Positions 1 to 64,000 of a stretch of 64,000 nt of DNA are shown in pieces. Both the position numbers and the translations under genes were made by a program. This DNA is from a virus, in IMG/VR virus record IMGVR_UViG_3300046336_000034, positions 1 to 64,000 of that record, one strand, 5' to 3'. How positions within the stretch are numbered: position 1 is the first letter of the stretch; each line of letters opens with the position of its first letter. Below the pieces are notes generated by a model. The model was not told where the DNA came from and did not search any database. It saw only the letters and a program-made list of their open reading frames with translations.

Positions 1-231
1 GATGATGTCTAGGCAATCATCCAATGCTGGCACGAGCATGTAATCCTCAAGAGTCATGCGGTGCTCATCGTAAGCAACTTCACCGCCTAGGGTTGTGGTA
101 AGTTCTTTAAACTCCTCACGTACGTAAGTGTATTGCTCGATGAAAGCTTTTTGTGATAGCTCCTTAGAAGCACCTGAGATATTATTGAACTTCTTAGTAA
201 GTTCATATAACTCGCTGAATTTATTTGTCAT
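1..231 (-). CDS. MazG/PRA-PH-like NTP pyrophosphohydrolase (5' part; runs off the window)
   Basis: Manual translation MTNKFSELYELTKKFNN...VREEFKEL...ALDDCLDII shows an EExxE...DxxD acidic pattern; AGGAG RBS upstream. Confidence 0.55.
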   Translation of the reverse strand, partial: MTNKFSELYELTKKFNNISGASKELSQKAFIEQYTYVREEFKELTTTLGGEVAYDEHRMTLEDYMLVPALDDCLDII

Positions 232-404
232 TTATTCTCCTTTAAAATTTCACAGTCGGTTTTGTAGATAATGTTTGAATAGCCGCCTGCTGCACGAACT
301 AGATAGCTATCATCGTATTCACGGTAAGCTGTAAATATCTCACCGATGTGTGAACTATACCACATAAGTCCATCTAAACATTGTGTGATTCTTATTTTTA
401 TCAT
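228..404 (-). CDS. small hypothetical protein (58 aa)
   Basis: MIKIRITQCLDGLMWY...KENK; AGGAG RBS; ATGA overlap with next gene. Confidence 0.6.
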   Translation of the reverse strand: MIKIRITQCLDGLMWYSSHIGEIFTAYREYDDSYLVRAAGGYSNIIYKTDCEILKENK

Positions 405-470
405 GACTCTCCTTTCAAATTATAAAACCCCAGAGGATTGCTAATCCAATGGGGCTTATTATACCACAGA

Positions 471-2354
471 TTACTCTGTCTTGTAACGATTGATTAAATA
501 TTCTGTCGATACGAAAGCTGGTTCAGCAAAGCCATCTTTAGCTTGGTATAACATCACAATTCCACGGAAATGATTGTTCCCTTGATGTCCCTTGTATGCC
601 TCCTTAAAAGGGTAACTAGCTCCTGCGACAATGCCAATCCGCATTGTGTTGTCCAGCACAGGCTGAATTGCCACGTCAAGGGTCTGCTTGTGTCCTACAC
701 AAAAGGATACACCAACAGCCTTCAACTGACTAGCTGCATTGCCGCCATACGGTTTCCCATTAAAAGGATTGGATAAGTAATGTACGAAATTGATGCCTTG
801 AATATTAACAGGTTTAAGGAAGTCATGTACCTCCCAGTCTTTTTCTAGGTCAAGTAGATGATAGCCGATGAAGCCTTCGAGTTCAGTATTCTCAGAGGGT
901 AGTCGCATAAGACGACAGTTGCCTGTGAAACTAACAACTCCGTCCCTTCGCGTTATAAGTGTGCCATTTTTAGTCTGGATTGCAACAACTGTTCCCTTAG
1001 CAGCAACTTCCTCCACCTTGACATATCGTCTGTTAAATACGCCATTGTCAGCTATAGAGCAACGATACTGTACCTTTGTTTTTGACGGATTAAAACCTGA
1101 CCTGTTCACACCACTATTGAACTTGAAAGGTACTCCATTCATAATACAGGCGAACTGTAGTACATCAACATCTGATTCTGAAGTAGTGACCCATGACAAC
1201 TTGTTGTAATGTCGGCAACCATCTGTCCTACCAATCTCATCTAGTACGATGCGAAGCTGTCGCTCATTCATGTTTTTCCAAATCAGAGGGAAATTTTTAA
1301 CACCGTTTAGTTGCTCAAATATCTTACGTGCAGCGTCAGCATACATGCAAATATAAAACGGCTGTAGATTATTCAGGTTGCTTTTAGTTGCTTCCCGTAG
1401 AGTAAACTCAACTCCCATTCGAGTTAACAATCCCTTCAAGTAATCAATTTTTCTTGTTTTACTGAGCTTAAACTGAACTCGTTTGTTTCTTTCTGATATG
1501 TCAACAATAGTACCATCTGTCACCACCCACGTCAGTAGACGTAACTCATCATCAGATAGTGATACACCGACTTGATTATTCTTCACAGAATACTTCATTC
1601 TTGTCTGATTAACCTTCTCTCCAATAAAGTCCTTAACTGGTACTAATTGATTGTCTACATCTATACGGTGAGTAATAGACACTAACTCATTACTGAAGTC
1701 ACCTTTCACGGAAATAAGTTCCGTGTCGGCAATTGACAGACAATGTAGTGGTTTATCGTAGCTCACAACAGAGGTGGACTGGTCATAACTAGCTACATCA
1801 CTATCTCGGGTAATGTCGGATGCCTTAACCCACCCACTACTGCATAATACCTCTGTAGATTTTTCTACACATTCGTGATTTCCAAGAGTGAACACCATAC
1901 GGGGATTGTAATCAGTGTTAGTCTTTTGGTAATCTCGCAGAGGCGCAAGTAGTCGTTCCATACCTTTGATACCAGCCTCAAGGTCTAGGCGTAGTCTTCG
2001 TCCTTCAAAGGATAACTTCCCTTTATCGTATGAGCTAAGAGATGGAAAGTCAAAAAAATCTCCAGCGTTTACAACTACGTCAGGTTTCTTGTCAATAATG
2101 TATTGACCAATCGCATCAAGGTATTCTAAGTCTTCATTAGGCTTCACCTGACAGTCGGGAACAAACATAATTGTCAAAGCTTCCTTCTGTTCAGTTTTTG
2201 CAAGTTCATCCACTTCTTGATTACGCCCAAGAATGTAATTCACTGTGGACTTTTTCGTTTCTGAACCAAGTACAGATAGTGCAATCTTACGTGAAGCCCA
2301 CCCTAGACCTGAAAGAGTTTTAATTTCATTAATAATCTTATCGCTGTAACTCAA
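471..2354 (-). CDS. calcineurin-like metallophosphoesterase with N-terminal HTH, interrupted by an intein
   Basis: PDCQ, GDFFD, GNHE and GHKQ motifs; ~318-aa insertion right after GNHE. Confidence 0.85.
   Translation of the reverse strand: MSYSDKIINEIKTLSGLGWASRKIALSVLGSETKKSTVNYILGRNQEVDELAKTEQKEALTIMFVPDCQVKPNEDLEYLDAIGQYIIDKKPDVVVNAGDFFDFPSLSSYDKGKLSFEGRRLRLDLEAGIKGMERLLAPLRDYQKTNTDYNPRMVFTLGNHECVEKSTEVLCSSGWVKASDITRDSDVASYDQSTSVVSYDKPLHCLSIADTELISVKGDFSNELVSITHRIDVDNQLVPVKDFIGEKVNQTRMKYSVKNNQVGVSLSDDELRLLTWVVTDGTIVDISERNKRVQFKLSKTRKIDYLKGLLTRMGVEFTLREATKSNLNNLQPFYICMYADAARKIFEQLNGVKNFPLIWKNMNERQLRIVLDEIGRTDGCRHYNKLSWVTTSESDVDVLQFACIMNGVPFKFNSGVNRSGFNPSKTKVQYRCSIADNGVFNRRYVKVEEVAAKGTVVAIQTKNGTLITRRDGVVSFTGNCRLMRLPSENTELEGFIGYHLLDLEKDWEVHDFLKPVNIQGINFVHYLSNPFNGKPYGGNAASQLKAVGVSFCVGHKQTLDVAIQPVLDNTMRIGIVAGASYPFKEAYKGHQGNNHFRGIVMLYQAKDGFAEPAFVSTEYLINRYKTE
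918..1871 (-). mobile_element. intein (318 aa) with LAGLIDADG-type endonuclease domain
   Basis: Starts CVEKSTEVL, ends ITRRDGVVSFTGN followed by +1 Cys; block B ITHRI; LAGLIDADG-like blocks LLTWVVTDG and LDEIGRTDG. Confidence 0.88.
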
Positions 2355-2734
2355 ACTACACCTCCTTTAACTTTAACAATCCCACGTAGAAACTCCTCTA
2401 GTGAACAAGGAACAGGTTCTGCTTCAAAGGCACAATCTTGCGGGTTACCTTGGAACGGAGGACAAGAATCATCAGGGTGACTCCAGTCGTCTTCTGGGTA
2501 TGCACCTTCTGGTATGTAGTAGTTCCCGCTCCATGCGCACTCATCAACCTCGATGTCTGCATTAAGTGCAACAGCGTTATCAGCTACGGTATAGCCAACT
2601 CCACGAGTGAAATCTAAGAAACGAGAGAGGGCTTCAATCCATGTCTCTGATTTAGTAGAGAAAGACTTAGTTGCAATATTCCCCTCTCCGTCGTTATAGG
2701 TGAAGCCCCACGTTGGTTGTGTGTAATCTTGCAT
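2351..2734 (-). CDS. hypothetical protein
   Basis: ORF track; tight operon packing. Confidence 0.65.
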   Translation of the reverse strand: MQDYTQPTWGFTYNDGEGNIATKSFSTKSETWIEALSRFLDFTRGVGYTVADNAVALNADIEVDECAWSGNYYIPEGAYPEDDWSHPDDSCPPFQGNPQDCAFEAEPVPCSLEEFLRGIVKVKGGVV

Positions 2735-3229
2735 TTAATTTACTCCTTTTAGAATGTTACTTATTTTCTTGTATCCATAATCACGGTTTAGGACTATCTT
2801 ACCGAATACATCCTTACGCTCTTTTGAATTTTTACCGTCCAGTTTACCGAACGCTTCTAGCACCGTTCGCTTCTGTCCTTCTGACAACTTATTGAACTGC
2901 ACTTTTAATTGCTTTTGCCACTGAGGATGGCGATACCGCTCATCTGGTGGTTGCTCTAAGTAGGTTGCAGCTTGCCTCAGGAAGTTAGATAGACTACCAG
3001 TATACCAATGGCGTATGTAGCGATTAAAAGCATTTTCGATTTTCCCTAGCATTGAATTAGTTGCACGATTCAAGACACCACGTACAAAGAGGTTCTGGTG
3101 ATTATGGTCAAGAACGTACTGAGATGGGTGCATCAAAGAGAGGGTCAACTTATCAAGCTGCTCCTGCTCTTGGACTAGTAGTTCTCGTATTTCTTTTACG
3201 TCTTTGACGTTGTATAAGTCCTTAGTCAA
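2735..3229 (-). CDS. endonuclease VII-like (Holliday junction resolvase family)
   Basis: VLDHNH..N..VRGVL....N..LG motif; next to exonuclease. Confidence 0.75.
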   Translation of the reverse strand: MTKDLYNVKDVKEIRELLVQEQEQLDKLTLSLMHPSQYVLDHNHQNLFVRGVLNRATNSMLGKIENAFNRYIRHWYTGSLSNFLRQAATYLEQPPDERYRHPQWQKQLKVQFNKLSEGQKRTVLEAFGKLDGKNSKERKDVFGKIVLNRDYGYKKISNILKGVN

Positions 3230-4236
3230 TCCTGCATCTCCTCTACATAGTTCAGTAAGTCAATACCGTATTTTTTAGCAAAATCGTAAAAGACCAATTC
3301 ATCGTCTTTAGTTTCTCGCATCCTAACACACTGATGATAGAGTCCAATCACGAACTTCCAAGTTGGCTGATGTTGCACACCAAAACAATCTTTATAAATG
3401 AACTGTTTAGGATACCATTGAAGATATTTCCCAATAACCAATTGCAATGCTTCTTGCTCCGAGGTGCAGTCTTTAAGCAAATCGTAGGAGCTTTTCTCAC
3501 CAAAGCTAACCTTTGGGTTTGTTAAGTCCGTAGGTTTATAACCATCGACCAAATCTCCGATGAGCATCTGGTGACAGTAATGCAGGAAGCCCAGACCACG
3601 TACTTTACCTTTAGGGTCAATCCAAAGAGAACCAAGCTGCGGGATTTTAACAGTCTCGGGACTCTCCTTGGTGTAATCATAAAGCTTCAGACCCGAGTAG
3701 CAGTTACTATCTTTGTCGTTAGAAACAATAATAACTTCGTACCCTTTAGCTAAGTACTCATAGCCAATATAAATCAAAGCATCATCAGTCTCACAACCAT
3801 CAATCACTTCTGCCTTATATTTACCAATCAAGTAGCTCTTGCACTCTTTCCGAACCAAAGGCTTTAAAGTGTCGTCACGGTTACCTTTGTACTTACGTGG
3901 TAACGGCAACTCGTCTCTAAAATTATTACTTCCAGAAATCAATAACCTCATCTCATCCCACCAAAGGTTTTCCTTCAAGGACTTCATTTGATTCTTCAAT
4001 AGAAAAGTATAGGACATATCCTCGTTCAAAGTCTGCACATCCGTGAAAGTGTAATCCTGCTCAACGTACTCAAAGTCCTTGGCTTTTAAAAACTCCCTGA
4101 ACTCCGTTTTATTCTTAAAGCTTTTAGTCTTTAAGCTTTTATTGTGCAGAACTTCCACCGAACGGGTTTCGCAGATTGCAGAAGTCCTAAAAACGAGGAT
4201 GTCGCCATCAATTAAAACAATACGTTTTTTCTTCAT
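3226..4236 (-). CDS. 5'-3' exonuclease (T7 gp6 / FEN-like)
   Basis: LIDGD, NFR, YKGNR, ETDD, DKD, GDLVDGY motifs. Confidence 0.88.
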   Translation of the reverse strand: MKKKRIVLIDGDILVFRTSAICETRSVEVLHNKSLKTKSFKNKTEFREFLKAKDFEYVEQDYTFTDVQTLNEDMSYTFLLKNQMKSLKENLWWDEMRLLISGSNNFRDELPLPRKYKGNRDDTLKPLVRKECKSYLIGKYKAEVIDGCETDDALIYIGYEYLAKGYEVIIVSNDKDSNCYSGLKLYDYTKESPETVKIPQLGSLWIDPKGKVRGLGFLHYCHQMLIGDLVDGYKPTDLTNPKVSFGEKSSYDLLKDCTSEQEALQLVIGKYLQWYPKQFIYKDCFGVQHQPTWKFVIGLYHQCVRMRETKDDELVFYDFAKKYGIDLLNYVEEMQD

Positions 4237-4442
4237 AGCCGAAGTTGATGATTATTGTTAGATGTAAGCAGGACATTTGCTAATTCTGCGCTACCGTGAG
4301 TTATACCACCATAAAAAGCATCATCGCAATTACCACCACACCAATCATAAGGGTTGAAGTCCTCTGGCAGTGGCTCGTAATCCTCTGCAACTTCACATAG
4401 ACGTGCAAACAAGGTGTCAGAGATTGTGAGAGTAACTGCCAT
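4233..4442 (-). CDS. hypothetical protein
   Basis: ORF track; packing. Confidence 0.6.
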   Translation of the reverse strand: MAVTLTISDTLFARLCEVAEDYEPLPEDFNPYDWCGGNCDDAFYGGITHGSAELANVLLTSNNNHQLRL

Positions 4443-4444
4443 AT

Positions 4445-4675
4445 TTATTCCTCTTCCGCTTTATCCATAATATCAAGGGTGCTCTCCAACTTAGTACGCA
4501 GTTTACCAAGTGCGCCATCTGACATTGCCTTAGCAATTGTTGCTAACTTCGCAGGGTCAAAGCCAGCTTCTTTAGAATCCGTCTTAATTTCGTTTAAGTC
4601 TTCAGTCAAGGTATTGATTTCATTAAACACTCCGACCATCTTCTCAATGAAATTCTTTTCGTTTTGATTACTCAT
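4445..4675 (-). CDS. small dsDNA-binding protein (GapR/DUF2312- or T4 DsbA-like)
   Basis: Helical EINTLTEDLNEIKTDSKEAGFD pattern. Confidence 0.5.
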   Translation of the reverse strand: MSNQNEKNFIEKMVGVFNEINTLTEDLNEIKTDSKEAGFDPAKLATIAKAMSDGALGKLRTKLESTLDIMDKAEEE

Positions 4676-4695
4676 ATATTTCTCCTTTATTTTGT

Positions 4696-4887
4696 TTACT
4701 TAAATTTCGGTGCAATTGTTACAGCAGAAAGCCAGAACGCTGCAAACCACGTACTGAATGTGTACGCAATATTTAAACTGAAGATTGTATTAATACTCCA
4801 GATTGAAACCAGCGGTGCAAAAATTGCCAACGCCACAAGTGCCAAGAACCCCAGAACTATCATTGCGTTTTTAGATGTATTTCCCAT
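4696..4887 (-). CDS. small membrane protein
   Basis: Two hydrophobic segments; AGGAG RBS. Confidence 0.6.
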   Translation of the reverse strand: MGNTSKNAMIVLGFLALVALAIFAPLVSIWSINTIFSLNIAYTFSTWFAAFWLSAVTIAPKFK

Positions 4888-4985
4888 ATTTTTCTCCTTA
4901 TTGATTTAAAAGCCCTAGGAGACGATTTAGCAGCTACAAGCTACCTGTGCATCACCTAGGGTAAATTGAACTAACCTAAACCTGT

Positions 4986-5996
4986 TTAAAACGGTGAGCC
5001 ATCGTCATCTTCTACTGGCTGCACCTTTGGTTTACGTGGTGTAGACACTTTAACTGGTTCAGGTTTAACAACTGGTGCATCTTCTTCCTCTTGAGCTTCT
5101 TCAGCTTTAGTATTAGAAGAATAGCTAGGTCGTGCAGCTTCAAGTTGCTTCTGAATTGGACTACCCTCGTAGTTCTTAGCTGCCTTGATTGTGTTCACAA
5201 CATGAGCACGAACTTCCTTGAGCATTTTTTCATCATTCTTTTCGTTGAATTGAATAATGAATGTCTCTGTCGGTAATTCTGGGGCAGTTTGTCCACGTCC
5301 AAGACCGGATTTAAAGGCAACCTTTTCTGTAAGATATTCCTTACCGTCTTTACCTTTCTTCATAAAGATTTGAGCTTCAAACTGAAATGCTTGACCTACC
5401 AACTGGTCAATGTCTTGAGGAAGGAACACACCGTCAGGTTGAATAATCTTAGCAGCTACCGCCATCTTGAAAAATAAGTGCAAGTTCGCAAATGTCCACT
5501 GTCCTTTAGTGTTTTTACCGATACGCATTGGTGTAGGTCGTGCAACGACTTGTCCACCTAGGGCACTATTGTAAAAATTACCACCGAGCCACATACGTAA
5601 AGGTTTAGTCTCACCTGATGTATCACCAAAGAATTGACCCTTGTCGAGTTGAATCTCAGGAAAGTCGATTGCTACTGCAACGGATTGAATCTCTTTTTGA
5701 GGGTAACATTTCAGACGGCAAGGTTTACCTGTGTCTGGGTCTACACCATCTTTAAAGTACGTTGCTGGTTTATCATCAATTGCGTCAGATTCGTCCTCTG
5801 CTGTACCAGTGAAGACCAGTTCAGCATCTTCACGGTACTGTAAACCTAAGTCAACAATTCCTGCTACAACGCCCACCAAAACTTCGGGTTTTTCAAGTTG
5901 TGCTGTTTCAACGATGTATTTATTCAGTGCGTTAAAATCCACCTTGGACTTGCGCCCTTCATTTGTGTTACCTGTACCATATACGCCAAAAGCCAT
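4986..5996 (-). CDS. putative ssDNA-binding protein
   Basis: Follows DNA polymerase; acidic tail ending DDDGSPF. Confidence 0.6.
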   Translation of the reverse strand: MAFGVYGTGNTNEGRKSKVDFNALNKYIVETAQLEKPEVLVGVVAGIVDLGLQYREDAELVFTGTAEDESDAIDDKPATYFKDGVDPDTGKPCRLKCYPQKEIQSVAVAIDFPEIQLDKGQFFGDTSGETKPLRMWLGGNFYNSALGGQVVARPTPMRIGKNTKGQWTFANLHLFFKMAVAAKIIQPDGVFLPQDIDQLVGQAFQFEAQIFMKKGKDGKEYLTEKVAFKSGLGRGQTAPELPTETFIIQFNEKNDEKMLKEVRAHVVNTIKAAKNYEGSPIQKQLEAARPSYSSNTKAEEAQEEEDAPVVKPEPVKVSTPRKPKVQPVEDDDGSPF

Positions 5997-6093
5997 AATA
6001 TTTCTCCTTTATTTAAATTGTGTCAAAATTGACTGGATAGTTTTTAAAGAACTATAAAACTTATAAGAACTATTCCAATTGTAATGCTGCACC

Positions 6094-6276
6094 TCAACTC
6101 CTTGGTTTAGCAATATTACTAAGATTCTTCATAAAATCCTCAACTGCCTCTGCTGTATAAGGTTTATCCTTGTCACTGAGCTGACCACCCATTGTAACAA
6201 CATCAGCTACGATACCAACTGGTACAGTTACTGCCGCTGATACTGTTTTCACTACATCTTCTAAAAATCCGAACAT
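6094..6276 (-). CDS. hypothetical protein (60 aa)
   Basis: Start moved to ATG 6276 (MFGFLED) behind AGGAG; -10 box upstream. Confidence 0.6.
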   Translation of the reverse strand: MFGFLEDVVKTVSAAVTVPVGIVADVVTMGGQLSDKDKPYTAEAVEDFMKNLSNIAKPRS

Positions 6277-6353
6277 ATTTACTCCTTTTTCTAAAAACAT
6301 TATTATAACACAAAGTTATATGTTTGTGGTTGTTTATTTGCAACAGGTGTGTA

Positions 6354-8477
6354 TTAATGCACATTTTGCCAAGTACCTTCAAAAGCCATTTTACCCTCTG
6401 CTGCTAATGGTAATGCTAACTTTAGGACTTCGCCAGCCTTAACAATACCTTTTACACTTAACTCTCTAATCCTGTCTTGTACACCGTCTTCAACCTCCCA
6501 AGAATATTCATCATGGAAGAAGGATACCCTCTTAACTTTCTTATTCTCATATAAATAGTAAGGCCTACCCAGTTCATCAAGGTAGAAGTCCCCTAACCAA
6601 TTATCCATCAAGCATGCTGCATAGGACATCGAGATTGCGCCGCAACCTTGCCCTAAACAGGAAAGTAAAACATTCTTACCTCGTACAGATACAACCCTAC
6701 CATCAATTGCAGGAATGTATTTCTTATTCCCTGTAGTGTCGTAATAACCCTCTACCGCTTTCTTCAGTAACCCAAGACCCTTATTCTTCTCCCAGTAGTT
6801 ATTAAAAGCTGCTTGTCCATCGGACTTGGATAACCCAAGACTTGAAGCCAGTTTAGGTGCGCCACCACCGAAAGCTAGCAGGTATGCACCAGTCTTGGCT
6901 TTATTTCGCCAAGGTTTGAACTCAGGGTTTTCCTTATTCTCTTGGTTATCAATATCAAACTTCTTCAATAAGTGAGGGAAGAAGGCAAAAGCATTAAATG
7001 AGTGTGGGTCGCCCTCTAACTGAACTCTTGCAAACTCCCCGTTGTCGTACTTGTATGTGTACCCTGCTAGGGTTCTATTTTCTAAGGCAGAAGCGTCTGT
7101 TCCAATGTACCAGTTACCCTTATCTACACAGAATAATTCTCGCATCTCGTGACCAAGTAGAACATCATCAGCCGCCTTTGGTACATTGACAACTAGCTTG
7201 TGCTTAACCCTTGATGTAGGTGCATAACCTGAAATCTCAGCACTAAGTCTACCATCAAACTCCAGTCTCCAATTGTTCAACCAACCAGTAATAACACCTA
7301 ATCGGTTTCGATAACTCAGAAACTTAACAACCTTCTTAGGTACATCGCCATCGAGTTCTAGAAGATTAGGGCAGAGTTTACCTGCATGATTAATCTTTGG
7401 TGTAGTCTTGATGAACTTATTATTAGCATCCCGAACAGGTTTACCATCTGCGCCCTTCTTCACATTCCAATAATCTGTTGATGGTGTCCATCCACTATTA
7501 ATAAAGTATTGTTTTAATTCCGCATTATCGGCAATCTCCATAGGAAGTTTAACTGGTAATACAGCGTTACTTTCAACTGGGACTTCAAAGCCGTACGCTT
7601 TAATAGTTCGCCCTTCGATTGTAGCGTTATGTTTTTCTAAGAACTTAATCATACTAGCAGACATTTCACCTGACATTGTAAAAGGTTTAGCTGGCTGTTT
7701 ATAGTAAGCCATCTCAACAGTCTTTAGTGGGCGCGGGGGTAATAACGGGTCAACATAATCCTTGAGAAGTTTCATCTCTTCTTCAATATGCTCAACCAGC
7801 TTCAGTGCTTTATCTTTATCAAACTTTACACCTGTGTATGCTTGTGCGGTATATAGGAAATAGTCCTTCTGCATCTGACGAAAGCTAGGGTGTAGCCAAG
7901 ACTCCCCATACATTTCTTGTGCCTGTTTCCATAGACCTTCTGCTACACGAATAGTAGCATCTACGTCACGGTCACAGTAGGTTTGCAGGAATGGATGATA
8001 GAAAGAGAACTCGAAACCTTTAGGCTCGTCTCCAGTCATTTTACCTACTTCAATTAACTTCTTACGGTAATCTATCTTACCATCGTCTTCCTCAGAGCCA
8101 GATAAAGCACCTAAAGAATGCCTAGGTGAGTTCGGGTTTAAGAACATGCTCAGCACATAGCAGTCCACAAATTGAACGTGCTTATCCTCTAGCCAGTCCT
8201 TACCTTGCTTACCTACACGAGGTTGTATACCTAGAAGTTTCCAAAGCATCCACGTATCGTAGCCTAGACCATTATGTGTAACAACGTGAGCACCGTCCTC
8301 AAAGGAGTCAATCCACTCCATGACCTGATTGCAGTTCTCTTCCTTTGGATTACGAAAAGGTAGGATTTTCATTTGACGTGAACCGTCAAGGGATTTAAAT
8401 CGAATGTACCAAATCTTTGTTGACTGAAGATAAAGATTATCTGCCTCAATATCAAATGACCAACCTTTTAGCTCCAT
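6354..8477 (-). CDS. DNA polymerase family A with 3'-5' exonuclease
   Basis: ExoI FDIE, ExoII HNGLGYD, ExoIII YCDRD; motif A DASALE, motif B RNKAKTGAY, motif C HDE. Confidence 0.95.
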   Translation of the reverse strand: MELKGWSFDIEADNLYLQSTKIWYIRFKSLDGSRQMKILPFRNPKEENCNQVMEWIDSFEDGAHVVTHNGLGYDTWMLWKLLGIQPRVGKQGKDWLEDKHVQFVDCYVLSMFLNPNSPRHSLGALSGSEEDDGKIDYRKKLIEVGKMTGDEPKGFEFSFYHPFLQTYCDRDVDATIRVAEGLWKQAQEMYGESWLHPSFRQMQKDYFLYTAQAYTGVKFDKDKALKLVEHIEEEMKLLKDYVDPLLPPRPLKTVEMAYYKQPAKPFTMSGEMSASMIKFLEKHNATIEGRTIKAYGFEVPVESNAVLPVKLPMEIADNAELKQYFINSGWTPSTDYWNVKKGADGKPVRDANNKFIKTTPKINHAGKLCPNLLELDGDVPKKVVKFLSYRNRLGVITGWLNNWRLEFDGRLSAEISGYAPTSRVKHKLVVNVPKAADDVLLGHEMRELFCVDKGNWYIGTDASALENRTLAGYTYKYDNGEFARVQLEGDPHSFNAFAFFPHLLKKFDIDNQENKENPEFKPWRNKAKTGAYLLAFGGGAPKLASSLGLSKSDGQAAFNNYWEKNKGLGLLKKAVEGYYDTTGNKKYIPAIDGRVVSVRGKNVLLSCLGQGCGAISMSYAACLMDNWLGDFYLDELGRPYYLYENKKVKRVSFFHDEYSWEVEDGVQDRIRELSVKGIVKAGEVLKLALPLAAEGKMAFEGTWQNVH

Positions 8478-8486
8478 GTAACTCCT

Positions 8487-8993
8487 TTAAATTGTTGTAT
8501 CTCTGTAATATTCCCCGAAAACCTCTATAGTGAAACTAACGTAGGCAGCAAACGCTTCCTCAGGAGTGTCGAATAGTCCTATATACTTTTTCTTGCCATC
8601 TACTTGAGCTTGTGCTTTCCACTTATTTGTGATAGAACACCAGCTTACACCTTTATAACCCGACTTGTTATCTTTTCTTTTTGCAACATTTTTATTATTC
8701 CCACTCTGAGAAGTAACTCTCAAATTACGAATAGCATTGTTACTTGGATTACCATCTATATGGTCAACACCTGTAGATGGAAATTCACCATAAGTATATA
8801 ACCAAGCTAGCCTATGTGAGCGATATAGTTTACTGTCTATACCTATAGATATGTACCCAAGTTTACTGACTGTACCTGCTACTGTTCTGATAGCTCCCCG
8901 ATGAGATTTGTTTACCCTCCAAGTAAACACTCCACTCTCAGGATTATACTCTAAAATCTCTTTCAAATACTCTTGTGTTAAAACTTTATTCAT
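8487..8993 (-). CDS. HNH-AP2 homing endonuclease
   Basis: HRLAWLY, DHIDGNPSNNAIRNLR, SGYKGV AP2 domain. Confidence 0.9.
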   Translation of the reverse strand: MNKVLTQEYLKEILEYNPESGVFTWRVNKSHRGAIRTVAGTVSKLGYISIGIDSKLYRSHRLAWLYTYGEFPSTGVDHIDGNPSNNAIRNLRVTSQSGNNKNVAKRKDNKSGYKGVSWCSITNKWKAQAQVDGKKKYIGLFDTPEEAFAAYVSFTIEVFGEYYRDTTI

Positions 8994-10771
8994 TAAAATC
9001 CTTCCACATCCTCAACAGCGCACAAACGATGCTCCTTTGAATCGTAGTATAACGAGCCAGCGTCCCCTGTATGCCCTGCGTGTCTTGATTTCAGGAGACG
9101 CAGTTTAACCGTATTACGCTCCTGTTCTGTCTCTGCCATCTTATTGCGAATTAACCCAATAACGACTGATGCAGACTTAACAAGTGTGCTTGAGCCGATA
9201 ATACTACTATCGGTTATCTCAGCACCTTCGGACGAATCTTTAGCACCTCCAGAGGTCTTCCGTGTATGCACCACGTTGATAATAGATACACCAGTCTCTT
9301 TGACTAGCCGCTTCTGGAAAGCCATAAACTCCTCTTGTCGAGGTATATCTAAGCCAGATAGAATATCTGAGGTTACATCAATCATTAAGACAGTTACACC
9401 CATGCTGCGAATAATTTCTTCAACCTTAGTTTCAACGTCATCAACACTGCCCCCTCGGTCATCACACAACAAGAATGAAGGTCTACCTTCAGAGTCCTCG
9501 AAAAGCTCTTTAGCTTGTTGTGCTACTTCAGGCTGACTCATCACTTGAAGTCGCTCTTCTCTACTTTCAATATTGGTGAACTTCCGTTTACAATAATAAG
9601 ACAGAAGTTGTGTAGCAAATTCTCCTGCTGTTGCCTCCAATGACAATACAGCAAAAACCTCTCTGCGGTCATCTGGTTTATCTTTATTCTCTAGCAACCA
9701 ATCAACAAGCAACTGATTCGTGAAAGTTGACTTACCGATTGAAGAAGCTGCTGCAATCAGTGTAAGTGTTCCTTTAGGGATTCCACCTGCAAGCATTTTA
9801 TTCATTTTCCCAAGCCAAGAAGGTAGTGCCAGTTTATCAAGGTCTGCATACTTTAAAGCTTCCTCGTATAGCGTTGTACTTGCGTGTAACTCAACAGGTG
9901 TCCATGCCTGAGCACTAAAGTAGCTATTTAAGAAGTCCTTCTCTTTACTTTTCTCAAGGTACTCTGCAATGTCCTTCAATTCCCCTTTAAAGATGAATGC
10001 CTTACCACGAGGTAATGCCTTAGCTACTTTGTCAACAACAGATTGCCCTGCTTCATCCCCATCCATTGCAATAATCACCTTCGTAAACCCCTCAAAAAAG
10101 GCGTAGTTAGCTGCAATTTGCTTGTGTGCGGTATTTGCACCTACAGAAACACCTACAACTACAGGTTCACCAAAGTCTGTTGAACGCCTATCATTGTACT
10201 CTTTAAGCATCTGAAACCCCGCCATCGCACACTGCTCACCTTCTGTGATAAGACAGTACTTTGCAGATTTATTTTTATAACGAAACTGCCCAAAAAGTTC
10301 GACAGTTGCTGTAGTATCACCAATACCAGAGAATGATTTAGGTAGTAATCGTTTCTTATAGCCTACAAGTTTACCATCACGAGTCGCAGGATAAAAAATA
10401 GACTCTAACTCACCTGTAGCTTCGTCATAAGCTCCACGAGTTGCATAGAACTTTGCAGTATCCTGCGTGATTTTTCTCCAGCCTTGGAGGTCTGTTGTTG
10501 TGGTTGTTTTAATCTCTTCTTTAGCCTCCTCTGTGATAGGGTCTTTAATCTTAACTTGTGTAACTTCTACCACTGGTTTTTCCTTTTCTTTATTATGTAC
10601 GCTGTTATGTTTGCGTTTACTTACTCTATTATCCTGATTTGCTGCAATGAACTCGTCACTAGGTTTGGTAAAACTGCATGAGAAACAATGTTGACTTTCA
10701 TCAACATAGACTGCTAAAGCATCAGATGAGCCGCACTTAGGACAACTTGTATGGTATTTAAATGCTGCCAA
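8993..10771 (-). CDS. primase-helicase (T7 gp4-like)
   Basis: CPKCGSSD/CFSC zinc domain, TOPRIM EGE and DGD, Walker A SSIGKST, KSR..G.TG. Confidence 0.93.
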   Translation of the reverse strand: MAAFKYHTSCPKCGSSDALAVYVDESQHCFSCSFTKPSDEFIAANQDNRVSKRKHNSVHNKEKEKPVVEVTQVKIKDPITEEAKEEIKTTTTTDLQGWRKITQDTAKFYATRGAYDEATGELESIFYPATRDGKLVGYKKRLLPKSFSGIGDTTATVELFGQFRYKNKSAKYCLITEGEQCAMAGFQMLKEYNDRRSTDFGEPVVVGVSVGANTAHKQIAANYAFFEGFTKVIIAMDGDEAGQSVVDKVAKALPRGKAFIFKGELKDIAEYLEKSKEKDFLNSYFSAQAWTPVELHASTTLYEEALKYADLDKLALPSWLGKMNKMLAGGIPKGTLTLIAAASSIGKSTFTNQLLVDWLLENKDKPDDRREVFAVLSLEATAGEFATQLLSYYCKRKFTNIESREERLQVMSQPEVAQQAKELFEDSEGRPSFLLCDDRGGSVDDVETKVEEIIRSMGVTVLMIDVTSDILSGLDIPRQEEFMAFQKRLVKETGVSIINVVHTRKTSGGAKDSSEGAEITDSSIIGSSTLVKSASVVIGLIRNKMAETEQERNTVKLRLLKSRHAGHTGDAGSLYYDSKEHRLCAVEDVEGF

Positions 10772-10781
10772 TTAAACTCCT

Positions 10782-11798
10782 TCACTCATTCTTCAGCAAC
10801 CAAGCATTGCTGATAACCTTAAAACTCTTATTTGGGTCGTCATTACACTGAAAGACTAAACCCTCTCGCTGTGAGTCGTTTAACTGTGATTTACCTTCTG
10901 CAAAAGACAATAAAAACGGAATGTCCACTGCTTCAATTGGGAAGCTACGACTAATGATTGGCACTGTTGACAGCCTTAACTGTGCTGCTATTGCCTGCAA
11001 CGTAGAGAACTTCTCATAAGAACCTTCAAAAGAGTTGTACACGTCAAACAAATAAAATGCGGGTTTCCGTTTATACTGATTACCTTGGATACCTTCCCCA
11101 ACAATCTCACCTTGTAAGGCAACCCCCGCCCAGCCCCAGTCAATCAGCTTTCGTTCAATATCAAGGTCAATCGCCATCTTCCAGTAAGTGTTACTCTTAT
11201 CTCGTTTCAAATCAAGATTACGAGAACAGACATGGAACTCTCCCTCTTTATCGAGATAGAAGGTGCAAGATGTTCCATCCAGTTTCTCGGTCACAGTCCA
11301 CTTATGTTGTTGTAAACTTGAAAACTCTTTTGTAAGGTTCTGAATACGCTCTTGGTCTGTCTTAGGAATCTCAGGTGGAAAATTACCACGGATAAGTCCA
11401 GCTAATTGAGCAGGGATTGGTTTTTCGTATTTGATAATACCTAGTGGAAAAGTCACATCAAGTCCTTCAAATAATTCACTCTCAATATTCTTACACGTTG
11501 GCTCTAGTGGTAAGAGAAGTCCTTGTGACACTTGACCCTTGAGCTTAATAGTTCGCAATCTCTCACCCTTAACACCCTCAAACTCACGAGGCTCTTTACC
11601 TCTAGAAAGAAAAGGTGCAAGTTCGTAAGGAAGCCAACTATCAATTTCAATGTACACTACTTTGTCTTCAACGGTGTATTTGCCAACTTGGTCGACCACC
11701 CACCAGCCGCCGACACGATAAGCACAAATCTTATCTGCACCCTCGATTGGTTTAATCTCTTCAATCACTCGGATTGTTGCTAATTTACGTTCTGTCAT
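10782..11798 (-). CDS. RNA ligase, DRB0094/Rnl5 family
   Basis: N-terminal OB fold (RKLATIR...GADKI), PKTDQER, EKLDG, EGLV, FKVISN. Confidence 0.9.
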   Translation of the reverse strand: MTERKLATIRVIEEIKPIEGADKICAYRVGGWWVVDQVGKYTVEDKVVYIEIDSWLPYELAPFLSRGKEPREFEGVKGERLRTIKLKGQVSQGLLLPLEPTCKNIESELFEGLDVTFPLGIIKYEKPIPAQLAGLIRGNFPPEIPKTDQERIQNLTKEFSSLQQHKWTVTEKLDGTSCTFYLDKEGEFHVCSRNLDLKRDKSNTYWKMAIDLDIERKLIDWGWAGVALQGEIVGEGIQGNQYKRKPAFYLFDVYNSFEGSYEKFSTLQAIAAQLRLSTVPIISRSFPIEAVDIPFLLSFAEGKSQLNDSQREGLVFQCNDDPNKSFKVISNAWLLKNE

Positions 11799-11807
11799 AT
11801 TTCTCCT

Positions 11808-12071
11808 TTAAGCAAACGAATAATTGTATTGCACTACGCTTTTAACTTCAATCTTAAACCGCCACAGAATTAATCTGTGAGTGATTATACCATCTTCTTC
11901 GGTGTGGTCGTAAAGGTAGCTAGCAGGTTCAAGATATTCCTCGTACATTCTACTACCATTGTAGACATATTTGTATTCAAAGGCGTATTTAGCAAAGCCA
12001 ATTGATACATCGCAACCTAGGATGTTAAACTTCTTGATGCGTTCTTTTGTAAGGGGAATAAGTTTAATCAT
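11808..12071 (-). CDS. hypothetical protein
   Basis: ORF track; packing. Confidence 0.55.
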   Translation of the reverse strand: MIKLIPLTKERIKKFNILGCDVSIGFAKYAFEYKYVYNGSRMYEEYLEPASYLYDHTEEDGIITHRLILWRFKIEVKSVVQYNYSFA

Positions 12072-12267
12072 ATAATCCTTTCACTCTAACTTCACAAGTA
12101 CACGCAGGACACTTAATAAAATGGTAATACTCTTTTCCACCTGTGTAATCCGTGTAGTAGTCCCGTAGCACGTCTGAAGGTGTGTACTCTAAGGTTGAAC
12201 CACAATTCTTGCAGATGACTTCCTTGGTAACACTTTTGTCTGGTGCAGATTTGATAACTTTAACCAT
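12064..12267 (-). CDS. zinc-ribbon protein
   Basis: CKNC...CPAC; start moved to ATG 12267 behind AGGAG. Confidence 0.65.
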   Translation of the reverse strand: MVKVIKSAPDKSVTKEVICKNCGSTLEYTPSDVLRDYYTDYTGGKEYYHFIKCPACTCEVRVKGLYD

Positions 12268-12275
12268 ATTTCTCC

Positions 12276-12416
12276 TTATTGGCTGCAAATTTGCAGCATT
12301 ATGTTTAACGCTTGGATAAACTGCATTTGCTCTATTGGTTGCAACTGCTCCCACGAGCGAGTGCCGCCGAGTTTGACTACTATCGCAGCGTAAAAACGCT
12401 CTGTATCACTTGACAT
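12276..12416 (-). CDS. small hypothetical protein (46 aa)
   Basis: Manual ORF MSSDTERFYAAIV...QICSQ filling the gap between genes. Confidence 0.55.
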   Translation of the reverse strand: MSSDTERFYAAIVVKLGGTRSWEQLQPIEQMQFIQALNIMLQICSQ

Positions 12417-12419
12417 ATT

Positions 12420-12701
12420 TTAATTTTCTCCTTCTATTGTTTGTGTAACTATAACAGTAAGTCCTAACATTTTAGCTCGGATTTCTTTGATGGTATCAAA
12501 TTCTACAACTGGTTGCTCTTTTTCAAGTTTAACCCAGATTACATCCTTACCGTCTGCCCTTGCTGTACTACAACACTTATTACTTGAACTGCCACAAAGG
12601 CATACTTCACTTTCGCAACCCATGTAAAACCCATCTGCCTCTACAGCTTGGTATGCTTCGCCTTGATATTGCACCACTTCTAATCTATCACCTACAGCCA
12701 T
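12420..12701 (-). CDS. hypothetical Cys-containing protein
   Basis: First gene after promoter 12729-12756; AGGAG RBS. Confidence 0.6.
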   Translation of the reverse strand: MAVGDRLEVVQYQGEAYQAVEADGFYMGCESEVCLCGSSSNKCCSTARADGKDVIWVKLEKEQPVVEFDTIKEIRAKMLGLTVIVTQTIEGEN

Positions 12702-12728
12702 ATAAACTCCTTTTTGTTTAGATGAACT

Positions 12729-12756
12729 ATTGTAGCACAGTTTTATAAGATTGCAA
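12729..12756 (-). promoter_or_regulatory. sigma70-like promoter for the replication operon
   Basis: TTGCAA-16-TACAAT with extended TG. Confidence 0.65.
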
Positions 12757-12790
12757 GACTTCTTGTGTTGTTAAAATGCTACAGACGAAG

Positions 12791-12826
12791 AAAAACCCCA
12801 GAGGTTTTCACCAGTGGGGTTTGTTT
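12791..12826 (-). terminator. intrinsic terminator after lysis genes
   Basis: CCCCACUGG...CCUCUGGGG stem followed by U-tract. Confidence 0.7.
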
Positions 12827-13340
12827 ATTTAGTTGTGAAGGATTCAACTGATTGTTTTACAGCATCATAGTCCTTATAACACTGTATCAGAGAGAGCTTC
12901 AAGGTTTCTGTGTCGGAAGAGTACCTGACAAGAAACTCTGCATCAATCTTATATAGTCCTTGTCCAGTAGTTCCTGCTTGACCTTCTGTTGTTGGGGTAC
13001 TTGGATTGTTACCACTTGCTGTGGGGCGTTCGGGACGGCTTGACAGGCTACCAAGAAGAGTACCAACACGTAGGTTAAGGTTTTTAATTTTAACATCATT
13101 TTCCTCTTTTGTTTTAGTTAGCTTTTGTTCAAGCTCTTTATCTGCCGATTTCTTCTTTAGACTTAGAACCTCATTCTGCGCCAAGATTTGCGCCTCGTAC
13201 TTTATCTCTGTTGCTTTTACGCCTTCTTTGTAGGACTCACTTAGTTGGTATCGGTAGCCGCCATATAGTGTTAGTACAACAGCTACAACGATACCAAACT
13301 TAATAAAAGATGTGTACGCACCTGTGAATAAACTTAACAT
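12825..13340 (-). CDS. i-spanin (Rz-like)
   Basis: N-terminal TM helix, coiled coil, C-terminal Cys; downstream of endolysin. Confidence 0.8.
   Translation of the reverse strand: MLSLFTGAYTSFIKFGIVVAVVLTLYGGYRYQLSESYKEGVKATEIKYEAQILAQNEVLSLKKKSADKELEQKLTKTKEENDVKIKNLNLRVGTLLGSLSSRPERPTASGNNPSTPTTEGQAGTTGQGLYKIDAEFLVRYSSDTETLKLSLIQCYKDYDAVKQSVESFTTK
12899..13099 (-). CDS. o-spanin (Rz1-like lipoprotein) embedded in the i-spanin gene
   Basis: Signal peptide with lipobox LVAC in an alternative frame, fully nested. Confidence 0.72.
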   Translation of the reverse strand: MMLKLKTLTYVLVLFLVACQAVPNAPQQVVTIQVPQQQKVKQELLDKDYIRLMQSFLSGTLPTQKP

Positions 13341-13341
13341 A

Positions 13342-13935
13342 TTAAATACCGTGCCTCTCTGAGTATTTGATACCGTAATTTTGTTCGAGTAACCACAACT
13401 GCTTAGTTCTATAGTCTATTGCCATTTGCTTAGCTTCGTTTTCGCCGTGGGCATGAATTGGAAAGCTTTTCATACATTGCTTATCATTTTCATCGTACCA
13501 ACTAGCCCTCCAATAAGTATCTATCTTACCTGATGGTTTTTTCTTATTGTAACGATGAACACCTGTAATACCAGAGGTGTTTCTGGATTGCTTTTTTCTG
13601 TTCTTGCTATTTTCACCGTCAGAAGAAACTCTAAGATTCATAATCCTGTTATCATCCTTCTTTCCGTTAATATGGTCTATAAGAGGTTGCTCCCCTTCAG
13701 GGTAGTCACCGTGGATATACGTCCAAGCTAAACGGTGTGCTTGGTATAGATGACCACTAAACCCGATTCGCACATAACCATCTTTCCCCATATTACCAGC
13801 AATTTGTCCTGCTTTAACATTTCGTGCAGGGGAGACCAACCAATAAAACAAGCCAGTCTCATACTCGTAACATAGTAATTCTTTCAACAGCGTATAGGGT
13901 AGCAATGCTTCTTTCTTCTTATTAACCTTAGTCAT
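13342..13935 (-). CDS. HNH homing endonuclease with AP2-like C-terminus
   Basis: HRLAW, DHINGKKDDNRIMNLR, NTSGITGV; likely ATG 13935 behind AAGGA. Confidence 0.88.
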   Translation of the reverse strand: MTKVNKKKEALLPYTLLKELLCYEYETGLFYWLVSPARNVKAGQIAGNMGKDGYVRIGFSGHLYQAHRLAWTYIHGDYPEGEQPLIDHINGKKDDNRIMNLRVSSDGENSKNRKKQSRNTSGITGVHRYNKKKPSGKIDTYWRASWYDENDKQCMKSFPIHAHGENEAKQMAIDYRTKQLWLLEQNYGIKYSERHGI

Positions 13936-13968
13936 TTTATTCCTTGTAATCAAAATATGTCGCTTAAA

Positions 13969-14026
13969 AACAACAAGCAGGGTGGTAACAAATCACCTTT
14001 TCGGACTGCATATCCTAGCCTGTGTT
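13969..14026 (-). ncRNA. HEG-leader three-way-junction RNA, copy A
   Basis: ACAGGC-UA-GGA..UCC-GAAA-A-GGUG[AUUUGUUAC]CACC-CU-GCUUGU. Confidence 0.7.
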
Positions 14027-14033
14027 ATCTTTA

Positions 14034-14062
14034 ATTATAACACTAAATGTGCAGGTTGTCAA
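14034..14062 (-). promoter_or_regulatory. consensus sigma70 promoter upstream of leader RNA A
   Basis: TTGACA-17-TATAAT with extended TG. Confidence 0.85.
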
Positions 14063-14523
14063 GATAAATCTGACAAACAGAATTGCTGTTCGGCTTCTCT
14101 ACGCTTTATTAAGCCTTTTAACTCCACTAACTGCCCTGCAACTCTTGCCTTGTTCCATTTTGGGAGTTCATTACAAGCCTCTTTATATTTACCCTGAGAT
14201 AAGTATTTAGAGGCTGTGCTATTACAAGCTACTGCACCACCGATGTTGAACACAGCATCAGAAAAAGAGGCTCTTACCTTGTCAGGTAAGTTTGGATGGC
14301 ACTTGTCTACAATATCAACGGCTTCTTGCATATCTGTACTAATTAAGGATTTACACTCTTCTAATGAATACTTCCTACCCTTAACAATGTCGTTACCTGT
14401 ATGTCCGTAGCAGACTGTCAATATTCCAACGGGGTCTGTATAAGCATATTGACGTAGCCCCTCGGCAGGGATGGCTAGTGCTAGTGCCAATAGGATAATA
14501 CGAGAGGTATTATTTATTGTCAT
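14059..14523 (-). CDS. endolysin, GH24 lysozyme, probably SAR type
   Basis: E-x8-D-x5-T triad (EGLRQYAYTDPVGILT) right after a hydrophobic N-terminus; GL..RR..E C-terminus. Confidence 0.92.
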   Translation of the reverse strand: MTINNTSRIILLALALAIPAEGLRQYAYTDPVGILTVCYGHTGNDIVKGRKYSLEECKSLISTDMQEAVDIVDKCHPNLPDKVRASFSDAVFNIGGAVACNSTASKYLSQGKYKEACNELPKWNKARVAGQLVELKGLIKRREAEQQFCLSDLS

Positions 14524-14800
14524 TGGATACTCTCTTTTCTATCTCTGCTAATTCTTTAGCGAGTACCCTCATTTGTAAATCGTATTGGAGTTTATCTCGC
14601 TCATCTGCTTCAATAGCCCGTCTATCTGCCCTTGTGTTTCGATAGTACGAGACAATCTGGATAAACACACCTACAACAAGAGCGACAAAACCAAGCATCT
14701 GGGTAAGGTCAATTCCTTGCAGTAAACTCGCAACCCAAGCTACTCCCCCTGTCATTGACACTTTAAACCCGAACGGTTCGTTCATCAAATCATTCATCAC
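14510..14800 (-). CDS. putative holin
   Basis: Hydrophobic segments plus charged C-terminus; overlaps endolysin start. Confidence 0.6.
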   Translation of the reverse strand: MMNDLMNEPFGFKVSMTGGVAWVASLLQGIDLTQMLGFVALVVGVFIQIVSYYRNTRADRRAIEADERDKLQYDLQMRVLAKELAEIEKRVSNDNK

Positions 14801-14993
14801 TTTTTCCTAAATTCAAATAAACATAAACTACAGTAAACACAACAGGCACTCTACCTATTGCGTATAGAATATTTTGTTGCCAAGCGTCTACGGTGAGTTT
14901 ATTGATAAAAGGTACAACAGATAGACCAGTGAAAAACAGCACTGCGCTAACAGCTAATGTCAAACCTATAACATCCTTGATTTCTAACTTCAT
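14790..14993 (-). CDS. small 2-TM protein (lysis-associated candidate)
   Basis: Hydrophobicity; position in lysis cassette. Confidence 0.5.
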   Translation of the reverse strand: MKLEIKDVIGLTLAVSAVLFFTGLSVVPFINKLTVDAWQQNILYAIGRVPVVFTVVYVYLNLGKSDE

Positions 14994-15175
14994 ACTACAC
15001 CCTTATCTAGTTTCTTCTCCGCATAGGACGATGTCCCATACACACCTAAAGCTCCTATAACGAGAGACACCAGTGCAGAAGATTCTAGGTCAGTTGTCCA
15101 AGCTGTTATAAAAGCTAAAAGAATAACACTAGATGTTTGAATGTACCTTCTTGATAAGTACTTATTATCTTCCAT
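14990..15175 (-). CDS. small 2-TM protein (holin/antiholin candidate)
   Basis: Basic N-terminus (SRRY), two hydrophobic helices. Confidence 0.5.
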   Translation of the reverse strand: MEDNKYLSRRYIQTSSVILLAFITAWTTDLESSALVSLVIGALGVYGTSSYAEKKLDKGVV

Positions 15176-15596
15176 CTTTTTCTTTCTGAAGTCTTGCTAT
15201 GTAAGTCAAGAGAACTTCTGGTGTAGCTCGTTCATCAACTGCACCCAGCATCATGTAAAGGACTAACTCGTAACAGTAGTATCGTCTTGAGTCCCGCACC
15301 TTTAAGAACAGAAAGGATAATAGGCTGAAATAATCATAAGCACAGTCCTTAATCTGGTTGTACCGCTCAAGAGCTAACTCATTAGGAATGTCGTACTCAA
15401 ACCATTCGTAGTCTTGAGCAAGAGCAGTTGTTATAGGATAATCTCTTACACCTGATTTACTCTGGTCACCTTTTAGTGCAGTGGACTCATAGAACCTGTC
15501 ACCAATCCAGACACCAGCGTGTGACCACTGAGAGGTAGTGAGTGTCCTGACAATACCACTGTACCATTTATGACCTTTTTTGAAACCTATCCTCAT
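15165..15596 (-). CDS. permuted papain-like NlpC/P60 (YiiX/YaeF-type) protein
   Basis: WSHAG before YDY and YYCYELV (His precedes Cys). Confidence 0.75.
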   Translation of the reverse strand: MRIGFKKGHKWYSGIVRTLTTSQWSHAGVWIGDRFYESTALKGDQSKSGVRDYPITTALAQDYEWFEYDIPNELALERYNQIKDCAYDYFSLLSFLFLKVRDSRRYYCYELVLYMMLGAVDERATPEVLLTYIARLQKEKDGR

Positions 15597-15608
15597 GGTA
15601 AGTGCCTC

Positions 15609-16118
15609 CTATATTCCTAGAGAAGCGCGGATAGCTGTGACAAAGCCACCCCATTGTTGCATCGCTGTAGACACATCATTGGTAATGTTCTTCTTAGCTG
15701 TGAGGCGATTAGCACGTATAGCAGAAGCTGCTCCCCTCCAAGCATTTGCTTGTGCAATAATGTCGTCAGTAGCTTCTTGTGCAGTTGTCAAACCTTTAGT
15801 ATTGTTAGTCAACCAGCTTGCAACAAAAGAAGGGACAGCACCTGTGTACAGTGCAGCTTTAAATGCGTTTGCTTGTAGCTCTGCTTCACTGTACTCTGTA
15901 GCCCTATTGCCAATAGCTGCTGCGTAGATTAAGTCCACGTCAGCATCGACTTTTTTGAGTAATTCTGCCTTGGTGGGTGGTACTGGTACAGGGATGTTTG
16001 CTATACGAATAGCCTCAGCTTCTTCGTCGGTAATGGGTACACTTCCGACAGGAAGTAGATAAGCGAACTCTGATGAGTCGATTACGTGGAGTTTATTTTG
16101 AGTATCTTTGTAGTGCAT
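15609..16118 (-). CDS. tail fibre assembly/chaperone-like protein
   Basis: MHYKD..N.L start, helical C-terminus; follows fibre genes. Confidence 0.55.
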   Translation of the reverse strand: MHYKDTQNKLHVIDSSEFAYLLPVGSVPITDEEAEAIRIANIPVPVPPTKAELLKKVDADVDLIYAAAIGNRATEYSEAELQANAFKAALYTGAVPSFVASWLTNNTKGLTTAQEATDDIIAQANAWRGAASAIRANRLTAKKNITNDVSTAMQQWGGFVTAIRASLGI

Positions 16119-16127
16119 ATTTGTTCC

Positions 16128-16988
16128 TTAAATAGACTCGAACCAATTATTAAGTGTCCCAGTGCCAGAAGATACGATGACTGAATATGAACCACTTGGC
16201 GGCACGTCAACTTGAACACCGACTGCTTGATTTGTCGTATTACCGCCATTAGGCCCCCAGACAACAGCTACACCATTGACAATCCCATTCATACTCATTG
16301 CTGCAGCAGTAGCAGTCGCATACACAGAGACTTTTTTTACCTTGCTTGAGGTGTTGTAATAAGTAGTTCCGAAGACTCGCCCCGGTGTTGTTTTTACATC
16401 GGTATAGACAAAATTCGCCATGGTAGCAAGAGCCTGACCACCCATAGGTTGAACCAAACTCAGCGCAGTCGCATAAGTACCAGCAACAGCCTGTGTGGAG
16501 TCAAGGCAACCCACAACGCGATAAGCAACGGATGTTCTAGCAGTCGTTGAATAAACCACCGAAGCAGATGTTGCACCAGCAGATATTGCTGTTGTGGAAA
16601 TCAAGCCCATTTCACTCAGGTCAACGCCACCCGCTTGATTCACTACGGCAAGCTCTTTTGTCCCTGTCGCATTCAGCTCCAGCACAATGTACCGAGCAGC
16701 TACAGCATTAACCGAACCAAGGGTTGCGCCTTGTGGAATGGTCAGCGTCAGTGGTGAAACATTAGATAGCTGTACTGGTGCGCCAGTAGCTAATGTCGTT
16801 GGTCGGAAAATCGTGGAGCATTGCCCCATTGTGATGACAATGGTGTTTGCAGTGGCAACAGCAGACAAGGGCTTGAAGCCGTTATCGACACCAGAGACAA
16901 CACCTGTGGCATCCATGATTAGTGAATCAACACCATTAGTCTGAATAGCGGATTGTGTGGAGTTTTTTGCGTAGATTGAAGTGGTCAT
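16128..16988 (-). CDS. tail fibre / receptor-binding protein
   Basis: Thr/Ala/Gly-rich; C-terminal R.FGTTYYNT...VPPSGSYSV tip domain. Confidence 0.7.
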   Translation of the reverse strand: MTTSIYAKNSTQSAIQTNGVDSLIMDATGVVSGVDNGFKPLSAVATANTIVITMGQCSTIFRPTTLATGAPVQLSNVSPLTLTIPQGATLGSVNAVAARYIVLELNATGTKELAVVNQAGGVDLSEMGLISTTAISAGATSASVVYSTTARTSVAYRVVGCLDSTQAVAGTYATALSLVQPMGGQALATMANFVYTDVKTTPGRVFGTTYYNTSSKVKKVSVYATATAAAMSMNGIVNGVAVVWGPNGGNTTNQAVGVQVDVPPSGSYSVIVSSGTGTLNNWFESI

Positions 16989-16989
16989 G

Positions 16990-17613
16990 TTACGCAACCC
17001 TTGTTATAGTAAAACCAGTACGGTCTGTTGAAGCTCCAGAGGAGGTAATACCGTGTGCTCGTATCACATCGTTAGCTGCAAGTGGTAACGTAACGGCAAT
17101 CGTTGATGGCAAATCATTTGCCGATGTAACCGCTAGTGCTAGCCTTGTGGCAACAGTGATACTTGTGGGGGCAGTTGTTAGTTGTGCGCTGTTTAGACTA
17201 ATTGCCATACCGCCAGTTGTACTAAATGAATCCGTATAACTAATGGCATAAACTCCAGCTGTGTTGATAGTGAATGTCGCACCAAGAGTTGCACTGTCGG
17301 CATAGGTAATATCAGAGCCTGTATTTGTGACGATATTTGCGAATCTGCGTATAGCTATATTTGTACTGCCGTAACCGTTAGCCGTATTGAGTCTAACGGT
17401 CGGAGGTGGCACAATCGGACTGAGTGCAGGCAATCCTTGCATAAGCTGCAACTTCCCATCCGCCCCAATAGTCAAAATATCCTGCGTAGTCGCTCCGACA
17501 TTACCCCGTGCGAGGGTTGCTGTGCCATCTGCGTTGGTGCGTAGTGTGAAGTTCTGTGTAGCAGTGGCGGAGTCGCCTAGCTGTACAGCGTTTGTTTTGA
17601 TGGTTCCGGCCAT
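16990..17613 (-). CDS. tail fibre-like protein
   Basis: Beta-rich; FTINTAGVYAI...LAANDVIR C1q/TNF-like head; start MAGTIK. Confidence 0.62.
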   Translation of the reverse strand: MAGTIKTNAVQLGDSATATQNFTLRTNADGTATLARGNVGATTQDILTIGADGKLQLMQGLPALSPIVPPPTVRLNTANGYGSTNIAIRRFANIVTNTGSDITYADSATLGATFTINTAGVYAISYTDSFSTTGGMAISLNSAQLTTAPTSITVATRLALAVTSANDLPSTIAVTLPLAANDVIRAHGITSSGASTDRTGFTITRVA

Positions 17614-17621
17614 AGTTAACC

Positions 17622-18050
17622 TTATGTATTGTAAAAATGAGACTGCAATTTGGCAGCCCATCCGTCTTTGATTGTTTGTGTAATCAAAGGGTTTGTAATT
17701 GCTTGAACCTTACCAATGGCAATTTCAAAACTTAATGTATTGATAAAGTTCAACAGCTCTTGCAACTGAGGGTCCGACATCAAGCTCACTAATTGTTCTA
17801 GTGACCACGTTCCAGAGACTAATCTTGCTACGTTTTCAGTTGCAAACTCTGACATGATTGTTTTGACCGCCTCGTATCGTTTTGCATATTTGATTAAACG
17901 AAGCTCGTCTGGAGTTTTAGCTGGTGGTGTGGGTGCATCATCTTCTATTGATAGCATTTGACCCGCTCCGACAGTTGGTTGATACTGCTCAGTATTAGAG
18001 CCAAAACAAACTACTTCATTTAACGCATTTCTAACTACTTTGAAACTCAT
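17622..18050 (-). CDS. tail fibre-associated/chaperone protein
   Basis: Position between fibre genes. Confidence 0.5.
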   Translation of the reverse strand: MSFKVVRNALNEVVCFGSNTEQYQPTVGAGQMLSIEDDAPTPPAKTPDELRLIKYAKRYEAVKTIMSEFATENVARLVSGTWSLEQLVSLMSDPQLQELLNFINTLSFEIAIGKVQAITNPLITQTIKDGWAAKLQSHFYNT

Positions 18051-18565
18051 GCTGCAAACTCCTTAATGGTGATTCGTGAAGCCATAACGCCGCCGTAAAA
18101 GCCCGTTGAAGAATTACCATTTATTGTGGTAGTTCCAGCTATATTCCCACCAGAACGGACGCTAAATGTTGTTGCAGATGTAGTCCCTGCGGTCATAATG
18201 TGTTTAAACGTCACTGGAGTTTCCCCACCTGCGACTACGTTTGCAGATGCCACAGTAAGCGCATTTGCAATAGCACCTTGAAACAGCGCAACTGCTTGGT
18301 ATTGCGGTCCACTGTTTGAGACAACAAGGGTCACATCAATTTCTAGCATGCTTGCTGCACTTGTAGGAGTAATCGCCAAACTAAGGTATTGGTCACCTTC
18401 TGTTATTTGAGGTATAGAGCTGTCGTGAGGAATTAGTGTTGTACCAGTAGCAACCGCACCTGTTTGGTAGGTCACGCTTTGCAACAGACGCTTAGGTAGT
18501 ACATCTGCTGAAGCTGCTCTATCAGAACCAGTAATAGTCCCTGAGCCATTTATTGTTATACTCAT
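18047..18565 (-). CDS. tail fibre-like protein
   Basis: MSITINGSGTITG start; ITPTSAAS...SRITIKE beta domain. Confidence 0.6.
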   Translation of the reverse strand: MSITINGSGTITGSDRAASADVLPKRLLQSVTYQTGAVATGTTLIPHDSSIPQITEGDQYLSLAITPTSAASMLEIDVTLVVSNSGPQYQAVALFQGAIANALTVASANVVAGGETPVTFKHIMTAGTTSATTFSVRSGGNIAGTTTINGNSSTGFYGGVMASRITIKEFAA

Positions 18566-18575
18566 TTGTTATTCC

Positions 18576-19145
18576 TTAAACAATTACCCATGTTGCACCT
18601 GTTGGTATAGTGACGACAATGCCAGTATTTATTGTGATTGGCCCTGCTGTGGAAGCATTCTTACCTGCTCCTAGTGTGTAATTAGTAGTCACAACTTGGT
18701 CATTCTCTACAAATACTTGGTCACCACCTGCACCAGTTGCACCTGCACCACCAGAAATAGGTGACCAGTGTGTTACATCTAGACTTGGGTCAATTGTACC
18801 TGACGTTGCTAAGATGCAACGATACACTCGCATATTCAGAGGACTCCATGCTGCATTACCTACAACATAAGATGCTGCACTTACCCACATTGGAGCACCT
18901 GCTGCTGAAGCTGCTTGTCCTGCTGCCACTTCTGCTGCTGCTGCATCTAATGCGGCTTGTACACCAGCATTGAATGCCTCTGTCGCATTGTTGTACACAT
19001 TGTTAAGCGCAAGCTGTAACTCAGGAATTTGTGTATTCTTGATGAAATCATCACGAGCGATAGAACGAGCTACAAACGTAGGTCGGTCTGCCCTATCTGG
19101 AGATAACCCAGCAGGGGTTAGTGTTGGAGGAGCAATTACTACCAT
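18576..19145 (-). CDS. tail protein with CBM5/12-like module
   Basis: WVSAASYVVG...VYRC...DPS.D..HW; C-terminal fibre-joining motif. Confidence 0.6.
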   Translation of the reverse strand: MVVIAPPTLTPAGLSPDRADRPTFVARSIARDDFIKNTQIPELQLALNNVYNNATEAFNAGVQAALDAAAAEVAAGQAASAAGAPMWVSAASYVVGNAAWSPLNMRVYRCILATSGTIDPSLDVTHWSPISGGAGATGAGGDQVFVENDQVVTTNYTLGAGKNASTAGPITINTGIVVTIPTGATWVIV

Positions 19146-20077
19146 TAGATAAATCCTTTTATTGAGAGAGACATGATTGAGTGCGTAGGCCCTTCATAAC
19201 TGAGAGTCCCTGATGCAAGCCCAAAAACATTCAACCCTGCAAAGGTGCTTGCGTCTGAGCCAATCCATGCAGCAGGTACATCAAGTACGTCCTGAAGTGT
19301 TAGTAAAGCAGTATCAGAGTCATTGTTACTTAGTATCACATTGATGTCCATATCTGTTGCACTTGCACGTTTGACGATTTTTGTTTTACCAAAAGCATCA
19401 GTGCTGATATAACTATATGTGATTGGTTTAGCAGAAGCACCATACTGTGTACCGCCACCTTCTGTTGTTAAGGAGCGTAAATCTCCAATAGCAATTAAGC
19501 CTATCTTTGCAACACCTGCACCTGCTGTAATTGTTATAGTCAACTCAGGGTCTGCGTAAGGTACTAAGTCCTTGATGAAAACCTTTGATAATTGTTTAAA
19601 CGAAGTTGGAAAATAATAATCGTAGTGGTCTACAGGTGGTGAGATTAACTCAGTCGTTGATGTGTAGACTACACTACCACCAACTGAGTCTTTCAATGTT
19701 ATTACACAACTATCACCGACTATTCCATAGAGGGCAATAGCATTGAAGATACCGGGGCGTAGCACATAGGTTAAAGTACCTGATATACTACTTGGTGTAT
19801 TAACCTGTCCATCAAATGCTGCCCACTTGTTAGTTGGGTCTACATCCACCCACCGAGGTATTGCATCAGCGATGGTCAACTCTGGCGGGGTTGCATTAAC
19901 ACCTGCGATAATGTTCTCGTACACTCTATGAGTAGCTGTACGAATGACTCTATCACCTTGGGCATAGTTAGTAGCAGCATTCCAAGCAGTTTCACCTGCT
20001 GCTGGTTCAGCAATGGTGCTACTAGTAAGTAGTGCATCCGTGATAACAAGTGGTACTAGGACAAATACCCCACTCAT
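19145..20077 (-). CDS. distal tail-like protein with CBM5/12-like insert
   Basis: Directly after tape measure; WNAATNYAQGDRV...PTNKWAAFD. Confidence 0.6.
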   Translation of the reverse strand: MSGVFVLVPLVITDALLTSSTIAEPAAGETAWNAATNYAQGDRVIRTATHRVYENIIAGVNATPPELTIADAIPRWVDVDPTNKWAAFDGQVNTPSSISGTLTYVLRPGIFNAIALYGIVGDSCVITLKDSVGGSVVYTSTTELISPPVDHYDYYFPTSFKQLSKVFIKDLVPYADPELTITITAGAGVAKIGLIAIGDLRSLTTEGGGTQYGASAKPITYSYISTDAFGKTKIVKRASATDMDINVILSNNDSDTALLTLQDVLDVPAAWIGSDASTFAGLNVFGLASGTLSYEGPTHSIMSLSIKGFI

Positions 20078-23000
20078 TGCGCTATCTCCACTAAGAATGG
20101 AACACCTTGTTGTCCTTGGAGTGTGTCAGCAGTTTTACGGGTATTTTTATTACCTTCTTCTGTTGTTTTTCTCAAATTAATAACCTCTTCTCTTAATGAT
20201 TCATTACTGGATAAAAGTCTAGCCATTAAAGCGTTTGCTTCGTCTCGTGCTGCTTTTTGCAAGTCCACATAAGGACGTGGAGTAATCTCCTCACCTTTAT
20301 GGATTCGTGCAGTCATATCACGGGGAATGTAGTTTGCACCTACAGCAAATGCGCCTTCAACAGCTCCACCACCTCCAGAGCTAGAATTTGGATACAGAAT
20401 ACTCTTCAGGAACTTAGCCATTGGGTCATTAGGGTTATAACCCTTTTGAATCGCTGTCTGGTAGTCAATGCCCTCTGGGTTTCCAGCCGATGCTCCGAGA
20501 ATCGCCTTCATCAGTGTGTCACCTGATAACTGTGAGTTCAAGAATGATTGATACCCTGAGTCATCTGGATTTCGGTTGTAGTATTCACGGTACGCAGCAA
20601 CAATATCCTTATTATCTTGTCCTGCGATATTAGCAAAACCCGCTGGGGCAGATGATGCACCGCCACCAGAATAACCACCCCCACCGCCTGAACTTCCTCC
20701 ACTAGTTCCAGTCATAGGACTATAACTGTATGACCCTGCACTTGCCTGAGCACTTGCAAGAGACACCATAGAGTTTTGGAAACTTAGTATTGCTTCCTCA
20801 ACAGAAACTACAGAATTATCTACACCCTTCAAGGCATCGAGTTGACTCTTAGCTAGTGCTAATTGAGCATCTAATCTCTCTAAGGAGAGTTGTTCAGTAT
20901 CTACTTGCTTATCTGCATAATTGGTTAAGTCCGAAATATCGTTTGCAGTCCTAGCTTGGTCAATCATATACTCACTGAATGAGCCAAATAAGTCAATTGA
21001 CGGTTGAGCTAGTGTCTCTAACGCAGGTTTCAAAGCTGCTGCAGTAGGTAACGAGCCACCTGCTTTAGCAACTGCCGTGTACATACGAAGTTGTGCTTGT
21101 GCAGCGTTACGTGCCATTGGCTGAATAACTGTTTCAAGTGTGGACTTCAAAGCTGCTGCTAGTTCAGTAGCAGTTTGTAAACGCAACTCAGCAATCTTCC
21201 TCTCTGCTGCAATGCTTCGCTCTAGTCTTGCATAGTTTGCATCAACTGCAGCATACATATCCTCTAACTGATAAGTCAGTTTCAACATAGCAATACTAGC
21301 AGCGTCTGTTGTCCCTGCTAAGGCTGTTGCACGGTCGAACTCTTTCTGAGTAGTACGTCCTAATAGCACATTCAACTTACCGGCAATGTTGTACCTAGTT
21401 TGCGCAAGTTGTTCCTCTGCTTGGGCAGCAGCTTGAGCAGCAGATGCACCTGCGGATGCAGCAGCAGCGCCTGCACGATGAGCTTCAATTTGGTCGCGCA
21501 GTTTTTCGTTATAGTCAAAAACAGCAATCTCTTCTTCGCTCATACCTCGTGTGCCGAGGTTACGTGCTAAGTTACGTGCGCCTGCGATGTCGCCACTGGC
21601 TCTTAGTAACTCGATACTTAAACTAACTGTCTCACCTGCTAATTTACGCATTGTAGGTGAAGCATTTTCCAAGCCGTAGAGTACATCACGTAAGCCCTGA
21701 GCAGCTTCATCACTGCCTACAGCTAACTCTAAGAATGGTAAACCAATCAAGGAGTTGTTGAACAATGATAAATCATTTATTACAGTAGGGATTTCATCTT
21801 CACTATCACCGAAGATTGCGAACAGTGCCAATGCACCTGCTGCGAACAAACCAACAGGACCTAATGCAGCCATCACAGATGCACCCATACCTCCCACGCC
21901 AGCCGCACCAGCAGTAGCTGCTGTAGCGGTAGTTGTAGCTGCTGCACTCAAGGTTGTTAACCCTGCACTTGCAGCCTCAATACCTGCTAATGATGTCGTT
22001 GATACACCAGAGACAGCACCTGCACCAACTGCGGCAGAACTTGTAAACGAGCCACCACCTCCTAACATAGTACCAAGGAAGTCTACACCTTGTGACATCA
22101 AGTTATCTGTACCCTTACCCATCAGCATATCCATGAAACTGCCGCCAGCGGAGTTACCACCCATCATTCCAGACAACAATGCTTGCACATTAGCTTGGAT
22201 GTTTAGAGTAATAGTCTTAGTCAACTCTGCAACAATTAAATCACGGAGTTTCTTTTTACCAGCTTTAGCCCCATCAGTCATACCTGTGACTAATGCATCA
22301 GCTACACCTTTTGAGAAGTTCTCTAGCTTTGCATCATTGAGTTCTTTCTCAGCGACTCCAGCACCTTCTTTAATGATTTCAGATTGACGCTCTGCTAATG
22401 CATTCGCTCTGCTGATTTTTAATTCTCGACTTGCATCGGCTTCACCAGTCATGTTTGGATTTGCAGTAACTAAGCGGTTGTACTCAGCTTGAGCTTCATT
22501 GATAGCTTCTTGCTGCTTTAGCTTTACATCTTGAAGCTGACTCTCAATTTCATAAGCACGCTTCATTGCGTCTTTTTGCTCTTGAGTCTTACCAATAAGC
22601 TTCTCTCTGAAATCTAAATCTTTTTGTTGCTTATCCAATCCACCCATGTCTTTGTTGAAAGCTTCTGAGTTTACTGCATTTGATTTAGCAATAGTTGCTA
22701 CTGTTTCAGCATTGAGAGTTTCAATATTGACTCTTCTTGATGTAACTAAAGCGTCTAGTTTAGCTTTCTCGAAATCATACGCTTGCGCAGAGGACTCAGA
22801 ATAACCGTTCTTAACCATGTACTCAACGTGCTCTTTTTGCAAGGCGATAACGTGGTCGAGACGGTCAGCTTTAATAGCTGTGATTTGTTCTGCTGTTTTA
22901 CCGATTAATTCATTTTCTAACTTCTGGGCTTTTGATTTTTCATCAAGGGCAGAAATCTCTGAACCAATAGCATCTCTTAGCTTTTGAGTGTACTCAAGTT

Positions 23001-25905
23001 GTGCATATTGTTTTTCAAGTTCTTTATCGTCAATGTCAGATTTAGCCTTCTTGATTTTACCTTCTAAGGTTTCAACTTCTTTCTTGGAGTTAACCTTCTT
23101 CTTAGCAATTTCAATTTCTTCTTTATAAAATTTAATTGAATCGTTTAAAGACGTTTGTTCAATGCTTGCTTTTTGAGTGCTGTAGTCGTAGTCATTAACT
23201 AAGCCACGCTTATGTTCGCTGTTGATAGCGTCCATCGCCATCTTAGCACTGCGCACAGCTTCGTTACGGTCGTTCTCAATTTGTTGCTGTTGTGCGCCTA
23301 GGGTGTCGCGGATTGCTCCTGCTTCGCCTTTAGGTTTTTCATCTTTGAATTTTTTCTCAATTCCAAAATATATACCTTCTTTATCTTTTTGTAATTTTGC
23401 CAAATCCTCTTGAAGTTTTTTCTGTCCTTCGACGGTAGCATCTGCTGTTCTTTTTAAATCTTTTTCAACTAATGCAAATTGGATATCTGTCTGAGATTTT
23501 TTATCTGCGATAGCTTTAGCTTTACGGGCAGGGTCTAACCTTGAGTTAGCACCAAACTCATTTTTCAATTTTTCAATTTTTTCGGCGGCTACAATGCCAT
23601 CACGATTTGCTTTTCTTGCATCTACTTCAGCTTGGGTCTCTAATCGCCTTACTGATACACCACTCTCTACGACGGTGATGTATTTGGCTTGGGCTGCAGC
23701 TAACTTGTTCATGTTTGCGGCAGCGGCAGAAGCTGCCTCTGGATTAGTGATAGCAGTATTCCACTCTTCCCATGATTTCAGATTCTTCTCTGTATCTGTC
23801 TTTATATTGGACTTATCTGATTTGAAAGGGTTGATAAAGTTTAGTGCCTTACCAATAGGGTGAGCTTGTGCTCCACTGGAGGCTAAATCCATGCCCTCTT
23901 TGATTAAAAAAGTGGTGGCATTAACCCAACGGAGAAGATTTTTCCAAGTCTCAGTTAAGGCGTTGATAACCGATTCAGACTCTGCAAATCTATATACACT
24001 CTCTGTTAACAGATTCATTTGCAGTTTCATATCGTCCCAGAGCTTACCTAGGGGAGTCATGTTATCTTTGGCATTTTGTGCCATTTCACCGTAAATTCTA
24101 TCTAGCTCTTTTGTAGCTAATGCAACAGCCTCTAAGTGCTTACCTTGGTCTTCAAGTTCTCGGATATTGTCAATAGTGGCGGCAGTTGTCCTACCTGTTG
24201 CCATACCAATTTCTGTTAATGTCTTAACAGGGTCTGCTGCCAGCTTAGAGTACTCTTTAACAATATCCTGAGTGGACACCCCAAGATAGCGGTTCATATC
24301 TATTGCAGCGGTTGTAATACCTACAATAGACTCTTTTCCTAGATTACCTGCTTGAGCAATCTCAGTTAGAACTTTTGCAACACCTAGGGACGTGGCTGCG
24401 CCAGATGCCATTGCACTAGACATCGACATCGCTTCCTGTTTAGTTACAGCTAACGCAGCACCGTTCAGAACCAAGGCATTAGATAGTTCGTGTGAAGTAG
24501 TTAGAATATTCTTATAAGCTATTGCTAGGGTTGCTAGGATGGCTACTAGACCCAGTACACCTGCTGCGATAATAGGTGTGATAATTGAATTGGCTGTGGC
24601 TTTAAATGTGTTGGCAAGGGCTTCAGAAGCTTTTGAAGATAACCCCATCTTGTACGCGAAGGTATCTAATATCAACCCTGCTTCGTTAATAGCAGCTTTC
24701 ATTCCTGTCATGGACATAGCTACTTCAGCAAAACCCATTGCAGTGTTCTTAACAGCAATAAGAACAACCCTACCTAGATTCAAAGCAACATCTCGGAAAC
24801 CTGTGACAATCTGAGTGAACGCACTGTTCAAGACTGTCTGCATGTTGTGACCTTCTCTACCGATGTCACCAAAGATAGCTCTCATCTGGTCGCCCTGTTG
24901 GAGTAGCACAGTCAGCGGATTTTGCCCACCAGCAAGTGATACACCAATATCACCTAATTGTACAGACGTAGCTCGTGCTAGGTAGTTTAGTTTGTCACGC
25001 TTCTTGGTGTTGTCAACTGCTCTAATGTCCTCTAATGGGCGCTTAATATTTGCGATATTTTTATAGTGATTCTCTGTTGCACGTAAACCTTCTCTGAACT
25101 GCAGCTTCTGTGCTTGTAGCTCGTCTGCACCTGCTTTAATTGTAATTTCAGAGGCACTTATACGTGCAGCTACATCTTCTTTAAGAACAACACGTTGTTG
25201 CTTGAAGAGTTCAAAGGCACGAAGCTTGTCTCTGTAGAGGTTGTCAGTCTCTTTCTTGGATAGAGACATAACAGAGGACTCAGAGCCATCACCCAACGCT
25301 TTAGCTGCTTCATAACGCTTTGTGTAATCTATTAGCTGTCTGTAACCTTCACGCGCTTGACCTAGTTCTTTTGTGAGGCTAACCAAGCCACTTGTCGATT
25401 GGTCAAAAGGGTCTTGCCCCATAATCTTACGTTGAGAAGCGATTGTTGTCATCAACTTAGACATCTCAACATCAGCTAGACCTGCTGCCTTACCTGCTGC
25501 TAAGATTGAGGATTGACCTTTTGACCATCCCTCATTCATGTACCCTAGGACAGTGACTTGACGTTGTAGGATGTCTTGATGTACTTTAGCCTCACGCTCT
25601 CGTGAAGTGTTAGCCTTTTCTTGATTGGCAATATCTTGTTTAACTAGCTTATCTTTTTGCTTGTAGAATTGCTCAGTTGCCTGAGCCATCATTTCAGTTT
25701 GTTTAGCTTGTTTTTGAACAGCCACTGTACTTACTTCAACAGCCTTAGTGACACCCTTTGCGCCATCATCAGCGGCTTTACCTAAATCCACTAAGGGTTT
25801 GTTTAGACTTTTTACAGCCGTGGATAATCCTGCAATTTTTTTAACTGCACTATCAAGTTGCACGGTGTCTACGGTAAATCTTAGCTGGGATAAATCAAAT
25901 GACAT
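20074..25905 (-). CDS. tail tape measure protein
   Basis: 1943 aa, Ala/Lys-rich helical; GQNPLTVLLQQGDQ motif; FAVG...ARIHKGEEI C-terminus. Confidence 0.93.
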   Translation of the reverse strand: MSFDLSQLRFTVDTVQLDSAVKKIAGLSTAVKSLNKPLVDLGKAADDGAKGVTKAVEVSTVAVQKQAKQTEMMAQATEQFYKQKDKLVKQDIANQEKANTSREREAKVHQDILQRQVTVLGYMNEGWSKGQSSILAAGKAAGLADVEMSKLMTTIASQRKIMGQDPFDQSTSGLVSLTKELGQAREGYRQLIDYTKRYEAAKALGDGSESSVMSLSKKETDNLYRDKLRAFELFKQQRVVLKEDVAARISASEITIKAGADELQAQKLQFREGLRATENHYKNIANIKRPLEDIRAVDNTKKRDKLNYLARATSVQLGDIGVSLAGGQNPLTVLLQQGDQMRAIFGDIGREGHNMQTVLNSAFTQIVTGFRDVALNLGRVVLIAVKNTAMGFAEVAMSMTGMKAAINEAGLILDTFAYKMGLSSKASEALANTFKATANSIITPIIAAGVLGLVAILATLAIAYKNILTTSHELSNALVLNGAALAVTKQEAMSMSSAMASGAATSLGVAKVLTEIAQAGNLGKESIVGITTAAIDMNRYLGVSTQDIVKEYSKLAADPVKTLTEIGMATGRTTAATIDNIRELEDQGKHLEAVALATKELDRIYGEMAQNAKDNMTPLGKLWDDMKLQMNLLTESVYRFAESESVINALTETWKNLLRWVNATTFLIKEGMDLASSGAQAHPIGKALNFINPFKSDKSNIKTDTEKNLKSWEEWNTAITNPEAASAAAANMNKLAAAQAKYITVVESGVSVRRLETQAEVDARKANRDGIVAAEKIEKLKNEFGANSRLDPARKAKAIADKKSQTDIQFALVEKDLKRTADATVEGQKKLQEDLAKLQKDKEGIYFGIEKKFKDEKPKGEAGAIRDTLGAQQQQIENDRNEAVRSAKMAMDAINSEHKRGLVNDYDYSTQKASIEQTSLNDSIKFYKEEIEIAKKKVNSKKEVETLEGKIKKAKSDIDDKELEKQYAQLEYTQKLRDAIGSEISALDEKSKAQKLENELIGKTAEQITAIKADRLDHVIALQKEHVEYMVKNGYSESSAQAYDFEKAKLDALVTSRRVNIETLNAETVATIAKSNAVNSEAFNKDMGGLDKQQKDLDFREKLIGKTQEQKDAMKRAYEIESQLQDVKLKQQEAINEAQAEYNRLVTANPNMTGEADASRELKISRANALAERQSEIIKEGAGVAEKELNDAKLENFSKGVADALVTGMTDGAKAGKKKLRDLIVAELTKTITLNIQANVQALLSGMMGGNSAGGSFMDMLMGKGTDNLMSQGVDFLGTMLGGGGSFTSSAAVGAGAVSGVSTTSLAGIEAASAGLTTLSAAATTTATAATAGAAGVGGMGASVMAALGPVGLFAAGALALFAIFGDSEDEIPTVINDLSLFNNSLIGLPFLELAVGSDEAAQGLRDVLYGLENASPTMRKLAGETVSLSIELLRASGDIAGARNLARNLGTRGMSEEEIAVFDYNEKLRDQIEAHRAGAAAASAGASAAQAAAQAEEQLAQTRYNIAGKLNVLLGRTTQKEFDRATALAGTTDAASIAMLKLTYQLEDMYAAVDANYARLERSIAAERKIAELRLQTATELAAALKSTLETVIQPMARNAAQAQLRMYTAVAKAGGSLPTAAALKPALETLAQPSIDLFGSFSEYMIDQARTANDISDLTNYADKQVDTEQLSLERLDAQLALAKSQLDALKGVDNSVVSVEEAILSFQNSMVSLASAQASAGSYSYSPMTGTSGGSSGGGGGYSGGGASSAPAGFANIAGQDNKDIVAAYREYYNRNPDDSGYQSFLNSQLSGDTLMKAILGASAGNPEGIDYQTAIQKGYNPNDPMAKFLKSILYPNSSSGGGGAVEGAFAVGANYIPRDMTARIHKGEEITPRPYVDLQKAARDEANALMARLLSSNESLREEVINLRKTTEEGNKNTRKTADTLQGQQGVPFLVEIAQ

Positions 25906-25981
25906 CTTATTTCCTACTTATATTCTTTTTCTGTTTTAGCACTTGTTAAAATACCAAAGCAGAAAAGCCCCGCATGGAGGC

Positions 25982-26371
25982 TTAACTTTTCTTCTTACTA
26001 TCTTGCTTGCTCTTCTCAGCATAGACTGCTAAAACCTCACGGTCTAACCTCTTAATTAAATCAATTTCCCATATTTCAGGTTGAATTTGTCTTAATTTAA
26101 AAAAAGCATAGATGTCCGAGTATGTTATTGGGTTAAAACCAAAACCCGATGAACTCCTACTATCATTGAGATTTAAGAACCACCCCCAGACTTCGAAACA
26201 AGAAGCTGGTAACTCAGGGATATTCTCTAACTCTTTAGGTTTTATTCCTGTTTGTTCCCATACATTATTAAGTTGGTCACGGAGAGAAGAGCCTGAGCCA
26301 CTTCCAAATACTGCACCTCTAAATTCAGCTTTGCAGAACTCAATAGTGGCTTCAATGTCTTCAGGTGCGAA
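25982..26371 (-). CDS. tail assembly chaperone T-part (reached by frameshift, no own start codon)
   Basis: 129-codon open frame (+1 to upstream gene): FAPEDIEATIEF...WGWFLNL..SRSSGFGFNPITYSDI...WEIDLIKRLD; missing from ORF track. Confidence 0.8.
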   Translation of the reverse strand, partial: FAPEDIEATIEFCKAEFRGAVFGSGSGSSLRDQLNNVWEQTGIKPKELENIPELPASCFEVWGWFLNLNDSRSSSGFGFNPITYSDIYAFFKLRQIQPEIWEIDLIKRLDREVLAVYAEKSKQDSKKKS

Positions 26372-26768
26372 AGTTCAGAAGTTGCTCACTCTCGGCAGTT
26401 ACCGCCTCACGGATGAACGGGTAATCAGTCATCAAACGAATGCACTCCTCTTTCGAGTACGGGACATCTTTACTATCTTCAACAATACCCGACCAAGAGA
26501 TAACTCGTAAGGCACTTGATTGAATGGCAAAGTCCTCAGACTCTTGCAAAGACATTGGTTCTGGTTCTTTACCACGTTTCTTAGCTGCTTGTTCTTTTAC
26601 TTGCATCTGTGAGAATGCATTACGGTAAAAATCCTTAACTACCTTACTGAGTGAACCACGTACTTTGATTTTGATATCGGTAATAGTACCATCAGGCATG
26701 GTAAGGTCAAATTCATAGCCTACTTCTGCGGCTTTAGTGGGATCATTTTTTTTCAAATCGAACGACAT
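26361..26768 (-). CDS. tail assembly chaperone (G-like)
   Basis: Lies between tail tube and tape measure genes. Confidence 0.8.
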   Translation of the reverse strand: MSFDLKKNDPTKAAEVGYEFDLTMPDGTITDIKIKVRGSLSKVVKDFYRNAFSQMQVKEQAAKKRGKEPEPMSLQESEDFAIQSSALRVISWSGIVEDSKDVPYSKEECIRLMTDYPFIREAVTAESEQLLNFRT

Positions 26769-26881
26769 AATATTCCTTTTTGTTTTCTAGTGAGATTTAC
26801 ATAAACAGAGTAACCCCAGAATCGGGGTTATCTTTTTGGACTGTACAGCTTTTATAAGTATTATTAACTGCACATAGTATT

Positions 26882-26910
26882 ATTATATCATACAATCTGT
26901 TACATGTCAA
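26882..26910 (-). promoter_or_regulatory. consensus sigma70 promoter
   Basis: TTGACA-17-TATAAT with extended TG. Confidence 0.8.
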
Positions 26911-26945
26911 GGGAAATATACTAAAGTGCATTATGTATAGGCGTT

Positions 26946-26980
26946 AAAAAACCCCTAAGGAGGTTAATCCAAAGGGGTTA
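26946..26980 (-). terminator. intrinsic terminator after tail tube gene
   Basis: AACCCCU...AGGGGUU stem followed by U-tract. Confidence 0.65.
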
Positions 26981-27000
26981 TATATTCTCACTAGAGGATA

Positions 27001-28209
27001 TTAAAGGGTACTGTCTTGAACCGCGATAGTGGTAGCTAGTAATCCACCTGTGGTAACACTGTTTAGGAGGGCAGTGAAAGATGTAGAGGCTGTTAGACCA
27101 AGTTCTGAATCGCTCTTATCAAATGAACCAAGTTTAACTCTAGGGATTGTATAGCTAACAAAATCCGCATTAGCTGCGTTAGATGTTGCAAGAGCAAACA
27201 CTAAAGACACTTCGGTTTCATCCTTGAAGTAATCACGGAAAACAGCGTCTTGGAAATACACACTCAAGTTACCTGTTGCTTTGATACGACCTGTAAAGAT
27301 GTCCTGCACAGCATTAGAGCCAACAACAACTGCATTCTCTGTGGCACGTTCCACGTTGAAGTCTGCGGAAGTAATCAAGGCTGCTGCTAGTCCATTGACA
27401 AGGACTGCTCCCTGTACACTCGCAAAAATTCCGTTTGTTCCCTGCGCTGTGGGTGATGTAAAATACTGTGAAGTACTTACTTGCCCAAGGTCTGCACCCA
27501 TAAAGGAGAAGTCAACTGTCGCCAAGCCTGTTGCTGGCAATTGAGTGTTCATAGAAGCAGTTTTCATGCCTACATAAACTTCAGATTGTGCAATATCGGA
27601 GTAGAACTCTTCGATAGTGAAGGACTGGTCTGTGTGACCTGTCAATGGTACGAATGTATCCTTACCACGCACAGTGGCAATCACAGAGGCGATTGGGCCT
27701 TCAGCAAGCAGTGCAGTATTGTTCAGAACTTTAACCGTCAAGACAGTGGCTGTCATGGAGACAATCAAGAGATTCTTTCCTACGTTCAGCACGTTCAATG
27801 AACCGCCTGTCAGGGCAATAACTTTACCGATGTTGAATGAGTCAGTAAACCAAGAGCCTGTTGAACGAGTAACAGTCCAGAAACTACCTGAAGCTGCGAT
27901 AGTTACTGACATAGTTGCTGTGACAGCACCAGTTGTAAAATCACGAGCTAAGATAGCTTGCATGAAATCACCGTAAGATGAAGGTGACAACTCGCCATTC
28001 AAAGAACCTTCTGCACTACGCACACCGTGGCGCATATCAGCCGTTTGACGGTCTACTCTCACCTCTGATGACTCAAAAGAATCCTTCTTTAGACTCATTG
28101 CTGAAGTGACACGGCGCAAATATTTTGCTCCTGCTGCTCCTGCCAACGTTCCAAAGGTTGTTTCTTTTTTGTAGCTTACGGACTTTGCCGTGCCTTTACT
28201 AATTGCCAT
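27001..28209 (-). CDS. major tail tube protein
   Basis: YKKETTFG...SEVR.DRQ...G.LNGELS; synteny; no sheath gene present. Confidence 0.85.
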   Translation of the reverse strand: MAISKGTAKSVSYKKETTFGTLAGAAGAKYLRRVTSAMSLKKDSFESSEVRVDRQTADMRHGVRSAEGSLNGELSPSSYGDFMQAILARDFTTGAVTATMSVTIAASGSFWTVTRSTGSWFTDSFNIGKVIALTGGSLNVLNVGKNLLIVSMTATVLTVKVLNNTALLAEGPIASVIATVRGKDTFVPLTGHTDQSFTIEEFYSDIAQSEVYVGMKTASMNTQLPATGLATVDFSFMGADLGQVSTSQYFTSPTAQGTNGIFASVQGAVLVNGLAAALITSADFNVERATENAVVVGSNAVQDIFTGRIKATGNLSVYFQDAVFRDYFKDETEVSLVFALATSNAANADFVSYTIPRVKLGSFDKSDSELGLTASTSFTALLNSVTTGGLLATTIAVQDSTL

Positions 28210-28264
28210 TGTGTTTTCCTTGTTTTATTAAATTACATTTTGCAAAATGTGCTGATTTTACGGT

Positions 28265-29089
28265 TCAACAACCGTCAATTTCTTTAACTTTGCAGTTATC
28301 AAAATGAAATCTAACCATCGCTGGTTTGAATGTTGATTGTTTGCCGCAATGTGGGCAAACTAGAAGAGGCTGATTTAACCAGTAATCTTTCAGCTTCTGC
28401 TTGCGCTCGTCTGTACAGGACATATCTAAGAGTGATTGAGCTAGTTTTATTTTACTTTTAGTCTCTTCTGTTCTCTGTTTTCCGAAGTTCCAATGCGTCT
28501 CACCTCCCATGCCATATTGAGGGTGGTTTACACCTGTATGCATCTGAGACATTAAACGTTTTGTCTCTTCGGTATGCTTCTTACCTTTAAAAGTACCGTC
28601 CCTGCTCTTGTAGCTTTTAATAAGAGACTCGGATAATTTTCTCAATGTCTCCTGAGTTTTAGGTTTACCTGTGTTAGCTTTTCTTACTGCTTCTTTTTGT
28701 TTTTCTGAAGTGCCAAGACCCGCTCTACCTTCTCCACCATCCGAGAGGTTAGTAAGAATGCCACCGTTATTGTCTATCCTCTTTCCGTAGAGAGAGATTA
28801 ACCTTATCTCCTCCACATACATTTCCTCTGCCGTCTCATACTGTTGGTGTAATCTTATGACAACAATTTCATTATCTTCTTGCATTCTTTTTATTTTACT
28901 TTTGACAAGAAAATTAACTCTATCCTCATTTTCAGAGAAATGCCCGTACACCCTTTTCCAGTTACAGGATGTGCCTATATAGAAAGGCATATCCCCCTGC
29001 ATTAGCATATAAACGTAATAAGCTTTACCAAGTGGTCTAAGAAAAGCTCCCACATCATATCGTGAGTTAAAGTCTAAATTCTGAAACAT
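28265..29089 (-). CDS. GIY-YIG homing endonuclease with NUMOD3-like repeats
   Basis: YYVY...FYIG...R; LTNLSDGGEG; GKKHTEETKRLMS; C-terminal CPHC. Confidence 0.85.
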   Translation of the reverse strand: MFQNLDFNSRYDVGAFLRPLGKAYYVYMLMQGDMPFYIGTSCNWKRVYGHFSENEDRVNFLVKSKIKRMQEDNEIVVIRLHQQYETAEEMYVEEIRLISLYGKRIDNNGGILTNLSDGGEGRAGLGTSEKQKEAVRKANTGKPKTQETLRKLSESLIKSYKSRDGTFKGKKHTEETKRLMSQMHTGVNHPQYGMGGETHWNFGKQRTEETKSKIKLAQSLLDMSCTDERKQKLKDYWLNQPLLVCPHCGKQSTFKPAMVRFHFDNCKVKEIDGC

Positions 29090-29124
29090 ATTTTCTCCAT
29101 TAAAGAAACCATTACTAAATAAAC

Positions 29125-29180
29125 AACAAGGCGGTACAGGTAATGACTCTGTATTTTCGGGAGCAACCCCTAGCCTTGTT
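29125..29180 (-). ncRNA. HEG-leader three-way-junction RNA, copy B
   Basis: AACAAGGC-UA-GGG..CCC-GAAA-A-UACAG[AGUCAUUAC]CUGUA-CC-GCCUUGUU; extended -10 TATAAT at 29191-29196. Confidence 0.75.
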
Positions 29181-29223
29181 TCAACTAAACATTATACCAC
29201 AATTTGTAACAGTTGTAACCACT

Positions 29224-29628
29224 CTACGAGACTACTTCTGTAACTACATCAATTAGTACAGGAATAATTGTTCTATTTCCAATTTGAGCGGTAGAACCCA
29301 CTTTAGGTGTCGTTAGAATATGAATCCTAAAAGCACCCTCTTCAAAGGTTGTCCCTTTTTTAAACCAGTTACGGGTTAGCTCTGCTCTTGTTAAAGCTGC
29401 TGCTGTGCCATTGTTAGGTGCATCAACTATAAAGACTTGCAACTGCATTTCATCTCTGTGATAGCCTGTGCCGAATACAGGGTCAACTGGGTTCTTCACC
29501 ATCAGTTGTACACGTTGATACATCGTTGCAGGAGGGTCAAAGCTGACACCTTCAAAAGCTGTTGGAATTGATGGCGTTAAAGCCATCAGACGGCGTTCTA
29601 AGCACCTTTTTGTTTCTAATATAGCCAA
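29224..29628 (-). CDS. tail terminator-like protein
   Basis: Synteny; LQV.I..PNNGT...F.KG pattern. Confidence 0.65.
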   Translation of the reverse strand: MAILETKRCLERRLMALTPSIPTAFEGVSFDPPATMYQRVQLMVKNPVDPVFGTGYHRDEMQLQVFIVDAPNNGTAAALTRAELTRNWFKKGTTFEEGAFRIHILTTPKVGSTAQIGNRTIIPVLIDVVTEVVS

Positions 29629-29633
29629 TGGTA

Positions 29634-30128
29634 CTAACCCTCTTCATAATACTGTTTAAGGTCGCTTAAATAAGCTCCTTGGATGGTTGACTCAGCTTTT
29701 CCTCTAATGTCGTCAAGGATTTCAAGCTCTTCGTAGGCAGGACCTGTTGCACCTATAGTGAAGGTGTCTCCGATTTTATAGTTAGCCTGAGCTTTATAAT
29801 CCACGTTGCCTAACATCGTAGGGACATCATAAATGACTGGATTGAACTCTAAAGTACCTTCGGTATAAGTCCATGCACCTTTATGAAAACCTTCGAGAGC
29901 TTCGATACCGTAACCGCCCTCTGAGCGAGATTTAGCTCGTTTCTTGTAGTATTCCACGTACTTCGCAGTATTACCACCCTCAGAGATATGTCCCTTACGG
30001 GTAGCTTGACTAGCTGCTTCAGCTACATCCTGTGCAAACCCCACAACCATGTGTTTGAGCTTTCTTTCAACTTCTGCTTTGTACTCAGCTAAGGATTTTT
30101 CCAATTCGTCTGTATTAGCTGAGAGCAT
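29634..30128 (-). CDS. tail completion / HK97 gp10-like neck protein
   Basis: Synteny in neck cluster. Confidence 0.55.
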   Translation of the reverse strand: MLSANTDELEKSLAEYKAEVERKLKHMVVGFAQDVAEAASQATRKGHISEGGNTAKYVEYYKKRAKSRSEGGYGIEALEGFHKGAWTYTEGTLEFNPVIYDVPTMLGNVDYKAQANYKIGDTFTIGATGPAYEELEILDDIRGKAESTIQGAYLSDLKQYYEEG

Positions 30129-30131
30129 AGC

Positions 30132-30491
30132 TTAATTCCTTGAGGCAATTACCTTGTAAAGCACCACTTGATTGTGAGCCATGTGTGAGGTGTAAGAGTC
30201 CACAACGTATACTTCATTGTCCCAAAGAATCTTATCTTTTACAGAAGGAACAAAAGCTAGTGAATCATTAGCAAGATAGAAAGTTCCGGCGTCTTTACCT
30301 ATTAAATTAGGGAAGTTATACTGACTGGATTTAATATGCTGTTTGTATGTCCAAACTGTATAAGGTGTCTCAGTATTAGTAACTGAGCCTGTCTCTACGT
30401 TGTATACACCAGTCTGAACTTTTGTGTACGTGCATTGAGCACCGTTACGTTTGATTGCGTCAATTGAAGCTAGGAGAAAGCGATTAGCCAT
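30132..30491 (-). CDS. head closure (stopper) protein
   Basis: Synteny; G.Y..ETG beta-barrel pattern. Confidence 0.6.
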   Translation of the reverse strand: MANRFLLASIDAIKRNGAQCTYTKVQTGVYNVETGSVTNTETPYTVWTYKQHIKSSQYNFPNLIGKDAGTFYLANDSLAFVPSVKDKILWDNEVYVVDSYTSHMAHNQVVLYKVIASRN

Positions 30492-30915
30492 TATTGTAGA
30501 CTCCAAAAGGGTCTGGATTATTTAAAGATAACTCCGAATTAGGGGTATCAATAAAGTTGTTGTCTACGTTGTCTAAATTCGCTTGAATGTCTGTTTTAGA
30601 GATACCACCTGCGTACCCGTTTACACTGTTATAGACAGGGTTAAGTTGTGGGTTACGGATGAACATTTCTAGTGATGCTCTGTACTCTGATGCAGCTTTT
30701 GAGCCGCCGGTAACAGAAAATATATCTACAGTTTCATTCGCACTCCACATGGACAATTGCAGAAGGATAACACGAGCCAACTCTAATGATGCACGATTGA
30801 CATTTTGGTTATTACGGTCAAGGAAAAATTGAATTTCTTCGTCTGTGGTAAAGTAAAAACCCACGGCTGTATCTTGAGTAAGGAGACGTACTTGCTGGAT
30901 TAGACTAAGAGCCAT
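30484..30915 (-). CDS. head-tail adaptor protein
   Basis: VRLL..D......TDEEIQFFL motif; first neck gene after capsid. Confidence 0.65.
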   Translation of the reverse strand: MALSLIQQVRLLTQDTAVGFYFTTDEEIQFFLDRNNQNVNRASLELARVILLQLSMWSANETVDIFSVTGGSKAASEYRASLEMFIRNPQLNPVYNSVNGYAGGISKTDIQANLDNVDNNFIDTPNSELSLNNPDPFGVYNNG

Positions 30916-30930
30916 TGGCACTTCCTTCTG

Positions 30931-31497
30931 TTAAATTATATCTTGTTTTGAGGATGTCGTAGACTTCGTGTATTCTGCTAAAGCCTGACTATGTTCGAAA
31001 GAGAACTCACCATAGAACTCTTTGACCCATTCCAATCTAGCAACGATAGCCTCATCTTTTGTATTAAATCGCCTACGAAGAGGGCACTTTACGTCTACAC
31101 TTATACCCGCAACCCATTTATTACGTGCTTTGTCAAAATGCACACCTATAGTGCCACTTGTGTTTTTCTCAGAGGCAGTCTTATTCATGTTATTAGACCT
31201 ACGAGAACACTCACGTAAGTTAGATATCATATTGTTCAGACGATTACCGTCGATGTGGTCGATATCTGCAATTGGAAATCTTCCGTGCACATGTAGCCAA
31301 ACTAGGCGATGGGCGTAATTCAACTCACCTGCAAAGTTAATACGCCAGTAACCACTGCTATGTAAAGTACCTGCAACACTTCCAGCCCTGCATCCTCCAC
31401 GACATTGTTTCCAAGTTAAGTCCCCCGTTTCAGGATTATAATCTAAGGCATCTCTTACTTGTTTTTGAGTTAGCTCAGGTGAGTTTATTTTCGACAT
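30931..31497 (-). CDS. HNH-AP2 homing endonuclease
   Basis: HRLVWL, DHIDGNRLNNMISNLR, NTSGTIGV. Confidence 0.9.
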   Translation of the reverse strand: MSKINSPELTQKQVRDALDYNPETGDLTWKQCRGGCRAGSVAGTLHSSGYWRINFAGELNYAHRLVWLHVHGRFPIADIDHIDGNRLNNMISNLRECSRRSNNMNKTASEKNTSGTIGVHFDKARNKWVAGISVDVKCPLRRRFNTKDEAIVARLEWVKEFYGEFSFEHSQALAEYTKSTTSSKQDII

Positions 31498-31523
31498 TCT
31501 ACCCTCTTTGATAATTTATAGGT

Positions 31524-31576
31524 CAAGGCTATCCGTGAAAGAGCACAGAAGAGGCTTACAGACCTCGTTTACCTTG
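31524..31576 (-). ncRNA. HEG-leader three-way-junction RNA, variant copy C
   Basis: CAAGGU..GAGG[..]CCUC-U-UCUGUG[CUCUUU]CACGGA-UA-GCCUUG; loop matches AAAGAG at the RBS; promoter TTGCAA-17-TACAAT at 31615-31643. Confidence 0.6.
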
Positions 31577-31716
31577 TTAATACTTGACTGTAATCAAGCT
31601 GTAAGTGAAACTACATTGTAACATATTTTACTACAAATTGCAATTTCTTTTAATATATCTCGGTAAAATACATTAAAAGAAAGCTCCCCTTGGGGAGCAA
31701 TCAAGTTTATCTAAGA

Positions 31717-32739
31717 TTAGTTAGAAGAATAACCACGGGCAACCAGATTAGGGCGCTTCATAACGTGGATAAAATTAGACTCACTTTCCAGTGTAATCTC
31801 TGTACCACGAGGGTCACGGAACTGCCAGAGATATTCAGGCATAGCGATTGTGTTCACCAAGCCGAAGCGATTTGCAGGACCGTAGAAACGTGTGAATGAA
31901 CCATCATCTGACTCAGCTACGAAGTAACAATCACCAGAAGGAACTAAGGCACTACCAGCAAGGACTGTGGGGACTTCGACAAAGGTTATGTTTGAAAAGG
32001 TGAAACGACGATACAACCCCATACCACCAGCACGATTGCGAAGGATGGATTGACCTTCTGTTGCAGAGTAGTAAGTGTAAGCTGCTTGCACTTTAGCATG
32101 TGCGATTAGCTTTGCAAAGAATACTGGAGAGCAATAAGCTGTTACAGAGTTGATAATCACCCCATCAGTCACTGAGTCTTGGAAACCACGGATGATTGCC
32201 TCACATTTAGCAGTAATCTCTGTTGTGGAAGTACCAAAAACGAAGTCAACTTCATTACGAGTGAAACCGAAGTCAGTGTAGAAATTACCAGAGATTGTCG
32301 CATTTGGTGACCACACATTACCAGTAGTAATAGTAGCAAAAGCTGCAACTTCCTTAGTGATTGCAAAAGACTTCTTAATCTTTTCCATTTTACGCATCAA
32401 CGCTGCTGCTTCTGTATCAGCTTGTGTCAAGTCACTGTAGGCACTCTTACCAGCAATATCATCAGGATACAAGGCATCCATCAATGGATGGTGTGTCAAA
32501 GAGTAGCTATGAATCTTGCGAACATCGTTGGATGTAGTCTGTGGTTTTGTACCACGAACTTGGTCCTTAACGATTGCGATAGAACCTTTTGTCTCTTGAA
32601 ATGTCACAACATTCTGTGACAAGAACTCATCCTTAAACAAACCAGAATCGCCGAGCAAAGTCCAAGTTTGTGGGAGGGTATTCAGTTCACGGGTGCTGTC
32701 TACAACTTCAAAGTTATTTGTAAAACTACGAACGGTCAT
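31717..32739 (-). CDS. major capsid protein (lambda E-like)
   Basis: 340 aa; follows decoration protein; FGF.R...F, ESESN....RP C-terminus; terminator hairpin at ~31675-31699. Confidence 0.88.
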   Translation of the reverse strand: MTVRSFTNNFEVVDSTRELNTLPQTWTLLGDSGLFKDEFLSQNVVTFQETKGSIAIVKDQVRGTKPQTTSNDVRKIHSYSLTHHPLMDALYPDDIAGKSAYSDLTQADTEAAALMRKMEKIKKSFAITKEVAAFATITTGNVWSPNATISGNFYTDFGFTRNEVDFVFGTSTTEITAKCEAIIRGFQDSVTDGVIINSVTAYCSPVFFAKLIAHAKVQAAYTYYSATEGQSILRNRAGGMGLYRRFTFSNITFVEVPTVLAGSALVPSGDCYFVAESDDGSFTRFYGPANRFGLVNTIAMPEYLWQFRDPRGTEITLESESNFIHVMKRPNLVARGYSSN

Positions 32740-32757
32740 TTTATTCTCTCTTCTTTA

Positions 32758-33153
32758 TTAAATAGTTGTCAGGACTTGAATGCCGACTGCTTCAAGTGAA
32801 GCGTAGACAACATCTTTCTCAGCGTCCAAGTCATAGGTAGCATCTAGCACCAAACCTGTTTTAGACACAGAGGCAGGCCCACGAGTCAAAGCAACAACTT
32901 TAGTATCTGTAGCCCCCAAGATGGTGATTGGAGTAACCACGATAGCAGCAGCAACTGCTGAACCGTCTACAGCAGTTTGGACTGCACGTTTGTATTTACC
33001 TGTAGCAGTGACTTTACCAAGCACTGTGCCAACTGCCAATGTACCAGCGGTATCATTAACGGTCACACCAGTACGGCAATATGCCAAATCAGCCCAGAGT
33101 TCTTGTTTAATCACGTTACCTTTAACGTGTGTTTCAGTAGCAATAACAGCCAT
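32758..33153 (-). CDS. head decoration protein
   Basis: GTVLGKVTATGKY...DGS..AAAI lambda D-like motif. Confidence 0.85.
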   Translation of the reverse strand: MAVIATETHVKGNVIKQELWADLAYCRTGVTVNDTAGTLAVGTVLGKVTATGKYKRAVQTAVDGSAVAAAIVVTPITILGATDTKVVALTRGPASVSKTGLVLDATYDLDAEKDVVYASLEAVGIQVLTTI

Positions 33154-33177
33154 TTTGAATTTTCCTTATTTATTAAA

Positions 33178-34212
33178 TTACTTAGCAGACTTAGCTTTTT
33201 CGGCAGCAGCTTTAACTGCTTTCATCAAAGGTGTTTCTTCTGTTTTTGTTGCTTCTTCAGAACTAAAACCTTGTTCTTTAAACAAGGCAGCATCTTTCTG
33301 CACTACCATCAAGCCTTCAAGAGCTTTAACAACTTCTTGGAACACTTCTTCTGATTCAACATTAGCAAGACCTTTTACCAAGGCTTCAACTTTTGCATCG
33401 TCTTTCACTGTAGCCTTCAACAAATCCTTACGGGATTTTTGAATTGCAGCAGCTTTTTCTACTTCAAATTGCTTAACTGTTTCTAAAGCCTTGGTTAGCT
33501 GTTCAGACTGCTCTTTCAGTGCCTTCTGAATACTATCTAACTCGCTCTTTTGTACCATCTCAACGGTCACGTCCGTTTCGACTACTTTGACTTCTTTTGT
33601 CATCTGAGTTTCCTTATTTTTAACAATTTTGTCGGAAGGCGAAGCCTCGACACTCTCTTTAGACACTTCTTGGTTTTTAACAACCGTGGCTGTGGCTTCG
33701 CCGTTTTCCGCTACAACAGTTTTAGCTGGTGCTTTAGAATCTTTTTCAATCTTCTTGAATAACTTCTCAAGTTGTGCTTGAGACTTCAAGAGGTCAATGT
33801 ATGTTTCTGGCTCTAGTTCAGACAAGGATTTGTCAATGTCTTCAGCTTCTGAAAGCTGCTTGATGATTTCAATTGAAGCTACTTTGCTTGCAATATAATC
33901 TTCATATGTTTCAGGTAGCTCTTCTTCTGAACTTTCAAACCCTAAGGCTCTACTAAGCACTTCAGAATCAAATCCACCTAAATTAAAGAAGACTTGTAGG
34001 AACTCACTAAACTCTAAACTTACTTTTACCTGTGATGCTTTTGCAACGTGCTCATCTGTAAACTTAGAAGCTTTTAGTACAAGTGCATAGGGAGAGCCGT
34101 TAGCAGGTTGCTGACCTTGCCAATCCTCTGTCCCTACTAAGCTGATATGTGCGTCCTTACCGCTAAAGTCTATATTCTTAAGGGTTCTTTTTGGTTTGAT
34201 TTTTGTTGTCAT
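33178..34212 (-). CDS. scaffolding-like protein
   Basis: Acidic/Lys coiled coil; ISLV...PANG motif; between protease and decoration genes. Confidence 0.6.
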   Translation of the reverse strand: MTTKIKPKRTLKNIDFSGKDAHISLVGTEDWQGQQPANGSPYALVLKASKFTDEHVAKASQVKVSLEFSEFLQVFFNLGGFDSEVLSRALGFESSEEELPETYEDYIASKVASIEIIKQLSEAEDIDKSLSELEPETYIDLLKSQAQLEKLFKKIEKDSKAPAKTVVAENGEATATVVKNQEVSKESVEASPSDKIVKNKETQMTKEVKVVETDVTVEMVQKSELDSIQKALKEQSEQLTKALETVKQFEVEKAAAIQKSRKDLLKATVKDDAKVEALVKGLANVESEEVFQEVVKALEGLMVVQKDAALFKEQGFSSEEATKTEETPLMKAVKAAAEKAKSAK

Positions 34213-34219
34213 AATTTAG

Positions 34220-34963
34220 TCATTCGATTGCTTCCACAATAGCCATTGCACCAATACTGATACCATTGATTCGTCCATCGACAATTTGTTCCCAAAGGTC
34301 TTCGTCATGAATTTGTAGTGTCATAAGCCAAGTCCCCTTCTGAATAAAATGCTCATTCAAAACGAGGTCAGTAGGTGCTAGGTAACTCTCAATGACACTG
34401 AAGGTTGTAGTAGGAACACTGTGAAATAAGTAGCAGTTCTGGAGTGATTTATTAAAGGACTCTTTGGCTTTACGAACTTCTTCTTCAGATGTATAGTCAC
34501 CTGTGAGGTCAGTTCCTACATTCATACTCACGTATGTGACTTGCATCAAAGCTTTGTCTACTGCTTTAACAACACCTAATGTACCAACAGAATCCTCGCC
34601 TTTTTGCTCCATTTGAGCCTTGGTGATTTCCGTCCTATCAGATACTAAAATACCTTCAGCTTTGAGAATGGACTTACTCCATGCAAGTCCAGATTTGCCA
34701 CCTAAAGCATAATATGTCATTACATTGTCGTCACAACCTCCATCCCACAGTTTCTTATTAAAATCTAAGCCCTTTTCGAGTTTAGTTAAAGTGTGGTACA
34801 TATTAGAGATTGTTTTAATATCGAACTTAACTGATTTAGCTAATTCGACTTGTTGTAATCTTTGTTTAGCTACATAAGACTCTCTAGGGTAACGTTCTGA
34901 TATTGCAATACCCCTAGAAATATTATCCAAAACAGCCGTTGTAGGCTGGTAGTATTTAATCAT
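34220..34963 (-). CDS. XkdF-like prohead serine protease with extra N-terminal domain
   Basis: DLTGD, H, ESYLAP, KGTWLM, LWEQI..G.INGISIG; promoter TTGCTT-17-TATAAT at 34990-35018. Confidence 0.8.
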   Translation of the reverse strand: MIKYYQPTTAVLDNISRGIAISERYPRESYVAKQRLQQVELAKSVKFDIKTISNMYHTLTKLEKGLDFNKKLWDGGCDDNVMTYYALGGKSGLAWSKSILKAEGILVSDRTEITKAQMEQKGEDSVGTLGVVKAVDKALMQVTYVSMNVGTDLTGDYTSEEEVRKAKESFNKSLQNCYLFHSVPTTTFSVIESYLAPTDLVLNEHFIQKGTWLMTLQIHDEDLWEQIVDGRINGISIGAMAIVEAIE

Positions 34964-35044
34964 TGTTATTATTCCTAACCTATACTATTATTATACCATA
35001 AAATCATACAAAAAGCAAGTGAAATATTAGTTTCTTATAATTAT

Positions 35045-37717
35045 TTAACACCAGAACCAATTATTACCATCGGAGATAATACTTCTCTGAGTCTGTGCAG
35101 CGATAGACTGTGAACCACCCCACTGGATAGCTCCTTGAGTTGCAGTGATAGTAATTGCATTTCCACCTACATTTGATAATCTAAATAGTTTACCTGTGGA
35201 TGTATTTGCTGCTGGAAGTGTTACAGTCTGAGATGCTGGTACATCAAATAACAATACAGAATCAGTTAATGTCGCTGAATAACTTCCTGTCTTGTACGAT
35301 ACTGCCTCTAAACCCTTAACAGCACTTAGATTATTAACCCATTCTTGAAGTGCGTATGTACCTGAAGCGTCTGGGATAGTCTGAGTTCTATTATCTGATA
35401 AAGTGCAGTCAATGGTATTAACTAAGCCGTTAGACCTGTAGTTCATTCTCGAAGCAACATAGAAGTTATCAGTGTTTACATCAAGCCTGTTGCCAGTTGA
35501 ATTACCAGTGAACTTTGCTATTGAAGCACCCTTACCATTGAAGATGTGAAAACTTCTAAACCAAGGAGAACTATATGTACTTGTGTTGGGGTCAAATCCT
35601 GAGTTATAACTCACAGCGATTTCAGATGTATCACCTGTTTCTCCAAAATAACCTGAGTACAGTATCTGATTTAAACCCGCTGTAACTGCTCCAAATTGCA
35701 ATGCTGAATAGAATGTTGCTGTTCTCGAAGCACCAGTTATCTTCATTGCAGCAAGACCTTTACCGTTGAAAATAGTAAAGTCCCTGTAGTAATTAGAACT
35801 AGGTGAGGTGTAGTTCAAGGTTAAACCAGAGTTCGCTGCAGTAGTCACATCGTTAATGTCGTTGCCAGAGAATGTAAAGTTAGATAATTTTGCTCCGTTA
35901 ACGAAGTTCCAAGTACCTGTAATACTCTCTGCTACTGACGCTGATAAACCACTCCCGCCGCCTCCACTGCCACCTGTAATAGTAGCTGGAATCCACTTAC
36001 CTGTTGAAGTAGACCATGTTAAGGACTGTCCGTCTGTGGGTACTGTAGTTGCAGTATCAACATCTGATAAGTCATCAATAACTGCATCAGAAATATCTAC
36101 ATTACTTACGTGATTATCTAAAATCTCAACAATCATGTCGTCTAGGAAGACATCAGCAGTTCCTGTGGCGGTTATCTCAACGTAGAACTTAGATGCACCT
36201 ATTGGAGCGCGTGAGTACGGACGTAAGCTCTCAGTTCTCCAAGTAGTACCAATCTCTGCCAAAGTATAACTAAAAGTAAATGTACGAGAAGATACTACGG
36301 TATCGTAGAACTGTGAATCATAACCAACTGTTACAACAAAAGTTGAGCCAACAGGTACTGAACCGTAAGTCTTGAAAGATAATGTAGGTTTAGCTGTTGG
36401 AGCTACTTGGAATACTTTACGCACCTTAGAGGTCTGCCCAGAGGGGTTAAAGCGTAAGGACTTAGTTCCAGTGGCTGCATGAAGGGTAGATATAACAGGG
36501 TCGATATATCCAGCACCTTGTGTTATCTTCCAATCTCTAGGTGTAGCATTCCGCTCGAATGAGCCGTCCACTAATAGGTTATTCCTGTCCCCGTGGACAT
36601 GCACACGTTTATTTGCTGCGGAGTATCTTCCACCGTCGAAGGATGTCAGATTCGATATATAGGCTGCACCTTTGAATATCGACTGTGGGGTAAACTCCCC
36701 AGTAGGTGTAAAAGATACGTGAGAATTAGATAAAAAGATACCTGCATCAGCACTCCCAGTATCCGAGCCATCAATAGAATCATCTGCTACCCCAATATAA
36801 ACACTAATAGTTTCGTTAACAACGATTAAGGTATTGGATAAACAGATTCTTGAATTAGAATCTTTAGCTACCATCCAAGGTTTAATGTTTGGATTGTCAA
36901 TGGACTCGATATGTGAGTCCGTAATGTAGATACTACCGCCAAACTCTGAAATCAGTGCTTCTTGCGTGAAGTAATCAAATGAGCAATTTGAGAATGAAAA
37001 ATTACCACCTGTTGCATGTACTAATGTGTTACTGTTAAAAATAACACAGTTTGTAAAACCAATACGTTCTCCAGAATCTTCAAGGGTTATACCTGCGTAC
37101 TCGATAGCAAGATTGCAGTTATGAATGGAGCAAGAGTCTATCTTCTGAATATAACTGTGGTCACCAAATGTGATGCCCTTATCAAACCCAGAGATGTTGC
37201 AATTCTGCACTGATGCATGAGCACCAGAAAAGGATAAACCTTCTCCGAACTTTACACCAATAACAGGGGTTCGAGTATTTCCATAACTAGCACCTTTGAT
37301 GTTTAAACCCATCACCTGATAAACAGCTAAGTCCCAAAGGACTGCAAAATTATTCGGTGTGGTAACTAAAAAGGCAGTGCCAGTTGTGAGACCAGAGAAG
37401 TCCAATTTAGCACCGTTCCCTACAATAGAATGTGTGCCATAATTGTAGACGACACCTGTACCCATTAGATACGTGTATGGGGAGAACACAAGGGTGGAGT
37501 GAGACAGCGCACAAGCATCTAGTGCTGCTTGGATATACGTAGAAACAGAGACAGTGTTTGTCCCTGCTTCAATTGCTGTCCAAATGTTTAAAGGAATAAA
37601 ATCCTGTAACAGAACAGAAGACTCAGCAACAAGGTCGTTGTAGCCAAGAAGTTTGTCATTTGTAGGTAGTCTTCTTGGTAAACCTCTTACCAGTGTTGAT
37701 GGTTTTCTTATTGGCAT
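35045..37717 (-). CDS. beta-helix (pectate lyase-like) spike/fibre with CBM-like domain
   Basis: IQAALDAC entry motif, parallel beta-helix repeats, NLLVDGSFE, DLSDV..DGQSLTW..GKW, two IFNGKG repeats. Confidence 0.75.
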   Translation of the reverse strand: MPIRKPSTLVRGLPRRLPTNDKLLGYNDLVAESSVLLQDFIPLNIWTAIEAGTNTVSVSTYIQAALDACALSHSTLVFSPYTYLMGTGVVYNYGTHSIVGNGAKLDFSGLTTGTAFLVTTPNNFAVLWDLAVYQVMGLNIKGASYGNTRTPVIGVKFGEGLSFSGAHASVQNCNISGFDKGITFGDHSYIQKIDSCSIHNCNLAIEYAGITLEDSGERIGFTNCVIFNSNTLVHATGGNFSFSNCSFDYFTQEALISEFGGSIYITDSHIESIDNPNIKPWMVAKDSNSRICLSNTLIVVNETISVYIGVADDSIDGSDTGSADAGIFLSNSHVSFTPTGEFTPQSIFKGAAYISNLTSFDGGRYSAANKRVHVHGDRNNLLVDGSFERNATPRDWKITQGAGYIDPVISTLHAATGTKSLRFNPSGQTSKVRKVFQVAPTAKPTLSFKTYGSVPVGSTFVVTVGYDSQFYDTVVSSRTFTFSYTLAEIGTTWRTESLRPYSRAPIGASKFYVEITATGTADVFLDDMIVEILDNHVSNVDISDAVIDDLSDVDTATTVPTDGQSLTWSTSTGKWIPATITGGSGGGGSGLSASVAESITGTWNFVNGAKLSNFTFSGNDINDVTTAANSGLTLNYTSPSSNYYRDFTIFNGKGLAAMKITGASRTATFYSALQFGAVTAGLNQILYSGYFGETGDTSEIAVSYNSGFDPNTSTYSSPWFRSFHIFNGKGASIAKFTGNSTGNRLDVNTDNFYVASRMNYRSNGLVNTIDCTLSDNRTQTIPDASGTYALQEWVNNLSAVKGLEAVSYKTGSYSATLTDSVLLFDVPASQTVTLPAANTSTGKLFRLSNVGGNAITITATQGAIQWGGSQSIAAQTQRSIISDGNNWFWC

Positions 37718-37725
37718 AGTTAAAA

Positions 37726-38262
37726 TTATTTAGACAGTGCTACGATGTCACCTGCTGTTGCTCTACTTGATATTTTTCTATCAATCCTTGCTAATTCAAC
37801 AGCTAGGGCTTGACGAATAACTAATGCTGTTTGCTCTTCTGTTAAAGCTGTGCCAGTTACTACGTTTTGGTAACTTACTGCACTGTTTACTAGTGCTGAG
37901 ACGGTTGCAGGATATATTGGTAAATCACTATAAGACCAAAAGGCTGTTGAGTAATTATCTGAGTACACAACTCCGTTTACAGCTACAAGGTTAGGGTCAT
38001 AGATAATCTTCCAATTGTTAATCAAAAAGAAAGTTACACCTGTTTCACCGTTAGGAATAATATCTCCACCTGAGAAACGCATAGCTGGAATAGACCAAGG
38101 TTCTCTTTGTACCCACCGTACCCATGCTGAATACACATCAGCACGGATGTCTAAGGAGGTTACACCTTCATTCACTGTAATCTTACGTGTTACACCGTTG
38201 AAGGACACCTTTTCATTAAGTGCCCATTCTTCCCCCCACGCTGCCCAAATTAAAGCAGCCAT
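37726..38262 (-). CDS. putative virion structural protein
   Basis: N-terminal motif shared with 40559-42235. Confidence 0.55.
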   Translation of the reverse strand: MAALIWAAWGEEWALNEKVSFNGVTRKITVNEGVTSLDIRADVYSAWVRWVQREPWSIPAMRFSGGDIIPNGETGVTFFLINNWKIIYDPNLVAVNGVVYSDNYSTAFWSYSDLPIYPATVSALVNSAVSYQNVVTGTALTEEQTALVIRQALAVELARIDRKISSRATAGDIVALSK

Positions 38263-38265
38263 GAT

Positions 38266-39630
38266 TTACCAAAGCTCTCTGTAAGATAGATTTAAAGAAA
38301 CTTTAGTTGGTAATGGAGACAACTTTGTAGCCGTAAAACTCCAGACTTCAGCTACACCATTTGCAGCACACATGATACCTTCGTCATTGACTTCAAACCA
38401 CTCTGCCATGTCTATAGAAGCAGCACCCTTGGTTATGTATACAACCTTGAACTTACGCGACCCCGCTGTACTCAATGTGCCATCTATAGTACCATCGATT
38501 GATGAATCAGAGGTTAAAGTCCAAGACCCCCCTGTAAGAGATGTTGTTTGCCAAATAGTAATTGCACAAGGCTCATCAGCGTATACATTCAGTGTCTCAG
38601 GATAGGTTTGTACGCTATTATGTTTACCGTTGATTGTAGTTTTTGATTTGACAGAAAGCAAATGTGTACCTGTTGTTACAGTAACATCCGTAACATCCAT
38701 GTCTGCCGCTCTCCAGAAGGCATAATCCTTGAAATCACCTTCTGTATATGCAGCCATACAGACTTCACGAAGTTCACTTGAAGCGCCTGCGGCTGCTGTA
38801 TTTACATTCTCTGTCCTTAGGGGTAAAGTACCTGTACGCATATACGGTAGATTGTTTGTGCCTGCATTAAAGAACGAATGACAAACCAGTCTAGCACCTG
38901 ATGGTTCATAAATACCGAAACGTACACGTCCTGCGCCTAGCCATTGATAGTCAATCCAATAGACATTAATTTTTGTCAAGTCAATGTTATGTCCAGAAGG
39001 GCCTGTACCGTCGAGTTTATCTCCGTTCCAGTTTTGTCGTGCAACCCTGTTGTGAGTGACACTACCTGATGTGGATGAGCGAATAACCGCACCTAACTCT
39101 GTACCTGCTAGTTCAAAGTACAAACCATCATTGTTATCGAATGCACCCCACCTGCGAGAGTTACCTACCTTGCCTGTGTCACCACAAGCTATTGTTTGGT
39201 TAATAAGGTTAGAAGTTCCGGGATTATAATAGTGATAACGGTTGGTTGTGCGTGTTACACGAGAGCCAATTGTCCCTGTAACACTCAACACATTTGATGA
39301 CCCAACAGAGTCATAGGTGTTAACACCGCCTGTTACCTCTTCAACAGTGAAAAGTGCGTCATATGTGTCTAACGAAGCCTCGTAAACACCTAGAGCACGT
39401 TGTTGTGTGTTTTTCAAAGAACCAAAGCCAGACATGATAGGTTGACCCTCCGCAAAACGCACAGAGGCGCTTCCTCTATTGTCAATTGCTTGAATGTTCT
39501 CTGGTGAAGTTGGGTCAGCTAGATGGAGGACTTGCGCTTGAACGTTGTTACCATTGACCAAGTGCTGACGTGTATATATTTTTTTTCCTGTAGAGTCAGG
39601 TGGGATAGTGACAAAATTGCTTGTACTCAT
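38266..39630 (-). CDS. putative virion protein with lectin/concanavalin-like domain
   Basis: YWIDYQWLGAGRVRFG beta-sandwich pattern. Confidence 0.55.
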   Translation of the reverse strand: MSTSNFVTIPPDSTGKKIYTRQHLVNGNNVQAQVLHLADPTSPENIQAIDNRGSASVRFAEGQPIMSGFGSLKNTQQRALGVYEASLDTYDALFTVEEVTGGVNTYDSVGSSNVLSVTGTIGSRVTRTTNRYHYYNPGTSNLINQTIACGDTGKVGNSRRWGAFDNNDGLYFELAGTELGAVIRSSTSGSVTHNRVARQNWNGDKLDGTGPSGHNIDLTKINVYWIDYQWLGAGRVRFGIYEPSGARLVCHSFFNAGTNNLPYMRTGTLPLRTENVNTAAAGASSELREVCMAAYTEGDFKDYAFWRAADMDVTDVTVTTGTHLLSVKSKTTINGKHNSVQTYPETLNVYADEPCAITIWQTTSLTGGSWTLTSDSSIDGTIDGTLSTAGSRKFKVVYITKGAASIDMAEWFEVNDEGIMCAANGVAEVWSFTATKLSPLPTKVSLNLSYRELW

Positions 39631-40520
39631 TTATTTTCTCTGTTTGTTTTATTACGTTTTGGAAATAATGCTCTTTGCTCTGGTGTTAATTCTTTCAGAC
39701 GAAACCATCCTTCAGGTATCTCATGTAAGCACCTATGCTCAAGTGTTAAAGGGTTGTAAAGGTTTATACGACCCTTTATCTTTTCACTCCGTTGTTTGGA
39801 ATAAGCTTCAGCACCTCCTGCCTTCTCTACGCCCTTAGCTTGACGAAGTTTCCCTTGATTGGAAAGTGCAGCCGTACCTTTAGAAAGTTCACGAACTTTA
39901 CACGCTTCTCGATGAGACTCAGATTGGTGCGTGATTTTCGCTTTTACCCTTGCCTCGTCTGAGTGGAGACTTCTACCTAACCACTCTGTTGTTGAGTGGT
40001 CAATGCTCTTGTGTGCATCAAGCATAGGTCTTGTGCATTTTTCTTTACGTACAGGACAAAGCATTAACTCTTTTTGTAAATCTGAATTTTTCTTTTGAGA
40101 CACCTCATCTGTGTAGTACCACCTCTTAGCTGCCATTACCTTATCTCGATATTCGTCAGTCGTCCAAAGGTCTATCATTGCACTATTAAAGTTTTTCTTT
40201 AGGTGCTCATACTGTCTTGAGTGTTTGCTCACACCGCAACGTTGAGCCATACATGTAACCGCGAAATGCATTTTTCTCTTCAAGGCGGGGACACTGGTAA
40301 GTTTAGACAGTAATCTATGTGCAACATAGTGTTCCCTTGCTGTGAGAATCACAAGATTTTCTTTATCAGTTTCTCCACCCATTCCAAACGATACTGGTAA
40401 TATATGGTGCTTCTCTGTGTAACCTGTTAAATCACGACTTTTTGCAGATAGAATAAGATTAGTATACCATTTACAATATTTATTATCATTTGCAACAGTT
40501 TTCAGTAAATCAAGATACAT
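39627..40520 (-). CDS. HNH homing endonuclease (MobE/I-TevIII-like N-terminal nuclease)
   Basis: EKHHILP..GG....NLV.LTAREHYVAHRLL; IPEGW C-terminal motif. Confidence 0.85.
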   Translation of the reverse strand: MYLDLLKTVANDNKYCKWYTNLILSAKSRDLTGYTEKHHILPVSFGMGGETDKENLVILTAREHYVAHRLLSKLTSVPALKRKMHFAVTCMAQRCGVSKHSRQYEHLKKNFNSAMIDLWTTDEYRDKVMAAKRWYYTDEVSQKKNSDLQKELMLCPVRKEKCTRPMLDAHKSIDHSTTEWLGRSLHSDEARVKAKITHQSESHREACKVRELSKGTAALSNQGKLRQAKGVEKAGGAEAYSKQRSEKIKGRINLYNPLTLEHRCLHEIPEGWFRLKELTPEQRALFPKRNKTNRENK

Positions 40521-40558
40521 TTATAAGCCCCGTAATACACACTATTTAAAAATATAAA

Positions 40559-42235
40559 CTACAAAAATGCTCTGTCTGTCTCTGCTGATGCTACTATTTT
40601 GATAGTCTTAGACGCAGTCAATCCACCGCTGGCAGAAGTGGTAACAACAACTGGTTTAGCAGAACCAGATTTACCTGCTACTAAGGTAACGGCAGTGTCT
40701 GTACCGCCTGTACGTAGACCACCTGCAGTGTCGTTTGTGTAGTCATAGTTAAACGCAATAGAAGCAGAGGAAATAGTTCCTGAGATGTTTGTCCCTGCTT
40801 TGTTTTTCACAATAACAGCGTCAGTTGTACCCCAATCATTTGTCGAGGTCAAATCAGAGTAGTACAGGACATACCATCCACCAACTAAGTTAGCAGAGAA
40901 ATCCAATGAACCAGCAGAAGCAAACGGATATTCACGTTGTACAGCGGAATTATCAAAGAACTGAATTGTATTAATGTCAGCATCTGAAAGACCTTCAACA
41001 ATAACACCAGTACCACCACCTGCAGGATTAGTAGGAGCGTAGAAACCACAAACAAGTTTAGCTGTCCAGTTCATCAGCAACGAAGCTGTTTTACCGATTA
41101 CAGAAGTACCGCCGTTTACACTGTTAATTGTAGTAGCTTGGCGCAACTTCGCTTGAACAAAAGTGTAGACTTGTTTTAGTGTTGCTGTAACAGGTGTTGC
41201 AGGTGAAAGTGTAAAACTAGTCCCTGCTGCTGTACCAAGTAAATTACTTGTTAATGTCACCACTGTACTTGTTGGTGAGCCACTAATTGTGTACACACCC
41301 TTGGCAGCACCATTGTGAATAGTTAAAGTGCCACCAGTGAAGTTTGCACCTGTAATACCGCCTGTTGTAGAGGTAAAAACTGGTGTACCTGTAGTACCTG
41401 CACCATCGATACCTGAGTGCGTACCAACATCTACAACGATACCAAAACTACGTGGTGTTCCTGCTAGGTCAACATCCTTCTGGAAAGCACCAGAGAAATA
41501 GTTGATTCGCATTTTATTGTACGGAGTAATAGGTGTTGTGATAACGTCCGTATCGGTGTTAACAATGTCTAAGTCGTCTGAGTTAGACAGCAATAAGTTA
41601 ACCAAGTAAGCGCCTGTACCAGTTTTACCTGTATCTGCCAAAACAGAGTCAGTGTATTTCTTAGCGTAGATACGGCAATAACCTTTTAAGTAAGTATTGC
41701 TTGTAAAGTTACCGTTAGCTGCATCACCATATACTTGCACACCTAAGTTAGCTGCATCTGTGTATGTGAAATCAATTGCAGAGCCTGCTGAAACTTTTTG
41801 ATAGTAAAGCTGTGCTGATGTGGACACAGACCCCAAGGACACGACACCTGCAAAGGTTGAAGCAATTGTACCTGATGCGGAAGTACCGTCAGCGCCTGCG
41901 GCTGTAGGTGTGTACTCATTCCAACCACCATCACGAAGGTACAGACGTGTACCTGTTGACAATGTTCCACCGAAGACCCAGTTGTTGTACCGAGTACCGT
42001 CGAAACCAATATTAAACTGACCAGATAATGCGTCAATCGTGTAGAACGGAAATGGGTGCTCGTTGTATGTAGCAGATTCCCATAACTGAATTAGTTTAGA
42101 GTAAAGTGCTTGCCAAGTGACACCGTCTTTTGCAACTAGGTTACCTGCTACGTTTAATGTAATGGTACGAGTCCCTACATCTACTGTGAGTTCCGTGCCT
42201 ATGTTCAGAGAACTTTTATTTATCAGCTTTGTCAT
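40559..42235 (-). CDS. putative virion fibre/filament protein
   Basis: 558 aa, Thr/Gly-rich, predicted beta. Confidence 0.6.
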   Translation of the reverse strand: MTKLINKSSLNIGTELTVDVGTRTITLNVAGNLVAKDGVTWQALYSKLIQLWESATYNEHPFPFYTIDALSGQFNIGFDGTRYNNWVFGGTLSTGTRLYLRDGGWNEYTPTAAGADGTSASGTIASTFAGVVSLGSVSTSAQLYYQKVSAGSAIDFTYTDAANLGVQVYGDAANGNFTSNTYLKGYCRIYAKKYTDSVLADTGKTGTGAYLVNLLLSNSDDLDIVNTDTDVITTPITPYNKMRINYFSGAFQKDVDLAGTPRSFGIVVDVGTHSGIDGAGTTGTPVFTSTTGGITGANFTGGTLTIHNGAAKGVYTISGSPTSTVVTLTSNLLGTAAGTSFTLSPATPVTATLKQVYTFVQAKLRQATTINSVNGGTSVIGKTASLLMNWTAKLVCGFYAPTNPAGGGTGVIVEGLSDADINTIQFFDNSAVQREYPFASAGSLDFSANLVGGWYVLYYSDLTSTNDWGTTDAVIVKNKAGTNISGTISSASIAFNYDYTNDTAGGLRTGGTDTAVTLVAGKSGSAKPVVVTTSASGGLTASKTIKIVASAETDRAFL

Positions 42236-42238
42236 GGT

Positions 42239-42436
42239 TTATTTAATTTCTATAGTGTCGATGATGTAGGAACTGGATGCAAAGCGTAGACCTTCTGGTA
42301 GCTGAATTACTTTATCGTAGTAAATCATTGTTCCATCGCTAAGTTGAACAGGGTTACTATCTGATTCAAGAACACTCCCTACGTATTTACCGTCTGTAGT
42401 GTCCGTGATACAGAGTTTTAATTTTTTAACTTTCAC
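42239..42436 (-). CDS. small hypothetical protein
   Basis: ORF track; packing. Confidence 0.55.
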   Translation of the reverse strand: MKVKKLKLCITDTTDGKYVGSVLESDSNPVQLSDGTMIYYDKVIQLPEGLRFASSSYIIDTIEIK

Positions 42437-45030
42437 ACATAATTCCTGTCTATAACTTGAGCAATTGGAAGAGTTGAATCACTGATACTAAGCAAGTAAT
42501 CGTACACTTGGTACGGGACATATCCAGCCTTGATAACCTTTATATCCACATATGTGCTAGGTGCATACGTGTAAACAAATCCGTAGTTGTCTGCGGCATT
42601 TTGGTCTACATTCGCAAGCGCTGTATTAGTGTCACTTGTTTTAACAACAATGTCTGAACCTGCTACTAATCCTGTCAGGGTGAGTGTGTTTACTGAAAAC
42701 GGATACAAACTTGTCTGTTGTGCTGTACTCGTTGTTGTCATAGGTATAGCTAATCTAGTAAGAATATTACCAGCATTAACTATCAGGGTTGTAGCACGTA
42801 TTTTAAGTTTAAAACCTGTTGTGCTATTGATGACCTGTGAGCTTAAATTAACTGCATTCAACGCTAACCATGCACCATATCCAGAGCCTGTATCAATAGC
42901 AAACTCGATTGTATGGTTTCCCCAAGTGCTACCACTTGTCCATGTGACGTTAGTACCTGTAGCTGTAGTCAACGCATTAGTAAATGCTGTGTAGCCAATA
43001 GCAAAAAATGGCATCTCCCATGTCACTTGGTCACCTGCTTTTGTCAATAAGACAGAGCCGCTTGAGTTAAATTGAGGCAAACCGCCCGTGATGAAACACT
43101 GCGCAGCGGTTGACGATGTGGGTTCATTACCCAGTAGGTCAACAAATCCAGCGGTTGTACTTATAAACCGAGTCCCCCAATGCGTACCATAAACTGATAC
43201 CTGCCCACTGGTTGCTGCTGTCAATCCACAACTTTTATATACAGTATTTAGTGAAGCAATTACAGACGTATCCGCATAGTCACCCATACAGTTCTCAATG
43301 AGTACATTGGTATCAGAGTTTACGAAGCTGTATGGCCCTGTACGAGTGTTACTCAGGTACATGCGCTTGATGGTGATACCATCGTTGTTACCTGCACCGT
43401 TTACACCGATACCTGTGACTGTTGCAGTCATCACTAAGGGAGTAACACTATCTGTACCTATGCTTTTAATCAAAGTCTCATAACAAGCATTAAGTGTAAC
43501 TATACCGTTGTATGGGCCGTTGTTTGGAAGGGGTAGCAAGAATCCACTAACTGTAGTCTTGTTGCACCCTGTTGCGAAATCTAACGCATATTGCGGATTT
43601 GTACTTGTTGTAGTCGTTGTAATTGTGTGGTCATAGTACGTAAGATTATTGATTGCACAATTTTGAGCACCAACAAAGAAACCTCTACCTCCGACAAATA
43701 TTTCGTTTGTAAACGTGCAGTTCACCGCCTGAGTCGAACTGATACTACCAGTTGTGGCATTAGCTCTCAATGTCAATGACAAATGAGTGTTACCTGAAAA
43801 GGTTACGTTTGTTGCATAGTTTATAGTGCTGACATAGCTACCAGATGCGGCTAATGAGAACCTATTGAATGCATTATTTTGAACTAATCCACCAGCAAAG
43901 CATGAACTCACAGCAAGTGCTGCTTGGGCACTTTGCGCTTGGGTGGGTGCAACAATACAGTCCGACACATCTAATGGTGAGGCTATTTCTGACAGAATCA
44001 TTGAATCAGATATAGCACAAGATTTATATTTTACATAAAAAGCTTGTAAAAAGTTAACATACCACTGAATAACACATCCACGTAAATCAAAATAACCTGC
44101 ACCAGTGGTGACGAACTCTTGTCTTGTAGCAATAGTCGCATTAGGTAATACCCGTGTACCTGAGCCTGATGCAGAGCGAGTAACATTTGTTAGGATAATA
44201 GCGGGGATACGAACTTTACAACCTGTGGGTGGTAAAAAGTAAACGCCATTAGTTCCATCATTCCCAATAACAATACCTGCTGTTGTTTGCTTAAACAGTT
44301 TTACGCTTCCATCTGTACGTGTAGTAGATAAAGCGACTTGTGAGCCTGCACTTGAGAATCGATCATAGACACCAGAACCTGCCGATGTCTCAATCCACAC
44401 ACCAGTGAACACACCTGCATTAGTTGCTGTTGTTGGGCATTGAATCACTTGACCACGCACGCCTGTGGTAGTTCCAATTTGAAACCATGCTTCAACCGTC
44501 TCTACAGCCCCAATACGGGGTACTGTAATCGTTGCCGCATCTGCCCCACGTACCTCTATCCACCCTTGTACATCAGCCCCTGTACAAGTAGCTGTAATAC
44601 CAGTCAAAAGACCTGCGGTAAAGTCCCCACCTGCTTTGTTACCAATCTTTATAAAACCTGTTGCCCCAATAGCTGCACCTGCGACAATTGGTTCTGTCTG
44701 CCATGTTGTCCAAGCGCCTAGAAAGACACCAGTAACACCTCCTTGGGAGATGGCAGCACCGTAAGCAGGGGAGTTACCTGCCCCACCTGTATAGGCAATA
44801 ACTCTTACATAGGTTGGGTCAATCCTCAGAGTACCACCTGTTCCCGTGAACGAGACTGTATCTAATGACCCACCAGCTACGCTATGGTTAGAGCAGGCGT
44901 ATGTGTCAGTACGTATTACCAGTGTTGTATCATTGCTTATAACATGTGTATCAAGGGTTGCGTTAACAGACGGGGAAGTTAGTGCGTCAAAGTTAACGAT
45001 TGCACCTGTGTTATGTGTATAAGCCGTCAT
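42433..45030 (-). CDS. large beta-helix-containing virion protein
   Basis: 865 aa; NVTFSGN / NCTFTN repeats; C-terminal TLTLTGLVAGSDI Ig-like domain. Confidence 0.65.
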   Translation of the reverse strand: MTAYTHNTGAIVNFDALTSPSVNATLDTHVISNDTTLVIRTDTYACSNHSVAGGSLDTVSFTGTGGTLRIDPTYVRVIAYTGGAGNSPAYGAAISQGGVTGVFLGAWTTWQTEPIVAGAAIGATGFIKIGNKAGGDFTAGLLTGITATCTGADVQGWIEVRGADAATITVPRIGAVETVEAWFQIGTTTGVRGQVIQCPTTATNAGVFTGVWIETSAGSGVYDRFSSAGSQVALSTTRTDGSVKLFKQTTAGIVIGNDGTNGVYFLPPTGCKVRIPAIILTNVTRSASGSGTRVLPNATIATRQEFVTTGAGYFDLRGCVIQWYVNFLQAFYVKYKSCAISDSMILSEIASPLDVSDCIVAPTQAQSAQAALAVSSCFAGGLVQNNAFNRFSLAASGSYVSTINYATNVTFSGNTHLSLTLRANATTGSISSTQAVNCTFTNEIFVGGRGFFVGAQNCAINNLTYYDHTITTTTTSTNPQYALDFATGCNKTTVSGFLLPLPNNGPYNGIVTLNACYETLIKSIGTDSVTPLVMTATVTGIGVNGAGNNDGITIKRMYLSNTRTGPYSFVNSDTNVLIENCMGDYADTSVIASLNTVYKSCGLTAATSGQVSVYGTHWGTRFISTTAGFVDLLGNEPTSSTAAQCFITGGLPQFNSSGSVLLTKAGDQVTWEMPFFAIGYTAFTNALTTATGTNVTWTSGSTWGNHTIEFAIDTGSGYGAWLALNAVNLSSQVINSTTGFKLKIRATTLIVNAGNILTRLAIPMTTTSTAQQTSLYPFSVNTLTLTGLVAGSDIVVKTSDTNTALANVDQNAADNYGFVYTYAPSTYVDIKVIKAGYVPYQVYDYLLSISDSTLPIAQVIDRNYV

Positions 45031-45031
45031 T

Positions 45032-45682
45032 TTATAATATCTCTGTCAAAACTGAGGTTAAAATCCCCGTTGTGTAATTAAGCGTCTTACGCACTGTTTG
45101 GTCTACTTGGAAATGGTCAACATACTGAAGAACACCACCTGCCCAATACAAGAGTTTATATGTACCGTCTGCGTAGTCCACTCTTTGCAAATCTTCACCT
45201 GAATAAGTCAGTTCATCTAGACCCTCAGTCTCTGTACTCACTGTTCCAGTACCTGTGGCGGTTTGAACCACGACAACGGAATGTTCAACGGCTGTGATAG
45301 GTGCAACATTGGAAACGATAGTTTTACCATCTGCAAGTTTAAGAATTAAACGCCCTTTATCGTCGAATTGAGCGCCTACAACATCGTTCCCTTGGGGTAG
45401 GTTAGCCTTGGCTATTTGAGGCTCTTGTAGAGCTTCCTGATAAGCCTGTGGGTTATTTCTGATGTCCAGGATTGCTTGAAGGTGTCTTGGAACAGCAGGT
45501 TTAACAAATTTCTTAATTGTTTTCTGCTCTGCCTGCTTTACAAGGGCTAAGCCTTTGAAGATTGCCTCATCAGTTGACCTACCGTTTGCTAGGGCTTCAT
45601 TGGCTGCGTCTGCAAAGAGTAATCTTATTTCTCTACTCTTCCCTTGTAGTGTGGGGTGTGTTGATAGGGCTGTGTATTGCAT
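45032..45682 (-). CDS. ChaB-like N-terminal domain protein
   Basis: P.L....IRLLFADAANEAL..G...AI..G..VK; start MQYTAL overlaps the HNH 3' end. Confidence 0.5.
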   Translation of the reverse strand: MQYTALSTHPTLQGKSREIRLLFADAANEALANGRSTDEAIFKGLALVKQAEQKTIKKFVKPAVPRHLQAILDIRNNPQAYQEALQEPQIAKANLPQGNDVVGAQFDDKGRLILKLADGKTIVSNVAPITAVEHSVVVVQTATGTGTVSTETEGLDELTYSGEDLQRVDYADGTYKLLYWAGGVLQYVDHFQVDQTVRKTLNYTTGILTSVLTEIL

Positions 45683-46253
45683 CTTGTTTTCCGTGTCTCT
45701 CTGAGTACCTAGCACCTGCTGCATTGAGTTCTTGTTGTTTTAGTAATTTAAAATTCATTGCTAAGTCAAAAGCTCCGTCTACACCGTATTTCGAAATTGA
45801 AAAACTCCTGCCACACTGTTTTCCAGAGGGGAGTTTCCAATTTACTTCCCATGACTCATAGACACGCCCTTTTATAATCTTTTTACGCAAGCACATCCCT
45901 GTGAAACCAGAAGTGTTTGTTGACCGCTTCTTCTGGTTTCTTGAGTTAACCGCATGAGACACTTCTCTCAGATTGAGAAAACGATTGTCAGAGCGATTAC
46001 CATTCTTGTGGTCAATTTCCTCCGTAGGGAAAACACCAAACGCGTATAACCAAGCTAAACGGTGAGCTTTATACGGAATGTTATCTATCTTAATTACTGT
46101 GTAACCATGTTGGATAGTGCCAGCGGGTTGTCCCACTTTGACACTGTTTGCGTGAGGATAAGGTTTCTTAATCCAGACAAACACCCCAGTCTCTTTGCTA
46201 TAATCTAGCACCTCTTTTAACCGTTCTCTGGTTAATTCTCTATTAAATTTCAT
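45633..46253 (-). CDS. HNH homing endonuclease with AP2-like C-terminus
   Basis: HRLAWLY, DHKNGNRSDNRFLNLR, NTSGFTG, YSERHG. Confidence 0.9.
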   Translation of the reverse strand: MKFNRELTRERLKEVLDYSKETGVFVWIKKPYPHANSVKVGQPAGTIQHGYTVIKIDNIPYKAHRLAWLYAFGVFPTEEIDHKNGNRSDNRFLNLREVSHAVNSRNQKKRSTNTSGFTGMCLRKKIIKGRVYESWEVNWKLPSGKQCGRSFSISKYGVDGAFDLAMNFKLLKQQELNAAGARYSERHGKQDAIHSPINTPHTTREE

Positions 46254-46287
46254 TCTGATTCCTTCGTAAAAGGCGTAATAATAAAAG

Positions 46288-46337
46288 CAAAAGGAAGTAG
46301 TTTACGAAGCTACTTGTCGGCTGCCGCCTATCCTTTG
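46288..46337 (-). ncRNA. HEG-leader three-way-junction RNA, copy D
   Basis: AAAGGA-UA-GGC..GCC-GACA-AGUAG[CUUCGUAAA]CUACU-UCCUUU; promoter TTGAAA-17-TATAAT at 46355-46383. Confidence 0.78.
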
Positions 46338-46386
46338 TTATAACTTAATAATATATTATATCACAAATACTCTAGTATTTCAAATA

Positions 46387-47856
46387 CTATGCCGCATTAT
46401 CTGTATTTACACTGGAAGTATCTGTTCCAGATAATGTATTAGCTGTTCCCTCTCCTGCTGTTTTCATTCCATCTCCTGAACGGGAAGTCTTTTCTGGGAG
46501 AATTACATCTAAATCTGTACCTTCTGGTAGGGAGTCTAAACCTAATTTACCTAGGATGTCATTAATAACGTCAAGACTTCTAGGTAAGAATCCAACAGCA
46601 CCTACTCGTTGTACAAATTTGGAATATGATTCCATGTCTGTATCTTCAAAGCCCTCATAATCAAAGGTACACTGGCGAGATATATCCCATCCGTTTAATT
46701 CATACAGATGCTTAATAAGGTCGTTATTAAACACCTGCACAATACTTTTCAAGTACGCTTCTACTTGAGTGCCTGTCAGTGAGTTCTTAATTGATGCTAA
46801 AGCAAAACTACCTGTCGATGTGTTACCTAAAAGTAAGAGGTCAGCAGCTAGTCCAATGAATATCATCTCTCGGTAGTAAGATTTTATTTTCGTTGTATCA
46901 AAGGACTTCTGACCTACCGTGGACATAAGTTCCAAGTCAAACAGCTTCTGCTTAGTATCTGGGTCTACATCACTAGGAAGCATCACACCTGCTTGAGAGT
47001 TCTGCTGAAGATTCCTGAGGATGTTCTGGAAGTTCAAGAGTGCTGCTTTTTGTTCAGGGGATGCCTCAGAGGACATGTACTGAGCAGGTAAGGTTAATAA
47101 AGGTACACCCTGTAAATCCTTAGCTACTCCAGATGCCTCAAGTTCTTCAATCGCTTGTAAATACTTCCAAGGAAGGTATACGTTCCTCAAAGGAGAAGTA
47201 CCGTAAGGGTTGGTTTTATTCTGTCCTACAGTGAACAGTAAGAACTTCTCACGAGGGAGAACAACAACACCTGTTGGGTGCTTTGTATAACGTCCAAAAG
47301 GGTCGTTAACGTATGCTAGGTTTTGCTTCATACCTATTACATCGTTACCCTCGTCATCAAACACAAAATTAGTGATACTTTGTTGATGACGTAACGCTAA
47401 CTTTTTAATCCCAACCAAACCATCGTTGTACATAGAACCTTCTTCTTTGGTTCTACGGCGAAGGACCTTCTCTAGTGGTGCAAAACCATAATCTAAGGAA
47501 GTTAAACTGGAAGCAATGACATCCTCTAGCGGGATTTCCATATCACCGAGCATTTGCTCGATAATTAGTGCTTGCTTCTTCTCTTTAGCTGTGGGGTTTT
47601 TACAAGGGAGAACTCTAAAAGTTGCTTTAGTCAACATGGACTTATAAAGACCTATTGCTGCATTACATGCTGGATGTAGAAGCATTTGTTTGTAGGTCTT
47701 TAAGTTCGTTGGAAAGTTCAGTTCAGATTTGATTTCCTCAGCAGGAATACCACCAAACATTCTCATACCTGATACACCCATTTCACCTAGAGTAAAGGCT
47801 TCTGGTTTATCTAATCCACTGTACGATTTTTCTACTTTTGATTTTCTTGTTGTCAT
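46387..47856 (-). CDS. portal protein
   Basis: 489 aa after terminase; YGFAPLEKV, NPYGTSPLR, GSFALA motifs. Confidence 0.9.
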   Translation of the reverse strand: MTTRKSKVEKSYSGLDKPEAFTLGEMGVSGMRMFGGIPAEEIKSELNFPTNLKTYKQMLLHPACNAAIGLYKSMLTKATFRVLPCKNPTAKEKKQALIIEQMLGDMEIPLEDVIASSLTSLDYGFAPLEKVLRRRTKEEGSMYNDGLVGIKKLALRHQQSITNFVFDDEGNDVIGMKQNLAYVNDPFGRYTKHPTGVVVLPREKFLLFTVGQNKTNPYGTSPLRNVYLPWKYLQAIEELEASGVAKDLQGVPLLTLPAQYMSSEASPEQKAALLNFQNILRNLQQNSQAGVMLPSDVDPDTKQKLFDLELMSTVGQKSFDTTKIKSYYREMIFIGLAADLLLLGNTSTGSFALASIKNSLTGTQVEAYLKSIVQVFNNDLIKHLYELNGWDISRQCTFDYEGFEDTDMESYSKFVQRVGAVGFLPRSLDVINDILGKLGLDSLPEGTDLDVILPEKTSRSGDGMKTAGEGTANTLSGTDTSSVNTDNAA

Positions 47857-47885
47857 ATATTGGATTAGCTCCTTGGAGATTTACT

Positions 47886-49585
47886 TTAAGTGAACTCGCC
47901 TTGTTGAAGGGGTGCTGCACCTGTGGGGAGTTGGGTTGTTTGGAAGCCGAAAGAGGTTGCTTGGGTTAGGTCTGGGAGGGAGAAGGATGGTAAAGGTGCT
48001 TGCTTATTTAGTAAAACAAAACAATCTGAACTTGCATCTGCTTGGTCGTCCTTATAATTATTAGTACCGTCGAAGGTTTCGAGTTCCCTGTGGTAATCCG
48101 CATTCCACTCACCTTTGACAATGCTAACAAAACCACCTTCTGCTACAGCAGCAAACGGAGCAAACCGCTGTACCTTAGCTCTTGTAGGCTTAACTAATCT
48201 ACAAATAAAACCAGCTTCTAATAGACGCTTTTGTAATCCCTTGACATAAGCTCCACCACCTGCGGGGTCAAGAGGTAATCCGACAACTACGTCTGTGCCA
48301 TCTGCTCTTGCTGTATTGAGAATAAGTTCTTCAACAACATGTGCTCGGTCACGAATCCTAACGACATCTTCAACTGTATAAAGTGACTTAACATCTTTAG
48401 ACATCAAAACACCTGCTGTATAATCAGGATTTTTCGAGGAGCTTTCATTTGGTTTTGTGAAACTCAAATCCCAAGCCCTGACACGTTTAAGCACCTTTGC
48501 GGGAGGGTATAGAACTTCTATTACCCAGTGTTGTTTCCAGTAACCTGATGCACTCTCACGAGCGTACCAAGAACCGTAAAGTAGGCGTTCTTTTTCTACT
48601 AGGGGGAGGGCTTTTAGTTTAGAAATATAGCTTGGGTCAGCCTTCATCAACACAGGATTTGAGTAGATATTCCCCGGAATAAATTTGAAACTAAGTATCC
48701 CCGACTCACCACCTGTGCCATAGATTTTCTCAAGTTCTTCTCTTGAATCTGCCCATTCCATACCGCCACCAGATACCTGCACAAAATACCTGTTAGGATA
48801 CTCATCCCGTATTATTGGAATACCTCGTTCGTCAAGTGCGTACTCAACCCACTCACGCATAAAGGAATCGTAATCGGGATTACCTGTCGCAAAGATTTGT
48901 TTCTTAAAATCTACGGAGGTTGACCTGAGCCTAGAGAAAAGATAAACCACATTCTCCCTAGAGAGCTGTTGAATTTCATCGAAGCCGAGAAAATTAAGTT
49001 CTGCCCCCTGCCAGTTATATTTATCTGATGGGTTATCTAAGTAAGCAAACTTCAATGTTGCACCTGAACTGAAGATAATTTCTAAGTCTCGATTTCTTAC
49101 TTTTAAAGCTGGGTCAACCTTCTTATATAATTGAATTGCAGCATCAAATAAGCCACCACTGTTACTAAGTTGCTTTGTTGTTTTACGAAATATCACACCA
49201 CGAGTACGAGGATGGTGACAGAACTTCAGGAATGAGCCAAGCAAGCAAAATGATTTACCTGCTCCCGCTGCCATATTTGTTATGTGATTCGTTAATTCAC
49301 TCCCATATTTCTACGGGTATCGGACTATATCTTTAATCTTTCGATTACCTACTGTTTCGACTGCACTTGCAGCCTACAAGCTTTCGCTTTAGTCTCTACA
49401 CACGCCCAGAGATTACTCTCTTGCTTGGCTCGGTATTGCCCTCGGCTTTACGTTAGGGTTTCACCGAATTAAATAGGTTTTGCTCGGAGGCGCAATTCAC
49501 CACCGTAGTAAGTTATATCAGCATCACTCAAAAGGTACTGCTCTTGAGCTTTGGACGCTGGTGCAAACACTAATTCTTCATTCAT
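47886..49585 (-). CDS. terL: terminase large subunit, spliced: exon 1 49585-49499, exon 2 49271-47886 (490 aa)
   Basis: Splicing restores Walker A YYGG|AAGAGKS; Walker B LGFDE, ATGNP, RAWDL and DDQAD nuclease motifs. Confidence 0.93.
49272..49498 (-). mobile_element. group I intron (IA2-like), 227 nt, no ORF
   Basis: 5' splice after U paired to G in P1; terminal G; P4 UCGGUG/UACCGA, P7 GACUA/UAGUC, AAGAUAUAGUCC, P7.1/P7.2, P8, P9. Confidence 0.92.
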
Positions 49586-50699
49586 CCGTTTCCTTTATTC
49601 TTATGTAGACATCTCGCATTTTATTTAATAAAACTGATTCAAGCTCCACAGGATAACATTCGGTGTAACCTGTTCTACGCATGTACTGTTTCATTTTTTC
49701 AACGGGAAGTTTATACTCTATGAAATCTGAGTGTATGTCCAGTTCAAGTTTTGTCGCAACTCTTCCATTAACAACAGGAAACGAGTAAAGCAGGTCTGAA
49801 GAACTTCCACCTAGTAAGCCATATTCTCTAATGCGGTTTTTTGGGTTTTTACCATAGCCGAGTTTTAAGAAAGTAAAATCAAATACCTTGATTTTAAATA
49901 GGTAGATATTACTTGCATTATTCAAATATGAATCGTTGCATTCGTGACAAATAAAATTATTACGAGTCACGCAAACTTTGTCTATATCCCTGATGTGCCC
50001 ACAGTCTACAAATCTATAACTTTTAAATCTCGATGGAAGCTCAAGGCTTGAGGCATCTCCTAGTAACTCTAATCCACGTTGCCTTACTAGCGCAAGATAT
50101 GCAACTTCTTCGCAGTCACTGCACTTAGGTACACCATGTTTAAGTCGGTGCTCTAACATATAGAAAGTATGCCCGCACTCTAAATGTCTGTACCTATTAT
50201 AACTGTTGGGGCGATTAAGATGCCTAGCTGCCTCTGGTGCTTTCTCTACTAACTCTATACCATATTTTGACGTTGCCAGTGTGAGCTTTGATTGCGTACA
50301 CTCATCACACACATAAGGAATGAGCGGAGGTTTTTGTAAATTACTGTAGAAAATATCTACCTCATGCCCACACTCTAGTACTTTGTACTTTCGTTTCAGA
50401 ACACACCCATCAGAGGAAGCCCCAAGACATAACAGACCTCTTAAAGACTCTGCTTCCTCTGCACGAGAGTCTGAGCACATCTTGCAAGTAAGTACTCCTT
50501 TACTATTACAAATATTACTGATTTGTCTAACCGTGGAATGACCACAGGTATTAAAAATATAGTTTCCGTACCACCTAGGTTTCTTTAAAAACATACTTAA
50601 TAAAGTAAGTCCACGTTTAGATGCGTATCCTTGATTTAATTTAAATCGTTGAACTTCCTTATTAGTGTTGTCATTGATTAAGTCTGTAAACATTCCCAT
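49578..50699 (-). CDS. free-standing endonuclease: CGH/CxxC zinc repeats plus C-terminal GIY-YIG (T5orf172-like) domain
   Basis: Four CGH...CxxC repeats; NIYLFKI..LKLGY..NP..RI...E..IH...GYTECY. Confidence 0.72.
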   Translation of the reverse strand: MGMFTDLINDNTNKEVQRFKLNQGYASKRGLTLLSMFLKKPRWYGNYIFNTCGHSTVRQISNICNSKGVLTCKMCSDSRAEEAESLRGLLCLGASSDGCVLKRKYKVLECGHEVDIFYSNLQKPPLIPYVCDECTQSKLTLATSKYGIELVEKAPEAARHLNRPNSYNRYRHLECGHTFYMLEHRLKHGVPKCSDCEEVAYLALVRQRGLELLGDASSLELPSRFKSYRFVDCGHIRDIDKVCVTRNNFICHECNDSYLNNASNIYLFKIKVFDFTFLKLGYGKNPKNRIREYGLLGGSSSDLLYSFPVVNGRVATKLELDIHSDFIEYKLPVEKMKQYMRRTGYTECYPVELESVLLNKMRDVYIRIKETDE

Positions 50700-50729
50700 A
50701 TTATCTCCTCAGATAATCCTCTAAAATAA

Positions 50730-50784
50730 AACAAACAGCGGGAGAATGAGGAGTTCTCTTTCGGGAATGACCCTAGCTGTTGTT
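50730..50784 (-). ncRNA. HEG-leader three-way-junction RNA, copy E
   Basis: AACAGC-UA-GGG[UCAUU]CCC-GAAA-GAGAA[CUCCUCA]UUCUC-CC-GCUGUU. Confidence 0.8.
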
Positions 50785-50795
50785 AAAACTATTAC

Positions 50796-51185
50796 TTACT
50801 CTTCGACCTTGTCAATTTCTTTACCACCAGAAATCATTGTCAACGAAAATACAGGTGCTTTAGTAGTAGGTTGAATTTCCTGACCTTCTTGTTCATCGTA
50901 CTCAGTTGAATAAACATCTTTAATCAACTCCCGATAAATCTGAAGTACCAGAGCTGCACTCTTCAACTTATTCTGGTCTGAAGAATCTTCGCTTTCTATA
51001 ATTTCCATCACAGTTTTAACACTTGATGAAAGATGAGGCTTCAACTTACGGATTAAGCTAATAAATTCTCTATTTCTGACCTCTCGGTTTGTTAGAGGCT
51101 CGGCTTTACGTCCGTCAATCCTGCCTGACATGTTAATATTAGGGTCGGTATCACCACCCAGTAACTCGCGTCTCTTAAAAACCAT
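50796..51185 (-). CDS. putative terminase small subunit
   Basis: Upstream of terL; DPNIN.SGR start; helical body. Confidence 0.5.
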   Translation of the reverse strand: MVFKRRELLGGDTDPNINMSGRIDGRKAEPLTNREVRNREFISLIRKLKPHLSSSVKTVMEIIESEDSSDQNKLKSAALVLQIYRELIKDVYSTEYDEQEGQEIQPTTKAPVFSLTMISGGKEIDKVEE

Positions 51186-51367
51186 ACTATACTATCCTTT
51201 TACACCTGAAAGTATACAATAATATACCACAAACAGCAAAAGCCTCCCTATAGGAAGCTAGTTAAAATTAATGACAATCTTTATTTAAACAGGCGTTGTC
51301 TTCCTGTTGACGCTTCGTACTTTTCAATACTCTCCGTGGTCAAAACGTGCCCTAAGGTAGTGGGACT

Positions 51368-51443
51368 TGGTGCTCCGTGGAGGATTTGAACCCACGACCT
51401 CACCCTTACAAGGGGCGCGCTCTTCCAACTGAGCTAACAGAGC
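51368..51443 (-). tRNA. tRNA-Thr(UGU)
   Basis: 76-nt cloverleaf; CGCCC-CT-TGT-AA-GGGTG; GTTCAAATC; encoded CCA. Confidence 0.93.
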
Positions 51444-51452
51444 TAATTCTTT

Positions 51453-52043
51453 TTAGACTTTACAATCGGTTGTACCATTCAGTACGCCGTAGATATGCGG
51501 TAACCAACCCTTGCGAACTTCACCGTTGGTGAACTTACCATCAACTACTTGCCCCTTGATGCCTACCTTAGCACCGCCAACATCTACAGCCATGCCAAGT
51601 GAACCATCGAGATTCATACCACCTTCAACAGGGTAATCAGTAAGAAATAAATTTAATTTAGATTGTTCTTTAACAATCTGACCATTCGCATCAAACACGA
51701 ACTTAAAACCGTTTCCCAGTAAAGTCATTTCACCTCCTTGATTTCGCACATCAGTAGGATAGTCTCCTGTAATCGTAATACCCTTAGATGCCGCCTCAAT
51801 CACTAGGGCTTTAACCCTATCTTCCATAGGTGAAGCATCTACAGAGCCTGTAATCTGGCAAGAGAACTTAGTCACTGCTGCAGGAGCAGTCTCAACAACT
51901 CCACTGGTGCAAGCTGTAGTAGCTAATATTAAGACAAGGGTAAAAATAATAAAGGAAACCTTCAACCAATGGTGATTCCAAAAATTCATATCTGGCTTAA
52001 TCCATTTATTAACCCCGTTAAGCGAGTAGTTTATTTTCAACAT
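51453..52043 (-). CDS. putative lipoprotein
   Basis: Hydrophobic stretch followed by TTAC lipobox-like site; start uncertain. Confidence 0.55.
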   Translation of the reverse strand: MLKINYSLNGVNKWIKPDMNFWNHHWLKVSFIIFTLVLILATTACTSGVVETAPAAVTKFSCQITGSVDASPMEDRVKALVIEAASKGITITGDYPTDVRNQGGEMTLLGNGFKFVFDANGQIVKEQSKLNLFLTDYPVEGGMNLDGSLGMAVDVGGAKVGIKGQVVDGKFTNGEVRKGWLPHIYGVLNGTTDCKV

Positions 52044-52593
52044 TCTTGTCCTTTTCTATTATAACTGGGTAAAATACGCCACTATACTCTAGCGCCTTAC
52101 TTTCATATACACTGCTTGCTTCCTGTGGTGTTGCAAAGCTTCCAAGATGGATTTTTTCACCTGTCAAGCTACGTATTTGAGCAACATATCTGCACGATTT
52201 TATATCCCAACTTACACCCTTAAGACCACTTGTATTGCTTCTAGGCTTACTTGTATTTCTTTTGTTTTCTCGGTGCGAGCAGACCCTGAGATTACTAATA
52301 CAATTATTAATAGGATTCCTATCAATATGGTCAATTAGGTTTTGTTCTCCGAAAGGAAATTTCCCATGAACATATAACCAAGCTAATCGGTGTTCCAAGT
52401 AGGCTTGACCATCAATCTTAATTACCCTATAGCCATTAGGTCTTAAATAACCTGCCCTGTTACCTACTACAATCTTGCTATAAATGGAACTTTTCTCAAT
52501 CCAAGTAAAGACTCCAGTATTGGAATCATATTTTAATAATTCTTTTAACCTGTCTAAAGTTAACTTTACTTCTTTTCTCTCGTTGGTTTTCAT
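52018..52593 (-). CDS. HNH-AP2 homing endonuclease
   Basis: HRLAWLY, DHIDRNPINNCISNLR, NTSGLKGV. Confidence 0.9.
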   Translation of the reverse strand: MKTNERKEVKLTLDRLKELLKYDSNTGVFTWIEKSSIYSKIVVGNRAGYLRPNGYRVIKIDGQAYLEHRLAWLYVHGKFPFGEQNLIDHIDRNPINNCISNLRVCSHRENKRNTSKPRSNTSGLKGVSWDIKSCRYVAQIRSLTGEKIHLGSFATPQEASSVYESKALEYSGVFYPVIIEKDKNVENKLLA

Positions 52594-52629
52594 TTTGTTT
52601 CCTTAGTTAATAGGATAGTTACTAATAAA

Positions 52630-52683
52630 ACAATCAGCAGGAAGGTAACTAATCTTCTTTTCGAGAATGACTCTAGCTGTTGT
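52630..52683 (-). ncRNA. HEG-leader three-way-junction RNA, copy F
   Basis: CAGC-UA-GAG[UCAUU]CUC-GAAA-A-GAAG[AUUAGUUAC]CUUC-CU-GCUG. Confidence 0.78.
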
Positions 52684-53404
52684 AAATAAAAGAACTCCCA
52701 AGCAGTTAAACGTATCTAACCGATGGGAGCCGTGTTGTAGTTAACCCCTCTATTTGAGCTTGATATAGAGGCTTGAGGGGTGTTATGAAAGAAAGATAAA
52801 GCAAGCCTTACCTCATCCTTTTCTACCGTGGGTAGATAGGAAAATTATTAGTGCTACCTTTACGTAGCTCGGTCAAACCTTCCAAAGCGGATTGGCTTCT
52901 GGTAAGACAGGTTACAACATCAACTGAGTGCGCTTCCAGCAGGTACTCCCACCGGTCTCAGTATCTTTGTTGTTCTTGAAGATAACCCTCACACATGGAA
53001 AGTCATTGTGTAAAGCGGAACTCATCTCCGTTGTTATCTAATTTAATTGGTGCTTACTCGCGCACAGTAAGATAAAAGGGCATACAAGACTTTATCATCG
53101 TTACTCGCAATATCCCCTGAAATTTTACGCATAATCATTTCACCAAACGGTTACTGACTCAGAGGTATAGGTGACGCTTTCACCCTACTCCCGAAAGCGA
53201 TTCGTTGAATCAGTATGCGTTTGGTAAATAAATTGGTGTCAGTAATGAACTCTGACTTGCACTCTATCGACTAAATGTTTCTTGTGGGTGCATCCGACAT
53301 AAATTACGAGTCATCACCTCGTCTCACCAAAACCAAGTACACCCTCTGAGCAGTATCCCGTTTCATTTAGGTCTTACTTTATCAGCACTCGATGTACTTG
53401 GTTT

Positions 53405-53480
53405 TGGCTCCTTTACCTCGACTTGAACGAGGGACATTTGCATTAACAGTGCAACGCTCTACCGACTGAGCTATAAAGGA
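53405..53480 (-). tRNA. tRNA-Asn(GUU)
   Basis: 76-nt cloverleaf; TTGCA-CT-GTT-AA-TGCAA; GTTCAAGTC; encoded CCA. Confidence 0.93.
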
Positions 53481-53540
53481 ATAATTGGTGCAAGGACTCG
53501 ACCCCTCGTTCTTATAAACTCACCAGAGATGCATAACCTT

Positions 53541-53634
53541 ACGGCACACATGGGAGAATCGAACTCCAAATTATCTTTATCTCACCTGAGAACCAAACCC
53601 AAAAACACTTCGGAAGTATTTCACTATGTACCGT
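53541..53634 (-). ncRNA. tRNA-like RNA or pseudo-tRNA
   Basis: Closing stem ACGGUACAUA/UGUGUGCCGU and T-arm GGAG-UUCGAUU-CUCC; atypical inner arms; no CCA. Confidence 0.45.
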
Positions 53635-53736
53635 AAATGCTTTTTAGTTTGGGCAATGTCTAATTCCATTGTGTCAACATCTGAGCATACTGCTCGTTCG
53701 GTGGACTAACCGACCTACTAATTTGATGTATGTCTA

Positions 53737-53764
53737 ATTATATCACGACTTTTTCAGTTGTCAA
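53737..53764 (-). promoter_or_regulatory. sigma70 promoter for the tRNA/ncRNA cluster
   Basis: TTGACA-16-TATAAT with extended TG. Confidence 0.75.
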
Positions 53765-53943
53765 CAGATATTTTGCTCTTCTTCGATTCTAACCTTAGTA
53801 CGCCCTGTGGGGTTTAATAAAGTCTCAAGCTCTTCGTCAATATCTTCTGGAGACTCTTCTTCCGCAAGACAATACCTGCACTTATATATTTTTGTTTCAC
53901 TGATATTAGTAAAGTTTACTTTACACTTGTAGCACTTAGCCAT
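53761..53943 (-). CDS. small zinc-finger protein
   Basis: CYKC...CRYC. Confidence 0.5.
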   Translation of the reverse strand: MAKCYKCKVNFTNISETKIYKCRYCLAEEESPEDIDEELETLLNPTGRTKVRIEEEQNIC

Positions 53944-54138
53944 TTTTTATTCTTATTATTAGTTCTTGTTTAGACTGGTTACTAATCCAGCGGCGGTTCA
54001 ATAAAAAGGAGATAAATATTGCCGTCAGATTATTTATCGTGTAGATAGAATCAAGACTTCAGTTAGTAACAGGGTTACTTGGGTTTATACCAAAATAGAT
54101 TATTACAATTCGTATCTTTAATTTTGCACGATTAGTCT

Positions 54139-54167
54139 ATTATATCATAATATTCTACAAATGTCAA
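54139..54167 (-). promoter_or_regulatory. consensus sigma70 promoter
   Basis: TTGACA-17-TATAAT with extended TG. Confidence 0.78.
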
Positions 54168-54178
54168 GTGAAATGCTT

Positions 54179-54703
54179 TTACACGTCTTTCCTTTGAAAA
54201 TCTTTGTGGTGCTTTGCTTCTGCTGCTTTACGAGCAACGATTGCATCTTCCAAACAACTGAAGTAACCAAGGTGCTCACGAGTACTAGTGGTGATGTAGG
54301 CTTTCCATTTTTGGGACTTCTTGCTCCAAGATATACCTTTAGTCCCTGAAGTATTGTTTTTAGGCTTAACTCTGTTTTGACTATTCTCTTTATATGTTGC
54401 CTCTCGTAAATTCACTAATCTGTTATCAGCTCTATTACCGTTTACATGGTCAATAGTTTTAACAGGAAACTTTCCATTTGAGATTAACCAGATTATTCGG
54501 TGGGTTAAATATTTCATTCCTTTATAGGTAATATAGCAGTACCCCGTTCTTTCGTCTAAATATCCAGCAGGAGAATCTTTTTTGATTCTTCTACCTACAT
54601 CTACTGTCCAGTAAAGTTCTCCTGAATTAGGGATATATTTTAAGACCATAGTAGCCTCTTCAAAGGACAACTGTTTTTCTTTCTTTTTGCTTATTTCTGT
54701 CAT
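54179..54703 (-). CDS. HNH-AP2 homing endonuclease
   Basis: HRIIW, DHVNGNRADNRLVNLR, NTSGTKGI. Confidence 0.9.
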   Translation of the reverse strand: MTEISKKKEKQLSFEEATMVLKYIPNSGELYWTVDVGRRIKKDSPAGYLDERTGYCYITYKGMKYLTHRIIWLISNGKFPVKTIDHVNGNRADNRLVNLREATYKENSQNRVKPKNNTSGTKGISWSKKSQKWKAYITTSTREHLGYFSCLEDAIVARKAAEAKHHKDFQRKDV

Positions 54704-54900
54704 TGCATATCGAAACCTATTTTAATAGTAGTTTTACCTGTATTCAACGAATCTTCTGCGATGATATGTTGACTACCTAGAGTTATTTCTTCATACGAGA
54801 AGCCCCTCCCTGTTCTAGGATTCTCCATCCAACCTGAAATCTTGATTTCAGTTTCATCCTTAAATTCCTTAAGTAATTCCCTCATTTTTCCCACTTGCAT
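54700..54900 (-). CDS. hypothetical protein
   Basis: AGGAG RBS; packing. Confidence 0.55.
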   Translation of the reverse strand: MQVGKMRELLKEFKDETEIKISGWMENPRTGRGFSYEEITLGSQHIIAEDSLNTGKTTIKIGFDMQ

Positions 54901-54910
54901 CTATTTCTCC

Positions 54911-55399
54911 TTAATCAAAACAACAAAACTTTGTTAAAACCTTCGCTGATTGTAATTGTAACACAATTAATCTACGTTGTGCCTCTATTATATCAAAAAC
55001 TATGTCCTTCTTCACTACCTTGTCCTTAAAATATATCACAAGGAAGTTATACTTGTCTGTAGGGTGAGGTTGTATCTTAAGTGCACCACTTAGATTCTTA
55101 GCAGCTTCATTAACCTTGTTAAAAACTGAAGAAGGTACAACCCTAAGATTTGATAACCTATTATCAGTCTTACTTAAATTTAAGTGAAGAATCTTCTGAT
55201 TTTTTCTAAGCTTCTTATTATTCCCTAAAGTCCAACATAGGCGGTCAGCTTTGAATTTAGTTTTCTTCTTTATGGTGCTGTCCCAGACAGTGATAAACCC
55301 CTCAGCGTCTGGAGCAATTCTACGCCCTGCTTCTTTGGACTGGATTTCACCTGTTAATGGGTTGTATGCTAACAGTTCGTTAATTCTTTGAAGTTCCAA
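54911..55399 (-). CDS. divergent HNH-like protein
   Basis: LAYNPLTG start; ILHLNLSKTDNRLSNLR (degenerate HNH). Confidence 0.6.
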   Translation of the reverse strand: MELQRINELLAYNPLTGEIQSKEAGRRIAPDAEGFITVWDSTIKKKTKFKADRLCWTLGNNKKLRKNQKILHLNLSKTDNRLSNLRVVPSSVFNKVNEAAKNLSGALKIQPHPTDKYNFLVIYFKDKVVKKDIVFDIIEAQRRLIVLQLQSAKVLTKFCCFD

Positions 55400-55597
55400 G
55401 TTGTAATATCCTTTTAAATGTCTATTAGAGTGCCTTACAAGCCTTAATAGGCACTTTTAAGACCGTTATAGCGAACATCCTAGGGTACACTAGCACAGAG
55501 TCAAGTAAATCGTTCCTAGCACTGCTAATAGGGTAATAATGCCCCCACCTAGGATGACTACTTGTGCTGGATTTATGTGTTTTAATGTGTTTATCAT

Positions 55598-55894
55598 CTA
55601 CATGACCTTTAATTTATGCATTCCCCAGTACCTGCGCACTGGAGAACCCACCATTGCACGAATCTTCTTAAAGGCTGTGCAGTCTTTTGTTAGTTTCTCT
55701 ATTGCCAAAGCAGTTCGTAAGAACTTAGAGTCCTTGTTAACATTAGTCAAAGCTTCTACATATAACTTTTTAAGTGCTCCCTCGGAAATAGTAAAATTCT
55801 CCTGTGAAAAATCACACAGTAGAAGGTTAACCTCAAAATCCTCTAAGCGGTCTTCATTTTTTACACGTAAATACTGTTCTAGTGAAATTTGCAC
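55598..55894 (-). CDS. hypothetical protein
   Basis: GTG start at 55894 behind AAGGAG. Confidence 0.5.
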   Translation of the reverse strand: MQISLEQYLRVKNEDRLEDFEVNLLLCDFSQENFTISEGALKKLYVEALTNVNKDSKFLRTALAIEKLTKDCTAFKKIRAMVGSPVRRYWGMHKLKVM

Positions 55895-56032
55895 TGTTAA
55901 CTCCTTTTGCACTCTGTCAAATAGTATAACATTAAAAAAGAATAAATACAAGCTTTTGTAGGTAATAAACAACATTTATTTATCAAAAACTTGTCCTAAG
56001 TCAATAATCTCTAAAATAAGTTAGTTTTGTAT

Positions 56033-56061
56033 TTGACAAAAAAGTGTTTTTATGATACAAT
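56033..56061 (+). promoter_or_regulatory. sigma70 promoter
   Basis: TTGACA-17-TACAAT with extended TG. Confidence 0.7.
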
Positions 56062-56159
56062 TAAAGGTATTAAAAATCTCACAAAAACAAACAAACTTAC
56101 AGGTTACAAATTATAATATAGTATTATATAGAAATAAAAATAATAAAGGTAGTAAAGCT

Positions 56160-56421
56160 TCGATGTAGACATCGAGAATGTTGCAACTGTGGTATAGACA
56201 CCACAGAAGTAAACTTCTAAGAGTTTTGCACAATAAAGAGAAACCATTTAAGTTTAAAGGGTATTACTTGACTTTTATGTAAAAACATGATAAGATAGGG
56301 TTTTTTAAATTCATGTGTAAACTACACATAAGTGTACCAGTCTTTAGCTTTGTATTAATATATTTATAATTAATTTATTTTAAGCTTTTAAGGGTATTAT
56401 CCTCTGTGATGTAAACATCAC
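56160..56421. repeat. four short inverted repeats with a TARAC core in an AT-rich divergent intergenic region
   Basis: 56160-56175, 56187-56206, 56313-56329, 56406-56421. Confidence 0.6.
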
Positions 56422-56518
56422 GATTATTATACTTATACTTCACGCTTGACTCACACCCCTTCGGAGCAGTCCCTAGGGGTTTTATTTCGTCCTTATTTGT
56501 AACAAGATGTAAAATCTC

Positions 56519-56546
56519 TTGCAATTTTGATTTATTGTGCTAGAAT
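56519..56546 (+). promoter_or_regulatory. early-type promoter
   Basis: TTGCAA-16-TAGAAT with extended TG; conserved leader follows. Confidence 0.6.
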
Positions 56547-56573
56547 CCAAATATCTAAACAAAAAGGAGAAAT

Positions 56574-56936
56574 ATGGGATTCTTTAACTTCAAATGTAAA
56601 CCTACTGAAGAACTTAAACCACTTCCTAAGATGAGTAATACAAAGCTCTCTGAACTTATTAAAGCTATTACCGAAGGTAAAGTAATTCAAATGTGTTGGT
56701 CTGGGTGTATGAATTGGTTAGATATGTCTCCTCGTTCGCTTGAGCAATTCCTAGATGTGTTCCTTGAAGAACGATGGGGCTTTCCTGTTTGGTTTAAGGT
56801 TAAACCTGAAGAAGTGCTAAATAACCTAGAAAGTACTCAGAATGATATTGCTTCTATTTTTATTACCCTACATAGACTTCAGAAACAGGTAGACAGCCTA
56901 GCTGACATAATTCTTAAAAAGGAGAGCCACTTATGA
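56574..56936 (+). CDS. hypothetical protein
   Basis: AGGAG RBS. Confidence 0.65.
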   Translation: MGFFNFKCKPTEELKPLPKMSNTKLSELIKAITEGKVIQMCWSGCMNWLDMSPRSLEQFLDVFLEERWGFPVWFKVKPEEVLNNLESTQNDIASIFITLHRLQKQVDSLADIILKKESHL

Positions 56937-57289
56937 ATGATAAACAACGCTTAGATGCTTATGTGCTTGCTGCTATGACTGGTATGGTTGGAAATGTATC
57001 TTTACTCTCCGCTTCTACAACTGAGTACGGGTATAAGCAAATATACAAGTTCGCAAAAGGCATGTTGGATTATGTGGATGAACAGTCCCCGCAAGTGCAA
57101 CCTGAAGAAGACGCTGAAGGTTGGATTTTAAACACAGGCACTAAGCCTGAGAATATAAGTTCAGATATTGAGATTATATTTAGAGATGGACAAAAGTACA
57201 TTAATGCTAATTCAAGTTGGGTACGTTGGAGTCTTGACCCTATGGGACAACATATCGGTGATGTTATTAAATGGAGGAAAGCACAATGA
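56933..57289 (+). CDS. hypothetical protein
   Basis: AGGAG RBS; ATGA overlap. Confidence 0.65.
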   Translation: MNDKQRLDAYVLAAMTGMVGNVSLLSASTTEYGYKQIYKFAKGMLDYVDEQSPQVQPEEDAEGWILNTGTKPENISSDIEIIFRDGQKYINANSSWVRWSLDPMGQHIGDVIKWRKAQ

Positions 57290-57570
57290 GTGTTATTTAT
57301 AAGTACCCTTTACCAGTTCAGGAAAAGCACATAATTGAGCTTCCTGTAGGTGCAAGAATTATCCGTGTTGAAGACGTGGACGGTTTATTTTTCCTTTGGG
57401 CTGTGGTTGACCCTGAAACTCGCCTCACTGAACAAAGACACCTTGAGTTCTACAAGACAGGACAACCTATTGAGAATTCAGGGGATTTAGTGTACCTAGG
57501 GTTATGCAAATTATTCATAATGCAGGAACTTGGTCTTTATGTCTTTGAGAGGGTTTATTATGAAGTTTAA
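57286..57570 (+). CDS. hypothetical phage protein
   Basis: MSVIYKYPLP; GGAGG RBS. Confidence 0.65.
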   Translation: MSVIYKYPLPVQEKHIIELPVGARIIRVEDVDGLFFLWAVVDPETRLTEQRHLEFYKTGQPIENSGDLVYLGLCKLFIMQELGLYVFERVYYEV

Positions 57571-58192
57571 TGAATTACCTGTAAGCTTAGGGCAAGTCTT
57601 CTTAGAGTGCAAGGAGATGATGTTTTATCAGTACCTACCTATTAAACTCCAAGGTCAGACCACTATCCACGTAGAAGATAGGGTTAAGGATAATTTTGGC
57701 AGTCTTATTAGTAAAGTACTGTGTGACTATGTAGGCGTATACGGTCTTGATTCGTTTGTGGACTCTTACGTGTATGTAACGGTTAAGCACCTATGGCAAA
57801 CTAGAGGAACGTCCTTTAATCGTCAAGGGTGGCATACTGATGGGTTTGGAACACAAGATATTAATTACATCTGGAGTAACCGTAATCCAACTGTGTTCAA
57901 TATCTCGGATTTTAACCTATCAACTGATGATACTGTTTCTATACTTCAAATGGAGGAACAAGCTGCTGGGATTAATGATTATATCTTTGCCAACAATACC
58001 CTTTTTAGACTTACACCTTTTAATGTACATAGAGTAAATCCTATTCAGCAAGAAGGTATGAGAACTTTCTGTAAGGTTTCCTTTTCTAAGGACAAGTACA
58101 ATCTCAAAGGTAACTCTCATAATCACTTATTAGGCTATAACTGGGAAATGCGAGATAGAGATAATGCAAGAAATATTCCACAAGGCACTTAA
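57560..58192 (+). CDS. 2OG-Fe(II) oxygenase-like protein
   Basis: GWHTDG (HxD), distal VHR, RTF...SFS. Confidence 0.55.
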   Translation: MKFNELPVSLGQVFLECKEMMFYQYLPIKLQGQTTIHVEDRVKDNFGSLISKVLCDYVGVYGLDSFVDSYVYVTVKHLWQTRGTSFNRQGWHTDGFGTQDINYIWSNRNPTVFNISDFNLSTDDTVSILQMEEQAAGINDYIFANNTLFRLTPFNVHRVNPIQQEGMRTFCKVSFSKDKYNLKGNSHNHLLGYNWEMRDRDNARNIPQGT

Positions 58193-58231
58193 TTGTGTTA
58201 AACTCTAATTTTATTAGTTAAAGGAGAAACA

Positions 58232-58420
58232 ATGACATCAATTTACATTTTATTTTTAGTCGCACCCTTGGTTGCACACCTAGGGACATACCCCTCTTTA
58301 GAGGAGTGCAACCGTGTAGCTCAAGTCCTAGCTCTTGCACGTCACAAAGGGGATGTTAAAGAAGCTGAGGCTTTCGGCGCTAATCGTTTAGTCTGTGTTA
58401 AGAGTAGTTTAATTAAGTAA
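58232..58420 (+). CDS. small exported/hypothetical protein
   Basis: AGGAG RBS; hydrophobic N-terminus, S.EEC...C. Confidence 0.55.
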   Translation: MTSIYILFLVAPLVAHLGTYPSLEECNRVAQVLALARHKGDVKEAEAFGANRLVCVKSSLIK

Positions 58421-58429
58421 GGAGAATAT

Positions 58430-58744
58430 ATGAAGTGCAAACAGGGAGATTTAGCATTTATTAAAAAAGCTATAAGACAAGAGAACATCGGTAAAGTTGT
58501 TACATGCGTTAAGCATCTAGGTTATTACGAACGTGGTGCTAATCTTGTTATCAGTGGTGAAGTGTGGACAGCTATTGACACAGGAGACTACTGGTTAATC
58601 TCTGGTAATATTGAAACCATGTATGGTACTGCTACTCAGAGCCACATCCCTGACCATTGGTTAACCCCTGTTGAGCCTTTACCTCCAGAAGATGCTGATG
58701 AAACAGATAAGCTGTTAGAGAATGATTTAGTTCTAACAGATTAA
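58430..58744 (+). CDS. hypothetical phage protein
   Basis: MKCKQGDLA...D.WL.P; AGGAG RBS. Confidence 0.65.
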   Translation: MKCKQGDLAFIKKAIRQENIGKVVTCVKHLGYYERGANLVISGEVWTAIDTGDYWLISGNIETMYGTATQSHIPDHWLTPVEPLPPEDADETDKLLENDLVLTD

Positions 58745-58790
58745 GTCCAAGCAACTGCAAGGCGCATCTTGTAATAATGTGTAACAGCAC

Positions 58791-58818
58791 TTGTAATTCA
58801 AGAAATCAATGATACAAT
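58791..58818 (+). promoter_or_regulatory. early-type promoter
   Basis: TTGTAA-16-TACAAT with extended TG; conserved leader follows. Confidence 0.6.
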
Positions 58819-58846
58819 TACTTATCTAAACAAAAAGGAGTTAACC

Positions 58847-59131
58847 ATGCAAGCATTAAATTTTCCACCCCGCCATCCGTCTACCCAAGCAGACGGGCAT
58901 ATCCATAACGCACGAACAGATGCAAGTAATGATGTATTCTTTATCAATGCGTCCTACCAAAAGGCATCTGAACCAGTGGTAGTGATTTACCCTTCTGGAA
59001 GTTACAATGAACCTGTTGAACTAGGGCGATATAAAAATCTAAATGTAGCTGTAAAGATTGCCAGTACTTTTAAACTACCTGAGTACAAGATTTTTAGCTT
59101 GGAGACTGGTGATGAGATTCATTTCCAATAA
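58847..59131 (+). CDS. hypothetical protein
   Basis: AGGAG RBS. Confidence 0.6.
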   Translation: MQALNFPPRHPSTQADGHIHNARTDASNDVFFINASYQKASEPVVVIYPSGSYNEPVELGRYKNLNVAVKIASTFKLPEYKIFSLETGDEIHFQ

Positions 59132-59146
59132 CTGCAAAGGTTAATT

Positions 59147-59380
59147 ATGGAATTAATGCTTATCGAATTAGAGGACTTTCTAGGCTTGGAGTTACAATGC
59201 TACTACAGCTACGAGCCAGCAGTACCAGAGGATGATATTAATCCACCTGAGCAGGCTGTGGTGCAGTTAGAAAAGGTATACCTAGGAGTAGTGCAAGTCC
59301 AACCTGATAAGCACCTAAAACCCGAGCAGTGGAAAAGACTTGAGCAAGAGATTTATGATAGAATTGAGAAACAAATTTAA
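59147..59380 (+). CDS. hypothetical protein
   Basis: ORF track; packing. Confidence 0.6.
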   Translation: MELMLIELEDFLGLELQCYYSYEPAVPEDDINPPEQAVVQLEKVYLGVVQVQPDKHLKPEQWKRLEQEIYDRIEKQI

Positions 59381-59390
59381 GGAGAAACAA

Positions 59391-59801
59391 ATGACAAAGA
59401 AACTTACAATTAAACAACGACAAGAGATTTATGAATATCTCTTAACACTTAACTGCCCTGATTTACTGGCAGCATTAATTGCCAAACGAGCACAATACTA
59501 TGCTCTGTACTCTTTCAGTGTAAACTCTATTCAGGGTATCATTGAAAATTTGTTTGCATGGCACAATTCACCAGAAGGTTTTGAGTTCTGGCAGATGATG
59601 CATGAAGGTGCGCTGGAGATTGATGATGAAGTATCATACAAGGACGATTTTGAATCTCCAACAGAGTTAGATTTCCCAGTGCATACATCTGAAGCGGTTA
59701 AGATTACTATCATCCCTCCGAAATCTAATAAGACTCCAGTTAATCTATCATTTTCTGAGAAGGTTAAACTGTTCTTTGGTAAATGGATTTATAAGGTTTG
59801 A
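59391..59801 (+). CDS. hypothetical protein
   Basis: ATG 59391 behind AGGAG; F.W..SPEG..FW motif. Confidence 0.6.
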   Translation: MTKKLTIKQRQEIYEYLLTLNCPDLLAALIAKRAQYYALYSFSVNSIQGIIENLFAWHNSPEGFEFWQMMHEGALEIDDEVSYKDDFESPTELDFPVHTSEAVKITIIPPKSNKTPVNLSFSEKVKLFFGKWIYKV

Positions 59802-59802
59802 T

Positions 59803-59985
59803 ATGAATGACCTATATCTAAAACTTGCTGATAAGGCTGTGAGAAGGTGCAAAAGTGGGTTAGAGGCACATAGTGACTTACTTTATGAGTACATAACAGA
59901 GGAAGTAGTCAAAGAATGTTTAAGCCAAATGTCTGACCACTTAGATAAGCAACGGGTTATTAAACATTTTGAATTGGAGGACTAA
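59803..59985 (+). CDS. hypothetical protein
   Basis: ATG 59803; packing. Confidence 0.55.
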   Translation: MNDLYLKLADKAVRRCKSGLEAHSDLLYEYITEEVVKECLSQMSDHLDKQRVIKHFELED

Positions 59986-60153
59986 ATGGATAAGGTGCTT
60001 GCGGTAGTGCTAGGATTATGTATCTGTGGAATGGTCTTTTGCTTGGCTATGCTACCTTCTGCAATGAAGTACGAAATGAGTTGCAGGGAGCAAGGTGGAA
60101 TAGCTGTTAGAGGTGTTTGTCTAAAAGTTGAGACAATCAAGGTGGTACACTAA
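59986..60153 (+). CDS. small membrane protein (55 aa)
   Basis: Manual ORF MDKVLAVVLGLC...; GGAGG RBS. Confidence 0.55.
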   Translation: MDKVLAVVLGLCICGMVFCLAMLPSAMKYEMSCREQGGIAVRGVCLKVETIKVVH

Positions 60154-60332
60154 TGATTAATATCCTAGATAAATACATGGAGTTAAATCCAAGTAATTAC
60201 GATGATGAGGACTTGACAAATTTAATCTTCTGGGCTTCACAAGCCTATGATGAGATTAGCACTCTGCAATATAAAGTAGAAGTAGCTAATAAGAGACTAG
60301 GGAAGATTAACGATTTTGCGGAGACGGTATAA
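60153..60332 (+). CDS. hypothetical protein (59 aa)
   Basis: Manual ORF MINILDKYMELNPSNYD...; TAATG coupling at both ends. Confidence 0.55.
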   Translation: MINILDKYMELNPSNYDDEDLTNLIFWASQAYDEISTLQYKVEVANKRLGKINDFAETV

Positions 60333-60517
60333 TGAATTTAACACAAAAAGAGCACTACACTCTTGGGCTACAGGACGCTATTCGAGAACTAGAAATGGAA
60401 ATTGAATGTTGTGAGATGGAGTTAAGTGGAAACAGGCTAAATATTGCTAGGCATGCACTCAAGAATGGTGTAAGTCTTATTCAAGACTTAGTTAACGCAG
60501 TAGAGGCAGGACTATGA
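60332..60517 (+). CDS. hypothetical protein
   Basis: ORF track; coupling. Confidence 0.55.
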   Translation: MNLTQKEHYTLGLQDAIRELEMEIECCEMELSGNRLNIARHALKNGVSLIQDLVNAVEAGL

Positions 60518-60756
60518 GAACAAAGATTGAAACAGATGAGCAAGGCATTGTCCAAGCTCGGCGTGACCGAGATGATTACTACCTAGCGCTGATTAGTGGG
60601 AATGACCGTAAATGTTATGCCATCGAAGATAGCTACGGCTTACTTGGTTATCAGCCTGAGCTAGTCTCTGTGGGGCTAAATGCCGCTGCAGTAGGCAAAG
60701 ACCCTGAAGAAGTGATTGAAAGCTACATCGTTGGGAGGATGATTGGGACTAATTAA
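60514..60756 (+). CDS. hypothetical protein
   Basis: ORF track; coupling. Confidence 0.55.
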   Translation: MRTKIETDEQGIVQARRDRDDYYLALISGNDRKCYAIEDSYGLLGYQPELVSVGLNAAAVGKDPEEVIESYIVGRMIGTN

Positions 60757-60844
60757 GCGTAACTATTTGTAAATTACCTAGACTGTGCTGGAATTTAACC
60801 TATTTGTGCTATAATTCGTTTAGATTAACAACAAAGGAGCGAAT

Positions 60845-61012
60845 ATGTGGACAAAAGAGAGAATTGAAGAGCGTTCAAAGGTGTTATTTAACTCCCCTTG
60901 GGTTTCGCCTGAGTTAAATGCACGTAACCAGCAAGAGTGGGTTAAGGCTGTGGAGTACTTAGGTGATAAGTTCGCTTATGCTATGCAAGTTCAACGAAAG
61001 GATAAGAAATGA
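60845..61012 (+). CDS. hypothetical protein (55 aa)
   Basis: Manual ORF MWTKERIEERSK...; AGGAG RBS; TATAAT upstream. Confidence 0.55.
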   Translation: MWTKERIEERSKVLFNSPWVSPELNARNQQEWVKAVEYLGDKFAYAMQVQRKDKK

Positions 61013-61197
61013 CTATCTACCAACATCTACTAATCCTACTCCCTGCTCTTACTTTGATGTACTGGGGATTCTACGCCAAAGAGAGCACAGGGACTATTAT
61101 TGCTGCACTCCTTGGGTTTGCAATTATGTTCTTGTATCTAGGCACTATAATCGTCAAGGGTTTAGATATCTTATTCCTTTGGGTTGGGACTTTTTAA
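61009..61197 (+). CDS. small membrane protein
   Basis: Hydrophobic; ATGA overlap. Confidence 0.55.
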   Translation: MTIYQHLLILLPALTLMYWGFYAKESTGTIIAALLGFAIMFLYLGTIIVKGLDILFLWVGTF

Positions 61198-61206
61198 CCT
61201 TAAAGC

Positions 61207-61234
61207 TTGACAATCCTTAAATCTGTGGTATAAT
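61207..61234 (+). promoter_or_regulatory. sigma70 promoter
   Basis: TTGACA-16-TATAAT with extended TG. Confidence 0.75.
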
Positions 61235-61267
61235 CATACTTATGAAAACAAACAAAGAGAGGTTAAA

Positions 61268-61597
61268 ATGTCCGTAAATTTAAACAACGATGGGTCGCTT
61301 GCAATTACAGCAATGTCCCTTGTGGAGTTCCTTCCAGAGATTGAAACAGCCATTCATAATGGGTTCATGTTGAACTTGGAGAAGAATGAGGGGACGCCTC
61401 AGCAATTTGGCTCTATGCTTGTCTTGACAATGTACCCTACAGATGGTGTTGTACAAGCTGGCGAGGAGTTTAAAGAGGCATTGGAAGCCTCTGTTAAAGA
61501 GGTTGATACCCCTGTTCCAGAGGAAGTACCTAAAGAGGTTGTACCAGAGACTGTAAGTACACCTATTGTACAACGTGGTCGTCCTAAATTGAAATAA
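61268..61597 (+). CDS. hypothetical protein with C-terminal RGRP (AT-hook-like) tail
   Basis: GAGG RBS; ends QRGRPKLK. Confidence 0.6.
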   Translation: MSVNLNNDGSLAITAMSLVEFLPEIETAIHNGFMLNLEKNEGTPQQFGSMLVLTMYPTDGVVQAGEEFKEALEASVKEVDTPVPEEVPKEVVPETVSTPIVQRGRPKLK

Positions 61598-61776
61598 AGT
61601 GGGAGAGTAATTACCTCCAAAGTGCAAGCGAACTGAAGCCTATATCGAGGTGGACTGAGTGACTAAGTTGCACAAGCTGTCAATTCTCTTAGGACAGCAC
61701 CTATCCTAGCCTATCCCTTGGCTATGCTCTAAGCCTGTAATAAACCACAGGCTCTTTTTATTTAAGAAGGGGAAAT

Positions 61777-62532
61777 ATGAAACGTAATCTAAAAGTTCGA
61801 GAAGAAGTAGTTAAAAAGGAGAAGTTTGTTCGCCGCGAATTTCCTACTTTGCAAGCTAAGAATGAGTCTCAACGCTTGTTCATGGAAGCAATGATGTATG
61901 ATTCCCTTGTTGTGGCTCATGGTTCAGCAGGTGTGGGTAAAACTATTCTAGCTTGTTATCATGCAGCAAAACAACTGAACACAGGTAAGATTAAAAAGAT
62001 TGTTCTGATTCGTGCCTATCAGCCCCTTGCGGGACGCTCTATTGGATTACTTCCCGGAACTGCCACTGAAAAATTAATGGGTTTTTACCAGCAGATGATT
62101 AATTACTTCGAGGATTGTTTAGGTAAATCATCTACAGAAATTCACATAAAGAACAGCACTATCGAGATTTGTTCCCTTGAGACAATTCGTGGACGTAGTT
62201 GGCAGGACTGTATCGTGATTTGCGATGAAGCACAGAACCTATATGTGCAAGAGATTCAAGCACTGATGACACGGGCAGGAGATAGATGTCAGATGATTTT
62301 ATGTGGGGATGACTCAGGTATCCAGACAGATATTAAAAAAGGTATGGATGGCTTGACTTACCTAAAGAAAATTGTCAGTAAGTACAATATCTCAGACTCA
62401 TCATTTATTAGTTTTACTCGCGATGATATTGTTCGTTCAGGGATGACTAAAGAGTTTGTTATTGCCTTTGAGGAGGAGTTTTTACTTGACAAAGATGGGA
62501 AGGGAATTTTAAATGAAAAGGGGAAGAAGTAA
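61777..62532 (+). CDS. phoH: PhoH-family ATPase
   Basis: GSAGVGKT, IGLLPG, IRGRS, DEAQN, DIVRSG. Confidence 0.93.
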   Translation: MKRNLKVREEVVKKEKFVRREFPTLQAKNESQRLFMEAMMYDSLVVAHGSAGVGKTILACYHAAKQLNTGKIKKIVLIRAYQPLAGRSIGLLPGTATEKLMGFYQQMINYFEDCLGKSSTEIHIKNSTIEICSLETIRGRSWQDCIVICDEAQNLYVQEIQALMTRAGDRCQMILCGDDSGIQTDIKKGMDGLTYLKKIVSKYNISDSSFISFTRDDIVRSGMTKEFVIAFEEEFLLDKDGKGILNEKGKK

Positions 62533-62533
62533 T

Positions 62534-63235
62534 ATGAGTAATTTTAAATTTGAGCAGTTAGTTCCTAAACGTCCTCTAAAACAAAAAAGCAGGTCAGATT
62601 ACGATGATGACGAAGACTTCGAGAGGACTAACTATCGTGGCGGTCTATTCTTCAAACGAAGTAACGCTGTAAGTTTTACTTATTATCTTGACAGTTCTAT
62701 CGCTGCTCCTAGTAATTATCAATCTCTCTTGCACTGCCTCAATGAAATGCAAGAGTGCGACAGTCTTGATATTTATCTAAATAGTGGTGGTGGTCGGTTA
62801 GATAGTGCAATGGCTATTGTTGCTGGTATTAACAACACAGAAGGTAATGTAACTATTATTAGTAATGGTATGGCTGCTTCAGCAGCGGGAATTATCCTCT
62901 TACAAAGTCCTAATATTGTCATTACACCTATTAGTCAAATGATGTGCCATAATGCATCGTTCGGGAATTATGGAAAACTAGGTGAAATTGATGCTAATAT
63001 CAGCTTTAGTAAAAAGTACATTGAAAGGTTAATGGATGAAACTTACTCTGGTTTTATGACAAAGGAAGAAATTAAGGATTTAAAGAAGGGTGTGGACTTC
63101 TATTTTGATTCAGAAGAAATTATCCAACGACTAGGTGCAAGAGCTAAGTATCAAGATGAGATGGATGAGAGGATTAAAGCAGAAGAAGAGAAAGCTCTCA
63201 AGCCAAAACCTAAGACAAAAGCTAAAGTTAAGTAA
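62534..63235 (+). CDS. ClpP-like (S14) protease
   Basis: IYLNSGGG, GMAASAA (catalytic Ser), MMCH, D.YF...E. Confidence 0.82.
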   Translation: MSNFKFEQLVPKRPLKQKSRSDYDDDEDFERTNYRGGLFFKRSNAVSFTYYLDSSIAAPSNYQSLLHCLNEMQECDSLDIYLNSGGGRLDSAMAIVAGINNTEGNVTIISNGMAASAAGIILLQSPNIVITPISQMMCHNASFGNYGKLGEIDANISFSKKYIERLMDETYSGFMTKEEIKDLKKGVDFYFDSEEIIQRLGARAKYQDEMDERIKAEEEKALKPKPKTKAKVK

Positions 63236-63266
63236 GTCAGGTAACTACAGAGGAAAGGAGGGTAAT

Positions 63267-63320
63267 ATGTCCAAGAAGAAAGTTAAATCAAAAGGCAAGG
63301 CTGTTAAGAAGGCTAAGTAA
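63267..63320 (+). CDS. 17-aa lysine-rich micropeptide (putative)
   Basis: AGGAGG RBS; MSKKKVKSKGKAVKKAK; ends just before terminator. Confidence 0.45.
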   Translation: MSKKKVKSKGKAVKKAK

Positions 63321-63332
63321 ACCTTAAATAAA

Positions 63333-63369
63333 GAAACCCCAAAGAGCTTTACAGCCCTCTGGGGTTTTT
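63333..63369 (+). terminator. intrinsic terminator
   Basis: AAACCCCA...UGGGGUUU stem followed by U-tract. Confidence 0.7.
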
Positions 63370-64000
63370 CTTCGTCTGAAATATCTATGTGTATTATTAA
63401 CTAAGCAGTAAGTCAGTATTTGCTAACTTATAATTAAGCAATAGTGTTTTATGGATATTTCTAATTTTTAAAATTTTAAGGTCTTGTTAATTCATATAAA
63501 GATAGGTTTCTATATACAAAATATTCATAAAGCCTACAAATAGTAGGTCTGACGCGCAGATGTGGAGCTAAACGACTCGGAGCGATTAGAGCCTCTAGGA
63601 GGGATTATATGCTGAGTTGATGCTTAGATATAGGGGATTATTTTAAAACTTAAGGAGAGTCGTTTTAAGGGTGCTAAAGCTATCAGCAATGGTGAAAATA
63701 TCTATGGGATGGTTTATCTGTAGAGTGCTAACCTATTGAGGGGAATATCGTTACAAATGTTACTATAATTGCATGGGTGGAACTGATTACGAGATTTTGT
63801 AAAAGAGTATGGAAAGGGTGCTTGATAGACCACCCCGCCCCTGCCCTGTACATTCCAGCAATTTTAAAATATCTGAGGTTTAATCAGTCAGATCAAAGGT
63901 TTACATTGTAGAGCCTATGCCATCATAAGCGGTGGATTAGATTTTAAGGGTTTTAATATTAGTTTAATATATTGATAGCATGTTTCATATTGTGATATTA

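Follow-up and report, generated by a model that had tools for sequence, protein, structure and literature searches.

The int-alpA RNA (Rfam RF02996) is reportedly a candidate motif that Weinberg et al. 2017 described in a comparative survey. The name is absent from the main text of PMC5737381, and a literature search found no paper testing the function of the family. The Rfam entry carries neither an assigned function nor a second, ribosome binding site (RBS)-proximal pairing site. Genomic context plays no part in defining the Rfam int-alpA model.

In C4 of phages P1 and P7 and in P4 CI, a small structured RNA resides on the same transcript as its targets. Its loops base-pair to sites that recur there, one of them lying over the RBS, and heteroimmune phages show matching changes in loop and targets. 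RNase P cuts C4, which has two loops, out of its transcript, and C4 works in trans; P4 CI affects transcription termination. The repZ/repA genes of IncI-alpha and IncB plasmids are controlled by a long-range pseudoknot, in which an upstream hairpin loop base-pairs with a hairpin-held sequence immediately 5′ of the Shine-Dalgarno (SD) sequence. This pseudoknot governs translation: it switches translation on, depends on a leader peptide being translated, and is prevented by a separate antisense RNA. Among homing endonuclease genes (HEGs) of the T4 type (I-TevI, I-TevII, I-TevIII, Aeh1 mobE, and T4 segB), RNA structure at the initiation region restrains translation (PMC3014915).

We analyzed a 64,000-nucleotide stretch of a freshwater phage (IMGVR_UViG_3300046336_000034, hereafter the window), in which five selfish nuclease genes (A, B, D, E, and F) each begin with a three-armed RNA leader (Table 1). 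The original prediction had placed six such elements, A to F, and we recovered all six at the predicted positions, on the minus strand and 5′ of minus-strand ORFs. The scaffold P1-UA-P2-GA(A/C)A(A)-P3[loop]-P1′ is common to A, B, D, E, and F. As predicted for a structured RNA with compensatory changes, the stems vary while pairing is kept, P2 appearing as GGA/UCC, GGG/CCC, GGC/GCC, or GAG/CUC.

These five leaders are AT-rich, divergent members of the int-alpA family. Leader B scores above the curated RF02996 gathering score of 35.8 bits, although the Rfam scan of the whole window at default filters overlooked it; the other four are below, with E-values for the matches from 1e-3 to 9e-2, and D gives no RF02996 match at E ≤ 10. 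A covariance model (R3) constructed from 82 sequences, all from outside the window, and run with filters off returned exactly the five leaders, from F at the top to D at the bottom (Table 1), with the next match at 11 bits. Scanning 18 of the R3 source loci gave 11 int-alpA matches above the Rfam cut-off in 10 loci. The window copies and RF02996 share P1, UA, P2, GAAAA, P3 with a loop of ∼9 nt, CY, P1′, a pyrimidine-rich linker, and a short conserved tail; P1, P2, and P3 covary, and D deviates at the junctions. Moreover, the P3 loop CCuUua of the Rfam consensus finds its complement in the consensus tail uaAgGG. In the window, B, D, E, and F likewise carry a tail ∼7 nt after P1′ that complements the P3 loop (5–9 bp), and in A this tail is imperfect. 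The family is named for its setting near integrase and alpA genes, whereas the window copies lie away from int or alpA, 5′ of nuclease genes and within the structural and lysis modules. The motif is thus RF02996 and not the new RNA family first proposed, which removes its novelty as a motif by the prediction's own reckoning, though Rfam gives no role for it. A comparison with C4 and c4-2 had also been suggested; the C4 (RF01695), c4-2, and c4-a1b1 covariance models gave no match in the six leader regions at E ≤ 10. A self-cleaving three-way-junction ribozyme (hammerhead and others), which would have a catalytic core such as CUGANGA ... GAAA, was rejected, as J1/2 is only UA and Rfam E-value searches returned no ribozyme family.

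Table 1. Positions of the leaders, their P3 loops and complementary sites, promoters, and nuclease genes in the window.
Feature	Position	Strand	Remarks
HEG A	13342..13935	-	HNH_3 + AP2 (domain matches)
A, sites 1 and 2	13943..13963	-	degenerate site 1 13958-13963; site 2 13943-13949, adjoining SD AAGGA; start codon 13935
Leader A	13970..14025	-	three-way junction, P1 to P1′; R3 51.7 bits; RF02996 26.2 bits
Leader A P3 loop	13985-13993	-	
Promoter A	14034..14062	-	TTGACA, 17 nt, TATAAT, with TG; 12/12; -10 hexamer ends 8 nt before P1
Nuclease B	28265..29089	-	two NUMOD3 motifs; PHROG 314 homing endonuclease
B, sites 1 and 2	29097..29115	-	site 1 29107-29115; site 2 29097-29102, abutting SD GGAG
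Leader B	29125..29180	-	three-way junction; R3 38.6 bits; RF02996 45.2 bits
Leader B P3 loop	29140-29148	-	
Promoter B	29191..29219	-	GTTACA, 17 nt, TATAAT, with TG; 10/12
Leader C	31504..31576	-	separate three-way junction, non-member; loop CUCUUU 31538-31543 matches AAAGAG at SD 31504-31509
HEG D	45633..46253	-	HNH_3
D, sites 1 and 2	46262..46278	-	site 1 46274-46278 (5 bp); site 2 46262-46270 (9 bp), overlaps SD AAGGA
Leader D	46288..46338	-	divergent three-way junction (GAUAG, GACAA); R3 22.6 bits, E = 8e-6; no Rfam match
Leader D P3 loop	46301-46309	-	
Promoter D	46355..46383	-	TTGAAA, 17 nt, TATAAT, with TG; 11/12
Nuclease E	49578..50699	-	PHROG 681; weak, sub-threshold C-terminal T5orf172/MUG113 matches
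E, sites 1 and 2	50705..50721	-	site 1 50717-50721; site 2 50705-50711, the SD itself (UGAGGAG)
Leader E	50730..50783	-	three-way junction; R3 51.1 bits; RF02996 33.2 bits
Leader E P3 loop	50747-50753	-	anti-SD sequence CUCCUCA
Promoter-like site E	50788-50815		5′ of leader E; 10/12
HEG F	52018..52593	-	HNH_3
F, sites 1 and 2	52603..52622	-	site 1 52616-52622 (7 bp); site 2 52603-52609 (7 bp), overlaps SD AAGGA
Leader F	52630..52683	-	three-way junction; R3 64.1 bits; RF02996 25.6 bits
Leader F P3 loop	52645-52653	-	

Element C had been taken for a variant of the same scaffold. Its fold is a separate three-way junction (z = -2.5), joined by different sequences (UAAAC, UU, and AUAG), and it was undetected by covariance models R1, R2, and R3 and by Rfam (E ≤ 10); we rejected it as a family member. 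Its nuclease gene has an HNH_3 match, as do those of A, D, and F, in agreement with the four HNH genes predicted. The NUMOD3 assignment of B likewise stands. Two GIY-YIG genes had also been proposed; the Pfam GIY-YIG model matched nowhere in the genome. In all, this phage has at least 12 nuclease genes (11 HNH_3 matches plus B and E), with the leader at five of them, or six if the unrelated C is counted.

The original prediction set A to D each just 3′ of a sigma70-like promoter, which is the case for A, B, and D; the promoter of C is weak (9/12) and lies 39 nt upstream. At leader F, the promoter scan found no promoter-like site, and the leader is preceded by a terminator-like hairpin that was seen by eye and not listed by the terminator scan. 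In the wider family, 18 of 78 members have a sigma-70-like promoter ending 3–14 nt before P1, against 1.8 expected from shuffles. The sole metatranscriptome containing the phage has reads on the tRNA region and on 51757–52039 only, and the leaders fall outside this coverage. The idea of a portable promoter, leader, and HEG cassette is supported by two polymorphisms. A relative (L207) whose portal protein is 98% identical is without the block 45622–46393, whose 772 nt comprise the promoter, the leader, and HEG D, and site E in relatives is occupied by a different HEG, which has a different leader.

The association with nucleases does not extend to the family as a whole. In other phages, the leader was found at 2 of 80 loci with HNH_3 homologues, contrary to the notion of a HEG-specific leader, and elsewhere it stands 5′ of DUF1376, primase, and antirepressor genes. 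In a sample of at most 80 loci gathered by sequence pattern, the downstream genes included DUF1376 (13), DUF927 primase (10), and Rha/antirepressor genes, with nucleases making up perhaps a quarter. Across the family alignment, which was fitted to the model, 87% of cells are paired in the P1–P3 and pseudoknot columns, and double-sided changes number 351 compared to 104 in shuffles. All P3 cells (100%) are paired, and three P3 positions each show four types of pair.

We compared each P3 loop with the tail that follows its leader. The longest run of Watson-Crick pairs between a loop and its own tail is 6 in B and C, 9 in D, and 7 in E and F, whereas matches to the tails of other copies reach at most 4 pairs, with one exception (6 pairs between the A loop and the F tail). 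The A loop forms only 4 pairs with its own tail, or 5 with one G-U. Hence, the predicted complementarity of the loop to the SD region of its own gene holds for B to F and is weak in A. That prediction had a single target for each loop; the RBS-region target is real, but it is not the only one, since B, D, E, and F each have a second complementary site ∼7 nt after P1′. The presence of two target sites, the proximal site 1 (the counterpart of the Rfam consensus tail) and the distal, RBS-region site 2, alters which mechanism is likely. Calculated duplex energies at sites 1 and 2 are -7.9 and -11.7 kcal/mol in E and -3.5 and -9.9 kcal/mol in D; copy A is the weakest, with 4–5 contiguous pairs at -2.4 and -1.9 kcal/mol. 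In F, site 2 falls within the loop of a UCCU/AGGA hairpin.

Both sites covary with the loop in other phages. Across 52 distinct loops, a loop matches its own site 1 region over 5.46 bp on average versus 3.27±0.13 in permutations, and its own site 2 region over 5.54 versus 3.60±0.13, differences that are inflated by related sequences; both matches reach at least 5 bp in 38 of the 52. The orthologous leaders of DUF1376 genes have six different loops, and in each case both sites are altered to match. The commonest start of site 1 is 7 nt 3′ of P1′, and site 2 ends 1–9 nt before the AUG. This fixed spacing of site 1 argues for intramolecular pairing.

From these sequence relationships, we consider it somewhat probable that the leaders are cis-acting 5′ throttles that set the translation level of the downstream gene, with the loop pairing either to a decoy or to the RBS. 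The conserved junction (P1, P2, and P3 joined by UA, GAAAA, and CY) would display the hypervariable loop on P3, from which it could reach either of the two sites on the same mRNA. Pairing with site 1, the putative decoy, would form a pseudoknot and leave the RBS free, while pairing with site 2, which is on or directly 5′ of the SD and frequently within a small anti-SD:SD hairpin loop, would occlude it. Because the two pairings would use overlapping loop bases, they are predicted to be mutually exclusive, and their relative strength may set a low, gene-specific level of translation. A timed refolding from site 1, transcribed first, to site 2 could have the same effect. Such control would suit products whose excess may do harm, among them nucleases, replication initiators, and antirepressors, and in this phage the leader would travel inside the mobile cassettes. 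The throttle accounts poorly for copy A, whose complementarity is poor at both sites. The direction of regulation could also be the opposite, given that the comparable repZ pseudoknot between loop and RBS flank activates translation.

U-rich runs immediately follow P1′ in the window copies, and in the Rfam consensus a U-run comes after a GC-rich P1. P1 and the run could therefore constitute a branched intrinsic terminator that curbs read-through into the HEG, or the 5′ structure could protect the mRNA, the loop-to-site matches being secondary. We regard a transcription attenuator or mRNA stabilizer of this kind as very improbable. Several family members lack the U-run, so termination is not likely to be the core function, and the terminator scan flagged none of these sites; furthermore, sites 1 and 2 lie 3′ of the run and yet covary with the loop, which a terminator model leaves unexplained.

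Alternatively, termination at the U-rich stretch or processing might free the junction as a small RNA acting in trans, in the manner of P1/P7 C4 or P4 CI, with its P3 loop binding sites 1 and 2 of full-length mRNAs from the same cassette in copy-specific, orthogonal repression. The strong promoters of A, B, and D, which would start transcripts within ∼10 nt 5′ of P1, are consistent with such an RNA, but neither E nor F has its own strong promoter, the base of P1 is weak in the window copies, and the U-run is not conserved. The C4 and CI RNAs likewise target a pair of repeated sites within their operon, one at the RBS, and Rfam types RF02996 as “Gene; sRNA.” In a full-length mRNA, however, the cis loop would out-compete a trans copy, and a trans target has no need of the near-constant distance between P1′ and site 1. 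The five family loops in this one genome all differ, as those of orthogonal regulators would. Cis action gives no obvious reason for this diversity, because a common anti-SD loop, as in E, would suffice, and trans action with orthogonality accounts for it at least as well. Overall, we consider the trans-acting RNA unlikely.

Conservation is strong at the junction nucleotides and in a few discrete P2 loop types, even between phages whose GC contents lie far apart; the stems and the P3 loop, by contrast, are free to change. This pattern, and the resemblance of the two-state design to a riboswitch expression platform, would be expected if the junction (CUAG...CGAAAAG...CCUG) were a sensor or binding platform for a host or phage protein or a small ligand, with binding selecting the pairing as in a riboswitch or the S15-bound rpsO mRNA pseudoknot. 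The junction is very small, though, and its conservation may merely reflect the needs of folding; the downstream genes have no shared metabolic theme, and the gene neighborhood points to no partner. Such a platform therefore appears distinctly improbable.

As cis-acting throttles, the leaders can be set against the systems described above. Like C4 and P4 CI, they place a structured RNA in the target transcript, with a loop complementary to repeated sites that include the RBS; RNase P excision and trans action are known for C4, whereas the evidence here is at the level of sequence. With the T4-type HEGs they would share the restraint of selfish nuclease translation by RNA at the initiation region. 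Those genes use simple local hairpins, and the I-TevI switch depends on the promoter used, in contrast to a conserved, portable three-way junction whose variable loop would act at a distance and have a decoy site. In repZ/repA control (Rfam PK-repZ and PK-repBA), an upstream loop pairs with SD-flanking sequence, much as predicted here; the leaders add a putative decoy in cis, and their site 2 often covers the SD itself.

The int-alpA motif itself was already known, and what goes beyond its Rfam entry is the second, RBS-proximal site that covaries with the loop. On a more far-reaching but unlikely reading, int-alpA leaders may be widespread, programmable RNA regulators of phages, with the three-way junction as a constant scaffold and a loop of ∼9 nt as the address. 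If so, the loop would be rewritten together with its two target sites each time a cassette moves. The junction RNA might also be freed to act in trans, and each selfish gene would then have its own orthogonal repressor, which would explain the five different loops in one genome and would amount to a C4/CI-like immunity operating gene by gene.

Six leader elements (A–F) had been predicted upstream of nuclease genes, and all six are found at their predicted positions on the minus strand, each 5′ of a nuclease-type open reading frame (ORF). The HNH_3 proteins behind A, C, D, and F share just 35–43% mutual identity, the protein behind B carries two NUMOD3 motifs and matches PHROG 314, and the protein behind E is a 373-aa PHROG 681 endonuclease with weak T5orf172/MUG113 matches at its C-terminus; the Pfam GIY-YIG model gave no match in the whole genome. 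Leaders A, B, D, E, and F share a common scaffold, consisting of stem P1, UA, stem P2, GAAA(A), stem P3 with a 7–9 nt loop, one or two pyrimidines, the 3′ strand of P1 (P1′), and a U-rich linker. Single-sequence folding z-scores are weak (−0.5 to −2.0), so the case for the fold rests on comparison between copies. A covariance model built from A, D, E, and F (R1) found only copies A, B, D, E, and F in the whole genome. A second model (R3), built from 82 sequences outside the window and run on the window with filters off, scored the five at 64.1 (F), 51.7 (A), 51.1 (E), 38.6 (B), and 22.6 bits (D), with the best other match at 11. The original prediction of six copies therefore holds for these five and fails for C, which was detected by none of the models run (R1, R3, and Rfam). 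Leader C forms its own three-way junction (z = −2.5) with different junction sequences. The whole 6-nt loop of C complements the Shine-Dalgarno (SD) sequence of its homing endonuclease gene (HEG), and C may have solved the same problem independently. The leader is carried by 5 of at least 12 nuclease genes in this genome (11 HNH_3 matches plus the genes behind B and E), with the unrelated leader of C making a sixth. Since all five copies precede nucleases, the association between leader and nuclease within this genome is not random.

The family is already catalogued in Rfam: RF02996 (int-alpA, type “Gene; sRNA”) matches B at 45.2 bits, above its cut-off of 35.8, and E (33.2 bits), A (26.2), and F (25.6) below it, with no RF02996 match for D. 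Under default Rfam filters over the whole window, all copies were missed. The int-alpA consensus has the same three-way junction, and its short end tail (uaAgGG) complements its own P3 loop. The window leaders thus form an AT-rich, divergent group within an existing family rather than a new one. Rfam reported no C4-type match (C4 or c4-2) in the leader regions at E ≤ 10. Two other identities were rejected. A hammerhead-like ribozyme is alike in topology and in the GAAA, yet here J1/2 consists of UA alone, and none of the Rfam ribozyme families matches; a tRNA-like element was dropped because ARAGORN and Rfam report only the two true tRNAs. In the literature we found no paper testing int-alpA. 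The RNA itself is mentioned only where predicted sRNAs are listed; a further text match concerns phage satellites with the gene order int-alpA-pri rather than the RNA.

The core of the original prediction, complementarity between the variable P3 loop and the ribosome-binding site (RBS) of its own gene, proved right for B–F, where the longest Watson-Crick match of the loop to its own tail is 6 bp (B and C), 7 bp (E and F), or 9 bp (D); in A the match is weak, at only 4–5 bp. Loops match the tails of other copies over at most 4 bp, save for A's loop on F's tail (6 bp). The mechanism envisaged came close but was incomplete, as it missed a second complementary stretch present in B, D, E, and F. 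In these four copies, site 1 lies about 7 nt past P1′ and site 2 lies on the SD or directly 5′ of it, covering the SD in E, overlapping it in D and F, and abutting it in B; in a primase group of the wider family, site 2 falls between SD and AUG. Calculated duplex energies favor site 2 over site 1 in D (−9.9 vs −3.5 kcal/mol) and E (−11.7 vs −7.9 kcal/mol), and slightly favor site 1 over site 2 in F (−6.4 vs −5.1) and B (−5.3 vs −3.3).

The same design recurs in other members of the family. IMG/VR was scanned with a sequence pattern, which gave at least 120 stretches, with 80 loci among the matches listed; 78 of these 80 have a model match at E ≤ 0.1, and an Rfam scan of 18 of them gave 11 int-alpA matches above cut-off in 10 loci. 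In an alignment of 74 distinct rows, itself fitted to the model, 87% of cells in stem and pseudoknot columns are paired, double-sided changes number 351 vs 104 in shuffles, and P3 is paired in every case. For the pseudoknot, pair counting on the family alignment A7 gives only 58% paired cells, as the tails do not line up, and we therefore turned to a permutation test of loop-site matches. It used 52 distinct loops for which a start codon lies no more than 60 nt away. The loops share a mean of 5.46 complementary bases with their own site 1 window (3.27±0.13 permuted) and 5.54 with the RBS-proximal window (3.60±0.13 permuted), and 38 of the 52 loops have at least 5 in both windows. In the family sample, the most common start of site 1 is 7 nt past P1′, and site 2 ends 1–9 nt before the AUG. 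Leaders of orthologous DUF1376 genes carry at least six different loop sequences, with both sites changing to match each; here site 2 sits inside the loop of an ACCU/AGGU anti-SD hairpin.

Taken together, these predicted pairings make it somewhat probable that the leader acts in cis as a translational throttle, the direction of the effect being our inference. Sites 1 and 2 use overlapping loop bases, and only one pairing can form at a time. Because site 2 lies on, overlapping, abutting, or just past the SD, occlusion of the RBS is the simplest reading: pairing of the loop with site 2 would occlude the RBS, pairing with site 1, a putative cis decoy, would keep it free, and a low output could be set by the balance of the two pairings or by refolding from site 1 to site 2. 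The main rival is an RNA that is released and acts in trans, as C4 and CI do. It would better account for the fact that all loops in one genome differ, and the fixed spacing of site 1 from P1′ argues instead for an intramolecular pseudoknot; we consider such an RNA unlikely. A switch controlled by a ligand or protein appears less probable still. Least plausible is a terminator or stabilizer role: P1 followed by a U-run in a branched fold has the look of a terminator, but the U-run after P1′ is not conserved across the family, several members lack it, and the two sites that covary with the loop are found beyond it.

Contrary to the original prediction, the leader is not confined to HEGs. Among 59 distinct downstream proteins at the loci listed, 13 are DUF1376 proteins, 10 DUF927 primases, 3 Rha, and 1 a P22 antirepressor, with nucleases (HNH_3, HNH, HNH_5, DUF559, NUMOD3/4) accounting for about one quarter. 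A general link between leader and HNH_3 HEGs is likewise rejected, the leader occurring at only 2 of 80 HNH_3-homologue loci of other phages, once on the opposite strand. The expectation that leaders have their own promoter is confirmed for A (12/12), B (10/12), and D (11/12), where extended −10 promoter-like sites directly precede P1; E has a 10/12 site and F none. Family-wide, such a site ends 3–14 nt before P1 in 18 of 78 loci, vs 1.8 expected from shuffles. In one metagenome contig (run X3), a leader resembling F (6 differences, 2 gaps) is preceded by an extended −10 promoter (TGTGTTATAAT) at the place of the window's terminator-like hairpin; the habitat therefore also harbors leaders of the F type that have a promoter of their own.

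Portability, also part of the original prediction, is supported by two relatives. In L207, whose portal protein is 98% identical to the window's, the promoter, leader, and HEG of cassette D are all missing, and 76 unrelated bases stand where the window has this 772-nt block. Both L207 and L208 differ from the window at site E, which lies upstream of TerL: each has another int-alpA-type leader there, ahead of a NUMOD4-HNH_3 HEG. L208 has the exact RBS hairpin of E with another ORF behind it. These differences indicate that the leader resides inside a mobile unit and is also able to recombine at the start codon. DNA runs also yielded fragmentary element-like contigs with other flanks. In a freshwater metatranscriptome, contigs of this phage are confined to tRNA-like parts and a stretch over the ORF of 196 aa that follows HEG F, and none covers a leader. 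The stretch after HEG F is represented by two 151-nt contigs with 0–1 differences that may stem from carried-over DNA rather than RNA.

Coordinates of features in the window and in related records
Feature	Window	Strand	Other record
Leader C	31495-31576	−	
TerL exon 1	49585-49499		
TerL group I intron (no ORF)	~49498-49275		
TerL exon 2	from 49274		
Region compared with L207	47886-49274		L207:2081-3366
Metatranscriptome contigs	51757-52039		
Stretch matching X3 F-like leader	52593-52682		
abiF RNA match (RF03085)	52744-52780	−	
Frame with two HNH_3 domains			G000:C1:69004-69900
HNH_3 gene with simple hairpin			G000:C1:86456-86540
BIS08P22 leader			L214:1498-1585 (record 19310-19397)

Nuclease E ends in a stop codon that overlaps the start of TerL (ATGAATGA). 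TerL is itself interrupted by a small group I intron (RF00028, 65.5 bits), which falls inside the sequence for the Walker A motif (…YYGG | AAGAGKS…). Nuclease E does not lie inside this intron, since TerL exon 1 begins at its stop codon and the intron has no ORF; by analogy, a free-standing nuclease beside an ORF-less intron recalls “collaborative homing.” The L207 flanks are 90–95% identical to the window in DNA, TerL exon 2 gives no blastn alignment between the two, and the intron is 76% identical, a mosaic that may reflect co-conversion about the homing site.

The source record is an 87,008-bp freshwater IMG/VR virus, the window being its first 64 kb, with genes mostly on the minus strand. 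Its closest cultured relatives by TerL (∼50% identical) are Limnohabitans phage DC31 and Pseudomonas phages Bitten and PPSC2; no near-identical phage was found in the cultured-phage collection, and Bitten has no copy of the leader. An abiF RNA match (40.7 bits, cut-off 37) lies about 60 nt upstream of leader F, with tRNA-Asn on its other side. Beyond the window, the same genome contains a single 298-aa open frame with two HNH_3 domains, which could be a tandem or fused HEG, and a further HNH_3 gene. The latter has an extended −10 promoter, then a simple hairpin that includes CUAGGGG, a U-run, and the SD context of copy A, which together may be what is left of a leader that lost P3.

Cultured carriers of the leader exist, making the throttle idea directly testable. 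Salmonella phage BIS08P22 has a typical int-alpA leader (positions 19310-19372; loop CAUCGUCA; site 1, UGACGA; site 2, GACGA adjoining the SD). It stands ahead of an 89-aa ORF that matches no family, in an interval bounded by a KilA-N gene and the tail fiber region. Enterobacter phage Tyrion, Edwardsiella phage GF-2, and others match this leader by blastn only. The int-alpA family has been an orphan Rfam entry of sRNA type. The two covarying sites at fixed positions, one at the RBS, and the presence or absence of the cassette between close relatives suggest a function for it as a portable translation-setting leader, whose loop would choose between decoy and RBS and so tune potentially harmful phage genes. 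If confirmed, this would reclassify int-alpA as cis-regulatory, explain how free-standing homing endonucleases outside the T4 group are held at tolerable levels, and provide a compact, retargetable regulatory part.

Follow-up and report, generated by a model that had tools for sequence, protein, structure and literature searches.

The c4 RNA of phages P1 and P7 and the CI RNA of P4 are cut out by RNase P and act in trans, and their targets flank the RNA gene, with one set upstream and one downstream. In the pseudoknot riboswitches preQ1-II and SAM-II, which sequester the Shine–Dalgarno (SD) sequence, translation initiation is controlled by pairing of a hairpin loop with a strand further downstream, at or close to the SD. 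A further RNA, int-alpA, is reportedly among the candidate motifs of Weinberg et al. 2017. The main text of that paper (PMC5737381) does not discuss int-alpA, and none of the publications mentioning the motif that our literature search returned assigns it a function. RNA structure at the ribosome-binding site (RBS) has also been described for homing endonuclease genes (HEGs) of T-even phages: I-TevI, I-TevII, I-TevIII, segB and Aeh1 mobE carry the SD in an RBS-sequestering hairpin, and little enzyme is made (PMC2988022). These hairpins are single, very stable and local, and are bypassed by a late promoter inside the hairpin (PMC2988022).

Here we analysed HEG leaders in the first 64 kb (hereafter, the window) of an 87,008-bp IMG/VR virus record derived from freshwater metagenomes. 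The minus strand carries most genes of this phage window, and the portal protein shares 51% identity with its counterpart in Curvibacter phage P26059A; a megablast search of positions 45000-53000 against a phage collection returned no match. An earlier note had described an RNA element in the HEG leaders, its loop complementary to two tandem sites ahead of the start codon. We identify this leader RNA, by its match to a covariance model, as the catalogued Rfam family int-alpA, which the earlier note had not recognised. The family is thus already known, without an assigned function, and what appears to be new is its two-site logic, a description of which was not found in the literature search; a separate search on HEG leader pseudoknots returned nothing relevant. 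The recurrence of the two-site layout across the int-alpA family suggests that the motif works as a translation switch.

HEG leaders carry elements matching the int-alpA family

The Rfam int-alpA model (RF02996) matched all five leader elements, here termed A, B, D, E and F, end to end (model positions 1-71; Table 1). Element B, with an E-value of 3e-08, exceeds the family gathering score of 35.8 bits, and the remaining four fall below it. Local searches gave E-values of 1.7e-4 to 0.015 for D, E and F (0.0013 for D), and a whole-window covariance scan with Rfam fast filters did not pick up element B. On these scores we treat A, D, E and F as divergent, AT-rich relatives of int-alpA and not as curated members.

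The int-alpA fold is a three-way junction composed of an outer stem P1, a small hairpin P2 and a hairpin P3. In element D, P1 is formed by approximately 46331-46337 with 46288-46295, P2 by 46326-46328 with 46319-46321 and P3 by 46310-46313 with 46297-46300, and a U-rich run follows P1. All three stems are kept by differing base pairs across the five copies, as the P3 stems illustrate (GGUG/CACC, ACAG/CUGU, GUAG/CUAC, GAGAA/UUCUC and GAAG/CUUC). The junction sequences CUAG, CGAAAA and CCUG are present in A, B, E and F; element D has an AUAG/CGACAA variant that also occurs in other viral contigs, and elsewhere the D-type core variant GAUAGGC...GCCGACAA is accompanied by the same two-site layout. 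Minimum-free-energy folding of four whole leaders, which excludes pseudoknots, was not better than shuffles (z of -0.5 to +0.75); because such folding is blind to pseudoknots, we use these scores neither for nor against the structure. The topology (stem, CUAG, stem, GAAA, stem, CU) is hammerhead-like, and a hammerhead was ruled out by the absence of the catalytic-core nucleotides; an Rfam search of the leader regions returned no ribozyme family at E up to 10.

The RF02996 model ends in a 3′ tail (model positions ~66-71, consensus AgGG) that is complementary to the P3 loop consensus CCuU. This 3′ end aligns with the proximal of the two sites, S1, in B, D, E and F and not in A; the distal site, S2, falls past the 3′ end of the model. 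The five elements therefore share with int-alpA the junction, the junction nucleotides and a 3′ tail matching the P3 loop, with B scoring over the cut-off, and canonical members from other viral contigs have the same two sites. They differ from canonical int-alpA in being AT-rich and sub-threshold (A, D, E and F), in the AUAG/GACAA junctions of D and in their context, which is that of HEGs lying among structural genes rather than of integrase and alpA. The integrase/alpA association that names the family was not found here: the genes that follow the leaders encode homing endonucleases.

Elements A, B and D are each immediately preceded by a promoter-like site, so that the fold would sit at the mRNA 5′ end. 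In cassette D, the end of the -10 hexamer lies 16 nt ahead of the first P1 base, and the minus strand reads promoter-like site, three-way-junction RNA, U-rich run, two sites, SD and AUG; the leaders of HEGs E, F and B are arranged as in D. A UUUU(A/U)UU run directly follows P1 in all five elements. Across the family, -10-like hexamers peak 8-15 nt before the core in about a third of members, only ~37% have at least five U in the 8 nt after P1, and the presence of an upstream promoter showed no family-wide correlation with the U-run. A simple terminator scan at the five elements found nothing, a null that is not evidence against termination because the scan cannot model a branched stem.

Table 1. 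Leader elements, loops, sites, promoters and nuclease genes of the five int-alpA cassettes, with a sixth nuclease gene (duplex energies are predicted)
Feature	Coordinates	Strand	Description
Promoter, element A	14034-14062	-	Perfect TTGACA-17-TATAAT
int-alpA element A	13958-14025	-	26.2 bits
A loop AUUUGUUAC	13985-13993	-	P3 loop; no convincing S1 or S2
HEG behind element A	13342-13935	-	HNH_3/AP2
Promoter-like site, cassette B	29191-29219	-	GTTACA-17-TATAAT with TG
int-alpA element B	29109-29180	-	45.2 bits
B loop AGUCAUUAC	29140-29148	-	P3 loop
B S1 GUAAUGGUU	29107-29115	-	6 Watson-Crick pairs (GUAAUG), 9 including two G-U; -5.3 kcal/mol
B S2 UAAUGG	29097-29102	-	Overlaps SD GGAG; -3.3 kcal/mol
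HEG B	28265-29089	-	NUMOD3 motifs, 274 aa; phrog_314, homing endonuclease
Promoter-like site, cassette D	46355-46383	-	TTGAAA-17-TATAAT, TG before -10 (extended -10); 11/12 matches
int-alpA element D	46273-46338	-	25.9 bits; 3′ end of Rfam match covers S1
Leader of HEG D	46254-46337	-	
D loop CUUCGUAAA	46301-46309	-	P3 loop, address loop
D S1 UUACG	46274-46278	-	Complementary to loop CGUAA; -3.5 kcal/mol
D S2 UUUACGAAG	46262-46270	-	Complement of full 9-nt loop; -10.0 kcal/mol
HEG D	45633-46253	-	HNH_3 (E 5e-15) and AP2-like, 206 aa
int-alpA element E	50718-50783	-	33.2 bits
E loop CUCCUCA	50747-50753	-	P3 loop
E S1 GAGGA	50717-50721	-	-7.9 kcal/mol
E S2 UGAGGAG	50705-50711	-	SD itself; -11.0 kcal/mol
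HEG E	49578-50699	-	Free-standing, 373 aa, T5orf172/GIY-YIG-like C-terminus; weak Pfam matches; phrog_681, endonuclease
int-alpA element F	52616-52683	-	25.6 bits
F loop AUUAGUUAC	52645-52653	-	P3 loop
F S1 GUAACUA	52616-52622	-	Followed by anti-SD UCCU; -6.4 kcal/mol
F S2 UAACUAA	52603-52609	-	Abuts SD AGGA; -5.1 kcal/mol
HEG F	52018-52593	-	HNH_3 and AP2-like, 191 aa
Sixth HNH_3 endonuclease gene	54179-54703	-	Without int-alpA leader

Four of the five leaders hold two sites for the P3 loop

We mapped by script all Watson-Crick and G-U matches of each P3 loop to its own leader. The mapping returned all eight sites that the earlier note had listed for leaders B, D, E and F, with identical positions and sequences on the minus strand (Table 1). 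The broader statement that each HEG leader has two sites holds for these four and fails for A, in which only 4-nt Watson-Crick matches are found. Given that leader A lacks convincing sites and that the HNH gene at 54179-54703 lacks a leader (its upstream ORF leaves no space for a separate one), 'each' was too strong, and the two-site layout applies to four of the five int-alpA leaders in the window.

As had been proposed, the distal site lies at the SD: S2 abuts or overlaps it in B, D, E and F. In D, S2 overlaps the SD AAGGA (46260-46264) and lies inside a small leader hairpin at 46261-46273 (predicted -2.8 kcal/mol). The S2 of E is held in the loop of the hairpin UUAUCU/AGAUAA (predicted -3.8 kcal/mol) and that of F in the loop of a UCCU:AGGA hairpin (predicted -3.1 kcal/mol). 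The proposal that the two pairings exclude one another is likewise borne out, as S1 and S2 are complementary to the same loop nucleotides and both pairings would use the same bases. HEGs D and F are paralogous, their proteins being 49% identical; their loops differ, and in each the sites match the loop of the same leader.

For each loop, a long best match together with a second match of at least 5 nt was found on its own leader only, the sole exception being the A loop on the F leader. Of the 174,000 windows across the genome, a fraction of 1e-4 to 2e-3 held both sites, and for D, E and F the 17-29 such windows are, by count, about the number expected from the true locus alone. When the distal site was held fixed and the upstream part shuffled, the proximal site gave P of ~0.005 for E, 0.006 for F and 0.11 for D, so the 5-nt S1 of D is weak by itself. 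Non-cognate and genome-wide controls were used in place of dinucleotide shuffles, which keep too much of the sequence of 16-20-nt leaders. Elsewhere in the 87-kb genome, loop complements occur at the expected count, with no excess.

Two further loop matches were noted. A single base separates the A loop from the F loop. The A loop has only weak sites on its own leader; on the leader of HEG F it matches AACAAA, which lies between the SD and the AUG, as well as GUAAC within S1. Its matches on the F leader (52574-52629) extend over 6 and 5 nt, compared with 4 nt on its own, and leader A could be either a decayed leader or a participant in cross-regulation. Outside the window, an 85-aa ORF (65009-65060, minus strand) lies behind a TGTTATAAT promoter and has at its RBS GUAACUAAGGG, an 8-nt complement of the F loop. 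No int-alpA element lies upstream of this ORF, and the match may be due to chance, with ~12 such 8-mers expected in the genome.

Loop and sites covary across the int-alpA family

Three IMG/VR pattern scans for the conserved core yielded about 250 loci. Since at least 9 of 20 sampled loci exceed the Rfam cut-off, this homologue set includes canonical int-alpA members, and among the canonical members over the cut-off L013, L022, L026, L042 and L058 have both sites. For a family-wide test we used 78 viral int-alpA elements with distinct loops and search windows fixed by position, not by complementarity. In the proximal window (nt 13-28 after P3), 86% of elements contained a complement of at least 5 nt to their own loop, compared with 6.8% for non-cognate loops; in the distal window (-20 to -4 relative to the start codon), the values were 68% and 9.9%. 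None of 5,000 permutations reached the observed mean for either window.

The geometry is also constrained. S1 starts 16-20 nt after P3 and 5-9 nt after P1, a median of 8 nt (range about 5-14 nt) separates S1 from S2, and the median distance from the end of S2 to the start codon is 7 nt. Of 56 elements, 49 start the S1 helix with the final nucleotide of the loop, the register of an H-type pseudoknot in which the helix could stack on P3. In 40 of the 56, the S2 pairing is displaced by 1-3 nt towards the loop's 5′ side. Close relatives that share their P1 and P3 stems have changed the loop together with both sites: L112 combines the loop auucguuac with GUAACG and AACGAA, and L129, with the P1 and P3 stems of L112, combines the loop cuuuaucac with GUGAUAA and UGAUAAAG. 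Loops are highly diverse and the core is conserved. The earlier note had raised the prospect that proximal sites might lack conservation in homologues; the position of S1 is instead kept and its sequence covaries with the loop. In a test for RNA-level selection on the 56-element set, G:U and A:C combinations at helix ends numbered 22 and 31, respectively. Judged by covariation, both pairings are under selection.

Downstream genes in 58 viral relatives encode DUF1376 (13), HNH_3 (5), DUF927 (4), NUMOD4 (3), HNH (2) and integrase (1) domains, and this variety indicates that the int-alpA leader is not limited to nucleases. The contig of one relative with an int-alpA leader (L023) also holds three CRISPR-DR4 repeats (4245-4392, minus strand).

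A predicted small hairpin encloses the distal site

In predicted folds of 44 of 49 elements, S2 is enclosed by a small hairpin whose two arms are the spacer downstream of S1 and the sequence that follows S2, and S2 itself is 83% unpaired. The hairpin stem holds either the SD or the stretch between the SD and the AUG. In B, D, F and many relatives, the order is S1, anti-SD, S2 and SD, which places the SD in the stem; the S2 of E and of some relatives is itself the SD and lies in the hairpin loop. Local leader hairpins in the window are weak, at a predicted -0.7 to -3.8 kcal/mol. Averaged over the family, the predicted loop:S1 and loop:S2 duplexes are nearly equal in stability (-7.65 and -6.96 kcal/mol). 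The distal duplexes of D and E are predicted to be much stronger than the proximal ones, and a state in which the loop is 'parked' on S1 may there be short-lived.

Comparison with described regulatory RNAs

The earlier note had likened the two sites to those of P1 c4, a comparison that is fair as an analogy of logic and does not extend to family membership: no C4 match was found at E up to 10 in the leader regions of B, D, E and F, and the P4 CI RNA, used as a positive control for the C4 model, scored 74.9 bits. The likeness lies in a basal stem bearing two hairpins (a fold shape visible in the C4 match on P4), in a loop complementary to two target copies on one transcript, one of them at the RBS, and in address sequences that are variable and element-specific. 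On P4, the c4-a1b1 target motif (RF03163) lies on the transcript 5′ of the C4 (RF01695) match; both int-alpA sites, in contrast, are downstream, with S1 at a fixed short distance.

The purpose shared with the T-even HEGs would be to hold the SD of a nuclease gene in RNA structure, and the device is different. The local hairpin here is weak (predicted -0.7 to -3.8 kcal/mol), the promoter-like site of A, B and D is upstream of the whole fold, and the loop, which has a choice of two partners, belongs to a conserved junction RNA separate from that hairpin. With preQ1-II and SAM-II the leaders share a predicted pseudoknot in which a loop pairs with a strand at or near the SD. Unlike in those riboswitches, no ligand is suggested, the downstream genes are functionally unrelated, and the pairing sequences, which are conserved in the riboswitches, vary freely.

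A model for int-alpA leaders and its alternatives

With moderate confidence, we propose from the sequence evidence that the int-alpA leader acts in cis to throttle translation through two states, the loop being parked on S1 in one and locking the RBS by pairing with S2 in the other. The variable 7-9-nt P3 loop would be an address that pairs with either cis site and never with both together. Because S1 is transcribed first, the loop would presumably park there first, leaving only a weak local hairpin over the RBS and permitting leaky translation; by kissing or strand invasion, the loop could then move to S2, which would lock the RBS and turn translation off. Such a leader would limit the yield of a potentially harmful endonuclease per transcript. 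That the action is in cis, which state is on and what triggers the change are inferred. Several observations sit poorly with this throttle: leader A has no convincing sites and precedes a similar HEG, the S1 of D is just 5 nt long with a P of ~0.11 taken alone, and the U-rich run after P1 in all five elements, together with the Rfam type 'Gene; sRNA', gives the element the look of a terminated small RNA. That last feature is the starting point of a possible, on balance unlikely, alternative modelled on P1 c4 and P4 CI, in which a stable RNA of ~65 nt would act in trans as an antisense, kissing S2, and also S1, on read-through mRNAs. Transcription from the cassette promoter would mostly stop at P1 and the U-run, or the RNA would be processed after them; in full-length mRNA the cis loop would be parked on S1, so that repression would track the concentration of free small RNA, a form of dose feedback, and distinct loops would stop the cassettes from interfering with one another. 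The UUUU(A/U)UU run and the Rfam typing speak for this alternative; the promoter-like sites of A, B and D, with a -10-like peak in about a third of the family, are placed as in a small-RNA gene; a hairpin loop presents S2 in the geometry usual for targets of kissing antisense RNAs; loops are diverse on a conserved core; and the A loop fits the F leader better than its own. A trans target needs neither the tightly fixed distance of S1 from P1 nor its pseudoknot register, however, and the U-run is found in only ~37% of the family and is unrelated to promoter presence. Loop complements are also not in excess elsewhere in the genome, P1 is branched and rich in AU, and the simple terminator scan was empty.

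The sign of the throttle could also be reversed, with S2 pairing opening the anti-SD hairpin and activating translation, an arrangement that we consider improbable. By default the loop would rest on S1 with the anti-SD:SD hairpin closed and translation off, and a host factor, ligand or temperature acting on the conserved junction would send the loop to S2, open the stem and turn translation on. The order S1, anti-SD, S2, SD in B, D, F and many relatives, with S2 mostly just 5′ of the SD core, is what such a switch would use; with hairpin loops of just 3-8 nt, a fully paired S2 should put strain on the closing stem; and the junction nucleotides CUAG, CGAAAA and CCUG are strongly conserved, a feature of RNAs that bind ligands or proteins. 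By contrast, the S2 of E, like that of relatives including L006 and L024, is the SD itself, which loop pairing must block. Moreover, the ribosome footprint covers -8 to -16, where the 5-9-bp helix would lie, and the downstream genes are too varied for one ligand. A last reading takes the motifs as DNA: an inverted copy in the loop and direct copies at S1 and S2 would be operators for a DNA-binding protein, for instance in autorepression by the endonuclease. I-TevI, for one, recognises an operator similar to its homing site, and its autorepression through an operator at its own promoter is established (PMC2988022); the cassette-specific motifs are those expected if each nuclease recognised its own sequence. 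We nonetheless regard this reading as very improbable, as the three-copy layout also precedes non-nuclease genes (DUF1376, DUF927 and integrase), the motifs are just 5-9 nt long and G-U pairs extend the match in B. Furthermore, the inverted copy is always in the P3 loop, and 49 of 56 elements have an S1 pairing that starts with the final loop nucleotide, a regularity of RNA folding rather than of DNA binding.

The covariation of the loop with two sites in a fixed, family-wide geometry yields a mechanism that can be tested by mutation, in which the loop chooses between decoy and RBS. Reading the motif as a translation switch also explains its position before toxic or dose-sensitive phage genes such as those for homing endonucleases and replication initiators. 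With an address loop and sites that are free to vary while the scaffold stays constant, int-alpA leaders could serve as a naturally orthogonal set of translational regulators. A doubtful and more far-reaching idea is that int-alpA is a widespread, programmable, bistable phage RNA whose conserved junction carries an address loop free to evolve, and that combines a cis toggle between decoy and RBS with a terminated or processed short RNA repressing matching cassettes in trans. If this were true, the module would provide portable, cassette-specific dose control for mobile nuclease and replication-gene cassettes, resembling immunity, and would be a miniature counterpart of c4/CI spread over many phage lineages.

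Genomic surroundings of the cassettes

At the nuclease loci of this phage, promoter, leader and gene appear to form a cassette. Depth is low across the bodies of HEGs D, E and F in contigs from related freshwater populations; in one contig, a joint removes or replaces 51918-52682 and starts exactly at the 5′ end of element F, and in another, the end of the portal gene is joined to a 39-nt promoter-like stretch and an F-like element. These are single contigs at 85% likeness, and they give a weak hint that HEG cassettes are variable and that promoter, leader and nuclease gene move as one unit.

Other features lie near the F cassette. A match to the abiF RNA motif (RF03085) at 52744-52780 on the minus strand (40.7 bits against a cut-off of 37) is located ~60 nt upstream of element F, and ~105-112 nt spanning it (52737-52847) are missing from related-strain contigs. 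Two tRNA genes (51371-51443 and 53408-53480, minus strand) flank the HEG F cassette, and related-strain contigs break at the tRNA near 51388-51436.

HEG E lies directly upstream of the large terminase gene and overlaps its start. The terminase gene is apparently split by an ORF-less group I intron (Rfam RF00028, 65.5 bits, 49301-49546, minus strand): on the minus strand, exon 1 starts near 49584, reads ...YYGG and ends near 49504, and exon 2 resumes with AAGAGKS near 49271, so that the intron sits in the Walker A motif and the split gene spans 49272-49584 with 47886-49274. HEG E was considered as an intron-encoded gene and ruled out as such, the intron being ORF-less and located inside the terminase gene downstream of HEG E. 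The pair resembles layouts with joint homing of an intron and a free-standing nuclease.

The two ends of the record (1-958 and 85445-87008) are 88-93% identical over ~335 and 500 nt, with an indel between the matching stretches, and reflect either a terminal repeat that has diverged or a wrap-around in the assembly of a mixed population.
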